Shown: piece by piece, positions 1 to 61,322 of the stretch
Numbering within the stretch: the first letter of the stretch is position 1
How the letters are laid out: each line of letters starts with the position of its first letter
NCBI GenBank assembly: GCA_039621445.1
Contig: CP154954.1
Location: 2,976,001-3,037,322 of the forward strand
Direction: 5' to 3'
Length of the DNA: 61,322 bases
Source of the DNA: Euglena gracilis
Lineage: Eukaryota
The notes under the pieces: model-generated
Told to the model about the DNA's origin: nothing
Databases searched by the model: none
What the model saw: only the letters and a program-made list of their open reading frames with translations
Translations under genes and position numbers: made by a program

Positions 1-105
1 TGAGAGGGGGAATTAAAATGGCAGTCAAAACAAATTGATGGTGAAGATATCACGGCAGCTGTTTTTTGTTGCACCCACCAATGGGTTCAAGCACCCCCCC
101 AGCCC

Positions 106-357
106 CAGGCGCTTGGCTCCACTCCTCCTTGCATGCGCACCTGTCCCCCTAAAGTTGGGCTTCAGCCTTCCCTTGCCACCTTGGCCGCCCATTTTTTAAG
201 GTTTTTGGCCCAGTTTGTGCATGGCCTGCCGAAATTCTGAACATGCAAACTTGGCCCCCTAAGTTTGGCCCTCCCGGCCTTGCCATCACAGTTGACGGCA
301 AGGCCAGGGTTCCAACCTTCGGTACAAGCGCAGCCAAGTCGGGGGCCAAGCGCCCAG
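106..357. repeat. Short TIR-like element (caggcgcttggc...gccaagcgccca); inverted homolog at ~22885-23085
   Basis: Imperfect terminal inverted repeat; the reverse complement of ~106-295 aligns by eye with ~22900-23085. Confidence 0.55.
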
Positions 358-761
358 TATGCAATTTGCCCCCTTTCAATCGTGGCTTGGGCAAATCCCC
401 CGGCTGGGGGGGGGGTGGCCGATTTGGGCCACAGAAATGAACCAAGATATTGGCCCGGAGGAGGTCAGGCAGATGGAAGGGGGTCCCGGACCTCCCAAGT
501 AAAGTCATCGATGACCATTCACTGGGGAGGGGTACCCTCGGCCGGTGAACCTCACCAGTTTGAGGCCCAGGGGTGAAATTTTGATGTGCCTCTTCTGTTG
601 CGTATATTTTTTTTTGTTCTTTTTCCACACCCCCTGCTCAGCCTGCAGTCCAATTTTTGGCTGGTCTAGAGGTGACCCCACGTGGACTGGCACGGGGACT
701 TGCACCGGCACAGTGTGGAAGCTGCCCCTGCAGCTCGCTTCGCTCGGAGCCCCCCCTCTTG

Positions 762-3112
762 ATGACCTTCCCCCTAGACTCCACCGCCACGCTCCGTGGG
801 TCTGCGATCGAGGAGATTGCCGCCCTTGTCGTCTTCCTCCCCCTGGCGCCCGCCCCGCCTGCCCGGTGGTCTCTCAGCCGGAGGGCCCGTAACCGGCGGC
901 AGCACGCACTACACGGAAACCCCCCGGCTGAGCAGCGGCGACCCCCACGCGGCGGCCGTCAGCCGGAGCTCAACCAGCGGCAGCTTCAAGAGTTACAGGA
1001 GGCGAGGACGCTGCGCGCTGCGGGATGGACAATACCGGCTTCGGTGGAGGACACGTCCCTCGTGCGGGTGTACGACACCCGCCTCTCGGTGGACTGGTTG
1101 CGCGACGTGGCCGCGGAGGTACGGCTCATCGACGACCCGGACACGGTCGTGGTGGTGGGGGGCGATTTTGCCTCCCAGGCAGACATCTGTGATGCATCAG
1201 CGCTCGCACCGGCGGTACCGCGGAGGTGGGGCCAGCGCCCCTCCCACATCATCATCCCGCCGCGGGAGCACCTCGGCGTCTGGATCCAGCGGCTGCGCAG
1301 TCAGCTCGATTTGGAGGACCCTTCCACCGTGTACAGCATCGCCGCGGTGGTGGACCGGGACAGCTGTCCCCAGGAGCTCAACGCCATGGCCCTGCGTCGG
1401 CTCCTTCCCGCGGCTGGCCCGCTCTTCGATGACCGGCGGGTATCCGTGGAGGCGGTGGCGGTAGCCGAGCGGCCACCCCTCTTGCGCGTGCCCGCCTCTG
1501 AACGTCGGCTGCCCCCGGAGGAGTGGGAGAGGGCTTTCCTCGCCCGCAACAAGGTCCTCATGCTGCTGCATGTCCGGCGCCTGCCTCAGGCCATTCCGGC
1601 CACGGCTGATCCACTGATGCCAACGGGAAGGTGGATCCGCGGCTCGTTACCGGATCCGGAGCCCAACCACCTCGAGCTCCTCCGAGTGGAATTTGAGCTG
1701 CCCCCGGCGACGCGGCAACGCAACGCGGAGCGGGAGCGGCGGCGCGCGCGCTGTCGAAGGTGGCGGGCGCGGTGGGGGTGGTCTTCGGCCCCGCTCACCA
1801 GCTGCGGGGCATCCAGCCCACCCATGGCGGAGTACTGGCCCTGCTGGCCGTACCGCGGCCGGAGGCGCTGCGCTGGTTGAAGGGAAGCGGCTGTGGAGGC
1901 CTCTTCGTGAGACCCTTCTGGACCCGCGATACGTGTCTTTCACTTCAGCGGCAGCAGTTCAATCTGTTGTACCTCAAGAACAGGCGTGCGGAGGCTGCTC
2001 GGTTGTGGGATGCCCTCCACGACCTGCAAGGGGTGGTCGGCCTGCTGCCGGCCGAGAAGGACATCGCCGTGCGCATCAGTGCGGCCTCGGGAGCGCCGGC
2101 GGATGAGGTGCAGGCCCGCGTCCGGGTTGCCCTCCAAGATCCCCAGGCGGCTGTACGACAACAAGTGCCAGGTGCGGTGTGGTGGAGGCTGGGGCCGCTG
2201 TCCGACGCCGACCTCTTCCGCGTGCGGGACCTCATCGCCCTGACTGGTCTGTCCCCGCTGCGCGACGAAGTGCGATTCGGTGGGGCGGGGCAATTCCGGC
2301 GCGTCGCCTTCTTCCAAGCCACGGGGCGGCCCACACGCTCCTCCCTCGACGACGGTGGCTGGGGCCGTTCTACGTGCTCCGCCGTGCTAACTCGCGCCGA
2401 CCCCCCTCCCCGCCGGCAGCCCACGTCTTCGACATCCCCCCTTCAGCCGCCTCCCGCCCACCACCCAGAGACCTTCCCGCCTCCGCGATCTGGGGCGGCC
2501 CGCGGCTTCACTCCACAGCTTCAGCCCGCCCGCCGCCGAACTCGCTCCTTCCGCAGCCAGCCCCCCCGCCCGCAGCGCCGGCCGCCCTCGTCTCCCGCGC
2601 CACGGCACGCGCCGCTCGGCGCCAGCAGCCCGCCCCCCTTCCGTAGCCGCCCAGCCCCCGTGGATTCACGGCTTCTCCCGCCCCGACCGCTTCGGCCCCC
2701 GGCATCGCGGACTTGGTGGCAGAGCTGCGCAGTATGCGGCAGGCCCTTGACCGGCAGGCGGTGGAACTCGCAGAACTCCGCCGGGAAAATGCCGAGCTCC
2801 GACGTCAGCTTGCGGCCACCCGCCCTGCCACGCGCGTCAACCTCTTCCAGCATCAACCTTACGCGTCCCCGAACCCCGCCCCTGCCCACCTGCCTCACGA
2901 GACCCTCTTGAGCCAGGACGAGCGCATCGCCGCCGCCTTGCATGTCCCTGAGCCCGCGGCTGCCGCGCGCCCCGCCACCCCACCCACGGACATCGTCATG
3001 CGGGTGGATGACAGCGATGCTCGAGGCCGACATCGGCGAGGTCACCCCCGAGAAGCCGGCCGCAAAGAAGCCCCTGCGCGCCGCCTCGGTGGATGGCAGC
3101 CGCCATGTCTAG
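762..3112 (+). pseudogene. LINE ORF1-like protein, frameshifted (~1735, ~2500-2700, ~3010), with a coiled-coil segment near the C-terminus
   Basis: ATG at 762; ORFs 657-1880, 1760-2911 and 2713+ join across frameshifts; heptad-like LVAELRSMRQALDRQAVELAELRRENAELRRQL; probable stop TAG 3110-3112 overlapping the ORF2 start. Confidence 0.7.
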
Positions 3113-6100
3113 CATGGCCGCGTTGGGGGCTCTTGCCCCCACCGGAGGAGTCCAGGCTCCCGTCCTGCGGATCGGGACCTGGAATATGTCCCATTGGACG
3201 CCAGCAAAGGTGTCCGCCGTCGCCGCCCTCTCGTTCGACATCCTCGCCGTCCAAGAAACCCATCTGGCGGCCGTCCTCGTGGAGCCTGCGCACACCACCG
3301 TCCGGCACCTCGACCTGCACCTCCACCATGGCCGCCCTGCTCCCCTGCTGGCGCACTCCGAGCATGGTCGCTCCGTCGGCGTCGGCTTCCTTTGCCGCCG
3401 GGGCCTCCCCGTATCCCCCGTCGTCCCCCAGTTCCCCGCGTGGTGCCGCCTCTCCCTGATGCGCCGCCTCCATGCCGTCTCCCTGGCCCCCCGCCCGGAC
3501 CTCCCCCGCGGCCTCCTTCTGCTATCCGTCTATGCCCCCCTGGACCGGCAATCCGCCGAACGCGCCGCCTTCGACCTGGCCTTCGAGGAGCTGTCCCACT
3601 CCCTCGACATGCAGGTCCCCACTCTCCTCCTCGGCGACTGGAACGGCTCCGCCCTCCCGTCGCGCGACTATTGCAGCCGCTCCGGCCGCCAACGCCCGCC
3701 CTGCCCCCTCCTCTCCCACCTGGCGGGTCCCGGTGCCCCGTGGTCCGACGTCCACGCCACCCTGCTGCCGGAGCCCCTGCCCATGACCTTCCGCTCGCCC
3801 CTCTCCTCCGGAGCCGTCGCCGCGTCCCGCATCGACCTGATCCTGGCGAACTCCGCCGCCCTTCCCCTGCTCCGCTCTGCGACGGTCGACGAGGACTTCC
3901 GCGACGGAGGGCACTCCCCAGCCTTTGTCTCCCTCACCCTCTCATCCGGCCGCATCGACTGGTGCCCCCCGCTGCCGCGCCCTCCCCCCCTCCTCTATGG
4001 CCCCTCCGCCGACCTCGCCTCCTCAGAGCAGTGGTCCGACCTGCTGCGCCGATGGACCTCCTCCCCGGAAGCCGCCGCCCTGTCCCCGTCCTCAGCCCAC
4101 TCCCTGGAGTCCCTCTCCCGCGCCTTGCACGCCGCCCTGCACCGCCTGGTGGCCCTCGCCGGTGGTTTGTCCCCACGCTCCTCCGTCCGCCGGCCCGCCT
4201 ATGACTCCCCGAAGGTGCTCCAGCTCCGCGGCGCCCTCTCCCTGCTCCACCGCCTGGAGAAGCTCACCTCCGCCCCACCGCACCCCGGCCCCTGGCCGCT
4301 CACTTGGTGCCGAATCCTGGACTCCCTCGATCACCGCGGAATACATCTGCCCCGCACCTCCGTGCCGCCCCTGCGCTCCGCCATCGCCTCCGAAGCAGCT
4401 TCCTGCCGCTCGTCCCTGGATCGTGAACTCCATGCCCTCCGCCGTGCGCGACACTCCCGATGGCAAGCCGCGCTACCACGCCTGTGGCACGAACGCCCAG
4501 CCGCCGTCTTCCGGTGGCTCAAGGCGGAGTCCATCCCCTTCGGCTCCCGCCCCGTCCTCGACGCCTCCGGCCATCAATGCCTCTCACGCCGCGACGTGGA
4601 CGCCGCAGTGCGGGCCTTCTGGGTGGACGAGGTCCTGCGTCAGCACGCGGACCAGTGCCCCACGGAAAGATGGACGGCCTTCGTCTCCTCGGAGTTCGGC
4701 CCCCATATCCCTTCCGCATCATGGCCTTCGGCGTCCTGGTCCGAAGACCGCGTCCGGGCTGCCCTGAGGAGCATGCGCGACGCCGCGGCCCCCGGCATGA
4801 ACGGCGTGCCCCTCGCCGCCTGGAAGGCCATGCCGCCAGTGTGGTTCGCCGCCATCGCGCGCTTGCTCAACCTCGTGGAGCGGGAGCGGCGTTGGCCGCC
4901 GGAGTGGCTCAACGCCTACGTCGCCATGATCCCGAAGTCCTCTGGCGGCTCCCGCCCCCAAGATCAACGCCCCATCACCGTGCTGGAGGTGGTGTACCGC
5001 GTGTGGTCGAAGGGCACCATCTCGTTGTGGGGCCCCGTGCTCCAGCAGTTCTTCCTCAGTGACGCCGTCTTCGGCTTCCGCTCCCAGCGCAGCACCCTCC
5101 ACGCTGCCCAAGTCGTCTCCGACCTCATCCATTCCGCCGCCGCGGAGAACTCCGAGCTGTGGCTTGCCTCCTTCGACGTGGTGAAGTGCTTCGACTCCCT
5201 CCCATGGTGGGCAGTCTTTGGTACCTTGCGCCACGCCGGGATCCCGGCGGCCACCGTCGACTGCTTCGAGGCCTTCTATGGCTCCCTGCAGCGCCGCTTC
5301 CGCTACGGCAGCGTCGACGGAGCATCGTGGTCCGCCGCCAATGGGCTCGCCCAGGGGTGCCCTGCCAGCCCAGACCTGCTCAACATCCTCTTCGAAGCGT
5401 TCCACCGGTGGGCGGCCTCCTCCGGTTGTGGCCTCTCCGTCGCCGGCATCCACGTGGCGTCCCTCAGCTTCGCCGATGACCTCGTCCTCGTCGGGCGTAA
5501 TGCGGCCGGCATCTCCACCCTGGTGGATGGTTACCTCCGCTGGTGCTCCCTCCTCGGCGTGCGGATCACCAAGGTGCAGCTCTGGTCCTCCCTGGGCTCG
5601 GGTCACACCGTCACCGTCGGCTCCTCCACCTTCTGCTCCGCCCCCGGGTTCCGCTTCGTCGGCATCGAACTCGGCCTCCCCGAGCCATCCGCCTCCCGGA
5701 CCCACTTCGGCCCCCGCATCCGCAACGCCCTCGCCGCCGCCAGCCGCCTCCGCTCCCTGCCTCTGCCCGCCGCCATCTGCTGTACTCTGTGGCGGACTGC
5801 CGTGCTGCCGAAGGCTCTGTACGGCTGTCAACTCCGCCGCGTGCTGCCCTCCGACCTCGCCCCGCTAGCCGCCGCCGGCAAGTCGCTGTTCCACAAACCG
5901 CCGCTCGAGCTCAACCTCTGGCGGAGTCCGGACATCGCCATGGGCCTCCCCCTGGGCGCTTCCGCCGTCCGCGCTCCCATCGCCGAGGCCCGCCTCCTGC
6001 AGCTCCGCTGGCTGCAACTCCTGGCCAACTCCCCAACCCTCGTCGGCACCATCCACCGCGCCGTGGCCTGCCCCGCTTCGGAATGGCATGAGCCCTCCCC

Positions 6101-7165
6101 CGCCCTCCAGTCCGCCCTCACCGCCCTAGGCTGGTCGATCCGGCGCAACCCCGCCTCCGCCCTCGCCGCCGCCTGGCCTTCCCTCGCCCCCGAGTGCTCT
6201 TTCCCCGGAGAGATCTCCCTCGCCCCGCCGGCAGCTTCCCCCTCCCAGAGGCAGCCTTCACCGACGGCTCCCTCGGCCCCCAAGGTGGTGCAGCGGTCTG
6301 GTGCCCCGACACCGCAACGTCCATCCTCCTCACCGTCCCTTCCCCGCGCAGCAGTACACACTGCGAGCTCGCCGCCCTGGGTTCCGCCCTCTCCCTCTGC
6401 CCCCCCGAGGTGTTCACGGACTCGCTGTGCTCCCTCCAGCTGCTCCGTGGATGGGGCATGCGCCCGCTGTCCGCCGTCCTCCGCTGCCCCGACCGCTTCG
6501 ATGTCCGCCACGTCCTCGCCCTCGCCCGCTCCTGCTCCTCCCCGCCGGCCCTCCGTAAAGTGAAGGCGCACGACGACGCGGCCATCTCTGCCGGCCACCC
6601 CCTGGCCTTGGGCAACGACTCCGCCGACTCCTTGGCGAAGCGGGCAGCTCACTCCCCAAACCTCCCCGCCTGGGCCCCCCCTGCGGCATGCCGAGATGCG
6701 GTCGACCTCCTCGACGCCGTGGGCTCCCCGGTCCTGGACATCGAGAGGCACTTCCCCCTGGCGTGGTGGGACCGCCAGCGCCGGAATTGGGGGCCCCCCG
6801 GCTCCCGGCCGCGCCTCGAACCCCTCTTTCCCCCAGACGTGGTCTTCGACTGGTCGGTCTCCACCATCATCTTCGCCCGACCCTCCCTCCGCTCCAACGC
6901 CTTCCACCCCCCTGTGGCCCCCGCCGTCATCAAATGGGTAGCCCGCGTGCGCTCGGGCTGCCTCGCCACCCAGGCTCGGCGAGTGCGGTGCGGATTCGCC
7001 ACGGACCCCGCCTGCCCATGTTGCGGTGTGGAGGAGGAGGACGACCTCCACCTGCTGGCTGGCTGTCCGGCCACCGGTTCCGCGGACTGGTCGGTCGCCA
7101 TCCCGGAGACTTGGCTGTCCGCCGCCCGCCGCTGCGACCTCTCCATCCCCCTCGGCACCCTCCAG
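3093..7165 (+). pseudogene. LINE ORF2 polyprotein (APE endonuclease, reverse transcriptase, RNase H, CCHC knuckle) with one frameshift at ~6215-6245
   Basis: APE: IGTWNM, DILAVQETHL, SVYAP, LLGDWN, SRIDLIL, GGHSP. RT: APGMNG, MIPK, RPITVLEVVYR, FDVVKCFD, GLAQGCPASP, FADD. In the 6194 frame, RNase H: FTDGS, CELAAL, FTDS, KVKAH, GNDSADSLAK; and CPCCGVEEEDDLHLLAGC. Confidence 0.93.
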
Positions 7166-7898
7166 ATTAGCTCCGGCTCCACGAGGGGGGCTGCTCGAGG
7201 CCTCACGGGGGTCCTCTGCTGTGTTCAGCTGGATGTTGGTTGGAGGTTTGGGAAATGGCTGCAAACCCTCCGAAACAAAACGGACCGCCCCGGCAATGGT
7301 GTGTCGTCGGCCCCTGGTGCCTGTGGTGTACCGTGCGGCTCTTAGGTGTGGACCTCCTCCTCCACAACCTCGACGATGGGGGCTCTGAGAGGCAGTGTGG
7401 GGATGGCCGCCAGGGTGTCCAGACACGAGCTGAGATCGCTCATTTGGCTGTGGAACTGGGGGGACTTGCGGGGGCGGGGGTTGTGGGCGGTGTGGGACAA
7501 AGGTCTGCCAGAACAATGGATTGTTGGCTTGCCTGATGTGTGGGGCTGGGTACCTGGGGTTTGGGGGCACGAGCTGACCCTTGGGACTTGGGAGCGCAGG
7601 TATTGAAGCATCTTCCGAAACCAGTTGTGGAACTCTTTGGTGCGGACATCGGAGGCCTGCCACCGGCGTTGCAGGAAGCAGCTCCAGACCGAACAATCGA
7701 GTTTCTCAGGGTAGGGCGACGTTGGCGACGCTCTCTTTGAAGTCCCGCATATGGGAGAATGCTTTCCTAGCTTGCGATGAAGCGCCCCATCAGCACCCCA
7801 CCAAGCTGCGGGCGGGGTCGGTGGTGTCTCACTCGGGGTATGGAAGGGGACTCCTCCTCGCGGTCGAAGAGCGTGGTACGTAGGCGATGATGCGGCAG
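7166..7898 (-). pseudogene. Decayed fragment of a second LINE ORF2 (linker up to RT N-terminus) in opposite orientation
   Basis: Minus-strand LQRRWQASDVRTKEFHNWFR and EEEVHT*EPHGTPQAPGADD parallel SRWQAALPRLWHERPAAVFRWL and EDRVRAALRSMRDAAAPGMNG of the adjacent ORF2, in the same order. Confidence 0.6.
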
Positions 7899-8093
7899 TA
7901 AATGCCAAAATTTCGCCCATTTTCCTGTGTATTTTTCACTGAGTGTGCTGGGACAGCGGAGTTTTTTTTATTTGCTTAAGGACCGCCCTGGCTGTGCCCA
8001 GCGTGTCGGCTTCCACAGAAACCCCAGATGTACGCCTGCTCTCTTCTGACAGGGTTCTCCGGCAAGTCTTTGCCCCGGCCCCCCCTCCCAAAT

Positions 8094-8195
8094 ATGGCCG
8101 CCCCGTTCAGCCTCTTGCAGCAGCTCCCCGGCAAGTCCGACCTGTGGCTGCAGCTGCGCGGCTCCGAAGCGGCTCGGACTGCGCCCAGACCACAT
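8094..8195 (+). repeat. Conserved coding-like module copy 1 (MAAPFSLLQQLPGKSDLWLQLRGSEAARTAPRPH)
   Basis: One of five copies in the window; differences between copies are mostly synonymous. Confidence 0.8.
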
Positions 8196-9996
8196 CACAC
8201 GGTAGACCCTGAAGATCGTTGCCTGCCACCCTGTGAAGTTGCCTTCATCCCCTGGCCTCATATCCAATCTTGACCATGCACATGGGGGGAAGAAACCCGG
8301 TTTTGTGATATTGATTGGAGAGGCACGGGAACTTTTGTCGGAGTCACAACATTTCCAGCATTCATACAAATCAGACCCCCTTTCACTCCACTAAGTAACC
8401 GATTACGTCCAAAGTGTTTCATTAGTCACACAACACCCACTGGGTAGCCTCACAACAAAAAGTAACAAATTGTGCGCGCAATTGCGCAAGTAAAATGGTA
8501 CCACTTTTCATCACTGACACAATCCTGGGCGTCACAAACCCCTTCTCAGCAGCTCAATCCACAATTGAGACAACAATCGTTTGATGCGCGCAGTTGCGCA
8601 AGTGTGCAATGCGCCATAAGTAAATTTCTGTTGAACATCAATTAGAAGGTTCATTCATTCATTCAAAATTCACCGGGCGTTTCGTCACCCTTGTCCAGGA
8701 CAGGGGGTGTCACACCCCTCTTCGGACACACTCAATTCCATCGTACTTCGCAATCGGTGGCACCCAACACACCCTCGCAATAATTCTCAATTCCATCAAG
8801 GGTGTCCAGTTTCATCGTCAGCCAAACCATTGATATCCACAGGGCACGTTGGGGCACCCAAAAGTCCAAAACCGCACGCCGCCAGATCTGGCCAGGCGCT
8901 TGCCGCGGGCAGCTGTGGGGTGGTAGTGGGTGTGGATGGGTGCCCCGCGGGCAGCGTGAAAGAAAGCAGCTGCGGAGAGGGACAGGTACAAATTTCACGC
9001 GCCCGTCCGGTCGCGAAGTCCGGTTAGGACTTTGTATTTGAAGGGGTTCGAATTGCCCAGCCCTAACGAGTTCCGTTCGCGATCACAAATTTTTTTTTCG
9101 GCGGTCAGGGTACAGGGTCCCAGGGGTTACAAAAAAAGTGGTACATTTGCGCAATTGCGCAAATCCAACGGAAAAAAGCTTAAGTGCGAATTCGGCCGCC
9201 TAAGTCTCAGGGTAGGGCGACGTTGGCGACGCTCTCTTTGAAGTCCTGCACATGGGAGAATCCTAGCTTGCGATGAAGCGTCCCATCAGCACCCCACCAA
9301 GCTGCGGGCGGGGGGTCGGTGGTGTCTCACTTGGGGTATGGAAGGGGACTCCTCCTCGCGGTCGAAGAGCGTGGTACGTAGGCGATGATGCGGCAGCGGA
9401 CACCGAGGGAGAAAACGTCAGCAGGGTCTGTGAGGTCTGGTTGAGGGTCATAAGTAAATTCTTCACAAGTAAGGGTACGTTTTGTGCAAAAGTACATCAA
9501 TGTGGTGATTTTTGGCTCAAAGCACTGGTAGGAACAAATCCACGTTTTTGGATTGTGGTCTTGGACCTGACCTGGAAAATCGGTGCACGGTCCTTAAGGG
9601 ACAGGAAGTTTTTTTTTATTATTTCCTTAAGGACCGCCTCCCATTCAGCCAAAGGGCCGGCTAAGGGCCAGACTGGGACTTGAACGGGGGCAAAAAATTA
9701 AACAGTCAAAAACACAGTTTTTGATGATTTGGGTGGATGGACGATGGTCCAAGGGTGCCAGGAATCATTTTTTTGCCTGATGTCGACCTGCTCTCGCTGT
9801 AAATGCCAAAATTTCGCCCATTTTCCGGTGTATTTTTCACTGAGTGTGCTGGCTCAGCGGAGTTTTTTATTATATTTGCTTAAGGACCGCCCTGGCTGTG
9901 CCCAGCGTGGCGGCTTCCACAGAAACCCCAGATGAACGCCTGCTCTCTTCTGACAGGGTTCTCCGGCAAGTCTTTGCCCCGGCCCCCCTCCCAAAT

Positions 9997-10098
9997 ATGG
10001 CCGCCCCGTTCAGCCTCTTGCAGCAGCTCCCCGGCAAGTCCGACCTGTGGCTGCAGCTGCGCGGCTCCGAAGCGGCTCGGACTGCGCCCAGACCACAT
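9997..10098 (+). repeat. Conserved coding-like module copy 2
   Basis: Same peptide as 8094-8195; part of the local duplication. Confidence 0.8.
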
Positions 10099-11937
10099 CA
10101 CGCGGTAGACCCTGAAGATCGTTGCCTGCCACCTTGTGAAGTTGCCTTCATCCCCTGGCCTCATATCCAATCTTGACCATGCACATGGGGGGAAGAGACC
10201 CGGTTTTGTGATATTGATTGGAGAGGCACGGGAACTTTTGTCGGACCCCGGTGTGTCCAGCCAGCCAGCCAGCGTCTTTTCCCAGCCTCGGACCCCGTCC
10301 CCTGCATAGCCCGGTTTTAATCTCTGTCCAGCCCCCGAAGGGCGGCTGCAGTGTAGTGTATTTTTTCTTCAAATGCAAAGTGCATGGGTCAAAACGGGGA
10401 AACGGGGGAAGAATCGGTCGGATATGGCCTGCCTAGCTCAAAAATTGGTCAAAATCGATTTCTTTTACATGATTTGCAGATGGCTTTTTTTTCCTTCAGT
10501 TTCGATATTCTTCTAATGCCTGGCTCAACCCCACAACAAGTCAATTCCATCCGGGAGACTCTACGGCAGAGGGGTTGGTAGCAACATTTCGCTGACCGAC
10601 ATTGTGGCCTGCCCCCGCTCTCCGTCTTGCAGGCTCATCATACTCTCGTCGTGGCAGGAGGCATTGCTGGCTGACAAATTTGCAAGGGTGGACGGACCCA
10701 TGAGCGCCAGCGGGAATGCTTTTGAATCGGTCACACCAGCGAATGATAAAACTGGCAGTAGTTGCCACGTTCTCACATGCATTGACGACGTCAAGAGCCA
10801 CTCTTTTCAGCCACACGTGTGTGCCGTATGATCCAAAAAAGTTAGTCGATTATTTTGGGAAAGCGGCCGAAACCGATGAGGTATTTGGGCAATGGGAGGG
10901 TGCGTGCTGTCCACAGTCCCCGTGTTTTGGCTGTGGGGTGGCAGCAGAGAGATTCACCCTACCTGAGATGGAGGGCAGGTTGCTTTCAATTCAGCGGGCT
11001 TTCCGGCCACCTAATATTTAGTGGTTCAGACCAGCGCTGCGCAGGCAAGACTGAAAACTGGTCGTATGGTCATGGTCATAACACTCTGTCCATCCTCTTA
11101 TGGATCCAGGAGTTTACCGGACGCCCACCCTGTTGTAGGTAAAGCCCTGCTTTCAGGCATTATTTTTTTAAGTCAAATAACTTGAAACATTTCCAAGGTT
11201 TTAAAGTAGGCATTTTGCAGGGTTGCTTTAGTTTTTTTCCTTCGGATTTTCTTTCTTTTCGGTGTTTTAGGATTCTTTAGATTCCCAGGATATTTTTTAG
11301 AGGCCGCCTGGGCATCAAACGGGGTCCAAAATTACTAAGGTGAAACCCGTTTTCCTCAGTTAGAGTGGTGCCATAAATTCTTTTTTCCCGGAGTTGGTTT
11401 GCTTTTTTGTTTTTGCAACATCATTTTTGCTCGGTCAGAAACAAGCTTTGCCAGAATGATTTCTAAGAGTTTTTTTTTTTAGAGTTTTAAGGCTTTTTTC
11501 AAAATTTTGGCCATTTTTTCTGGTTTTTTAAGGTTTCCCCAGCACTGCTCCCAAGTCCCGACCCGTCCAAACCTGGGGGCCCTCTCCCCCCTCGTCGTTC
11601 CCCCAAGTCCCCCTACGGCTCCCAGTCCTCTCCTCCGCTGCCGTGGAGAACCATTGGCGGCCTCGATATCCGCCTGCGAGGCCGGATTCCCATGTGATTT
11701 TTTGTAAGTTTTGCCTGACATTGGCAGACGTGGATAATTGAACATTGGACAGAGATTCTATTTTGGAACGTTCCAACGTTGCTGTGCCTGGGGGGTCGGT
11801 AGCTGCGTTACGCTACAGGCCCGCACCTTTGGAGGACATGGCTGCCAGCTCCCTGCCCGCCCTCGAACCCCTGGCCCCCGGGGTGCTGGACTGCTGCCCC
11901 CCGCACTGCGGGCTGCGGCTCGCCGGGGCTCCCCGGG

Positions 11938-12322
11938 CAGGGTTTGATACAAGGAGGGCACATGGTTTAGGTGGGGGGGTGTCCCCACACCCCCCCCTCC
12001 TGGCCCGCAGGGGGGGGGTCCGGACCACCCCCCCCCCCACCTGCCAGGGGAGTCCGGACCGACCCTCGGGGGGTTCCCGGGACCCCCCCCCAAAAGGGCC
12101 AATTATTTCCTCCGGTACCAAATTTTTTTTGCATTTTTGGTACATTTTTTGCCCAAAAAGTGCCCAAAATGGCACTTTTGGTCGCTTTGGGGGGTCCAAA
12201 ATTTTCGGCCACCCTGACCGCGCACCTGTTTAGGTGGGGGGGGTGTCCCCCCCACCCCCCCCTCCTGGCCCGCAGGGGGGGGTGTCCGGCCCCCCCCCCA
12301 CCTGTCCTTATATCGAACCCTG
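11938..12322. mobile_element. hAT-like MITE, CAG...CTG ends, 8-bp TSD
   Basis: TIRs cagggtttgatacaagga / tccttatatcgaaccctg; perfect TSD tccccggg at 11930-11937 and 12323-12330. A related left end starts at 16571. Confidence 0.9.
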
Positions 12323-15300
12323 TCCCCGGGCTGACTGGGCGGCGGGCCCGTCGGCGCCGCTCACCCGCCCGTCCCCGCACCGTGCTGCCGGATGTGGGGA
12401 CGTGCAGGGTTGCTTATGCCTGCCCTCCCCCTCCTGGCTGCTTTTTTTTTTGGTTTCTGTTGGTTTGGGGACACCGATTAACTCCTTTTGGCAGGGCGTC
12501 TGGTTTCTGGCGCCTGCGTTTCTCTTGACGTTGCTCTCTGTGGTTTTGTTTTGGGGGAGAGTTTGCATTTTTGCCCCCAAAACCTGACTTGTCCAGCGTA
12601 CCTCCCGAGTGAGTGCTTGCCACCAAGCACCTATGAAATGACCGGGCGTGAGCGGGCATGACTGGGTCTGGGATTCTGGAGAGTTTGCTTGCCTGCTACT
12701 CATTCCAGCCAAGCAACTGCATGGGTGGGACTGTCTCACCGGCAGCGCATGGCCTTGTCATCGCTGTGCCGCTCTCCACGCAAGCGGCCCTACATGCAGG
12801 CGTCCTGAGCGGGCAACTGATGTCGCGGTTAGCGTCTGCCTGCCTCTGATCCCCCTCTGATTTGTCCCAGCCTACTCATTCCAGCCGCAAGGCCGCGGCG
12901 CCCCCTGGCATTGTCCTGGTGGCTGTTCCACGGGCCTGGGTTGCGGTGGTGTCATGGCGGCCAGGCAGATCTCTGACACAACAGGACGGTCTGCCTCCCT
13001 CTGATCCTCCTGGTCCTAATGTCCCCCCCCCCCAAAGGCGCGCCATGCCACCATCATCCAGTTTTCTCCTTTGGCCCACCTTGGCAATGTCACTTTGTTT
13101 GCTTTGCTGTGTTGGGGATGTTTCAGCGTGCACGCTTCTCATCCTGGGGGTTGCATTTTCCATTCAATCCAAAAACTCGAGCGATCATTGCACCATTTCA
13201 CACCATTCCTTTTTATTCGGTCTTCCATTTTAGGGCAGTTGTCGGCCTGCTTCCACTCGTTTCTAACCTGGCTACCCCGACTGGCCCTCAATGTGTGGTC
13301 CACGTGGGCTCGTGATCGACTCAAAAGTCTGACAACCCGTACCCAGACTTTCTCCTCCCTCCTCCCTCCCTCCCTCCCTCCCTCGCTACATTTTTTGTGC
13401 ACCTGTGCACTTGGGCAGGTGCACCCCTGTATGTACCGTGGTAGCTTCTGTGGAGATGGTTGGAGCTATTGTCTTTTCTGTTTCAGATAGAGCTTTCAGC
13501 CCCTCCCCCCGAATGAGATCTCCAATGTAAGCGCTCGGTTTAGATGCCGGTTTGCATTTCCGTCGCTTTTATCCAAAAAGAATCTCAGCGGTGGCTGCTT
13601 TGGGTCAGCATTTATTTTGGCGGTGCACACAACTAACCCCCCCCCCCCCATGTTCTCAGGGCCCCTATTCACTAACGTGGTCCGATAGTTGGGTTGACCC
13701 TGGCCTTCATCGGTGCTGGCCAAGCGGTGGGGAGAACCCAAGGATTCAGTGGGTACACAATGAGCTGACAGTGACCTACAACGACCTAACCCCCCCCCCC
13801 CATCCCCAAAATAAGATGCCCGTCTTTGGGTCTGTTGCTGGGAACCTCCTATTTATGGGGGGTCTTATTTTTGGATTTTTTTCTTGACTGACCCAGGCCC
13901 GAAAAAAACTTTATATTATTTTTCAGAACACTAAAAACAGGCTGGCATCGACCTCCCCAGCGCAACAGCACCCACCAAAGCGGCCACGCTATTCCCCGCA
14001 ACTAGGGCGTGAGACTGGGGGGACGGCGTGGTGCTAGTTCATGGCAACCAACTGCCGGAGAAAGGTAGCCCCAAACACCCGTTTCTTTGGGCACAGGAAG
14101 TGTTGAACCTTTACCACTCGATTGGTTGCATGAAAGCGGTGGGACTTACCACCCACAAACCATGCGCAAAACTGGTGCGTTTCAAGAGAAACGGTGGAGA
14201 ATACCAGAAAATGGGTTTCGGCCCGACGCATCCGGGTATTTCAGGTACCAAATTTTGAATTCTGCTTCTTGTAACGCAGTACTGTTGCAGACAAAGCGTC
14301 GAACAGTCCGGCCGTGTGGGCCGGGGAACAGCAGTGCAAATGTTCGCACATTAAGGCAGGCAAATGCTCGCACGTCAGATGACGTGTTCAAGTGAACATT
14401 ATGCACTACTTCACACCACAAATTTCATCACCACACAGTCGTGGTGCAAATCAATGGCTGGCGTGCGGAACTGCGTTCGCACGTCACAGACCGTCACAGA
14501 CCAGGAGATGGTATCGCACGACTGATATGTGTTTGTGCACGTATTTGCGCCAACAAACAAATTTTGTTTGTGTGTGCTAAGGCTTGCACAACGCACTATT
14601 TTGAAGTGAATGATTAAATGTTCGTGCGCGCATTTGCACCAACAAAGAAATTTGGTTTGTGTATGCAAATGCGCGCACCAACACACCTATCACGCCGCGA
14701 GCACAAACAAATTGGGTTTATGAGCGCATTTGCGCGCACACAACACAAAACGTTGAAGTTAAGACGACACGTCCTTGCGCAAATGCGCCCACAAACAAAT
14801 TTTATTTGTGGGCGCAAATGCGCGCCAACATCTTGGGGAAACTAGTATGCAGAACGGTTTGTGCATGGGCGCAGACGAACACTGATGATTACCACAACCC
14901 TAGAAGGTTTTCGGACATTTGCACGCACAAACACACATCAGTTGCGTGACGGCTGGCGAACGCAGTATGCAGTATGTGATGTAATATTGCACCGTGTGTC
15001 CTTACAGGCGGCTGTAGTGCCCAAGCCAGTTCAGGCACCACATCAGCACCAGTACCAATTGTCGGAACAGCGGGTGTGTGCTTCCCACCTGTTTGACACC
15101 AGAGAGCACCCATCTCACCCTCTGCCCTTTTCGCGTCACTCGGTAAGCAGCATGTGTACCAAACTACCTGGAGTTACAGCCGTCCAATACAGGGTTGCAA
15201 CAGTTCATAAATTGTTTTGCTTGTGTCAGGGTACAGGGTCCATGTGTTTCATAAAAATTGTAAATTTGCCCAAATGTACCCATTCTCAAGAAAAAGCCTT

Positions 15301-16082
15301 TAAGTGCGATTCTGGCCGCCTAAGACCCTGGGTCTTCTTTTTTGGTCCGTTGCTGAAAATCCCAATGGGGTGCTCTTTTTCGGCGGGTCTGTTTTCTTTA
15401 TTTTTGCTGAAAATTTGGCAGCACAAAACCTTCCTGCGCGCGGGGGGGGGGGTCCAAACAGAAGTCCAAAAAAGAGTGGCTCTTGCTGGTGAGCGAAAAA
15501 TTACCTCAAAAAACTGGTGGGCAAAATCAAACAAGTCCAAAATACTCCGTTTTGGGGGCATTTTCACAGTTTTTTGGGGTCCATTTTTGTATTTCCCCCA
15601 AACATCCCGAGGGATTGTTTTTTGGGGTCTAGTTTTTGGATTTTTGCTCAAAACCGGCAGGGGGTCTTGTTTTTGGGTTAGAATTGGCCGTTGTTGCCAC
15701 AGGATGGTTGCTGCCACCGAGTCCACGCCACACGCACGCTGTGCCTATGGCGAAGAGGCGGCGTCTCACTGGAATTTTCACTTTCTTGTGATTTTCACCT
15801 TTTTCCTTTCACAATTGACATTCTTTTTTCTTTGCTTCGCTTTGCAGTTATCTTTCGATCAATTTCTCTCCTTTGTGCATTTTTTTTTACGTTTCTGGGG
15901 ATGCAATTTCCTTTCTGGGCATACTGCAGTTTTTTTATTTGTTTTCAATTTAGCGCTTGTTTGTCGTTTTTTTTGCATTTTTTTCGAGCCTAGTGAATGA
16001 GTCTAGTGAATGGGCCCCTGACCTTCACACATACTGACAGACAGCCAACCAGACAGAAAAACCTGTAAACAAACTAACAAAC

Positions 16083-16086
<4 letters not shown>

Positions 16087-16125
<39 letters not shown>
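16087..16125. repeat. (AG)n microsatellite
   Basis: Direct reading. Confidence 0.95.
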
Positions 16126-16127
<2 letters not shown>

Positions 16128-17272
16128 TGTCAACGAACAGTTGAGAGATTAGTGTTAATGCACGTAACAATTGCCTGGTATCAACAAGGAATCCAGGCTT
16201 TTCAGGAAGGTCACACCCTCTTGACCCCCCCCCCCCAGGGTTCCCTCTTTCCCCCCTGTGGAGCTGTAAAGCCGCACGATACTCCCATTACACCTCAGTG
16301 GGGTGCTGCTGTGCAATGTCCCACCTCCGATGCGCGGCTCATTTCACCGGCAATCCTGCCATGGGCCTTGTCATACGATATCCTCTCCCGCAGAGCAGAG
16401 AACGGCGGGTGGGCAACCCAGCACGCCATTGGGCTCTCCTACCCTGAAGCCAGACCTCACTGGGAGCAGTCTGTGGAATGGCAGCAGCGGTAGCAGAAGT
16501 GGACCCACCCACAATTCTTTCTATACCCAACCTGGGGGGGTAGGGGGTGGTTTCGCCGGACCCCCCAAGGCAGGGTTCGATAGAAGGAGGGCGTAGTTTA
16601 GGTGGGGGTGTTTAGGTGTGGGTAGTTTAGGCGTGGTTTAAGTGGGGGTGTCCCCCCCCCCTCCCCTCCTGGACGGACCTCCCCACCTGCCAAGGGGGTA
16701 GGTCCGGACTGAATGCGGGGGGGGGGTACCCGCCCCCTCCCCCAAAGTCAAATTTTTCCTCCGGCGCTTTGCACCATTTTTTTTTGCATTTTTGCAGGAG
16801 GAAATGGGTATCCACAATTTTTCCACAAATTCCGTAATTTCTCGCATTTATCTGCAATTTTCCGAAATTTTTCAACAATTTCTTTCCCCTTCCGCAATTT
16901 TCCGCATAAACCTGAAATGGAAGGTGAAATGAGTTCCGACAACCTTTCACAAGGGAACCCAGGTGCTCTTGTTTGTTATTTTGTTGCAAATTTGCCAAAT
17001 TTGCTTAATTTTACAAATATTGTCAAAAAATTGGCAATTTCTCGGCCTTTTTTAGATTTCCCCCCCGACTTCTGCTGGGAAATAATTCCTCCTAAGAAGA
17101 ACTTCACATCCTGGACCAGATTTTACCCGAGACCAAAGTTTTTGCAATTCTCTTTGGCAGTTTTGGATCAAGAAATTCCACATTTCCAGAATCAGCATGT
17201 TTCCAAATTTACAAGAAGCATGTTTTTTGGACCTTTTTGTTGGAAAAAATGTGAATAACGGCTCAAAGCTTA

Positions 17273-17696
17273 CACCCCCCCCCAATTAGAAGCCCCCCGG
17301 GGCTACTATTCGGTCACTCTGCGGAAAACCCGACGGGGGGGGGGGCTTCTAATTGGGTACCCTTTGTCTAAAGGAAAACCTTCAGCCGGCGGTCGATCTG
17401 GGAATCGAACGGGGTCCAAGTTTAAAAATTCGCAAGACTCATTTTTTCTAGCTTTTGGGTGGATAGGCCATGTTTCAAGGATACCGGATATCAATTTCGT
17501 TCCCAATGTTGACCTTTTTCATGGAGAATTTTCGAGGTTTTCACCATTTTTCGGAATTTTTTTTGTCAAATTTCCCCCGGCTTTGCCAGGGGAGGGGGGG
17601 GGGGCTGTTATTTGGATTTTTGGTGGGAAACCTGAGGGGGGGGGGCTTCTATTTGGGGGGTTTGTTTTTTGGGGGGGGCTTCTAATTGGGGGGGTT
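17273..17696. mobile_element. TA-flanked MITE with C-tract TIRs (Tc1/mariner-pogo type)
   Basis: cccccccaattagaagcccccc / ggggggcttctaattggggggg, TA on both sides. Confidence 0.7.
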
Positions 17697-20600
17697 TATG
17701 TTGTCAAATGGCCAAATTTGTGATAATTTCCTCAGTTTCCTCCATCAGAAGTGCAACCCCCCCTACTTATAACCCCCCCCCCCCGGGGTTATAGGTTCCT
17801 GTTTGGTGGTCGGTCCCAAGGGGGGTTATAAGCGGGGGGAGGGTTATACGTCAAGGTTTTGTGTGTGGCCAAAAACAGGTCCAAAAATACCCTCTATTTT
17901 TGCACCAGGAGGGTAAAACAAGGGATTTTGGGCAGTTTTATGGTTTTTGCCAAAGCCTCATAAATTGGCATGCCCACCACGCCCTTTTTGCTACTTGCTT
18001 CTTACTTAGGAGGCATAAACTGCCCAAAAGTTTAAACCCCCTCGAAACGGAAAAGGAAGCGGAAAAACGCTTCCAAAAACGGCCTGTTTTTTTGAAGGTT
18101 TTAGAAGAGGTACCGATTTCGGCCATTTCTGATTGGACGTTTGGCTTGCAGTAACGAAGTTTTAGAAACCCCCAAAACCACCTGAAATGCCACTAAAATT
18201 TTGAAATTTAGTCTAAACGAACAAAAACCCTACAGAAACTTCAAAGACAGCAATAAAGTGCAAATACACACCTCATGTCGGCTGCCGCCGGAGACAGAAG
18301 AAGGCGAAACCCCCTGCAAAAGGGGGAAAATAATAAATACAAAATATTGGAAGCGGTAAAAATGACGCTTCAAAATCATTCACGTCACCGAAATCGACAC
18401 CGGAAGAATCATACCTAACGGATTAACAATGCAAAGTCAAGAAAATTTTCCAAAAACGAAAAGGAAGCGGAAAACCGCTTTAATGAGAAACGGTAAAATT
18501 ATAGGCAGATGGAAGGGGATGCAATTCAAACAGTGAATAATAATGTCAACATACATTCGTTCAGCATTTCCGGAGGGGTGTGATGAACCGCACGCACTCA
18601 GTAGTAATCATTGGCATTAAGTTTAACTAGTGCATTTCCTAGAAGAGATTACAGCCACAACAAATGGTATACAAATGTAAGACGCAGAACGATACAGACC
18701 TGTAGTCAAAGTCCGCGCTTGAGGTACTGGGCCATCATAAGCGGGTAGGAGGAAAACCTGCAAAAACAATCAGGAAAACGATGAAGCGGTTTTCCGCTTC
18801 CTCAAATTGGAGACAAGGAAATTAGTCCAAAACAAACTGTATTGTACTGGTCCCAAACTAAGTACATTGCCAACATCACTGAGCCAACTGAATGTAGAAT
18901 GTAATGACATATGCCAAACTTGAACTAACCAACAAACGTGAATCCCGCATCAAACAATACTGAGAAGATGCATTGTATCACGAAGAAAAGAACCTAAACT
19001 GAGCAAGTTGTGGGTTTGTAATTTTGATTCTCAAAACAAAGGTCACAGCTGGAGCAAACCCCACAGCCCCCAGTTCCGCAGCCATGCCAAAGGCAAACAC
19101 AAAGGAAAGAAAACAGCGAAATGGGTGGGTGTGGTGTGGCGAAGGTGTGCGCATGGTTGGGGACTGGGTCTGGGTGTGGGTCCACCACCGTAATTGACTG
19201 GTTTCGCAGTGTTTTTTGGCTCTCTCCTCTGGTGAGGTCGGCCAGAACGACTGATAATTGCTGCCTGGCGCCAAAGGAATCGGATTTGAAAAATGTGCCA
19301 AAGTCATCAATTGAGAGCCATTGTTGCAAGGGACCGGGGTTTTCTTAGGTCGGAGGGGGTCCGACCCCCCCCCCCCCGGGGTCCAGCCAGCCAGCATCCT
19401 GTTTCCAGCCAGCACCTCCCAGCTGGGCTGCGGACTCCCCCCCTGGGGTCGGCTGAAATACAGTTGGGTTCTTCCTGGCGAAGCCGGGCTGGACCGAAAT
19501 TTTTTTCAGCGAAAAGCACCGAAAATTTTTGGAAAAGGGGTCAAAAATGGCCAAAAATGGTATTTTGGATGGTCTTTGGGTTTTCACCTCCAAATTTTGG
19601 CTGAAAAACCAAAATCCGAAAAGCCAACCCAGCTGGATTTGGGCTTTTTTTGAGGGAATTTTTGGGAACCCTCCGGGGCCTGCTCCCAGCTGGCCAGACT
19701 CCCCCCCCCTTTGGACCCACCCTGCCCTGGGGGATGGTGTCCAGCCAGCACCTTTTTACAGCTGGCCCGCATGATCCCCCCCCCCGGATGGTCCGAAAAC
19801 CCGTGGTGACCAACCCCCTTTTCCAAAATCGATTGAGTGGCTTTCGAAAGTGGAACGCCATGCCTTTTGCTTTCGTTTTGCCGATGCGATGAGTGGGGGA
19901 AAACTGGCAATTTATACCAAAACGCGGAGGCAGGGCTGTACGGGAACGCCTTGTTGAACCCTCCCCCGCCCTGGAAGATGGGGAGGGTGGGGGTAGGAGC
20001 TGACACCAACTGTGGTTTTTTTTTGCAAGAGAAAATTCACGGTTTTTGACCCAAAAGAAAAACCGACGCAGAATCGCACTCAAGGGAATTTTAGGCCTGG
20101 TTCAGTGATTTTTGAAGGGTTCTTGCTTGGTTTTCGATCCAACGAGCAGGGGTCTTTGCGTTTGCGGTGGCTGCCCCTGTCTGAGCCAAAGCGGGTCTTC
20201 GCTGTCCTCCTTCAACCCCGCTTCATATACCAAGGAAAACTATAACTATTTCATCTGAGCCTGTTCTTGTCTGGCAACGGTTGGCAATGCTGTACGTGAC
20301 GCCTCCATTCAGATGTAGTTCTCAATCACAGAAAATTTCCCAGAGACCCACAAAGGGATGCCAAGAATGACCAATCTTAGTCCAACCTGTGACTTCGCAT
20401 CTTTGGGGGGTCCTGTGGATTGCGTACCCAAGAACCCCCAACGGTTGCCAGTGCAGACAGAGGCCTCTTGCCCGTTCTTGCCTCTTCGTGGCAAGTTGAC
20501 GTCCGTCGTGCACGCACAATGCGGTACATGACGAAGCGATGCGTGTGGGCTTCATCGTCGCGTTGTGCATCTGGTGGGGGGACCAAGCAGGTGAGGGAGC

Positions 20601-21287
20601 CCTGGCCGAAAGAATGACGATCAGCGACGTCATCCATCACACCACGCACCACAAATCCCACAACAGGAGGCCCACGGAACGGGGAGCACAGCCCCCCCCC
20701 CCCCAGTGATTATGTGTCTTTACGAACACCCACCCAGAGCCACTTCTGAAGAAAATACAGCACTATCAACCGCCGGTTGGTCCAGCAGCCCAACCCCGCC
20801 CACCGCCCACCCACTCTCAAGAACCCACCACCCCCATGCCTCTTGGGGGGTGCCCCCCACCCTTGGAGACTCTCCTTTGCTGTGAAACTTTCGGCGGGAC
20901 ACATACTCAAACCCCCTGGATGGGGGGGAAGTCTAGGTAGGAACATTTCGGTGATCTGGTGGCCGCAATTAAAAAACCAGAGGATTAACATGATGGAAGA
21001 AAACTGCATTCATAATGTTTGACGGCTGTTCTTTCAGCAACCAACGCGGCATGCATCGATAATGGGAAACATATCTTAGTCCCCCCATTAAATTTCATTT
21101 TGAATTTTCAACAATACTAAACATTTTTGAAACGTGTTGCAATGCAGTCCACCCGGTTGGAGCGATCTGCCCCCAACCTCTGATCATCCGAAGGTCCAGA
21201 CGTCTCAATCCGATCTACGCCTTCCTGCCACCCCTCCCACCTCCACCACGGTTCTCCAGCGTTCCGTGCCCCCCCCCCCCAAGCCGT

Positions 21288-21457
21288 ATGGCCACGCCGT
21301 TCAGCCTCATGCAGCAGCTCCCCGGCAAGTCTGACCTGTGGCTGCAGCTGCGCGGCTCCGAAGCTGCCCGGACCGCCCCCAGGCCATAGAGCCATCCCCC
21401 CAAGGTCAGCCCCCCCCCCCCTGACTTGGGTGGCCCGGACTGCTCCCAGACCACATG
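21288..21457 (+). repeat. Conserved coding-like module copy 3, with a stop codon and a duplicated 3' tail
   Basis: MATPFSLMQQLPGKSDLWLQLRGSEAARTAPRP*, followed by a second gcccggactgctcccagaccacat. Confidence 0.8.
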
Positions 21458-24400
21458 AAAGGCAGTCTGTCACAGCATACCAGACATGGGGGAGGTGGAT
21501 GCACCCTGGTGTAACCCCCCCAAATAATATCTCCCCTCCCCGGGTTATTATTTTTTCGCCCGAAGTCCCGCACGAGGGGTGGGTATTATTTGGGGGGGTA
21601 ATAGCTCCCCAGAATTTTCGAAGTTTTTCGAAGTCACATAGGACCCAAAATAGCACCCAACCCCCCCTTTTTGGTCATTTATTTTATTTTCTCATGAAAT
21701 TTAGCATTTTTGGACGCCAGATGATCCAGAAAAATCTTTTTGTAAGGAGTAATTTTTTTGTGTAATTTATTGTCAAAGATGGTTATTTATTTACCTACAT
21801 TTTCAAAATCGGGTCGTCGGCCCGAAATTAGGGGGGGGGGGCGGGGGTATTTTTTTTAAGCTGTCAGAGAATTTTTTTCCCTGCCAATAATTGAATATGG
21901 AGGATGTTTTTCAAAAAAAATTTCCTTTTTTTCAGCATGTATTTTTTACATTTAAAGGCCTAAATATGCTTATAAAACCAGAGAAGACAATTGATAATGA
22001 AAATAGTTAATTTGCACAAAACGATATAATTGCAAAAATGTGCTTTTTGCCACACAAACCACTTTTGGAATCAAGTGTTAAGTTAAGTTGTCTAAAATTA
22101 TGTACCTCAATCGCAGTTTATTAAGTTTGAAAAAATGAAATATTTCCCTCGAAATCAAATGCATCTCTAATAATTCAGGAAGCTTTTATTTTCAACGTTT
22201 TTAAACAGCAAAAGGGCGAAAAAGGAGCCAGAATGAAATATAATTTCTTCTATACATTTATTTGCATGTTTTGAAAAGTTATCGGTCATTTGTTTATGGG
22301 GCAAGGTAATGTTGGGTAATCTATAAATATATTTTATGTTTCCCAATGTGTTTCCCTTTTTTTATTTTCTCCAAATTATATTGCCCCAACGTATTTTTTT
22401 TTGTGTGCGAAGGTTTTGATTTGTCTGCATTTTGGTTTTTTATATTGTTTCTGCATTTTTCTTGATCCATTCGGAATGAAAATTAATGGAATGAGTGTTA
22501 TAAGAACATGGATTAAAAAAGAGGTTGTGTAATTTTGATGAAACAAATTAGATTTTTTTTGTGACGGGGAATTTGGAGGTTTTCCCCCCTCTGAAGATAG
22601 TAGGACAGTTTCTCGAAAGAAAAGCTGTGACAGTTTTTTTGCGAAGATAATTCAGAGTTCAAATTTTCATTGGTCGGTCCCACCCTTCTCGGGGCTTCTC
22701 ATATATCCCTGATCCGTGCTTGCAACTCTGGAATGCTTGGACCAGGCTCGTCTATTGGTTGCCGCACATTTTCACTATGTGGGTCGCCAGGTGTCTGAAA
22801 GAAGTGGATTAGATTAATACTGACTTTTGTGAGGTGTCGGTGAATTCTCAAGAGCGTAACTAACTAAGAGTGCCCCCCCCCCCCCAGGCGCTTGGCCCGG
22901 GCCACGACTGAAGGCAAGGCCGGGGGGCCAACCTCAGGAGCCAAGTTTGCGTGTTGAGGATTTCAGTGAGCCATGTGCAAAAGAGGACCAAAGCATTAAT
23001 GGGGGGCCAAATTGCAAGTTAAGGCTGAAGACCAACTTCAGGGGGGCCAAGTTTGCACGTAAGAAGGAGCGAACCCAACCGCCCAGGGAGGGGGGAGTAA
23101 GTTTTCATGTTTAAAATTTCACGAACATTCCACTGTACAATGCAATAAACAATTTCTGTTTTGGTAGTTTATTTTTCAACACATGTTTGTGGTTGGGACT
23201 CTAAACCCCGTCCATTATGGTTTCGCATTGTTGGAAGCAAATCTAGCCCGTTGTGAAAGCTTACGGTTCCTTCCATCGCTGCTGGGCAGTCATGGTTCCA
23301 CCATTCAGTGACCTCTTTCTTTGACTGTGGTCTTTGTTGTTGGTGAACAGTCAGTGATGGCGTGCCATTTGTTCCTGCTTGCTGCTTGCTGCTTGCTGCT
23401 TGCCGAGCAGCCAGTTAAATTGTCTTGCAGGCACAGCCCCAACTGCCTGCCCTGTTTCGTGGCCGACCCTTTTTGGAAAGGCTTGTCGTTCGACATTTGG
23501 AGGGTTGGCAAATGCGATTTAGGCAAGTTTGTCGATCTTGCATTTAAGTTTTTTGGTACCTAGAATGATATTCAAATGCGCTTTTTTGAAAAAAAACCAG
23601 GAGACTTCGAGAATTCCATTTTTTTTCCGACAACATTAAAATGCTCCAGCCCACAGTGCTAAAAAAAATATTTAAAGAAAGTGCCGCAGGTCCAAGTCGA
23701 CCTCATCCCAGTTCCATCAGCGCAGCCTTGACCGCCGAGTTTCTGCTTCCTTGGTGCAAGGTCCCAAGTGCCTTGTCGCTGTTCCTCATTATTCTCCGGG
23801 CATTTGATGTCTTTCTGGTCAGTTGGTTTGCAGCTGTTCACAAATAAATATTTCCTCCCATTTTTTTCTTGGCATCATTTTTTGGCCTCTTGGGCTTTTT
23901 GTGCTCTTCAAGGGATTCCCACCAGGTTTTCACTGGGTAATACATTGCAACCGACCAGGTTCTATTGTCTGAGCTATCAAGGTGGTTATCCTTGGACAAC
24001 TGCCCCCCCCCCCTCCTTATAACAGAGAGACGAACACTTTCTTGAACACGTTTGGGGGTTTGGCTTTCCAGTGTGTCAATCTTGGGGTTCAGATAGGATT
24101 AGGGTCGCTGAGCTCTTGTCCCTTTATGAGTAACATCGAAGCTTTCCAGGGGGACCCCCCCCCCCCGACACCCCGCCTCTTGGGCTACATATTTAGAACT
24201 CCGTTTCCCGGTATGAACTGCCTCCCTAACCAGGGAGTTGTTTTTTTTTATATAGGGAAACCTCCCACATGGTCCCGGTAGCCCTTAAAGTAATCCCAAT
24301 GATCCAGAAATAACTCCCCGGGTAGCCAAGTTGTCAAAAGGACTCCATGGGAGAACTCAAGCCATGAGCAACGCCCCATCTAGCGGTACCTGACTTTCCC

Positions 24401-25442
24401 AGTAACCCCACCGCTGGCCAAAGTTACGCGCCGAATCCCTGCCCCCGTTTTTTGACATGTTTTTTTTTGGCCTTTTTGGCCCGTTTTTGGCCAAAATGGG
24501 CAAAAAAACACAATGTTCAAAATATTCTGAAAATAAAGCAAATGAAAGAAAATGTTTAAAGTATCAGATGAAACCCTGAGAACTCCCTACCTCCCGTTAC
24601 GCCCCACCTGGTTCGATACTTTATGTTATGACCCTTTTTCGACCAATGTTGGGCTGTTTTTGGGCCAAAAAATCACAAAATATCTCGAAAATGCCTCAAA
24701 ATCAAACAAAAAAATCCAAAAAAAATGGGCTGATTGTTGCCAGGCTTAAATCCAAAACGCAAAGCCATTTGTTTCTTGCCAGCTGACACACCCCGTATCA
24801 ACTGCATTTTTCCCATTCCCAAAATGCCATTTTCTTTGTGGTTCAGTGCACATGACATGGCGTGTCCATGACACCCCCCCCCCCCCCGTGTCAACCGCAC
24901 TTTCCCCATATTTTGGCGTGTCAGGACGGGGGGGGAGGGTGGTGTGGAATGGGTTCACCCAGTTAGTCTGACGTTTATGGTAGGGTTTAGGTTTGGTGTC
25001 ACCCTCCCCTCAAATGAACCCCCCCCCCAATATAAACCACCTGGGGGCTTTGTTTGGTGACCAAGTATGACCCCCATGCCGATAAGCATCGCACAAGCGG
25101 CACAAGACAGGAAAAACCCCCAAAATGCATTGTTTTTTTTCTGATAGTTTTTCACGTCGTTTTTGTGGATGTTTAGACGGAAAGGTTGATTGAACCACCC
25201 ACGAAAGGAACGATCGATGGAATGCCACTGATTGATGGTAATTAGTCAGCTTAGCCTCCCTGGTGGCCTTTGGACGGTATGTCTGTGTTGAGCCCCCCCC
25301 CCCCCGTTTCTGAATTTGGAGTGATCCAAGGTTTGCTGTATAACAAAGAAGGAATACTTTTCTAGTTTCCAGGAGAAGGTCTGGGAGGCACCCCCGGAAG
25401 CACCAGGCTCCAGGCAGCTGAGGTGGGTGCTTCTCCCAAGTA

Positions 25443-25792
25443 CCCGCCCCCCCCTTGTCGTTGACACGGCATGTCGTTGACACACCCCCCGTGTCAACGA
25501 CACTTTCCTGGAACATATTTTTCTTTTGCGTTGGCCACAGTTTCTGACAAATTTCAGCCAGGGCATTGCAAAAATGTGCCGAATCTTCTTTCCAGCCATG
25601 GCTTCGAATGTCATCCCCATATGCACCGGCCACAGTGTGGCGGACATGCATTCACAGGGTCATTCATTGTTGCTGGCACGGTCAATTTTTTTTATGGTAC
25701 TGTGTCGTTGACACGGCGTGTCGTTGACACACCCCCCGTGTCAACGACACTTTCCTGGAAATTGGCGTGTCAACGACAAGGGGGGGGGGAGG
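25443..25792. mobile_element. TA-flanked MITE with gtgtcgttgacac subterminal repeats
   Basis: TIRs ta|cccgc-(C tract)-ttgtcgttgacac / gtgtcaacgacaa-(G tract)-agg|ta; related fragments near 24780-24940, 31740-31815 and 33480-33563. Confidence 0.75.
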
Positions 25793-26248
25793 TATGTTAT
25801 TGGATGTTTTAGGTCGCTTTTTTCCAAAGGCCATGTTGCGTTCATCCACCCTGGTGATGAATCAGATTCCAAACATCAAATGCTTCTTAAATTTGATGTA
25901 TCATTTTTAATTTGGATATTAAGAATCCATTACCTGAATACCATCCAGCGCACAGACAACACAGGTGCAAGGGGTGCTGCACCCATGCACCGATGTGATG
26001 TGTCGGCACGAGATTCCCCATTTGTTTTGTGAGGTGTTGGTGCTCTAACAGGAAGAAATATCGACTGGCGGGCCGGGGGGAGGTCTACCGGGGGGGGGTC
26101 CAATGGGGAACATCCGGGACCACATCCCAACAAGGTCAAACTGTTTCTTCCAGCGCTTGGATTCAAAATGCTTTTCCCATTGACGAGATTTCGTCAGGAA
26201 GTGCCAAGATTTTTTTGGACGATTTGAGAAAAAAATTCATGTCCCAAA

Positions 26249-26629
26249 CAGGCATTTGCTTAAGGGATTGCAGTACCCCGGGGGGGGCTGGACTGCAGCT
26301 AGTCCAAATTTGGCTAGTGGGATTTCTAGCAGACCCCCCCCGGGGGGGTCTGTAGCAGGGCTAGCTAGTGAATTTTTTCCAGTGACCGGCGCGAAGCGCC
26401 GAAAATTTCTTTGGGGAGTTTTTGGAACAAAATCAGCCAAAAGCCTATTAAAAACCTCATTTTTCCTCCGGAGCTGTGCGCCGGAGGAATTTTTTTTTCC
26501 AGTTCGGGGGACCCCCAGACCCCCCCCCCCGGGGGGAGGGGGGTCTAGCTAGTCCTTTTTTTTCCAGTGTCTAGGCGATTGGCTAGCCAGTACCCTCCTC
26601 CCCCCCGGGGGTCCTTAAGCAAATGCCTG
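26249..26629. mobile_element. MITE with CAG...CTG ends; TSD not preserved
   Basis: Perfect 17-bp TIR caggcatttgcttaagg / ccttaagcaaatgcctg. Confidence 0.8.
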
Positions 26630-27294
26630 GCTAAAAAGTAATGTAGTGCCAATTTAACCAGGTCACTATTTCGGGGGGGGGGAGGTGTTCCCCACCCCCT
26701 GCTCCCCTTGACAAGTGGAGGGCAATGAACCCTGGACGGGATTTCAAGACCCCCAGGGAGGATTTTATTGGGAGCTTATATTTTGTCAACCCGCTTAGCT
26801 GTGCATGTGGCATTCAACACCTCCCCGCCTTGCTGAGGCTGGGTTCCACTGGGGGCTCAGTTGGTTACCCAACCGCAAATTTAGTTCCCTTACTGTACAC
26901 AGAGAAGCCAAACTATCGGGCCGGTGGAATCCCTGGGTGCGATATGGGTCAATGCGCAGATTTTACAAAAGGTGTCCGAAGGACATTCGCAGAAACGGTT
27001 TTCTGCACACTGGCTGCCGGCTTTTTGGGAAGGCTTCTGGATTGATTGATGGTTGTATGACCTGAGGAGGTGCGGCGGTCCCTGTCTTGTTCGTGCATTT
27101 TTCGAATTCTCTTCTTTTGTTGAGGGTTTGGGTTTGGGTTTGTCAACAATTCTTTCCCCTAGCAAAAAGGGGGCACGGGGTGCCAGCCCGTTGGTTTCCC
27201 TGGAGACCAGAGATCTCAGGCCTAACCACCCCTGCTCTTCCCCTGACAGGGTTCTCCGGCTAGCCTCCGCCACCGGCCCCCCCCCCCAAACCAT

Positions 27295-27396
27295 ATGGCC
27301 GCGCCGTTCAGCCTCATGCAGCATCTCCCCGGTAAGTCCGACCTGTGGCTGCAGCTGCGGGGCTCCGAAGCTGCCCGAACCGCACCCAGGCCACAT
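27295..27396 (+). repeat. Conserved coding-like module copy 4
   Basis: MAAPFSLMQHLPGKSDLWLQLRGSEAARTAPRPH; its upstream ~160 nt is shared with the copy starting at ~41290. Confidence 0.8.
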
Positions 27397-29411
27397 GACT
27401 ATGGTACTCCCCAAACCATGACGTTTCATCTCAACCGCCTCCCACCAGTTTTCTGTGCAAAAATTCCATCTTTTTTGAGCAAAATTCCCAACAAATATCC
27501 CCTGTTCCAATGTTGTCCCTTCCATCCAATTCTGTTCCAATTGTTGTCCCTTACGTATCTGTTGGAGTATTTGAGTATTCCGGGCGTGAGGGCAAAAAAA
27601 CCCCCAAAAAACCAAAATCGGGAAGGTTTCATTTTGATTTTTCTGGGATTCCCACATCTGGAATTTTCTCCCCAACCCGAATTCCACCTGAATTGTCCTT
27701 TGGTTGGTTATTTGACCTGTATGGATTTCTGTCGGCCCAAAAGAGGGACGTCTGTGCAGGGGAGGGGGGGGTTGTAAGTTGTGCCTCAGAGTTCTCCAGA
27801 AGGTCCTCATTATGCGCTCAGTTGTTGGCGATGGAAGGCAAATAAAAATAGAAAATGGTTTTTTTCTTTTTTTTCTTTTTTTTTATCCCTTCCTGGCGTC
27901 TGGCCTTTGGTCTTTTCATTTGAGGGTGCCCCCCAAATTTGCCCCCACACCCAGTCTTGTATCCAATGTTGACCAAGCGCATAGGGGGTGGGTTGCTGGT
28001 TTTGTTATGATGTTTGCAGAGCAACTGCTGCATGGTTTTGGCACCAAAGGGGTTTCCAGCCCCCTTGGCCCCATCATGAAGAGAATTTTAATTCTTGTCC
28101 AGCCCCTCCGAACGCCAGCTGGACTGCAATGTATTTTGCCTTCGAAGGTGCACGCATGGGTGAAAAAAGGGGTAAAATGGGTAAAAAATCGACTGCCTCC
28201 TTCAGAATTTGAATCAAAATCGATTTTTTGTGTAATGGCTGATTTCCAGGCCTTTTTTTTTTTTTTGAGGTGTCCAGTTCGAGCCCAAGTCGGGCCACGT
28301 TCCAACCAGGAGACCTTATTTCCGGGGGTTGATCCAGCGGCCTGTATGAACCTTTTCCAGCCTCTTGAGCGGGACCCCCCCCCCCCGGTGGGGGACGCAC
28401 TGTTTGGGATGCTTTCTGGAGGTTCGAATCCTGTGGTCTGCCCCCGCTCTGCGTCTTGCAGGCTCATCACACTCACCTGGTGGGAGGGGGCATTGCTGGC
28501 GTAAATAGCAAGCGTGGGCACGCAACTGTCAGTGGAAACATTTGAATCGCTTGTGCCGGTGCATTCAAATTGGAAGCAGTTCCCCCAAATAAGACCAAGG
28601 TCTCAGGTTGGGTCCTCTTTTTCTACCCTGGGGGGTGGTCTTATTTTTGGGAGTCAACTTTTTGTAATTTTTGTTTGAAAAACCATCCCGCGGGAGGTCC
28701 AAAATCAGGCCTAAAAAAGGGACAATTTTTGGCCGCGAGCCAAAATTTTCCAAAATTTCCTCAAAAGGTGCCAATTTTAATGCATTCAAAAAGTGCAGAA
28801 AAGAAAATATGTCAAAGAAATGGAATGGGCATTCCTATTATTACGCCCTCCAAAACGGTGAGAATGCCCATTTTAGGAATTTCCTAAAATGGGCATTCTC
28901 ACCGTTTTGGAGGGCGTTCCAAAAATCCCGAGAGGGGGGTAGTTTTTTTTTGTTTTTTTTTTGCTGAAAAGCTGCACCACAGGTGGATTTTTCGGGGGGC
29001 TAATTTTGGAAATATCTCCATTAATTTTTTTCTTTTGTTGAAAAAACCGTTGTTGAAACCAAATTGACTGCCAGCTGCCAGTTGCCACGTGCTCGAAGAA
29101 ACTGAGAAAGCCAAGTGCAGCTGTGGGCAGCCACATACCTTGTGCTAGAAAGTTTGTTTACTTTTTGGGAAAAAGGCACTTCTTCAAAATTTGAATGCAA
29201 AATAGCCGAAAAGTTTGACATATCCCAGGGTGTTCCTGGTCTTTGTGCCGTCCACGCTTCCGGTCATGGATCCCTCAAGACATCATTACAACTGACTTTC
29301 AAATGGCAAAAGGTGAGGGTGCTTCAGCTGGCTGGCGGGACCCACTGATTCTGAAGCCAACAAATGGGTTGGTTCTTCTGAGCTGCTGCAGCCAAAAGTG
29401 AGGGGCTGCGG

Positions 29412-30033
29412 CAGGGCAGAATGGGAATCGGCCGAACAGCCAGGGTGGTGGGTGGTGGGGTCGACCACCCCCCCCCCCCCACCCCCTGCATGGGTGGGGG
29501 GAGTCGACCCCCCCACCTCTTCCCGTATTTCCAGGAGCACCAATTTTTGGACCCGAAAAAGATTTTCCGGCGCCGGGTGTTTTTTTGACTCATTTTGGGA
29601 CCCATATAGGGGGTCCCCCCCCAAACCCCCCAAAACCCCATTTTTTCACACCTTCCAAAAATTCAACATTTTCTCAAAAATGTTGATTTTGAGAGGTTTT
29701 TGAAGCAAAAAATGCCTTCGAAAGTCCAAAAAAATTTCAACGAGAAAAAATGTCAGTAAAATTTGACTGTGCCAAAATTTGTCCGCTTTTTTTGACCTTC
29801 GTTTTTTTCACCCCCCCCTAAAAACAACCAATTTTTAACCCTGAAATTTTTGAGATTTTTTTTTGCGAAAAAAAATGTGGGTTTCCATCAAAAAATCATG
29901 TGTTTTGGGTTCATTTTTCAAAAAAATTTCAAAGATTTTCCCGGCCAATCCCCGTTTTCCTGAAATCGGTGAAAGTGCTGTGGTGGGTGGGGGTTTCCCC
30001 CCACCCCCCACCAGGCCTTCCCGTTCTGCCCTG
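29412..30033. mobile_element. hAT-like MITE, CAG...CTG ends, 8-bp TSD
   Basis: TIRs cagggcagaatgggaa / ttcccgttctgccctg; TSD ggctgcgg / ggttgcgg. Confidence 0.85.
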
Positions 30034-31048
30034 GGTTGCGGGAAGCAAGCGTCCCCCTCCTCTTCTAAAACACTTTCGGTGCTTGCCTGAAACTTCTTTT
30101 TGCAAAGAAATTCAGGTATGTCTTTTTATGTTTCAGACCAGGGCTGAACGCCGGGTCCGAATGATTGCACCGTTGTTTCGTTGGTGTGGGTGTCCCCTCC
30201 ATGAAACCAAAGGGGGTTTCTGGACCCCCCACACTCGTGCGTTGGCCACCCGCTTAGGGACGAAAGACGCCTTTTTGTTGGCAGGGAGTTGGATTCTGTG
30301 TCTTTCAGAGGGCAGCGTGGTGCCCAGCACTGCACCCAAGTCCCGACCAATCCAAACAAAGAGGACCTCTTCCCCCTCGTCGTTTCCCCAACTCCCCTTA
30401 CGGCTTTCAGTCCTTTCCTCCATTCTGGACCTTGGGGGGCCCGATATCAGCAGGCTAACTCGAAGTTTACATGGTCCGAGCCACAGGGGCTGCAACTTGC
30501 ATGTGGACTTGGCTTTTCTGAATCGGTTGACTACCAATCTCCCCGCCCCCAGCTTAAGTCCATAGCCGCCAAAGTGGTTGAAATTACGAAAAAGAGGCCA
30601 AAAACAGCCAAAAATGGCCATATACCCCTTTCTTGTGGCCAGGGGGCCGAAAAAAAAATGAGGGAATCCATTTCCACTGACCCCGGGTGAAAAAAAAAAC
30701 AAGCCATCTATTCACACCGAACCCCTCTCCTCCGCTGCCATCCCTCAAACATTTCAGAGACAACCAGGGTGCCACACCAGCCACGGACAGTCTGCCGCGG
30801 CTCCGTCACGACGATTTAGTTTCTCCGAGGACTTTGGCGTGCTTGTCTGGATTCCTTTGGTACTTTCCACTTTCCGCAAACGGACGGGGGTTTCGATGTC
30901 TTATCGAAATCTCTGTCATTTTAGGAATAGGGGTTAGAGTTGCAATTGTCGTTCAGAAGAGGGCCAACGCTAAATTTGGCCAAATTGGCTCTAAATTTAG
31001 CTGAATTAGGCCTAATTTTTGTCGAATTTTAGTCTTTATGGGATGAAT

Positions 31049-31120
31049 CCTAACCCTAACCTTCCTAACCCTGACACTGACCCCATCCCGAACCAATAAC
31101 CCAAAACCCCAACCCTAAAC
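31049..31120. repeat. Degenerate interstitial telomere-like (CCCTAA) repeat
   Basis: cctaaccctaaccttcctaaccctga...aaccctaaac. Confidence 0.5.
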
Positions 31121-31914
31121 CTGGAGTTGGGATGCCAGTAGGTATTGCACATTTGTCCTGGATCTCCAGTGGGGAGTTCAAAAACACAGAGAATGTGGCT
31201 TCGGGCTCTCTTGTTAACGCAGGGACGGTCCAACCCTCCCCCTGCTTTTTCAAACCTCATCCCTGGGAGCGCGAAGCAGAGCACGTTCATACGGTCTGCA
31301 GCACACAGGCAAGGGTATTCAGCACACAGTCAGCAGTCATAGATAGACAGTCATAGATCGTGGCTGGCTGGTTTTCCGAAAGAGAGTGGCTGACTGGTTT
31401 TTAAAAAAGTGGAGTGACCCCCCCTCCCCCCCGGGGGTCGGTAAAAAATTGTTTGGTGGGTATCACAAGTTCACAATTTAAGAGTCGCAAGAACCTGTTG
31501 TACAGAGAAAATCCTGTGAAATATTGCTGTGGTAGGAACCGCGTTCCCCTGGAAAGCATAGAATATGAAAGCATTCTTGCCGCCGTTCAGACAAGAGCGT
31601 CCGAACCACTTGCACCCTCCCCAAAGCCATTCTTGCTCAAAATGGACTTTGATTTTGTTTCAAGTTCACCGCGGTGCCAGGGAACCCAGAATCCAAGGGC
31701 TCTCGCCTGGTCCCCCCCTAAGGACCGTCCCCTTGTCTGACACAAGTGCCCTTGACACCCCCCCCCCCCCTGTGTCAACGCACATTCCTGGAACATTTCT
31801 GTGCCTTGGGGGTTAGCAGCCTTGCTGCCTTCGGAGGACAGGACTGCCAGCTCCCTCCCCTCCCCAGAGCCGACACACCCTGGGGTGCTGGACTGCTGCC
31901 CGCCGCAATGGGCG

Positions 31915-32152
31915 CAGGGAATTTCTTAAGCTGGACCCCACCCTATCCCGGGGGGGGGACGTCCGGTTTAGCAGGCCGGTCAGCCAGCCAGCCAGCCAGC
32001 CAGTCAGCCAGCCGGTTACCACTCGACCCCCCTCCCCTGGGGGGGGGGGGAGTGGTAATAAAGTAAAACAAAGTAATGAGGGGGTCCAGCCAGCATTTTT
32101 TTCCAGCCAGCCGTTTGGACCCTGCCAGAGGGGGTTCTCAAGAAATTCGCTG
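31915..32152. mobile_element. hAT-like MITE, CAG...CTG ends, 8-bp TSD
   Basis: TIRs cagggaatttcttaag / ctcaagaaattcgctg; TSD aatgggcg / aatgggcc; absent from the homologous sequence near 11905. Confidence 0.85.
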
Positions 32153-32425
32153 AATGGGCCCCCTCCGAGGGCACCCAGGCTGACTGCGCTGCGTTCCCAT
32201 CGGCTCCACTCGCCCGCCGATCCCTGCTTCATGTGGTCGGACATGGGGACATGCAAGGTTGCTTATTCCTGCCTCCCCTCCTGACTGCCTTTTTTTTGAA
32301 CCCTCATCCCTTCTCTTGGCCTCTTTGTCTGGTTTCTTCTGGTTTTTGGGGGCATGGCCTTTGGATTTTTGTCCTAAATCTGGTGTTTTACCCTTTGTAC
32401 CTGCCCAGGGAGAACCCCACCAAAC

Positions 32426-32726
32426 CAGGCTTGTGCTTAGTCGGGTGCCTACCCCACGGGGGGGGGGGGGGGTGCTAGGGGCAGGCACCCCATGGCACCC
32501 GATCCGACCCCCCCCCAGGGGGGGTTAGGATTTTGGGGGGTGCTTGCCCATAGCAGGCAACCCCCCTCTGACCCCGGCGCCGAAGGTGCTGGGGGCCTGG
32601 GAAAGGCCATTTTCAATGAAGATTTTCTGGCCCCCCCGGACCCCCCCCCCCTGGGGGTGCCTGCTAGGGGCAGGCACTCTATAGCACCCACCCACCCTAC
32701 CCCCCTGGTCGGTAAGCACAAGCATG
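32426..32726. mobile_element. hAT-like MITE, 8-bp TSD
   Basis: TIRs caggcttgtgctta / taagcacaagcatg; perfect TSD caccaaac; empty site caccaagc in the homolog near 12621. Confidence 0.88.
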
Positions 32727-35700
32727 CACCAAACACCTGTGGCATGACTGGGCGTAAGCACCGATTTGCTAGGCAACTGTATGGATGGGATTGGATCTCG
32801 GCCAGAGCACAGCATTGCTGTAGCTGCAACTGACGTGGTCCTCTCCCACGCACCCCTGTTGCATGACGTACGTGGCGGCCAGGCAGATGCTCTGAAAGAT
32901 GGGGAACTGATGTCGCAGTGAGGGTCTGCCTGCCCCTGATCCCCCTCAGATGGGTCCCAGCCTGCCTCCCCCTGTGTCACCCGGAAGTAAGCCAGCCTAC
33001 CATACGGTGCACAATCCGTACTCTTTTGAAGGTCCTTGGGCCATATGCCGGAGGGTTTTCAAACAACTTGCAGAGTAAACGGAGGCATTGTTGAAAGAAG
33101 GAATGGATTCATTTCCTGAATCACCATTTCAATCTGTGTTCCTTTAATTTACTGATTTGCAGGATTTTTGTCACCCAATAAATTGGGTTTTGTCTGCCAG
33201 AACTGCACATCCCTGTTACACACACATTGAGGACCACAGCACCTCCTCATGTCAAGGAAACTGCCTTTTTTGTATCCCCGCCAGAATTAAGTGCCAATGG
33301 CTCTTCCTCGTTTCCTAACCGCCCAGGGACCCTTGCGATGGCCCTCAATACGTGGTCCAAGCGACCTCGTGATTGAGTCCAAGGACCAACAGCCTGCGCA
33401 ATCATCTTCCTCTTGTGGAGGCCATGGTTTTTGGGTGATCAAACCGCAGTGAGAAAAACATTACCATGGTATCGTGCCGTTGAAACAGCGGTTGTTGAGA
33501 CCCCCCCTGTCAAGGGCACTTTCCTTGAACACTTGGCTTGTCTTGGACAAGAGGGGGAGGGTACCTGTTAAGTGCTGAGTTTAAACTATCGAGTGTATTT
33601 TTCACTGGTCCTTGAGGGGGGGGGGGTCCCACAATTATCAGCATTTTGACCAATTGTTTGGAATCGTGTTTTTGCGTCCGAAAGCCTCCTGGTGCACCAG
33701 GTTGGTGGACACCCAGCCTTTTGACCTCAAAGCTCTAGTCACATGCAAAAAAAAGTCCCACATCATCTAGGCATCTATCGTAGCTTATTGTGCTTGGGAG
33801 TGGGGTGCACTTTCGCAAAAAGTAATACCAGAGGTGGGAATTTGGGGTTGAAGAAAAGATTGGATGAGCAAAAAAATGGCCTTAAAAAGGATCGGTGGTG
33901 TGTCGGCCAAAGTCGCAATCATATTCGGAGACCAGAACGCTATGAAAAAAGGGGATAGAAAATTTTTTAAAAATATGTGGAAGACAAGCTGTGTGGTTAT
34001 CTCCAGCGTGCCCATAAATTCTCATACCCACGTCCACAGAGAATTTTCATCCCCTGAAAAAAGAAATGGGAAAAAAGAATGGCACCCCACACTCCACAGA
34101 ACCATGCTGAAGAACCTCAGAGTTGCGAGTACCGGTGGAGCACTTAGAACTGAGTAGCACCACCTCAAAATGAGGTCATGCCAAACCCCAGGGTTTACCC
34201 CCAGCTCCCTCGAAAGAAATCCATCAAGTCCCTACAAGCACATCAGCCTGCCAATTCTTGCTCGCGGTTAGAAAACACTCTGACTGCACAACATCCGACC
34301 TGCAACTGGTGCGCGTGCTCAATGGGGTTAAAATCAGGGCCTGTTTTTTTTTCTTTCAAGTGGAGTGTTCGCAGTGGATGGGGTCACCAATTTCACCAAG
34401 ATTTCACTTGTGAGAAGGCCAATAAAATACGCCCAAACGCGATACATTTCGGCAATTTTTATGTCTCTGTATCTGTATCTGTATCACTCGATGCCAAACC
34501 ATATTTCTGCAATCCCGCAGCGGTGCAATCTGGATTAAGCAGTCGCAATTGCCCGACAAAGCACCAATCCACCAGGCGCAACTCTGAGATGGGATTTGGG
34601 CTGGTTCTGTGGAATGTGCGGGGCCATCATCGCACATACCCGGGAAAACGTCCCCTGTGCCAACCCTGAACCGCCTTCAAAGCAACCTTCCACCTACCTT
34701 GTAAACCAGGTTTTGTGCTGAGCTCTTCATGTGTCTGATGGTGCCATGCTGCAGCAGACGTTTGAGGCTTGTGGCAGCCAGGGCGGCCCAGCCCGGCCCC
34801 AGGGTTGTATGGGAAGCTCTGCAGACATGAAGAAGGTGATAGGGGGGAGTCGCCGAGCTCTTATCCCTTTATGGGTAAGAGCGAAGCTTACCCCTGGGGA
34901 AATGGGGGGGGGGTTCGAACCGCCCCCCCCCCCCCCCCCCCCCCGGGTCGGGGCCACCTCAGGAACCGGCGGATTATCACCATGATCCCAGCTCCGTTCC
35001 CGGAATTTTTTTTTCAGTCGCGACTGGATTTCTAGTTTCCAAATCACCTCCGTTTGACCCCCAACTCCCCGCCAGGCCCCAAGTATTCAGACGCGAAGGG
35101 GTCCAAACTGGGTAGGATTGGCCCGCCCCGCCCCCCCCCTTCCGACTCTGCCATTTCGCCAGGGTCCAAAAATGGGTCACCCGTCGGTCAAAAATTCGAT
35201 TTTTCGAAAATATCTAGAGAAAGCGTACATATTCCGGAAATGCGGTCTGACGAAATTACCCCCCGGAGGCCCTCCATCGCCCCCCTCAGCCCGTGGCCGA
35301 CTACACCCCCAGCCCTCCAAGCCATTCTCTCTTTTATAACCAGGCACTCCATCCATGCCCTTTCCCCCCCTACTTTTGGGTCCGTTACAAATCCGACTTT
35401 TTTTTCTTTTTCCTTTTTTTTCCTACCTCATAGACATTTCCTTTTCTCGCAAGTCCTCTACAATTTGCCCACCTTCTGTAACCCCATTCAACGGATTCCC
35501 TCACCACCCCCCCCCCCCCCACCCACCACAACTTTCCCCTAATGGGCTTCTTTTCCATTTTCCCTCTTTTTTTTTTCTCGAACCCTTACCGAACCTGCCC
35601 CTACCTTCAGGTTGGTCTTCCGAGGACCATTGTCTTCCAGCAACCCAGCTCCACGAGTTAGGTCCCGTTCTTTTCATCTCCGTATTTTAAACATCTTTTA

Positions 35701-36122
35701 CCCTTTTTTGTTCCCCCCCCACCCCCCTTCCCTTGTCCTCAGTCTTGCCCCCCCTCCCTGCAGGGCCCTTCCGTTATTTTGGTTATTTCTTTTGTTCCTC
35801 TTTTCCAATCCATTTTGTATTTCAGCCTCCTGGGTTTTTCTCCACCCCCCCTCTCTTTCCGACTTCTAGGTCAAAATTTATTTTTTAAAATATTTATTTC
35901 TTTTTTCCTTTATTTTGTCACCCCGGGAGTTTCACCGTTTTGGCCGCCGACACGCCTGGCCCGTGTTCCGGCACGCTTTTGCGGCGGCCCAAAATGGCCA
36001 TTTTGGGTGTTTTTTTTGGGCCGTTTTTTGGTCAAAAATCGATTTTTCCAAATTATCTCGACAATGAAGCAAAATCAAAGAAAATGTCCGCAGAGTAAAA
36101 ATGAAGCCCTTGGAATGCCCTA

Positions 36123-36584
36123 ACCCCCCCCCCAAAAAAATAAGACCCGGGTCTTATTTTTGGGTCCGTTGCTGGAAGCCTGCAGGGGGGGTCTTATTTT
36201 TGGGGGGGGTCTTATTTTTGGATTTTTTCTTGACCGACCCGGGTCCGAAAAAAACACCATTTTTCAGGTTCCCAAGAGGACTATAATTTTTGTCTCGGCG
36301 CTTCGCGCCATGTGAAAATTAGTGTAAATTGACATTTACCGTGTTTTTTGAACTTCAAAAATCCGAAAATTTTTGAAATTTCATCATTTTTGTGTATGAA
36401 ATTGGGTTTTTTGGTCATTTTTCAGGGGAAAAGTTCACCGTCCCCGGCGCTTCGCGCCGTAAAGGGGGGTCTTATTTATGGGGGGGGGTCTTATTTTTGG
36501 ATTTTTGCTCGATCGGCCCAGGGGGAGTCTTATTTTTGTGGGGGGTCTTATTTTTTGGGTGGGTCTTATTTTTGGGGGGGGGTT
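36123..36584. mobile_element. MITE with C-tract/aaataagaccc TIRs and ggtcttatttt subterminal repeats
   Basis: (C tract)-aaaaaaataagaccc / gggtcttattttt-(G tract); related fragments near 13800 and 28585. Confidence 0.7.
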
Positions 36585-37031
36585 TATCCAACCGTGTTTT
36601 TTTCTTTTCCCCCCCAACCCTTCGTGTAGCCATAGAGTTACGGCATTTTTTTCGGCCAGTTTCGGCCCATTTCTGGGCCATTTTGGGCTTTTTTGGGGGC
36701 CAGAAAAATCGATGTTTCCAAAATATCTCGGAAATGAAGCGAAATCAGAGGAAATGTCCAGAGACCTAAATTGAAGCCCGTGGAATGCCCTATCTAATGG
36801 TACCCGATATCTTCCTGCCAAACCCCGAGATGTGGCTGATTTATGGCATAAAACAGCATGGCAGGCTTCCGATTCTGCCGTTTTCGGCCATTTTTCGGGG
36901 GAAAAATCAAAAAATTTTCCCCAAACAATCATTTTGGGCTTTCCAGACCGGCGGCCTGCTGCTTCATTTTTCCTTCTGGGGGTGGTTATAAGTCATGGTT
37001 TGGTAGTTGGGCCCAATGGGGGGGGTATAAG

Positions 37032-37474
37032 CAGGGGGGGGGAATGCAACTTGCATAATTTGCATTTTTTTGCATAATCAGGTTTTCCTGAAATTTGCAT
37101 TTTTATGCTTTTTTTTTTGCATTTTTTGCATAAAATATTTTGCCCTGGAAAAATTTTTTGTAGTTGGTTGCCGTATGTTTGGAATTTTTTGCATTTTTTT
37201 GCATTTTTTTTCATAAAATATTTTGCCCTTGAGAAAAATTTTGTAGTTGGTTGGCATATGTTTGGATTTTTTTTTGCATTTTTTTGCGTTTTTTTTTGCA
37301 TAAAATATTTTGCCCTGGAAATTTTTTTGATTTTAGGCAGCAAAGCTCTGTCATATTCCAGCTTTTTCTCAAGGTTTTCATGCAAGTTGCATTTTTTTTT
37401 TCTTTTTTTTTTTTTTTTTTTGCATTTTTTTTGATTTGCATAATTTGCAGGGCCAAGTTGCATTTCCCCCCCTG
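37032..37474. mobile_element. CAG...CTG MITE with T-rich tgca repeats, nested in the end of another MITE
   Basis: TIRs ca-(G tract)-aatgcaacttg / caagttgcattt-(C tract)-tg; flanking direct repeat gtataag (7 bp). Confidence 0.8.
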
Positions 37475-37506
37475 GTATAAGTGGGGGGGGTTATGGGATG
37501 GGGCAG

Positions 37507-39592
37507 GCAGACCTGTACCTATATTTTTTGAGATTTTTCACATTCTTGTTGAAAAATCACATTTCCCGAGTCGAAAAAAATTGCTTGCATTTCTGTGGCT
37601 GCTGATCGCAAATGTGTGGAAAAACCACATTTTCGGATTTTTGTGTTGGCTACCCGGACAAGCACTGCACCCTTGACCTATCTTTATAGGGACCTTTCAC
37701 CTCCCTCTGTACTCACTGATTTGACAGGTGACAGTTTCCCGAAAATTGATAATTTACCGGGCACACTGTAGATTTATTGAATATGTTAAGATTTTTCATC
37801 TGTATACAAGGATTTTATACAAGGATATACAAGAAAAAAATTGGGACTTACCTAAGGAGCCCAATTGCCTGAGAGCATTGGACATTCACAGGTTGCCCCA
37901 CTCTCCTCGTTTGTTTCAGGGTCTGCTCTTGCTTTTGGATTGTCCCATCCCTGATTGCCAGCAGAAGTCGGCAACCGCTGCTACAGGATGGTTGCTGCCA
38001 TGGAGTGTTATCCTTCCGCTGAGCCATGTCGCACCCACAATCTTTATATTGGGTGAATCTAGGGCAGCTCTCAACACGTGCAATACATTTTAGTTATGGT
38101 GAGGGCGCCAACTCCCCATTATAGCCCTGATCTATGAAGCTCCCCACCTCTGTGAGGGGACTCTGAAGATTTTTTGTAGTTGCAAAACCTCAATTAGCTG
38201 ATTTTTTTTGCAGTTTTTATGAAATGAATGAATGCTGTTTTGACCAGTTTTCTCTCCGCAAAAAATATCACGGATTTTCCCATCTCTGCCTGGATGTTTG
38301 TTTGTTTGTCAATATGTGTGTCTGAGTGTCTGTATCTGTCTTTTGGACATCTTCAGGGAAAAAAGCGTGCAAAAGTGTGCTAAAAAATGCAAAGAAAAAT
38401 CCTGAAAAAAAAAATGAGAATGTTGGGAAAAAAGAATTAAAGGGAAAAACACACAAAAAACCATGCAAATGCAAAACTCTTCCAAAAATGCAAAAAAAAG
38501 TGTGCAAAACGGAAGAAAATTTGCAAGTGAATGGAAGAGTACTGCTTTCCACTGCAGAAAAAGGGCAATTGACCACGCCAGGACCTCACCAGCAGGTGGG
38601 GACCTGGTTTAAGGGTCCTCAGGTTGGGGTTTGGTTTGAGCTAGGGTTTGGGTTACGTTCAGGATTGTCGGTCGATGCCACATTTAATCCTATCTAATCC
38701 ATGGCATAATCATCCTTGCCCTGATTCATAAAGCAGCAGGCAAGTCGAATCTGGACAGCTGAAAGGGCGGTTTGGAAAATCAGATTCCTTGTTAAATCAG
38801 GGATTTCTTGAAGGTTGGACCCAGGGGGGGGGGCACTCAGGGGGAAATTCCACAGAAAAGGTTTGTCAAATAGGAGTAATGTGCGGTGTGAGTGCGTGTG
38901 CAATTTTTTTGTTGGCTTATAATGGGCCCTGGGGCATCATTTCTCGGCCTTTTTTCCTGTTCCCCGAGTGTTAACGACCCAAGGCATCGTTTTGCTTGGT
39001 AAATGGTTGGGGAGCGATGGCAAAGGTTGGCTGTTTCAAAGGGAAAATGGGCCCCGAGCCCGCCACTGCTTTTTCAGGGTCGCTCTTTTGTGTGACCGAA
39101 CCTGAAAGAAACCAGCAGCATCGACCTCCCACACCTCCCCCTCGATCGAAAGTTTATGATTTTTGCCCGCAGTATCGAAAATTCCACAGAAAAGATTTAT
39201 CAAACGGGAGTAATGTTCGTGTGTGCGTGTGTGTGCAATCTTTTTCGGCTTGTAATGGTCCCTGGGGCATCATCCCTCGGCCTTTTTGGGGGCGGGTTTG
39301 TTGTTATTTTTTTTTTGGCTCGAGATCAAAGTGATAGATGGCCGGATGTGTTGCCCCCACAGTTCCCCCCCCCCCTCCACACCCCCCACACCTCACCCCC
39401 CCCCTGCTGCCACCCCACACACGCCCTTCGCTGCCACCCCCCCCCTGTCACCCCACTCTTGGACCTCATTGAATGCCAAGTTTTTGGCATACAATTCATT
39501 TTTGTTGGCTCCTTTTTTGGCGTCATTTTTTGACACCGGCCTCGTCTGGGGGAGGGGATGCCCCCCCAGAACAAAAATGGCATCACTACTCT
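37507..39592 (+). repeat. ~2-kb dispersed duplication, copy 1 (copy 2 at 59462 to window end)
   Basis: Long high-identity colinear match with several indels. Confidence 0.92.
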
Positions 39593-40111
39593 GTGCAAGG
39601 TGAGGCTCAAATGTCTTTTTGCGTTCCATTTTTTTGAGATCTTCCCGTTCATTTCCATGTGTCTTGCCATGCTCTGGCAAATTGGTCATCTGAGCCTCCA
39701 CAGAGCCTCTGAGGAGCCGCTGTGGAGGCTGGTCGTTTGGAGCCTTCGCGGAGCCTCTGTGGAGACGCGGAGGCAACCCCCCAAAAAGGCAGGATTCAGA
39801 TTTTGTTGTCGTGCCATCCCTTACTCGAACTGACTCCTAACCCAGACATTTGTTGAAACATTAGAATCACAATTGCGCAAACGGTGCCTGTGAAGACTTG
39901 TAAAGACAATTGCCCAAACCAATTGATACCACAAAGCTTGCACATCTGCAATTCTGCTAGCAATCCACTGAAAATTATTGTTTTTCACGGCATATGGCAT
40001 GAGAAAGAAGAAACAAAGTCCTGAGTGTACTGATTGGGAACGTCCACGCTTTGCCATCCAGCGGGGACACAGCGATGTTGGTGATGCTGCACGAAGTCCG
40101 CCAGGACTGAT

Positions 40112-40418
40112 TGCACTGGGCGCCTGGCCACCAGCGGGACGTAGCACAGCACCCTCTCCACGGAAGGGCACTTTGGGTACTCCGGGATGGCCACCAGGGT
40201 CGTCTGCACGATGGCCACGATGGCTAGGCGGTGCAGTCCTGGGTGCGGACAGGTTCGAAAGGGTGGAGCGCACCTGGTGCTTCTGCACTGGGCGCCTGGC
40301 CACCAGCGGGACGTAGCACAGCACCCTCTCCATGGAAGGGCACTTTGGGTACTCCGGGATGGCCAGTGCAGTCCTGGGTGCGGACAGGTTCGAAAGGGTG
40401 GAGCGCATCTGGTGCTTC
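40112..40418. repeat. Tandem duplication (172-bp unit; second copy lacks ~37 nt)
   Basis: tgcactgggcgcc... starts at both 40112 and 40284. Confidence 0.9.
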
Positions 40419-40692
40419 CAAAAGTTGTCGTACCACAGCACGCAGACTTTCCCCGCCTCTGCTGCCGCAGTTCCACCCGACACCCGTCCGCTCGCTCCTC
40501 GTGACCACTGATTTCAGTCGGGTTCAGTCAGGTGAATGCCGCCGGGACTCGGGCGTCTGCTGAATGACTCCTTCATCTGCATTGGACGTCCTCAGGGGCC
40601 ACGATGGGCTGTTGCGCCATACAGGTTGCCAGCACAAAAAACATACCCCCCAAAAGCAAATTCCCCTTTCCATTTTGTCCCCAGTTGCTCTC

Positions 40693-41873
40693 ATGCCCCC
40701 AAAAATGAGCACTGCCGACAGAGCGGCTTTAAGCAAGCGCGTGGAGACGTATCTCTCTTTTGTTCCACCCTGGTCGCTCAATAAGATTGCAAATCATGAG
40801 AAAATATCCAAAGCTACAGTGCAAGGTATATACCCAGCTTGTACACAATTCACACCAGCCACTTATCCCAGGTATGGCATCCAGATTCAAAGAACGCGGC
40901 ACGCTTGATCGCAAAGTTGGATCGGGATCCAATCAGCAAAAGGCAAAGAAATATTCAGAACGGTGTGCGACGTTTGCAATAAATTATATTCCATTCCTTA
41001 ATTCCCACAGGTTTCGAAGAGGTGTATTAAAAGTGGCAATGAAAAACCCTTTTTTGGAGTTGCAAACAAATCGCCGACGAGCATTTCCTCCGAGTTAGCA
41101 CCGCATTGTTAGCCCGTCCAGCAGGGGCAGTGGTTAAGGCGTGTTTGTCAATCGTTATGCATATGCTTTTTTTGTGTGAATTTCAGATACCGCCAAAACC
41201 ATCTCCAGAATTCATCCGTACAATTCTACGGAAGGCGGGCTTGTGCTGCCAAACCGCAGCAAGGAAGCCATTACTGTCCTCGGTGAACAGTTTGGGTTTG
41301 GTAACAATTCTTTCCCCTAGCAAAAAGGGGGCACGGGGTGCCAGCCCGTGGTTTCCCTGGAGACCAGAGATCTCAGGCCTAACCACCCCTGCTCTTCCCC
41401 TGACAGGGTTCTCCGGCTAGCCTCCGCCACCGGCCCCCCCCCCCAAACCACATGGCCGCGCCGTTCAGCCTCATGCAGCAGCTCCCCGGTAAGTCCGAAT
41501 GGGGTTAAGGTCTGGCGACTGTGGTGGCCAAACCCCTCCGTTGAAGCGCAGCACTCGCTTCCACCTCATCCACGCTGTGGTACTCTCTCCGCGCACGGTG
41601 GGGAGAAGCCCCGTCCTGCTGGAAGCGGTAGCCCGCAGTCCTGCACAATGGATTGTGAATATGTCGAATATTGGCGTGCAAACACCAGGCGTTTCCGCCA
41701 TGGTGCTGCACAAGTTGCGTGGGCATGTGTTTGCGGGCAAAGACCATTTGTGGTCGGCTCTGCAAGCTGCCTTCGCAGAAATCTCCCCCGAACAGGTCAA
41801 AGCATTTTATGACAGCATGCCTAACCGCATGCGGGCTGTCATTGCGGCTCGCGGTGGACACACCCGCTACTGA
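40693..41873 (+). pseudogene. Tc1-family (DD34E-type) transposase remnant
   Basis: HTH-like KIANHEKISKATVQG...RFKERGTLDRKVGSG; IRTILRKAG...ARKPLLS; FQQDGASPH and WPPQSPDLNPI (minus strand); C-terminus YDSMPNRMRAVIAARGGHTRY*. Confidence 0.9.
41290..41498 (+). repeat. Conserved module copy 5 (3'-truncated) lying inside the Tc1 transposase
   Basis: Near-identical to ~27132-27340. Confidence 0.85.
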
Positions 41874-44104
41874 CCTTCCCATACCCCGCCCTTTTGCATG
41901 ACGGTTGCATTCGCGGCAAATCCAGCGCTTGATTGGCCGCATTGCTGCTTATAGCTTTACTCACCAGATGGGGGTATGTTTTTTGTGCTGTCAGGGGGGG
42001 TATGTTTTTTGTGTTGGCAACCTGTAGGGAAGTCGCGGTGGCGCACTGTACGGTACAGGACCTAGGCATCCCGCAGCAGCAACTCTGTCCAGTGGAGTCG
42101 CAGCTGCCATCACAACTCCACCAGCAGGTACTCCAAGCAGGCGCCGTCGGTAATCAGCAGGACCCGGGTGTGGGCATCTGGATGATTAAGTTCAGTAGGG
42201 GTCATCTGGGCATTGGCCACAAACACCTCATAGCCCTCCACGAAGTGGTCCTGGACGCATCTGCCCAGGATCTTCCCCATTTTGGCAGAGGCAGGCATAG
42301 TCCGCATACTGCGATGGTGGGACCGACTGCTTTGCGACATCATTACAGAATTTGCAGTGCCCAAACAAAAAAAGGTTCAGTGTGTTAGTTTAACAATTGT
42401 ACATTCGTCTTGGAATGTTTGTACTATGTTTTTTTGTGAAATTGTGCAAAGGAACATGGATTTTGTCGCATCAGAGAATTTTTGCCGGCACAACAGAATA
42501 AGAGCGTTCGACTTGGCACCATCTCAGCTTAATTTGCATAACGGGACAATTACTCTGGATGCGTGGAAAAAAATCTGCTCGTTACAACCCCAAAGAATGA
42601 TTTTAACAACAGAAGCTCGAGCATTTTCTGTTGACAGAACAGTGGTGGAGTACACGTGCCAGGTTTCAAAGGGTGCCGGATGGTTTGCCGTCAAAATTGG
42701 ACGTGGCACCAGGTGAGTCGTGCAGCATTTCCGCAGTGGTTCAGTTGCAAATGAATAGTCAGTCTGTTCAACCCGGCTTTTAGCGGAAGAAGAAACCCGT
42801 CGCTGTTCTGATCACATCCCGTAATTGTGAGGCCAATCAAACAGAAAGTTGTTTTTTTCTTGCTCTTCATCCACACACTATGCATGAGCTCTTTTGATCC
42901 TCCTGCAACAGACACAGAATCCATGCCAGTGTAAGGTCCAAATCGTGACACCGTCAAAATCGCCCACCTCCTGCCATGGCTCCCAGCCCCCTGGAGGTCA
43001 TACCACCTAGCCAATTTTATTGCAGAACTACTTAACCCAGGCGCTGTCGGAGCAGCAGTATAATGTAGACATATCAAAATACCTGACCTTGCTTGAGTTG
43101 GGATGGCGTCAACTTCTGCCTCAACGCTGGTGTGTCGGCGTCTATTTTCTGTTGCTGTGTTGTGTATTGCCTCTTCACTGACGAATGACCCTTCCAAGAT
43201 TTTTGAAGGAAGCTTGCACCACCGGTACAGGTAAGCGCTTTTTTTTTATTACAGGACGAACCCCCCCCCTCCCCCAGAGTTGGTAAACTGAAGCCTGCTA
43301 GGCATCCCCTCCCCCAGAGTTTGGTAAAAAGAAGCTTGGAATTATTTCCCATCTTTCCCCCTAATTTTTCCCTGTGGGGATGTAGCTTACGCCTGGTCCA
43401 GTGGAGAGCTGCTGTGCAATGTCCAACCCCTCTCCGACGCGCGGCTCATTCACATGCATGCCTGTCATGGCCCTGTTATATGTTTTCTCTCCCAGAGAAC
43501 AGAGTGCGATTGGTGGGCAACCTAGCATGCCTTTTGAGCGCTCCTTCCTTGCAACCAGACCTGACTTGGAAATGGGGGTGGCGGTGGTGGTCTGATTAGC
43601 GGCGGTTTGCAGAGGTTGGAAAAAAATGTTCGTGAGGTTTCTTTTCCAACCCATTCTGGGTGGAAGGTGTAAAGTTGGAGCAAGGGCATGATGCAGAATT
43701 TCCAAAGTTTTGGAGCTTGGTTGCAGAAAGACGTTTCCAGAAATGGGTCGAAGAATTGGCCGTCACCCCCCTCTCAGTAAGCTGTCATGACCGAGAACCT
43801 GTCAGCAGCCCACCAACGAAACTGCCAGGTCCCCAGATACTGGCCAACATGTCGAGGTTAAAATTCAATGAAGTTCCTTTGAAAGACCCTGAGGTTGGAA
43901 TCCCCCCAGGGAGCCTGTTCTCTTCCCTCCATATTCGCCAACCTGTCTTCATTGGGGGCACCTGTCCTCCTCTCTCCCCGCATCTTGTCTCCCAACGATT
44001 GTTTGAAATTTTTCACTTTTTTCTTGAAGAAGCAGATTCCTGAGTTTTTTGTTTTTTGGTTGTCTTGTGGTTTTTGATTTATTTTCTTTTTTTGTTTGTT
44101 TATG

Positions 44105-44135
<31 letters not shown>

Positions 44136-45065
44136 TTTTTTATTTTTATTTCTGGAGAAGCAGATCCTGAGTTGAAAAAAACATTCGAACATTGCTTTCA
44201 AGCTTATCCCAAACTTGCGAAAAATTGTGTTGTCGGATTTTCTGTCTGCCGGCGGTCGAATTTTTTTTGACTTTTTTCCCTGTCACCCAGCCCCACCCCC
44301 CCTCTTCGTACTTGCTGGCCTGCCTCCTACATCGGTGCTTGCTGATTTGTCTGGGGACAGTTTCCGGAGTGGGGAGGCTGGGTAAAGATGGAACCAAGGG
44401 GCAGGAAAGGATGGTGGGATATCCTCTCCCAACGCTTTCCAGCTTGCTGAGGCTTCCTCAGGCTGTCTGCGAGGTGACCCACCCCAGAGTGTATTTTCCC
44501 AACGGGTTATTTTCATGTGAGGGAGGTGGCTGACCGATGTGATGCTTTTTTTTTAAAATCTCTGAGCGACTGACTCGTTCGTCACCCTCTCTCATGCTGA
44601 AGTGGTGGCTTCTGTCTGCAGGAATTTTTTTTATCCCATTGTTCTTTCCCCTGTGCTGAAGTGGTGGTTTCTGTTTTGGCGAATTTTTTTTATCCATTGT
44701 TTTCGTTCGAACTGAAAATGTCAGGACATTGACGTGAGGCAGAAAAATGACTGCTGAAAATCTGGACAACTAGATGTTCCTCCAGCCAAATTTATTATCA
44801 GGCTCGATATTAAGGCGCAACATTCATACACTGGCGCCTTATTGGCCGCATTTCACCCGTATTTTGGCGTGTCAAGTTCAAGGGGGAGAAGCTGCAACCG
44901 AGGGGGGGGGTGCCTCCCTGGACAGCACCCAGAACTCCGCTCCCCACCCCTTGGTTTGTGAGAATCAGGCTCCTGGGCACCACATTAGGCACACTGACGG
45001 GTTTGCTACAGCACCACTCAGAAAATGTGCACATTTTGGCACTGAACTTCCAACTTCCTCCAGGT

Positions 45066-45330
45066 CAGGGGTTTTTTTTAGTCGTGGACCCCCGGGTGTG
45101 GGTAGGGTGGGTGGGTCCGGCTGAGACCCCCCCCCCCCTCCCCGGGCCCCTAGGGGGGAGTGGGATATACTTTTCGGTGCCGAAGGCGCCGAGAGTTTTT
45201 GAAAAGGTGCTATTTTTGGAATTTCCCGCGATTTTTGAGTGGCTCCGGAACCCCCCCCCCCCCCCGGGTGGCCCCGGGGGTGGGTGGCGCGGGGGGTCCC
45301 CCCTCCCCCCCGGTCTTAAAAAAACCTCTG
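45066..45330. mobile_element. hAT-like MITE, CAG...CTG ends, 8-bp TSD
   Basis: TIRs caggggttttttt / aaaaaaacctctg; perfect TSD ctccaggt at 45058-45065 and 45331-45338. Confidence 0.9.
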
Positions 45331-47035
45331 CTCCAGGTTCATTGGCCCAGTTCGGATTGCCCGGCACCCAACCCCCCCCCCCCCCCCAAACCCGGGTCAA
45401 GCACCTCCCTGCCCTACGGTGTGGAGCCTGCCCTGCGCAGCCAAACCCAGGCTTCAGTGGCCTGGTTAGGATTAACTGGCGCGGGGTTCCTGCCTAGCGG
45501 ACACTTCGCAGCCCTCTCGCCTGCAGTCACCACACACACAGTCGCACCGTTTGGCCCCTTGGCCAATTTTGACTCGGTCAACTCACACCACAGGCAGAGA
45601 GAGAAGATGCCAGGGTTGCTTCGCTGGATTGCAAAATGCTGTTTCCTGGTCCGAAATTCCCCCCCTTGTGTGAATGGCACCCGCGGTGGTTTCAATACTT
45701 TTGCTGCACCAACTGTCCCCTTGTGGACTGGAGAGTCACAGGGGTGAGGCTGGACGGGGAAAGGAATGACGTTTTGTTGTCTGCTTTAATTCTTCAGATA
45801 TGAAATATTTGATTCTGGACGATGTATTGTAATGAATGGACGATGCATTCTCTGATGAAACTCTGAACAATGTATTTTGAAAAGTGGTGTCACCATTATT
45901 TCGGCGAAAATCAAAATTCTTTTCCAGATGTTCACCCAAAGAAACATCAGCCATCCGTTCTGAAGTCTTTCCCCAACTCTTCAGCAATTTTGAAAAAGGT
46001 TTTGCTAATACTTGTGATGTTCAATTTCTACGTTCGTGCGCTGTTCTTTTTTTTGCCTCCATACAGGCGGACCAGCATGCAACCTACAGTTGGCATGCCG
46101 GGGTGGGCAGGACCACCACTGAACACTGCTCAAGCAGAAGCATTGCTCGCTTCAATCAGAAACGATTCCTCCGAATGTCCTCAGGATTAAGTCACCAGTT
46201 TTTTTGGAGGAGGCTAATTCTTTTTCGCACCGACCTACCCCCATGCTTTTTTAAGTTTTCTGGTGATGTGATTTATTTGTAATTGGAAAAGTAATTTTTC
46301 CTTCTTGGTGATGATGTGAAACGAAGAGAATCGTTTTTCAACTGCGTAATAGCACAGGGATCCTTCCACTTCCTGAAAAGGAAATTAATTGAAATTCATG
46401 GAGGATCACGGAAAAAGGCGGGAGACCATTTTTACAGCAATCGCAAAAATTCACGGATATTCACGGATGAGGCAGAGGGATATGATTTGATATGGAATAT
46501 GATTTTTGACTTTTTAAAAAAAATAAAAAAAGGAAATTCACGGAAAATCACTGAAAATCACGGATACATTTTGGCCTCGGCCAGCACGGAAACAGGAGAA
46601 ACCCTGAAAGGCAATGCACAGGCACCGGGGTGGCAAATTGCAAATTTTGCATATGAATATGAGACAAGCCAACCCTGTGCTGCCACTGTGCCAACCCATG
46701 TGGTTCTGTCTCTCTTGCCCTCCCCCAGTATTGGCTTTTTTTTGACCCATTAGCACCCCGCCCTGTGCCACGCGTGGCCTGTCCACCGTGCCAGGACAGC
46801 CCGTCTTGCTGAGAACCCCAGCCACTCCTCGAATCCGCAGGGGAAATTTCCCTTTCCGGGGATTCTGGGCAGCAATGTTGGCTCCCTTCTGCGATTATTT
46901 GCCATTGGCCTCTCCCCAGCCGATGGACAGTGTGGGCCACACGTGTTATTTCACACCAATGTGAATCAGGGCACCACTATGTCGACACGGTAGTCAGGCC
47001 ACCGCAGCAAAGTCAGGCATTTAGTATCGGTAGTA

Positions 47036-47445
47036 CCCCCCCCCCCCTAGTCGTACGACCACCCCTCATTTATGACCACCCCCCGGTCACAGGTTGCAGG
47101 TCATGGGGGTGTTATGACCACCCCCCCCGGTCACAGGTTGCAGGTTGCGAAAAATTTAACCCCCAAAAATAAGTCCCCCCCCTGGCCGGTCCGAGCAAAA
47201 ATCCATGAAATGGACCCCCCCAAAATAAGGTCCCCCCTGCCGGCGCGAAGCGCCGGATTTTTGAAAAATGGGACATTTTGGGGGGGGTAAATCTGCCATT
47301 TTGCGACAGTTTTCACACACTTCTACGACCGCCCCCTCATCTATGACCACCCCCCGGTCACAGGTTGCAGGTTATGGGGGTGTTATGACCACCCCCCCCG
47401 GTCACAGGCTGCAGGAACCCGGTCATACGACTAGGGGGGGGGGGG
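47036..47445. mobile_element. TA-flanked MITE with long TIR and tatgaccacc...ggtcacagg subrepeats
   Basis: ta|(C tract)-tagtcgtacgacc ... ggtcatacgacta-(G tract)|ta. Confidence 0.85.
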
Positions 47446-47682
47446 TAGTAGGGCCTTGACATACCTTGGGTTTGTGTCCGTCGCAAATTGAAGGGGGGGT
47501 ATGCCTCTTCAGAATTGTGCAAAATCAGCAGGTCAGTTTTTTTTGGGAGGAAAGGAGAAGGTGGATCGGTCGTCCACTCCACCAGGCAGGTGCTGATAGT
47601 GTCCGTGGAAAAATTAATGTGAGGTTGTTTCTGGGGACCTCCGCAACTCCTCGGGGACATTGACCCCCCCAATGAATTGTCA

Positions 47683-50600
47683 GAATCCTTTGGACTTTGG
47701 GTCATTTTCCGGTCAAAAAAGTCAAAAAAAATCGAAATTTTTTTTACCCAAAACCACGTGTTTTTGCCTCCCAGACCCAGGAAAGGGTGTTTTTGACCCG
47801 AAAATGAGTGTTTTTCAACCCCGTCCCCGGCCTGGGTTGGGCCGCCGAGCCGCCGGCCGGGCCGGGCCGGGCCGGGCCGGGCCGGGCCAGGGTGGTCTCC
47901 CAAAGAGCTCAGCTCTACGTCACACCCTGGCCGCTGAGCTCTTATCTCTTTAGAGTAAGAGCGAAGTTTACCACCGGGGCCGGAGGGGGGGGGTCCGACC
48001 CCCCCCCCGCCCCCCCCCCCCCCGCCCCCCCCCCCCCTCCCTGGGTAGGCAAGACCCCCGAGGATTATCGATGTGATTGGATTTCCTGGCCCCCAAAGTG
48101 AATAGCCAATAGGTTAGGGGACGATCCCTAGTTTCTCCAGAGCCTTTGGGTTACCCCAACTCCACGCCAGTCCGGAGATATGCCCGAGCAAAAAAGTTGT
48201 CTACCGTCTTTTTTTTCTGGGGAAATTGCAGGGTCATTTTTGGGTCAAAAACAGTTTTTCCGGGTCTGGGAGGCAAAAACACGTGGTTTTGGGCAAAAAA
48301 GGTTTTTTCGATTTTTCCCAACTTTTTTTGGCCCAGTTTTGACCCAAAGTCAATGGGTTGGCGGCCCAAAACGGGGCGCTGGAGGGTCGAAAAACACTCA
48401 TTTTTGGCTCGAAAACACTTTTTTCGGATCCGAGAGGTCAAAAAACATGGTTTTGGGCAATTTTTTTTTTCGAATTTTTCCGACTTTTTGACCCAAAAAT
48501 GGCTAAATGCACCACCGGCCAGCGGGGCGGCCCCAGCCCGGGGGGGGGGGGGCATGGGGGGGGCAGTCCGGGTCGGAATTTTTTTTGCTCAAACACACTT
48601 TTTTTGATGTTGTGAAGTGAAAAAAAGTGTTTTTGAGCAAAAATTTTTTTTAAAATTTTAGGTCCCGACCTGCCTCCCGACCTCCCAAGCCCATCCGCCC
48701 TCGGACCCCCCGCAGGGGTCCCCGAATACCCAAAAATGGCCCAAAATCGCACAACCAGACCCCGGGAACCTCAAAAAACGGTTAAACCCCCCCCCCTAAA
48801 CCTCAGGATTGACCCCCTGGTTTGGGTCCCAACTCCTCGTCCAGTCCGAGATAAGCCAATTTACGGTTTCGGGCCCCGAACGGGCCCGAAATGGCCAAAA
48901 CTGGCAAAACTGGCCCAAAACCACAAAACGGGCGTAACTCGGGCTAGGCGAGGAGTTGGCCCAAACCGTGCATACCGTTCGAACGGGCGTCCCAAAGTTG
49001 TGGAATGAGTTCCTCTTTATTTTATCTCAACTCCGCGTCTTCGAGATATTTTGAATTTTTCGATTTTTTTGACCCCAAAATGACCCTGAAATTTTCCTTT
49101 TTTGACATGAAAATGATGCAACGTCCATTGGTTTCGGGCCCAAAACGGAGGCCGGGGGTCCAAAAACGCTCATTTTCGGCTCGAAAACACTTTTTTCGGG
49201 TCCAGGAGGTCAAAAAACATGGTTTTGGGCAAAAATTTTTTTCGAATTTTTTCGACTTTTTGACCCAAAAATGGCTACGTCCACCGGCCGGGGGGGGGGG
49301 GCGCAGCCGGGGGGGGGGGCCGGGTCAGTTTAATTTTTTTGGCTCAAAAACACTTTTTTTGATGTTCTAAAGTGAAAAAAAGTGTTTTTGAGCGAAAAAA
49401 AAATTTCAAAATTTTGGGTCCCAACCTGCCTGCCAACCCCCCCTCGCCCAGCCGCCTTCCAACCCACCCCCCCCCCCGCAGGGGTCCCCGGGTACCCAAA
49501 ACTGGCCCAAAATTGCACAACCAGACCCCGGGAACCTCAAAAAACGGTCAACCCCCCCCCCAAACCTCATGATTGACCCCCTGGTTTGGGTCCCAACTCC
49601 TCGTCTAGCCCGAGATACGGCCAATTTACGGTTTCGGGCCTGGAACAGGCCCGAAATGGCCAAAACTGGCAAAACTGGCCCAAAACCACAAACGACCGTA
49701 TCTCGGGCTAGGCGAGGAGTTGGCCCAAACCGCGCATACCGATCGATCGGGCGTTGTGGAAGGCGGTCCTCTTTACTTTTTTTCAACTCCGCAGCGTTTT
49801 CGAGACATTTTGAATTTTTCGATTTTTTGACCCCAAAATGACCTGCAATCCCCACTTAACCGTTTTCGGCCAAAAAAAGTCGAAAAAAATCGAAAGTTTT
49901 TTTTCGCCCAAAACCATGTTTTTTTGGCCTCCCGGACCCGGAAAAACTGTTTTTGAGCCAAAAAATGAGCGTTTTTTGACCCGCCAGCCCCGGTTTGGGC
50001 CCAAATCTTAAGGACTTTGGGTCAAAACCGGGTCAAAAAGGTCGAAAAAAATCAAAAATTTTTTTGCCCGAAATGATGTTTTTTGGCCTCCCGGACCCAG
50101 AAAAAGTGTTTTGAGCCGAAAATGAGCGCCACTCGACCCGCCAGCACCCCGTTTTTGGCCCGAATCCTTTGGACTTTGGGTCATTTTCCGGTCAAAAAAG
50201 TCAAAAAAAATCGAAATTTTTTTTTACCCAAAACCACGTGTTTTTGCCTCCCAGACCCAGGAAAGGGTGTTTTTGACCCGAAAATGAGTGTTTTTCAACC
50301 CCGTATCCGGCCTGGGTTGGGCCGCCGAGCCGCTGGCCGGGCCGGGCCGGGCCGGGCCGGGCCAGGGTGGTCTCCCAAAGAGCTCAGCTCTACGTCACAC
50401 CCTGGCCGCTGAGCTCTTATCTCTTTAGAGTAAGAGCGAAGCTTACCACCGGGGCCGGAGGGGGGGGTCCGACCCCCCCCGCCCCCCCCCCCCCGCCCCC
50501 CGCCCCCCCCTCCCTGGGTAGGCAAGACCCCCGAGGATTATCGATGTGATTGGATTTCCTGGCCCCCAAAGTGAATAGCCAATAGGTTAGGGGACGATCC

Positions 50601-53600
50601 CTAGTTTCTCCAGAGCCCTTGGGTTACCCCAACTCCACGCCAGTCCGGAGATATGCCCGAGCAAAAAAGTTGTCTACCGTCTTTTTTTTCTGGGGAAATT
50701 GCAGGGTCATTTTTGGGTCAAAAACAGTTTTTCCGGGTCTGGGAGGCAAAAACACGTGGTTTTGGGCAAAAAAGGTTTTTTCGATTTTTCCCAACTTTTT
50801 TTGGCCCAGTTTTGACCCAAAGTCAATGGGTTGGCGGCCCAAAACGGGGCGCTGGAGGGTCGAAAAACACTCATTTTTGGCTCGAAAACACTTTTTTCGG
50901 GTCCGAGAGGTCAAAAAACATGGTTTTGGGCAATTTTTTTTCGAATTTTTCCGACTTTTTGACCCAAAAATGGCTTAATGCACCACCGGCCAGCGGGGCG
51001 GGCCCCAGCCAGGGGGGGGGGGCATGTGGGGGGCAGTCCGGGTCGGAATTTTTTTTTGCTCAAACACACTTTTTTTGATGTTGTGAAGTGAAAAAAAGTG
51101 TTTTTGAGCAAAAAAATTTTTTTAAAATTTTAGGTCCCGACCTGCCTCCCGACCTCCCAAGCCCATCCACCCTCGGACCCCCCGCAGGGGTCCCCGAATA
51201 CCCAAAAATGGCCCAAAATCGCACAACCAGACCCCGGGAACCTCAAAAAACGGTTAAACCCCCCCCCCTAAACCTGAGGATTGACCCCCTGGTTTGGGTC
51301 CCAACTCCTCGTCCAGTCCGAGATATAGCCAATTTATGGTTTCGGGCCCCGAACGGGCCCGAAATGGCCAAAACTGGCAAAACTGGCCCAAAACCACAAA
51401 ACGGGCGTAACTCGGGCTAGGCGAGGAGTTGGCCCAAACCGTGCATACCAATCGAACGGGCGTCCCAAAGTTGTGGAATGAGTTCCTCTTTATTTTATCT
51501 CAACTCCGCGTCTTCGAGATATTTTGAATTTTTCGATTTTTTTGACCCCAAAATGACCCTGAAATTTTCCTTTTTTGACATGAAAATGATCCAACGTCCA
51601 TTGGTTTCGGGCCCAAAACGGAGGCCGGGGGTCCAAAAACGCTCATTTTCGGCTCGAAAACACTTTTTTCGGGTCCGAGAGGTCAAAAAACATGGTTTTG
51701 GGCAAAAAATTTTTTCGAATTTTTTCGACTTTTTGACCCAAAAATGGCTACGTCCACCGGCCGGGGGGGGGGGGGGGGGGAGGCCGGGGGCGGGGTCCGG
51801 GTCGGTTTAATTTTTTTGGCTCAAAAACACTTTTTTTGATGTTCTAAAGTGAAAAAAAGTGTTTTTGAGGGAAAGAAATTTTTTCAAAATTTTGGGTCCC
51901 AACCTGCCTGCCATCCCCCCCTCGCCCAGCCGCCCTCCAACCCCCCGCAGGGGTCCCCGGGTACCCAAAACTGGCCCAAAATTGCACAACCAGACCCCGG
52001 GAACCTCAAAAAACGGTCAACCCCCCCCCCCAAACCTCATGATTGACCCCCTGGTTTGGGTCCCAACTCCTCGTCTAGCCCGAGATACGGCCAATTTACG
52101 GTTTCGGGCCTGGAACAGGCCCGAAATGGCCATAAACTGGCAAAACTGGCCCAAAACCACAAAACGACCGTATCTCGGGCTAGGCGAGGAGTTGGCCCAA
52201 ACCGCGCATACCGATCGATCGGGCGTTGTGGAAGGCGGTCCTCTTTACTTTTTTTCAACTCCGCAGCGTTTTCGAGACATTTTGAATTTTTCGATTTTTT
52301 GACCCCAAAATGACCTGCAATCCCCACTTAACCGTTTTCGGCCAAAAAAAGTCGAAAAAAATCGAAAGTTTTTTTTCGCCCAAAACCATGTTTTTTTGGC
52401 CTCCCGGACCCGGAAAAACTGTTTTTGAGCCAAAAAATGAGCGTTTTTTGACCCGCCAGCCCCGGTTTGGGCCCAAATCTTAAGGACTTTGGGTCAAAAC
52501 CGGGTCAAAAAGGTCGAAAAAAATCAAAAAAATTTTTGCCCGAAATGATGTTTTTTGGCCTCCCGGACCCAGAAAAAGTGTTTTTGAGCCGAAAATGAGC
52601 GCCACTCGACCCGCCAGCACCCCGTTTTTGGCCCGAATCCTTTGGACTTTGGGTCATTTTCCGGTCAAAAAAGTAAAAAAAAATTTAAATTTTTTTTTAC
52701 CAAAACCCACTTTTTTTTGCCTCCCAGACCCAGGAAAGGGTGTTTTTGACCCGAAAATGAGTGTTTTTCAACCCCGTATCTGGCCTGGGTTGGGCCGCCG
52801 AGCCGCCGGCCGGGCCGGGCCGGGCCGGGCCGGGCCAGGGTGGTCTCCCAAAGAGCTCAGCTCTACGTCACACCCTGGCCGCTGAGCTCTTATCTCTTCA
52901 GAGTAAGAGCGAAGCTTACCACCGGGGCCGGAGGGGGGGGTCCGACCCCCCTCCCCGCCTCCCCCCCCACCCCCCCCCCCCCCCACCCCCCCCTCCCTGG
53001 GTAGGCAAGGACCCCCGAGGATTATCGATGTGATTGGATTTCCTGGCCCCCAAAGTGAATAGCCAATAGGTTAGGGGACGATCCCTAGTTTCTCCAGAGC
53101 CCTTGGGTTACCCCAACTCCACGCCAGTCCGGAGATATGCCCGAGCAAAAAAGTTGTCTACCGTCTTTTTTTTCTGGGGAAATTGCAGGGTCATTTTTGG
53201 GTCAAAAACAGTTTTTCCGGGTCTGGGAGGCAAAAACACGTGGTTTTGGGCAAAAAAGGTTTTTTCGATTTTTCCCAACTTTTTTTGGCCCAGTTTTGAC
53301 CCAAAGTCAATGGGTTGGCGGCCCAAAACGGGGCGCTGGAGGGTCGAAAAACACTCATTTTTGGCTCGAAAACACTTTTTTCGGGTCCGAGAGGTCAAAA
53401 AACATGGTTTTGGGCAATTTTTTTCGAATTTTTCCGACTTTTTGACCCAAAAATGGCTTAATGCACCACCGGCCAGCGGGGCGGGCCCCAGCCAGGGGGG
53501 GGGGGGCATGTGGGGGGCAGTCCGGGTCGAAATTTTTTTTTGCTCAAACACACTTTTTTTGATGTTGTGAAGTGAAAAAAAGTGTTTTTGAGCAAAAATT

Positions 53601-56600
53601 TTTTTTAAAATTTTATTTCCTGTCTTGCCTCCAGACCTCCCAAGCCCATCCGCCCTCGGACCCCCCGCAGGGGTCCCCGAATACCCAAAAATGGCCCAAA
53701 ATCGCACAACCAGACCCCGGGAACCTCAAAAAACGGTTAAACCCCCCCCCTAAACCTGAGGATTGACCCCCTGGTTTGGGTCCCAACTCCTCGTCCAGTC
53801 CGAGATATAGCCAATTTATGGTTTCGGGCCCCGAACGGGCCCGAAATGGCCAAAACTGGCAAAACTGGCCCAAAACCACAAAACGGGCGTAATTCGGGCT
53901 AGGCGAGGAGTTGGCCCAAACCGTGCATACCGATCGAACGGGCGTCCCAAAGTTGTGGAATGAGTTCCTCTTTATTTTATCTCAACTCCGCGTCTTCGAG
54001 ATATTTTGAATTTTTCGATTTTTTTGACCCCAAAATGACCCTGAAATTTTCCTTTTTTGACATGAAAATGATCCAACGTCCATTGGTTTCGGGCCCAAAA
54101 CGGAGGCCGGGGGTCCAAAAACGCTCATTTTCGGCTCGAAAACACTTTTTTCGGGTCCGAGAGGTCAAAAAACATGGTTTTGGGCAATTTTTTTTCGAAT
54201 TTTTTCGACTTTTTGACCCAAAAATGGCTACGTCCACCGGCCGGGGGGGGGGGGCACAGCCGGGGCGGGGTCCGGGTCGGTTTAATTTTTTTGGCTCAAA
54301 AACACTTTTTTTGATGTTCTAAAGTGAAAAAAAGTGTTTTTGAGGAAAATTTTTTTTTCAAAATTTTGGGTCCCAACCTGCCTGCCATCCCCCCCTCGCC
54401 CAGCCGCCCTCCAACCCCCCGCAGGGGTCCCCGGGTACCCAAAACTGGCCCAAAATTGCACAACCAGACCCCGGGAACCTCAAAAAACGGTCAACCCCCC
54501 CCCCCCAAACCTCATGATTGACCCCCTGGTTTGGGTCCCAACTCCTCGTCTAGCCCGAGATACGGCCAATTTACGGTTTCGGGCCTCGAACAGGCCCGAA
54601 ATGGCCAAAACTGGCAAAACTGGCCCAAAACCACAAAACGACCGTATCTCGGGCTAGGCGAGGAGTTGGCCCAAACCGCGCATACCGATCGATCGGGCGT
54701 TGTGGAAGGCGGTCCTCTTTACTTTTTTTCAACTCGAGACATTTTGAATTTTTCGATTTTTTGACCCCAAAATGACCTGCAATCCCCACTTAGCCGTTTT
54801 CGGCCAAAAAAAGTCGAAAAAAATCGAAAGTTTTTTTTCGCCCAAAACCATGTTTTTTTGGCCTCCCGGACCCGGAAAAACTGTTTTTGAGCCAAAAAAT
54901 GAGCGTTTTTTGACCCGCCAGCCCCGGTTTGGGCCCAAATCTTAAGGACTTTGGGTCAAAACCGGGTCAAAAAGGTCGAAAAAAATCAAACAAAATTTTG
55001 CCCGAAATGATGTTTTTTGGCCTCCCGGACCCAGAAAAAGTGTTTTTTTCCGGTCATTTTCCGGTCAAAAAATATATATATATATATAAGTCAAATATAA
55101 GTCAAAAAAAATCGAAATTTTTTTTACCCAAAACCACGTGTTTTTGCCTCCCAGACCCAGGAAAGGGTGTTTTTGACCCGAAAATGAGTGTTTTTCAACC
55201 CCGTATCTGGCCTGGGTTGGGCCGCCGAGCCGCCGGCCGGGCCGGGCCGGGCCGGTCCGGGCCGGGCCAGGGTGGTCTCCCAAAGAGCTCAGCTCTACGT
55301 CACACCCTGGCCGCTGAGCTCTTATCTCTTTAGAGTAAGAGCGATGCTTACCACCGGGGCCGGAGGGGGGGGGTCCGACCCCTCCCCCCCGCCCCCCCCC
55401 CCCGCCCCCCGCCCCCCCCCCTCCCTGGGTAGGCAAGGACCCCCGAGGATTATCGATGTGATTGGATTTCCTGGCCCCCAAAGTGAATAGCCAATAGGTT
55501 AGGGGACGATCCCTAGTTTCTCCAGAGCCCTTGGGTTACCCCAACTCCACGCCAGTCCGGAGATATGCCCGAGCAAAAAAGTTGTCTACCGTCTTTTTTT
55601 TCTGGGGAAATTGCAGGGTCATTTTTGGGTCAAAAACAGTTTTTCCGGGTCTGGGAGGCAAAAACACGTGGTTTTGGGCAAAAAAGGTTTTTTCGATTTT
55701 TCCCAACTTTTTTTGGCCCAGTTTTGACCCAAAGTCAATGGGTTGGCGGCCCAAAACGGGGCGCTGGAGGGTCGAAAAACACTCATTTTTGGCTCGAAAA
55801 CACTTTTTTCGGGTCCGAGAGGTCAAAAAACATGGTTTTGGGCAATTTTTTTCGAATTTTTCCGACTTTTTGACCCAAAAATGGCTTAATGCACCACCGG
55901 CCAGCGGGGCGGGCCCCAGCCAGGGGGGGGGGGGCATGTGGGGGGCAGTCCGGGTCGGAATTTTTTTTTGCTCAAACACACTTTTTTTGATGTTGTGAAG
56001 TGAAAAAAAGTGTTTTTGAGCAAAAAAATTTTTTTAAAATTTTAGGTCCCGACCTGCCTCCCGACCTCCCAAGCCCATCCACCCTCGGACCCCCCGCAGG
56101 GGTCCCCGAATACCCAAAAATGGCCCAAAATCGCACAACCAGACCCCGGGAACCTCAAAAAACGGTTAAACCCCCCCCCCCTAAACCTGAGGATTGACCC
56201 CCTGGTTTGGGTCCCAACTCCTCGTCCAGTCCGAGATATAGCCAATTTACGGTTTCGGGCCCCGAACGGGCCCGAAATGGCCAAAACTGGCAAAACTGGC
56301 CCAAAACCACAAAACGGGCGTAATTCGGGCTAGGCGGAGGAGTTGGCCCAAACCGTGCATACCGATCGAACGGGCGTCCCAAAGTTGTGGAATGAGTTCC
56401 TCTTTATTTTATCTCAACTCCGCGTCTTCGAGATATTTTGAATTTTTCGATTTTTTTGACCCCAAAATGACCCTGAAATTTTCCTTTTCATGAAAAAATG
56501 ATCCAACGTCCATTGGTTTCGGGCCCAAAACGGAGGCCGGGGGTCCAAAAACGCTCATTTTCGGCTCGAAAACACTTTTTTCGGGTCCGAGAGGTCAAAA

Positions 56601-58042
56601 AACATGGTTTTGGGCAATTTTTTTCGAATTTTTTCGACTTTTTGACCCAAAAATGGCTACGTCCACCGGCCGGGGGGGGGGGGGGCACAGCCGGGGCGGG
56701 GTCCGGGTCGGTTTAATTTTTTTGGCTCAAAAACACTTTTTTTGATGTTCTAAAGTGAAAAAAAGTGTTTTTGAGGAAAATTTTTTTTTCAAAATTTTGG
56801 GTCCCAACCTGCCTGCCATCCCCCCCTCGCCCAGCCGCCCTCCAACCCCCCGCAGGGGTCCCCGGGTACCCAAAACTGGCCCAAAATTGCACAACCAGAC
56901 CCCGGGAACCTCAAAAAACGGTCAACCCCCCCCCCCAAACCTCATGATTGACCCCCTGGTTTGGGTCCCAACTCCTCGTCTAGCCCGAGATACGGCCAAT
57001 TTACGGTTTCGGGCCTCGAACAGGCCCGAAATGGCCAAAACTGGCAAAACTGGCCCAAAACCACAAAACGACCGTATCTCGGGCTAGGCGAGGAGTTGGC
57101 CCAAACCGCGCATACCGATCGATCGGGCGTTGTGGAAGGCGGTCCTCTTTACTTTTTTTCAACTCCGCAGCGTTTTCGAGACATTTTGAATTTTTCGATT
57201 TTTTGACCCCAAAATGACCTGCAATCCCCACTTAGCCGTTTTCGGCCAAAAAAAGTCGAAAAAAATCGAAAGTTTTTTTTCGCCCAAAACCATGTTTTTT
57301 TGGCCTCCCGGACCTGGAAAAACTGTTTTTGAGCCAAAAAATGAGCGTTTTTTGACCCGCCAGCCCCGGTTTGGGCCCAAATCTTAAATTTTGCCCGAAA
57401 TGATGTTTTTTGGCCTCCCGGACCCAGAAAAAGTGTTTTTGAGCCGAAAATGAGCGCCACTCGACCCGCCAGCACCCCGTTTTTGGCCCGAATCCTTTGG
57501 ACTTTGGGTCATTTTCCGGTCAAAAAAAGTCAAAAAAAATCGAAATTTTTTTTTTACCCAAAACCACGTGTTTTTGCCTCCCAGACCCAGGAAAGGGTGT
57601 TTTTGACCCGAAAATGAGTGTTTTTCAACCCCGTATCCGGCCTGGGTTGGGCCGCCGAGCCGCCGGCCGGGCCGGGCCGGGCCAGGGTGGTCTCCCAAAG
57701 AGCTCAGCTCTACGTCACACCCTGGCCGCTGAGCTCTTATCTCTTTAGAGTAAGAGCGAAGCTTGCCACCGGGGCCGGAGGGGGGGGGGTCCGACCCCCC
57801 CCGCCCCCCCGCCCCCCCGACCCCCCCTCCCTGGGTAGGCAAGGACCCCCGAGGATTATCGATGTGATTGGATTTCCTGGCCCCCAAAGTGAATAGCCAA
57901 TAGGTTAGGGGACGATCCCTAGTTTCTCCAGAGCCCTTGGGTTACCCCAACTCCACGCCAGTCCGGAGATATGCCCGAGCAAAAAAGTTGTCTACCGTCT
58001 TTTTTTTCCGGGGAAATTGCAGGGTCATTTTTGGGTCAAAAA
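47683..58042 (+). repeat. Tandem array of a ~2.45-kb non-coding unit (four full copies plus a partial one), with hierarchical internal subrepeats
   Basis: Marker ggtggtctcccaaagagctc at 47891, 50366, 52839, 55271 and 57686 (periods 2475, 2473, 2432, 2415). Confidence 0.97.
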
Positions 58043-59295
58043 ATCGAAAAATTCAAAATACTTCAAAAACGCTGCGGAGTTGAGAAAAGGTAAAGAGGAC
58101 GTCATTCCATAACTTTGTGACGCCCTATCCACCGGTATTTGCGGTTTGGGCCAACTCCTCGCCTAGCCCGAGATACGGCTGTTTTATGGTTTTGCCAGTT
58201 TTGGCCATTTCGGGCCTCTTTGGGGCCCGAAACCATAAATTGGCCATCTTGGGCTAGACAAGGAATTGGGACCCAAATCAGGGGGTCAATCATGAGGTTT
58301 AGGGGGGGGGGTTGACCGTTTTTTGGGGTTCCCGGGGCCTGGATGTGTGATTTTGGGCCAGTGAGGGTGATCGGGGACCCCTGCGGGCGTGAGGGCGGCT
58401 GGGCGTCGGGAGGCAGGTCGGGATCCAGAATTTTGAATTTTTTTTTCGCTCAAAAACATTTTTTTTTCACTTTAGAACACCAAAAAAATTGTTTTTGAGC
58501 GAAAAAATTTTTTCCGAGCGGACCCCCCGGCCGGTGGACTTGGCCATTTTGGGTCAAAAAGTTGGAAAAATTCGAAAAAATATTTTTTGTCCAAAACCAT
58601 GTTTTTTGACCTCCCGGACCCGGAAAAGGTGTTTTTGAGCCGAAAACGAGCTCAAAAACAACCCCCGTCCCCAGCCCGGGCTGGGCCGCCGAGGCGTTGG
58701 CCAGGTTGGGCGGGGCATCGACGGGCCACAGGGCCGCAGCCGGGCCAGGCCGGGCCGGGCCGGGCTGGGACGCCGGGGTAGTCTCCCAAAGTGCTCAGCT
58801 CTACGTCACACCCTGGTCGCTGAGCTCTTATCTCTTTAGAGTAAGAGCGAAGCTTAGCACCAGGGAAAAGGGGCCCCCCCCCCCCCCCCCCCCCCCCTGG
58901 GTAGACCGTGATAATTTTGGCCCGAAACGCTGTTTTTTTGGCCTCCCGGACCCAGAAAAACTGTTTTTGGGCCGAAAATGAGCGTTTTTCGACCCGCCAG
59001 CACCCCGTTTTGGGCCGCCAACCCATTGATTTTTGGTCATTTTCGGGTCAAAAAAGTCGAAAAAAATCGAAAAAAAATTTTGCTCGAAGCGATGTTTTTT
59101 GGCCTCCTGGACCCAGAAAAACTGTTTTTGGGCCGAAAAATGAGCGTTTTTTCGACCCGCCAGCGCCCCGTCATGGGCCGTCAACCCACTGTTGGTCATT
59201 TTCGGGTCAAAAAACACGAAAAAAATCGAAAAATTTTTTCGCTCAAAGCGCTGTTTTTTTGGCTCCCCAGACCCGGAAAAGGTGTATTTTGAGCC
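58020..59295. repeat. Diverged flank of the array: inverted subunit (~58020-58650), variant core (58777) and subrepeats
   Basis: ~58020-58650 is a diverged reverse complement of ~49170-49845. Confidence 0.85.
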
Positions 59296-59461
59296 AAAAA
59301 TTAGTGGGTTTCCACCCCCCCGGCGCCCTGTTTCCGGCACAAAGCCTTTGCATTTCAGTCAACAGAGCTCCATGGAGTGGGCCGGTTTATATGGGGGTGT
59401 CAATGAAGGGGTGGGTGAGCGCTTATTAAGAGCTCAGCATTATTCAAAACCTGGTTTATCC

Positions 59462-61322
59462 GCAGACCTGTAACCTATATGTTTTTCAGATTTTTCACAT
59501 TCTTGTCGAAAAATCACACTTCCCGAGTCGAAAAAAATTGCTTGAATTTCTGTGGCTGCTGATCGCAAATGTGTGGAAATACCACATTTTCGGATTTTTG
59601 TGTTGGCTACCCGGACTCCCCGGGAGAATGTGGCTTCTAGGACTGCACCGCTGACCTATCTTTATAGGGACCTGTCACCTCCCTCCATACTCACTGATTT
59701 GACAGGTGACAATTTCCCGAAAATTGATATTTGCCGGGCACACTGTAGATTTATTGAATATGTTAAGAATTTTCATCTGTACACAAGGATTTTATACAAG
59801 GATATACAAGAAACAAATTGGGAGTTACTGAAGGAGCCCAATTGCCTGAGAGCATTGGACATTCACAGGTTGCCCCACTCTCCTCGTTTGTTTCAGGGTC
59901 TGCTCTTGCTTTTGGATTGTCCCATCCCTGATTGCCAGCAGAAGTCGGCAACCGCTGCTACAGGATGGTTGCTGCCATGGAGTCTTATCCTTAACTCCCC
60001 ATTATAGCCCTGATCTATGAAGCTCCCCAGCTCTGTGAGGGGACTCTGAAGATTTTTTGTAGTTGCAAAATCTCAATTAGCTGATTTTTTTGCAGTTTTT
60101 ATGAAATGAATGAATGAATGAATGAATGAATGAATGAATGCTGTTTTGACCAGTTTCTCTCCGCAAAAAAAATATCACGGATTTTCCCATCTCTGCCTGG
60201 ATGTTTTTTTGTTTGTCAATATGTGTGTCTGAGTGTCTGTATCTGTCTTTTGGACATCTTCAGGGAAAAAAGCGTGCAAAAGTGTGCTAAAAAATGCAAA
60301 GAAAAATCCTGAAAAATAAAAAATGAGAATGTTGGGAAAAAAGAATTAAAGGGAAAAACACACAAAAAACCATGCAAATGCAAAACTCTTCCAAGAATGG
60401 AAAAAATGAGTGCAAAACGGAAGAAAATTTGCAAGTGAATGGAAGAGTATTGCTTTCCACTGCAGAAAAAGGGCAATTGACCACGCCAGGACCTCACCAG
60501 CCGGTGGGGCCCTGGTTTAAGGGTCCAGGTTGGGGTTTGGTTTGAGCTAGGGTTTGGGTTACGTTCAGGATTGTCGGCTTATAATATTGTCGGCTTATAA
60601 TATTGTCGGCTTATAATATTGTCGGCTTATAATGGGCCCTGGGGCATCATTTCTCGGCCTTTTTTCCTGTTCTCCGAGTGTTAACGACCCAAGGCATCGT
60701 TTTTGAGCTTGGTAAATGGTTGGGGAGCGATGGCAAAGGTTGGCTGTTTCGAAGGGAAAATGGGCCCCGCGCCCGCCAATGCTTTTCAGGGTCGCTCATT
60801 TGTGTGACCGAACCTGAAAGAAACCAGCAGCATCGACCTCCCACACCTCCCCTCCTCGATCGAAAGTTTGTGATTTTTGCCCGCAGTATCGAAAATTCCA
60901 CAGAAAATATTTATCAAACGGGAGTAATGTTCGTGTGCGTGTGTGTGCAGTCTTTTTCGGCTTATAATTTACCCTGGGGCATCATACCTCAGCCTTTTTG
61001 GGGGCCGGTTTGTTGTTATTTTGTTTTTGGCTCGAAGTGCTAAAATTTTCAATCTCAAAGTGAGAGATGACGTGAAGTGGTGCACCCACAGTACCCCCCC
61101 CCCTCCACCCCCCCACACCCCACATCCCCCCCCTGCTGCCACCCCACACACACCCCTTCGCTGCCACCCCCCCCCTGTCACCCCACACTTGGATCTCATT
61201 GAATGCCAAGTTTTTGGCATACAATTCACTTTTTGTTGGCTCCTTTTTTGGCGTCATTTTTTGACACCGGCCTCGTCTGGGGGAGGTGATGCCCCCCCAG
61301 AACAAAAATGGCATCATACTCT
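59462..61322 (+). repeat. ~2-kb dispersed duplication, copy 2 (runs off the window end)
   Basis: Matches 37507-39592; contains an expanded (GAAT)n at ~60107-60139 and a 16-bp x4 tandem repeat at ~60571-60633. Confidence 0.92.

Follow-up and report, generated by a model that had tools for sequence, protein, structure and literature searches.

In a window of 61,322 nucleotides, the whole stretch of DNA that was analysed, a 238-nt element with inverted ends (positions 31915-32152) and exactly 8 further nucleotides are found in DNA and missing from RNA. We consider it very likely that the window is euglenid nuclear DNA, most likely from a Euglena species whose genome exceeds one gigabase, and that elements of this kind, with CAG...CTG ends and 8-bp duplications, are removed from its transcripts as nonconventional introns. 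The elements would be non-autonomous cut-and-paste DNA transposons (MITEs) with CAG...CTG termini, forming several high-copy families, whose insertion would make 8-bp target-site duplications.

Seven elements were characterized by inspection of their ends and flanks. The first-pass annotation had described CAG...CTG inverted-repeat elements lying in 8-bp target-site duplications, and this description held for the inverted repeats, which start with CAG in all seven, and for the duplications of six (7/8 or 8/8), while 26249-26629 lacks a duplication and 32426-32726 ends in ATG. The 5′ end is CAGG throughout and the 3′ end CTG in 6/7 and ATG in 1/7; the flanking 8-mers are identical at three elements and agree at 7/8 positions at three and at 4/8 at one. 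The MITE at 11938-12322 (385 nt; inverted ends matching at 16 of the first 18 positions) is bounded by a perfect duplication, TCCCCGGG at 11930-11937 and TCCCCGGG at 12323-12330 (8/8). The MITE-like element at 26249-26629 (381 nt; ends 17/17, flanks 4/8, hence no target duplication) lies about 620 nt upstream of the leader acceptor of the gene that we call gene B, in a bin of very high DNA word depth. The MITE at 29412-30033 (622 nt; ends 15/16, flanks 7/8) is intronic, between exon 28446-28483 and a putative exon starting at 30346. The MITE at 31915-32152 (CAG...CTG; ends 14/16) is flanked by AATGGGCG at 31907-31914 and AATGGGCC at 32153-32160, which agree at 7/8 positions. Three more MITEs are nested in introns: 32426-32726 (301 nt, CAG...ATG; ends 13/14, flanks CACCAAAC, 8/8) in intron 32243-32784; 37032-37474 (443 nt; flanks sharing the 7 bases GTATAAG) in intron 33384-37999; and 45066-45330 (265 nt; ends 14/16, flanks CTCCAGGT, 8/8) in intron 44516-45414. 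The ends of 37032-37474 have in common CAG and a G run, then AATGCAACTTG after an indel of 1-2 nt, and the element contains an internal 83-nt tandem repeat. The elements represent different families, with only G-run/C-run modules common to them within the window.

A chance control was built from all CAG...CTG pairs of the window lying 60-1500 nt apart with complementary ends (at least 11/13). The adjacent 8-mers of the 44 pairs found match at 7/8 or more positions in four cases and score 6 in none, and when the 8-mers are shifted 9 nt outward 0/44 reach 7. In the DNA run, summed word depth, which does not equal copy number, is 3e4 to 4e5 in the bins holding elements versus about 50 to 380 in several bins nearby that lack elements, which means that the elements belong to high-copy repeats. 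Scanning metagenomes with a degenerate motif of 16 letters, derived from the ends of 31915-32152, gave 115 loci with a single match each and no further copies; these loci were rejected as chance matches, blastn likeness extending over only 18-19 nt and in 2 of the 115. Rfam gave 0 matches at gathering thresholds.

A terminal CAG together with an 8-bp duplication is the usual signature of hAT elements, and from these two features of the sequence the mobilizing transposase would be of the hAT type. All seven elements have the short inverted ends beginning with CAG/TAG that hAT MITEs display, and six of them the duplication. A scan of 12 + 140 + 13 ORF translations, which covered the 174 ORFs of at least 105 amino acids beyond 7.9 kb other than 23 in the 48-58 kb array, yielded no transposase domain, Pfam giving LINE domains only, and no autonomous partner with a hAT transposase appeared among these window ORFs. 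The intron-forming MITEs may instead have been mobilized by a non-hAT superfamily, for example Merlin, a P-like or an unknown transposase, which we regard as unlikely. In its favor, two E. gracilis Merlin families are described as making 8-bp duplications in a passage of PMC8101967, and literature searches gave no hAT report for Euglena; however, the same source gives Merlin ends a conserved terminal 5′-GG, unlike the CAGG... observed here, and one passage of its supplement has E. gracilis Merlin copies ending in ...caagtac. In our elements CAG directly follows the duplication, and the Merlin-MITE combination of a terminal 5′-GG with an 8-9 bp duplication was not found. The hAT-type assignment kept below remains an inference from the CAG terminus and the duplication length. 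As a separate observation, the window encodes a LINE protein with 77 relatives.

Passages of two papers set out the code against which the RNA data can be read: Euglena nonconventional introns require 5′-N3-CDG...CH'G-N5-6|R(exon) (PMC12501133), and CAG/CTG at +4..+6 and -8..-6 with Y|R junctions have been described (PMC4770533), so that the euglenid geometry on which the first-pass annotation relied is indeed in print. RNA joints were examined on 25900-45899, where 15 are listed out of a larger set with 652 more. One of those listed, 31906->32153, skips 246 nt, which correspond to the 238-nt element and 8 nt more, and has a slide of 7. It is carried by 1 read of RNA run X21, by 3 reads from 2 starts of X22 and by one X15 contig at depth 401, and by 0 contigs of DNA run X1, in which a contig (32082-32449) spans the filled right junction of the element; absence from mature RNA and presence in DNA, as expected of a nonconventional intron, were thus both found. 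Excision of an element plus exactly one 8-bp duplication, as had been predicted, was therefore recovered at one element, while the gaps anticipated at 32423-32731 and 45063-45335 do not occur among the 15 joints listed, both copies sitting in larger introns that are removed whole. The depth of the joined contig (401) is comparable with that of the neighboring junction contigs (487, 729 and 772), so removal looks near-constitutive; the gene is weakly expressed (depth about 1-2), and unstranded libraries supply 4 raw reads and one contig for the joint.

No slide from 0 to 7 allows GT/GC-AG at this joint on either strand, and slide 5 is the sole + strand placement with N3-CDG, CHG-N5 and R. It defines an intron at 31912-32157 (+), GCG-CAG...CTG-AATGG with G as the next exon base, which consists of the MITE, 3 nt before it and 5 nt after it. 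The intron ends can pair (inverted ends 14/16), their duplex having an energy of -17.0 kcal/mol; the minimum-energy RNA fold of the whole region 31900-32170 leaves the element ends unpaired and chooses other pairings. Across introns, own-end duplexes have a median of -17.0 versus -12.65 for mismatched intron ends, with only partial separation and 4/9 lying beyond the 5th percentile. RNA and DNA runs differ identically from the window at 32802, 32865, 44504 and 45421, which indicates that the reads derive from this locus in another strain. After splicing, gene B has one frame that runs through four RNA-supported junctions for about 150 codons without a stop; if the element is retained, translation into it reaches a TAA within 6 codons.

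A direct repeat flanking hairpin-prone complementary ends is the classic setting for template switching. The 246-nt skip might come from reverse transcription jumping across the 7-nt repeat, or from an allele or paralogue without the insertion, the MITEs being ordinary ones. The repeat flanks the joint, the element ends are complementary, few raw reads carry 31906->32153, and gene B belongs to a multi-copy family (one RNA contig past 28483 differs from the window at 3/17 positions). We nevertheless hold this to be very improbable, since the joined X15 contig is near its neighbors in depth and not a minor fraction, since the joined form has 0 contigs in X1 despite a single-copy DNA word depth of 120-380, since the eight other introns of the same transcript, with slides of only 0-5, are also removed, and since knock-in experiments with a phenotype readout are described as showing in vivo splicing of CAG/CTG introns (PMC12501133, in part). 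Removal of the MITE by splicing remains the preferred reading of the joint.

Gene B extends from 27249 to 47000 on the + strand, accepts a leader and has its ATG at 27295. Its RNA-supported exons (+) are 27249-27383, 28446-28483, one ending at 31911, 32158-32242, 32785-32876, 32938-33027, 33337-33383 (alternative end 33389), 38000-38056 (alternative start 37969), 43421-43494, 44426-44515, 45415-45608 and one starting at 46887, and a loose end and the paralogue suggest the further exon from 30346. The exon chain 3′ of 33383 leaves the single frame; either coding may stop within exon 33337-33383 or translation may follow the variant 33389->37969. Among the joints listed, 11 are RNA-only skips (9 introns and 2 variants); a GT/GC-AG placement is possible in 0/11 on either strand, and the GT-AG-type sites that mark introners were found at none of them. 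The full code N3-CDG...CHG-N5|R on the + strand fits 4/11, 5/9 introns fit N3-CDG...CHG-N5 in no listed form, and the 3/5 spacer asymmetry of three introns is compatible only with the + strand. A recognizable MITE with a duplication occupies the removed segment in just one of the nine RNA-supported introns. Two code-fitting introns (+) are of other kinds: 27384-28445 (1062 nt, ACC-CAG...CTG-CCCCC|G) is common to the paralogue, has no duplication and is not high-copy, and 32877-32937 (61 nt, GGC-CAG...CTG-CCCCT|G) has an 8-bp terminal stem and a 3′ end conserved in the paralogue. Such older introns without duplications may be decayed insertions of the same kind. In our summary count, four elements other than 31915-32152 and 11938-12322 lie within larger nonconventional introns, those at joints 32242->32785 and 44515->45415 being skipped with 542 nt (32243-32784) and 899 nt (44516-45414), respectively.

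A tandem paralogue of gene B, here paralogue A, lies at 9936-16465 (+), with colinear exon matches of 78-93% identity at 9956-10073, 10617-10645, 11566-11636, 11826-11905, 12325-12369, 12848-12873, 13282-13316 and 16325-16389 (+). The elements 31915-32152 of copy B and 11938-12322 of copy A are inserted in the same homologous coding exon (exon 4). When each element is taken out with 8 nt, exon 4 of the two copies aligns colinearly, and each paralogue is uninterrupted at the insertion site of the other, which provides an empty site for both elements; minus 11935-12327, the exon of A is colinear with copy B, where a single CACCCAGG stands at that site. The alignment made without removing the elements was discarded as uninformative, two unrelated MITEs being aligned via G/C runs. 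The predicted intron 11935-12327, GGG-CAG...CTG-TCCCC|G, fits the published code, and the junction letters C|G that the first-pass annotation gave for both ends of this element are correct. A frame that is open from 11742 onward runs into a stop within the element, where the ORF ends (12233), and 12234-12584 is again open. From the comparison with copy B, 11938-12322 is probably spliced like 31915-32152. Where 32426-32726 stands in gene B, two similar 8-mers of paralogue A are separated by about 37 nt, which may be what a deletion left behind.

The euglenid host that had been proposed fits these data, with 0/11 listed joints of GT/GC-AG type, 4/11 fitting the code and a leader-like end at gene B; the contigs of the DNA runs add up to 1 to 2.3 billion letters. 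In gene B, at 27248/27249, an AG|G acceptor with its pyrimidine tract is preceded in one RNA contig by T8C (nine letters of evidence), resembling the end of a spliced leader; the 3′ end of the E. gracilis leader is printed in PMC4778363. In E. agilis, according to passages of PMC12501133, nonconventional introns make up 71.8% of all introns and direct repeats stand at the borders of 84.4% of introns, and a recently gained gapC intron of this species has eight-nucleotide direct repeats (PMC4770533, in part). A link between MITEs and these introns, also raised in the first-pass annotation, has been in print since 2014: a MITE-like origin is proposed in the Euglena-intron papers, whose available excerpts name no element, family or superfamily and do not state the equality 3+5=8.

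The direction could also be the reverse, with nonconventional introns being mobile, circular intron RNA being copied into DNA and the "MITE families" being dispersed intron copies, in which case the 8-nt repeat would be carried sequence or a repair footprint and not a transposase duplication. A review (PMC11282704, in part) reports full-length circular forms of excised nonconventional introns, the authors of PMC4770533 attribute, in one passage, the gapC repeat to double-strand-break repair, and the scanned window ORFs lack a transposase, but this origin seems highly unlikely to us, as 5/7 copies, whose duplications have the same length, are intronic or lie outside exons, as the 8-mers differ in sequence from element to element, as target duplications do, and as the terminal inverted repeats of 14-22 nt are far longer than the published code needs and typical of DNA transposons. 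No back-joint of a circular excised intron occurs among the 15 joints listed.

We return to MITE insertion followed by removal from RNA. The host nonconventional-intron pathway would recognize the paired CAG/CTG and cut 3 nt upstream of CAG and 5 nt downstream of CTG, before a purine. A MITE in a transcribed exon, in either orientation, would then leave an RNA with exactly one copy of the duplication and the pre-insertion frame restored, because 3+5=8. More tentatively, and as a possibility that falls short of probable, nonconventional splicing as a whole might in effect excise one class of DNA transposon precisely at the RNA level, on a joint reading of three points. First, the recognition motif, the paired CAG/CTG, would be the transposon terminus, and the fixed 3-nt and 5-nt spacers would sum to the 8-bp staggered transposase cut. 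Second, the Y|R rule would hold at both junctions because both copy the same positions (5|6) of the target duplication. Third, the "slidable" nonconventional introns, which number hundreds of thousands, would mostly be decaying hAT-like MITE insertions, whose exact removal from RNA would have let elements invade exons genome-wide. Literature searches did not turn up the 3+5=8 reading, and an excess at 8 may already be visible in the repeat-length table of PMC4770533 and the sliding-distance figure of PMC12501133.

For the questions of where euglenid nonconventional introns come from and how their cut sites are chosen, the window gives a concrete case. The reading proposed here would explain the 3-nt and 5-nt spacers of the code and turn the MITE hypothesis into a countable genome-wide prediction, namely repeats of 8 nt that are cut between positions 5 and 6 of the duplication. 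If general, it would mean that transposons generate introns in large numbers by a second route that is non-spliceosomal. It would also offer a natural rule set for synthetic Euglena intron design.

The closest known system is that of the Euglena nonconventional introns (Milanowski et al. 2014, 2016, Nomura et al. 2025), which are non-GT-AG, carry CAG at +4..+6 and CTG at -8..-6 with a purine in the next exon, and have paired ends and border repeats. Intron 31912-32157 agrees with every one of these sequence rules. It differs in that it belongs to a high-copy MITE family, its 8-bp duplication is nearly intact and a paralogue shows the empty site. In introners (Micromonas, Aureococcus, dinoflagellates and others; PMC11282704, in part), DNA transposons with inverted ends and duplications likewise become introns and the duplication aids exact removal; however, introners use GT-AG-type sites and the spliceosome, whereas here the distance to the paired ends of the transposon would determine the cuts. 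Merlin of Euglena gracilis (PMC8101967, in part) also makes 8-bp duplications in a euglenid genome but begins with GG and has other ends, unlike the elements described here, which begin with CAGG and are without a transposase. These elements share with hAT-superfamily MITEs the 8-bp duplication, short inverted ends starting from CAG, their non-autonomous nature and high copy number. Maize Ds is spliced from mRNA, as Giroux et al. (1994, cited in PMC3935182) are said to have reported. Splicing of Ds relies on cryptic spliceosomal sites and lacks precision, whereas the removal of 31915-32152 is exact to the base.

The element at 31915-32152, one of seven MITE-like copies named by the first-pass annotation, is removed from RNA together with exactly one copy of its 8-nt duplication, as had been predicted for a nonconventional splice. 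The joint 31906->32153 skips 246 nt, i.e. the element (238 nt) plus 8 nt, and its slide of 7 nt, the distance over which it can shift without changing the joined sequence, equals the 7 matching positions of the duplication. This removal was seen in one gene, with one read in the raw RNA run X21, three reads with two starts in X22 (four reads in all) and one contig of depth 401 in X15, a contig run presumed to be RNA; since the contigs over the three following junctions reach 487, 729 and 772, it is not a minor form. The DNA contig run X1 yielded no joined contig for this joint, and one of its contigs (32082-32449) spans the filled right junction of the element. The RNA and DNA runs depart from the window in the same way at 32802, 32865, 44504 and 45421, which indicates that their reads derive from this very locus in a different strain. 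The sole plus-strand placement of the joint that fits the published Euglena rule (N3-CDG...CHG-N5|R, hereafter the code) is GCG-CAG...CTG-AATGG|G, which adds 3 nt on the upstream side of the element and 5 nt on its downstream side. In the spliced message of the host gene (gene B, 27249-47000), one frame is open for about 150 codons over four RNA-supported junctions; with the element retained, reading of the sequence reaches a TAA within six codons.

Gene B has a tandem paralogue, copy A (9936-16465), with exon matches in the same order at 78-93% identity (9956-10073, 10617-10645, 11566-11636, 11826-11905, 12325-12369, 12848-12873, 13282-13316 and 16325-16389); conservation between the copies extends to the leader acceptor, the ATG and both ends of the first intron. 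With 11935-12327 taken out of copy A, and 31912-32157 out of copy B, the two versions of exon 4 became colinear across both sites. Copy A has no interruption at the site of the 31915-32152 MITE, and copy B carries a single CACCCAGG where copy A has TCCCCGGG on either side of the MITE 11938-12322. By this comparison, both elements are lineage-specific insertions that entered a single coding exon at sites some 35 nt from each other. The geometry of each is such that the code would excise it precisely; for 11938-12322 we infer such excision. The first exon and leader acceptor occur in five copies at 85-98% identity (8032-8204, 9936-10098, 21270-21386, 27228-27406 and 41385-41498), two of which belong to the colinear paralogues; the others look solitary, one lying within a gene B intron. 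The third intron of copy A starts with GTG-CAG (12395-12410), which fits the code, whereas copy B has an 8-nt local duplication at 32238-32260 (GGACATG repeated), CAA in place of CAG, and an RNA-supported donor 8 nt farther upstream, which may be an example of nonconventional donor drift.

RNA and DNA reads and contigs were placed on 25900-45899, which includes six of the seven named elements, using X21, X22, X15 and X1, all from one organism. At least 11 skip joints, corresponding to nine introns plus two variants, are present in RNA and in no DNA contig. None of the 11 listed has a GT/GC-AG placement on either strand within its slide, and four match the complete code on the plus strand, namely the introns 27384-28445, 31912-32157 and 32877-32937 and the variant 33391-37969, of the CTG...CAG type. 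Three of these four fit the plus strand only, so that gene B is assigned to it. In five of the nine introns, no listed form follows N3-CDG...CHG-N5. End duplexes reach -14 to -29 kcal/mol in eight of the nine, although mismatched intron ends also pair fairly well, the DNA being G+C-rich. The 4.6-kb intron has two RNA forms, 33383->38000 and 33389->37969, only the latter fitting the code, in the CTG...CAG configuration. The intron 43494-44426 shows weak end pairing (-4.5 kcal/mol), and one RNA contig has 11 additional letters at this junction, which may represent a micro-exon or a difference between paralogues. Immediately 5' of 27249, where the genome has a pyrimidine tract followed by AG|G, one X15 contig carries adapter letters and then T8C, the same letters that close the E. 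gracilis spliced leader at its conserved 3' end (PMC4778363). Contigs of the DNA runs total 1 to 2.3 billion letters. The lack of GT/GC-AG among the listed joints, the code fits, the leader-like end and these totals together point to a probable euglenid host, the taxon assumed at first pass.

The remaining elements lie outside the exons of gene B: 32426-32726 within the intron 32243-32784, 45066-45330 within 44516-45414 and 37032-37474 within 33384-37999, as placed by RNA joints; 29412-30033 between the exon 28446-28483 and an exon inferred at 30346 from RNA and the paralogue; and 26249-26629, by position, upstream of the leader acceptor. The gaps 32423-32731 and 45063-45335, proposed as examples, are not among the 15 joints listed because both copies sit inside larger introns.

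Comparison of ends and flanks showed the inverted-repeat elements to be real. All seven have complementary ends starting with CAG, and six finish in CTG, with ATG in 32426-32726. Flanking 8-mers are identical (8/8) at 11938, 32426 and 45066, agree at 7/8 at 29412 and 31915, have 7 bases in common at 37032, and agree at just 4/8 at 26249. Among 44 CAG...CTG pairs across the window with ends at least 11/13 complementary, adjacent 8-mers agreed at 7/8 or better in four, and in none (0/44) when displaced 9 nt outward. Within the window the elements belong to different families, with only G-run/C-run modules in common. In one DNA run, word depth summed over their bins is hundreds to thousands of times as high as in unique bins nearby; this measure, distinct from copy number, indicates high-copy repeats. 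The six duplications (starting at 11930, 29404, 31907, 32418, 37024 and 45058) have a pyrimidine at position 3 in 6/6 and a purine at position 6 in 5/6; in this small sample (n=6) the nnYnnRnn pattern suggests a palindromic preference. Once the intron is removed, position 6 opens the following exon, a place at which the code demands a purine. A 240-nt element at 25491-25730 differs in its inverted ends, GTGTCAACGACAC (13/14), and its flanks share a repeat of 7-9 nt that falls within a C run. This element could represent a further type of MITE, or the match between its flanks could be due to chance. Two further segments, absent from the first-pass list (34571-35237 and 35905-36571), equal the named MITEs in DNA word depth, and neither clean CAG...CTG ends nor a duplication was found there. 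At 29465-29486, 35122-35139 and 45251-45268, many RNA reads match elements only up to internal G/C runs and continue as long C runs with low agreement, which suggests abundant related-repeat transcripts or homopolymer read-through.

The window contains no N. Its first 8 kb (64-72% G+C, the remainder about 50%) hold a LINE at 3012-7345, whose ORF (3012-6563) carries Exo_endo_phos (AP-endonuclease) and RVT_1 (reverse transcriptase) domains. Weak RNase_H and zf-RVT matches, below Pfam curated cut-offs, occupy 6092-7345; their frame differs from that of the ORF, which shows this copy to be frameshifted. The LINE protein has 77 relatives among metagenome-derived proteins (about 50-58% identity, about 1850 aa). 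Of the 174 ORFs of at least 105 aa beyond 7.9 kb, the Pfam scan took in all but 23 of the 48-58 kb array and found no family, either in the 140 translated from 7971-61320 or in 11 further ones of the array; no Rfam match reached gathering thresholds in the window. In the tandem array (47600-59200), a unit of about 2.45 kb is repeated about five times, and inverted repeats of 60-140 nt lie inside every unit; four copies of a perfect 16-nt tandem repeat occupy 60570-60633.

An 8-bp duplication with CAG ends is the hAT consensus. The named elements thus point to hAT and are candidate members; the Pfam scan of ORF translations detected no transposase in the window. Merlin elements with 8-bp duplications are documented in E. 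gracilis (PMC8101967), but their ends start with GG rather than CAG, and copies shown in its supplement end differently from ours.

The geometry invoked at first pass is in print, with CAG at +4..+6, CTG at -8..-6 and Y|R at both junctions (Milanowski et al. 2016, PMC4770533), as is the genetically defined code, 5'-N3-CDG...CH'G-N5-6|R(exon) (Nomura et al. 2025, PMC12501133). In the latter study, a one-base change in the 3-nt donor spacer led to no splicing, and the 5-nt acceptor spacer tolerated a 1-bp insertion, a 1-bp deletion reducing splicing. Nonconventional introns made up 71.8% of E. agilis introns, and short direct repeats at the borders occurred in 84.4% of all introns, such slidable introns being left out of motif finding. 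A recently gained gapC intron has eight-nucleotide direct repeats, which the authors attributed to break repair (PMC4770533), and a MITE-like origin, also mentioned in the first-pass annotation, had been proposed (PMC3935182; reviewed in PMC11282704; discussed in PMC12501133). A full-text literature search, with some supplements outside its scope, returned no statement that the lengths of the two spacers add up to that of an 8-bp target duplication, no MITE family given a name and, in Euglena, no record of hAT. Against that literature, the exact match between the 3+5 spacers and the duplication may be new, as may a concrete family of elements that form introns. Splicing of a MITE as a nonconventional intron is supported by RNA at one copy and by comparison at a second: a known pathway, nonconventional splicing, acts on a known kind of element.
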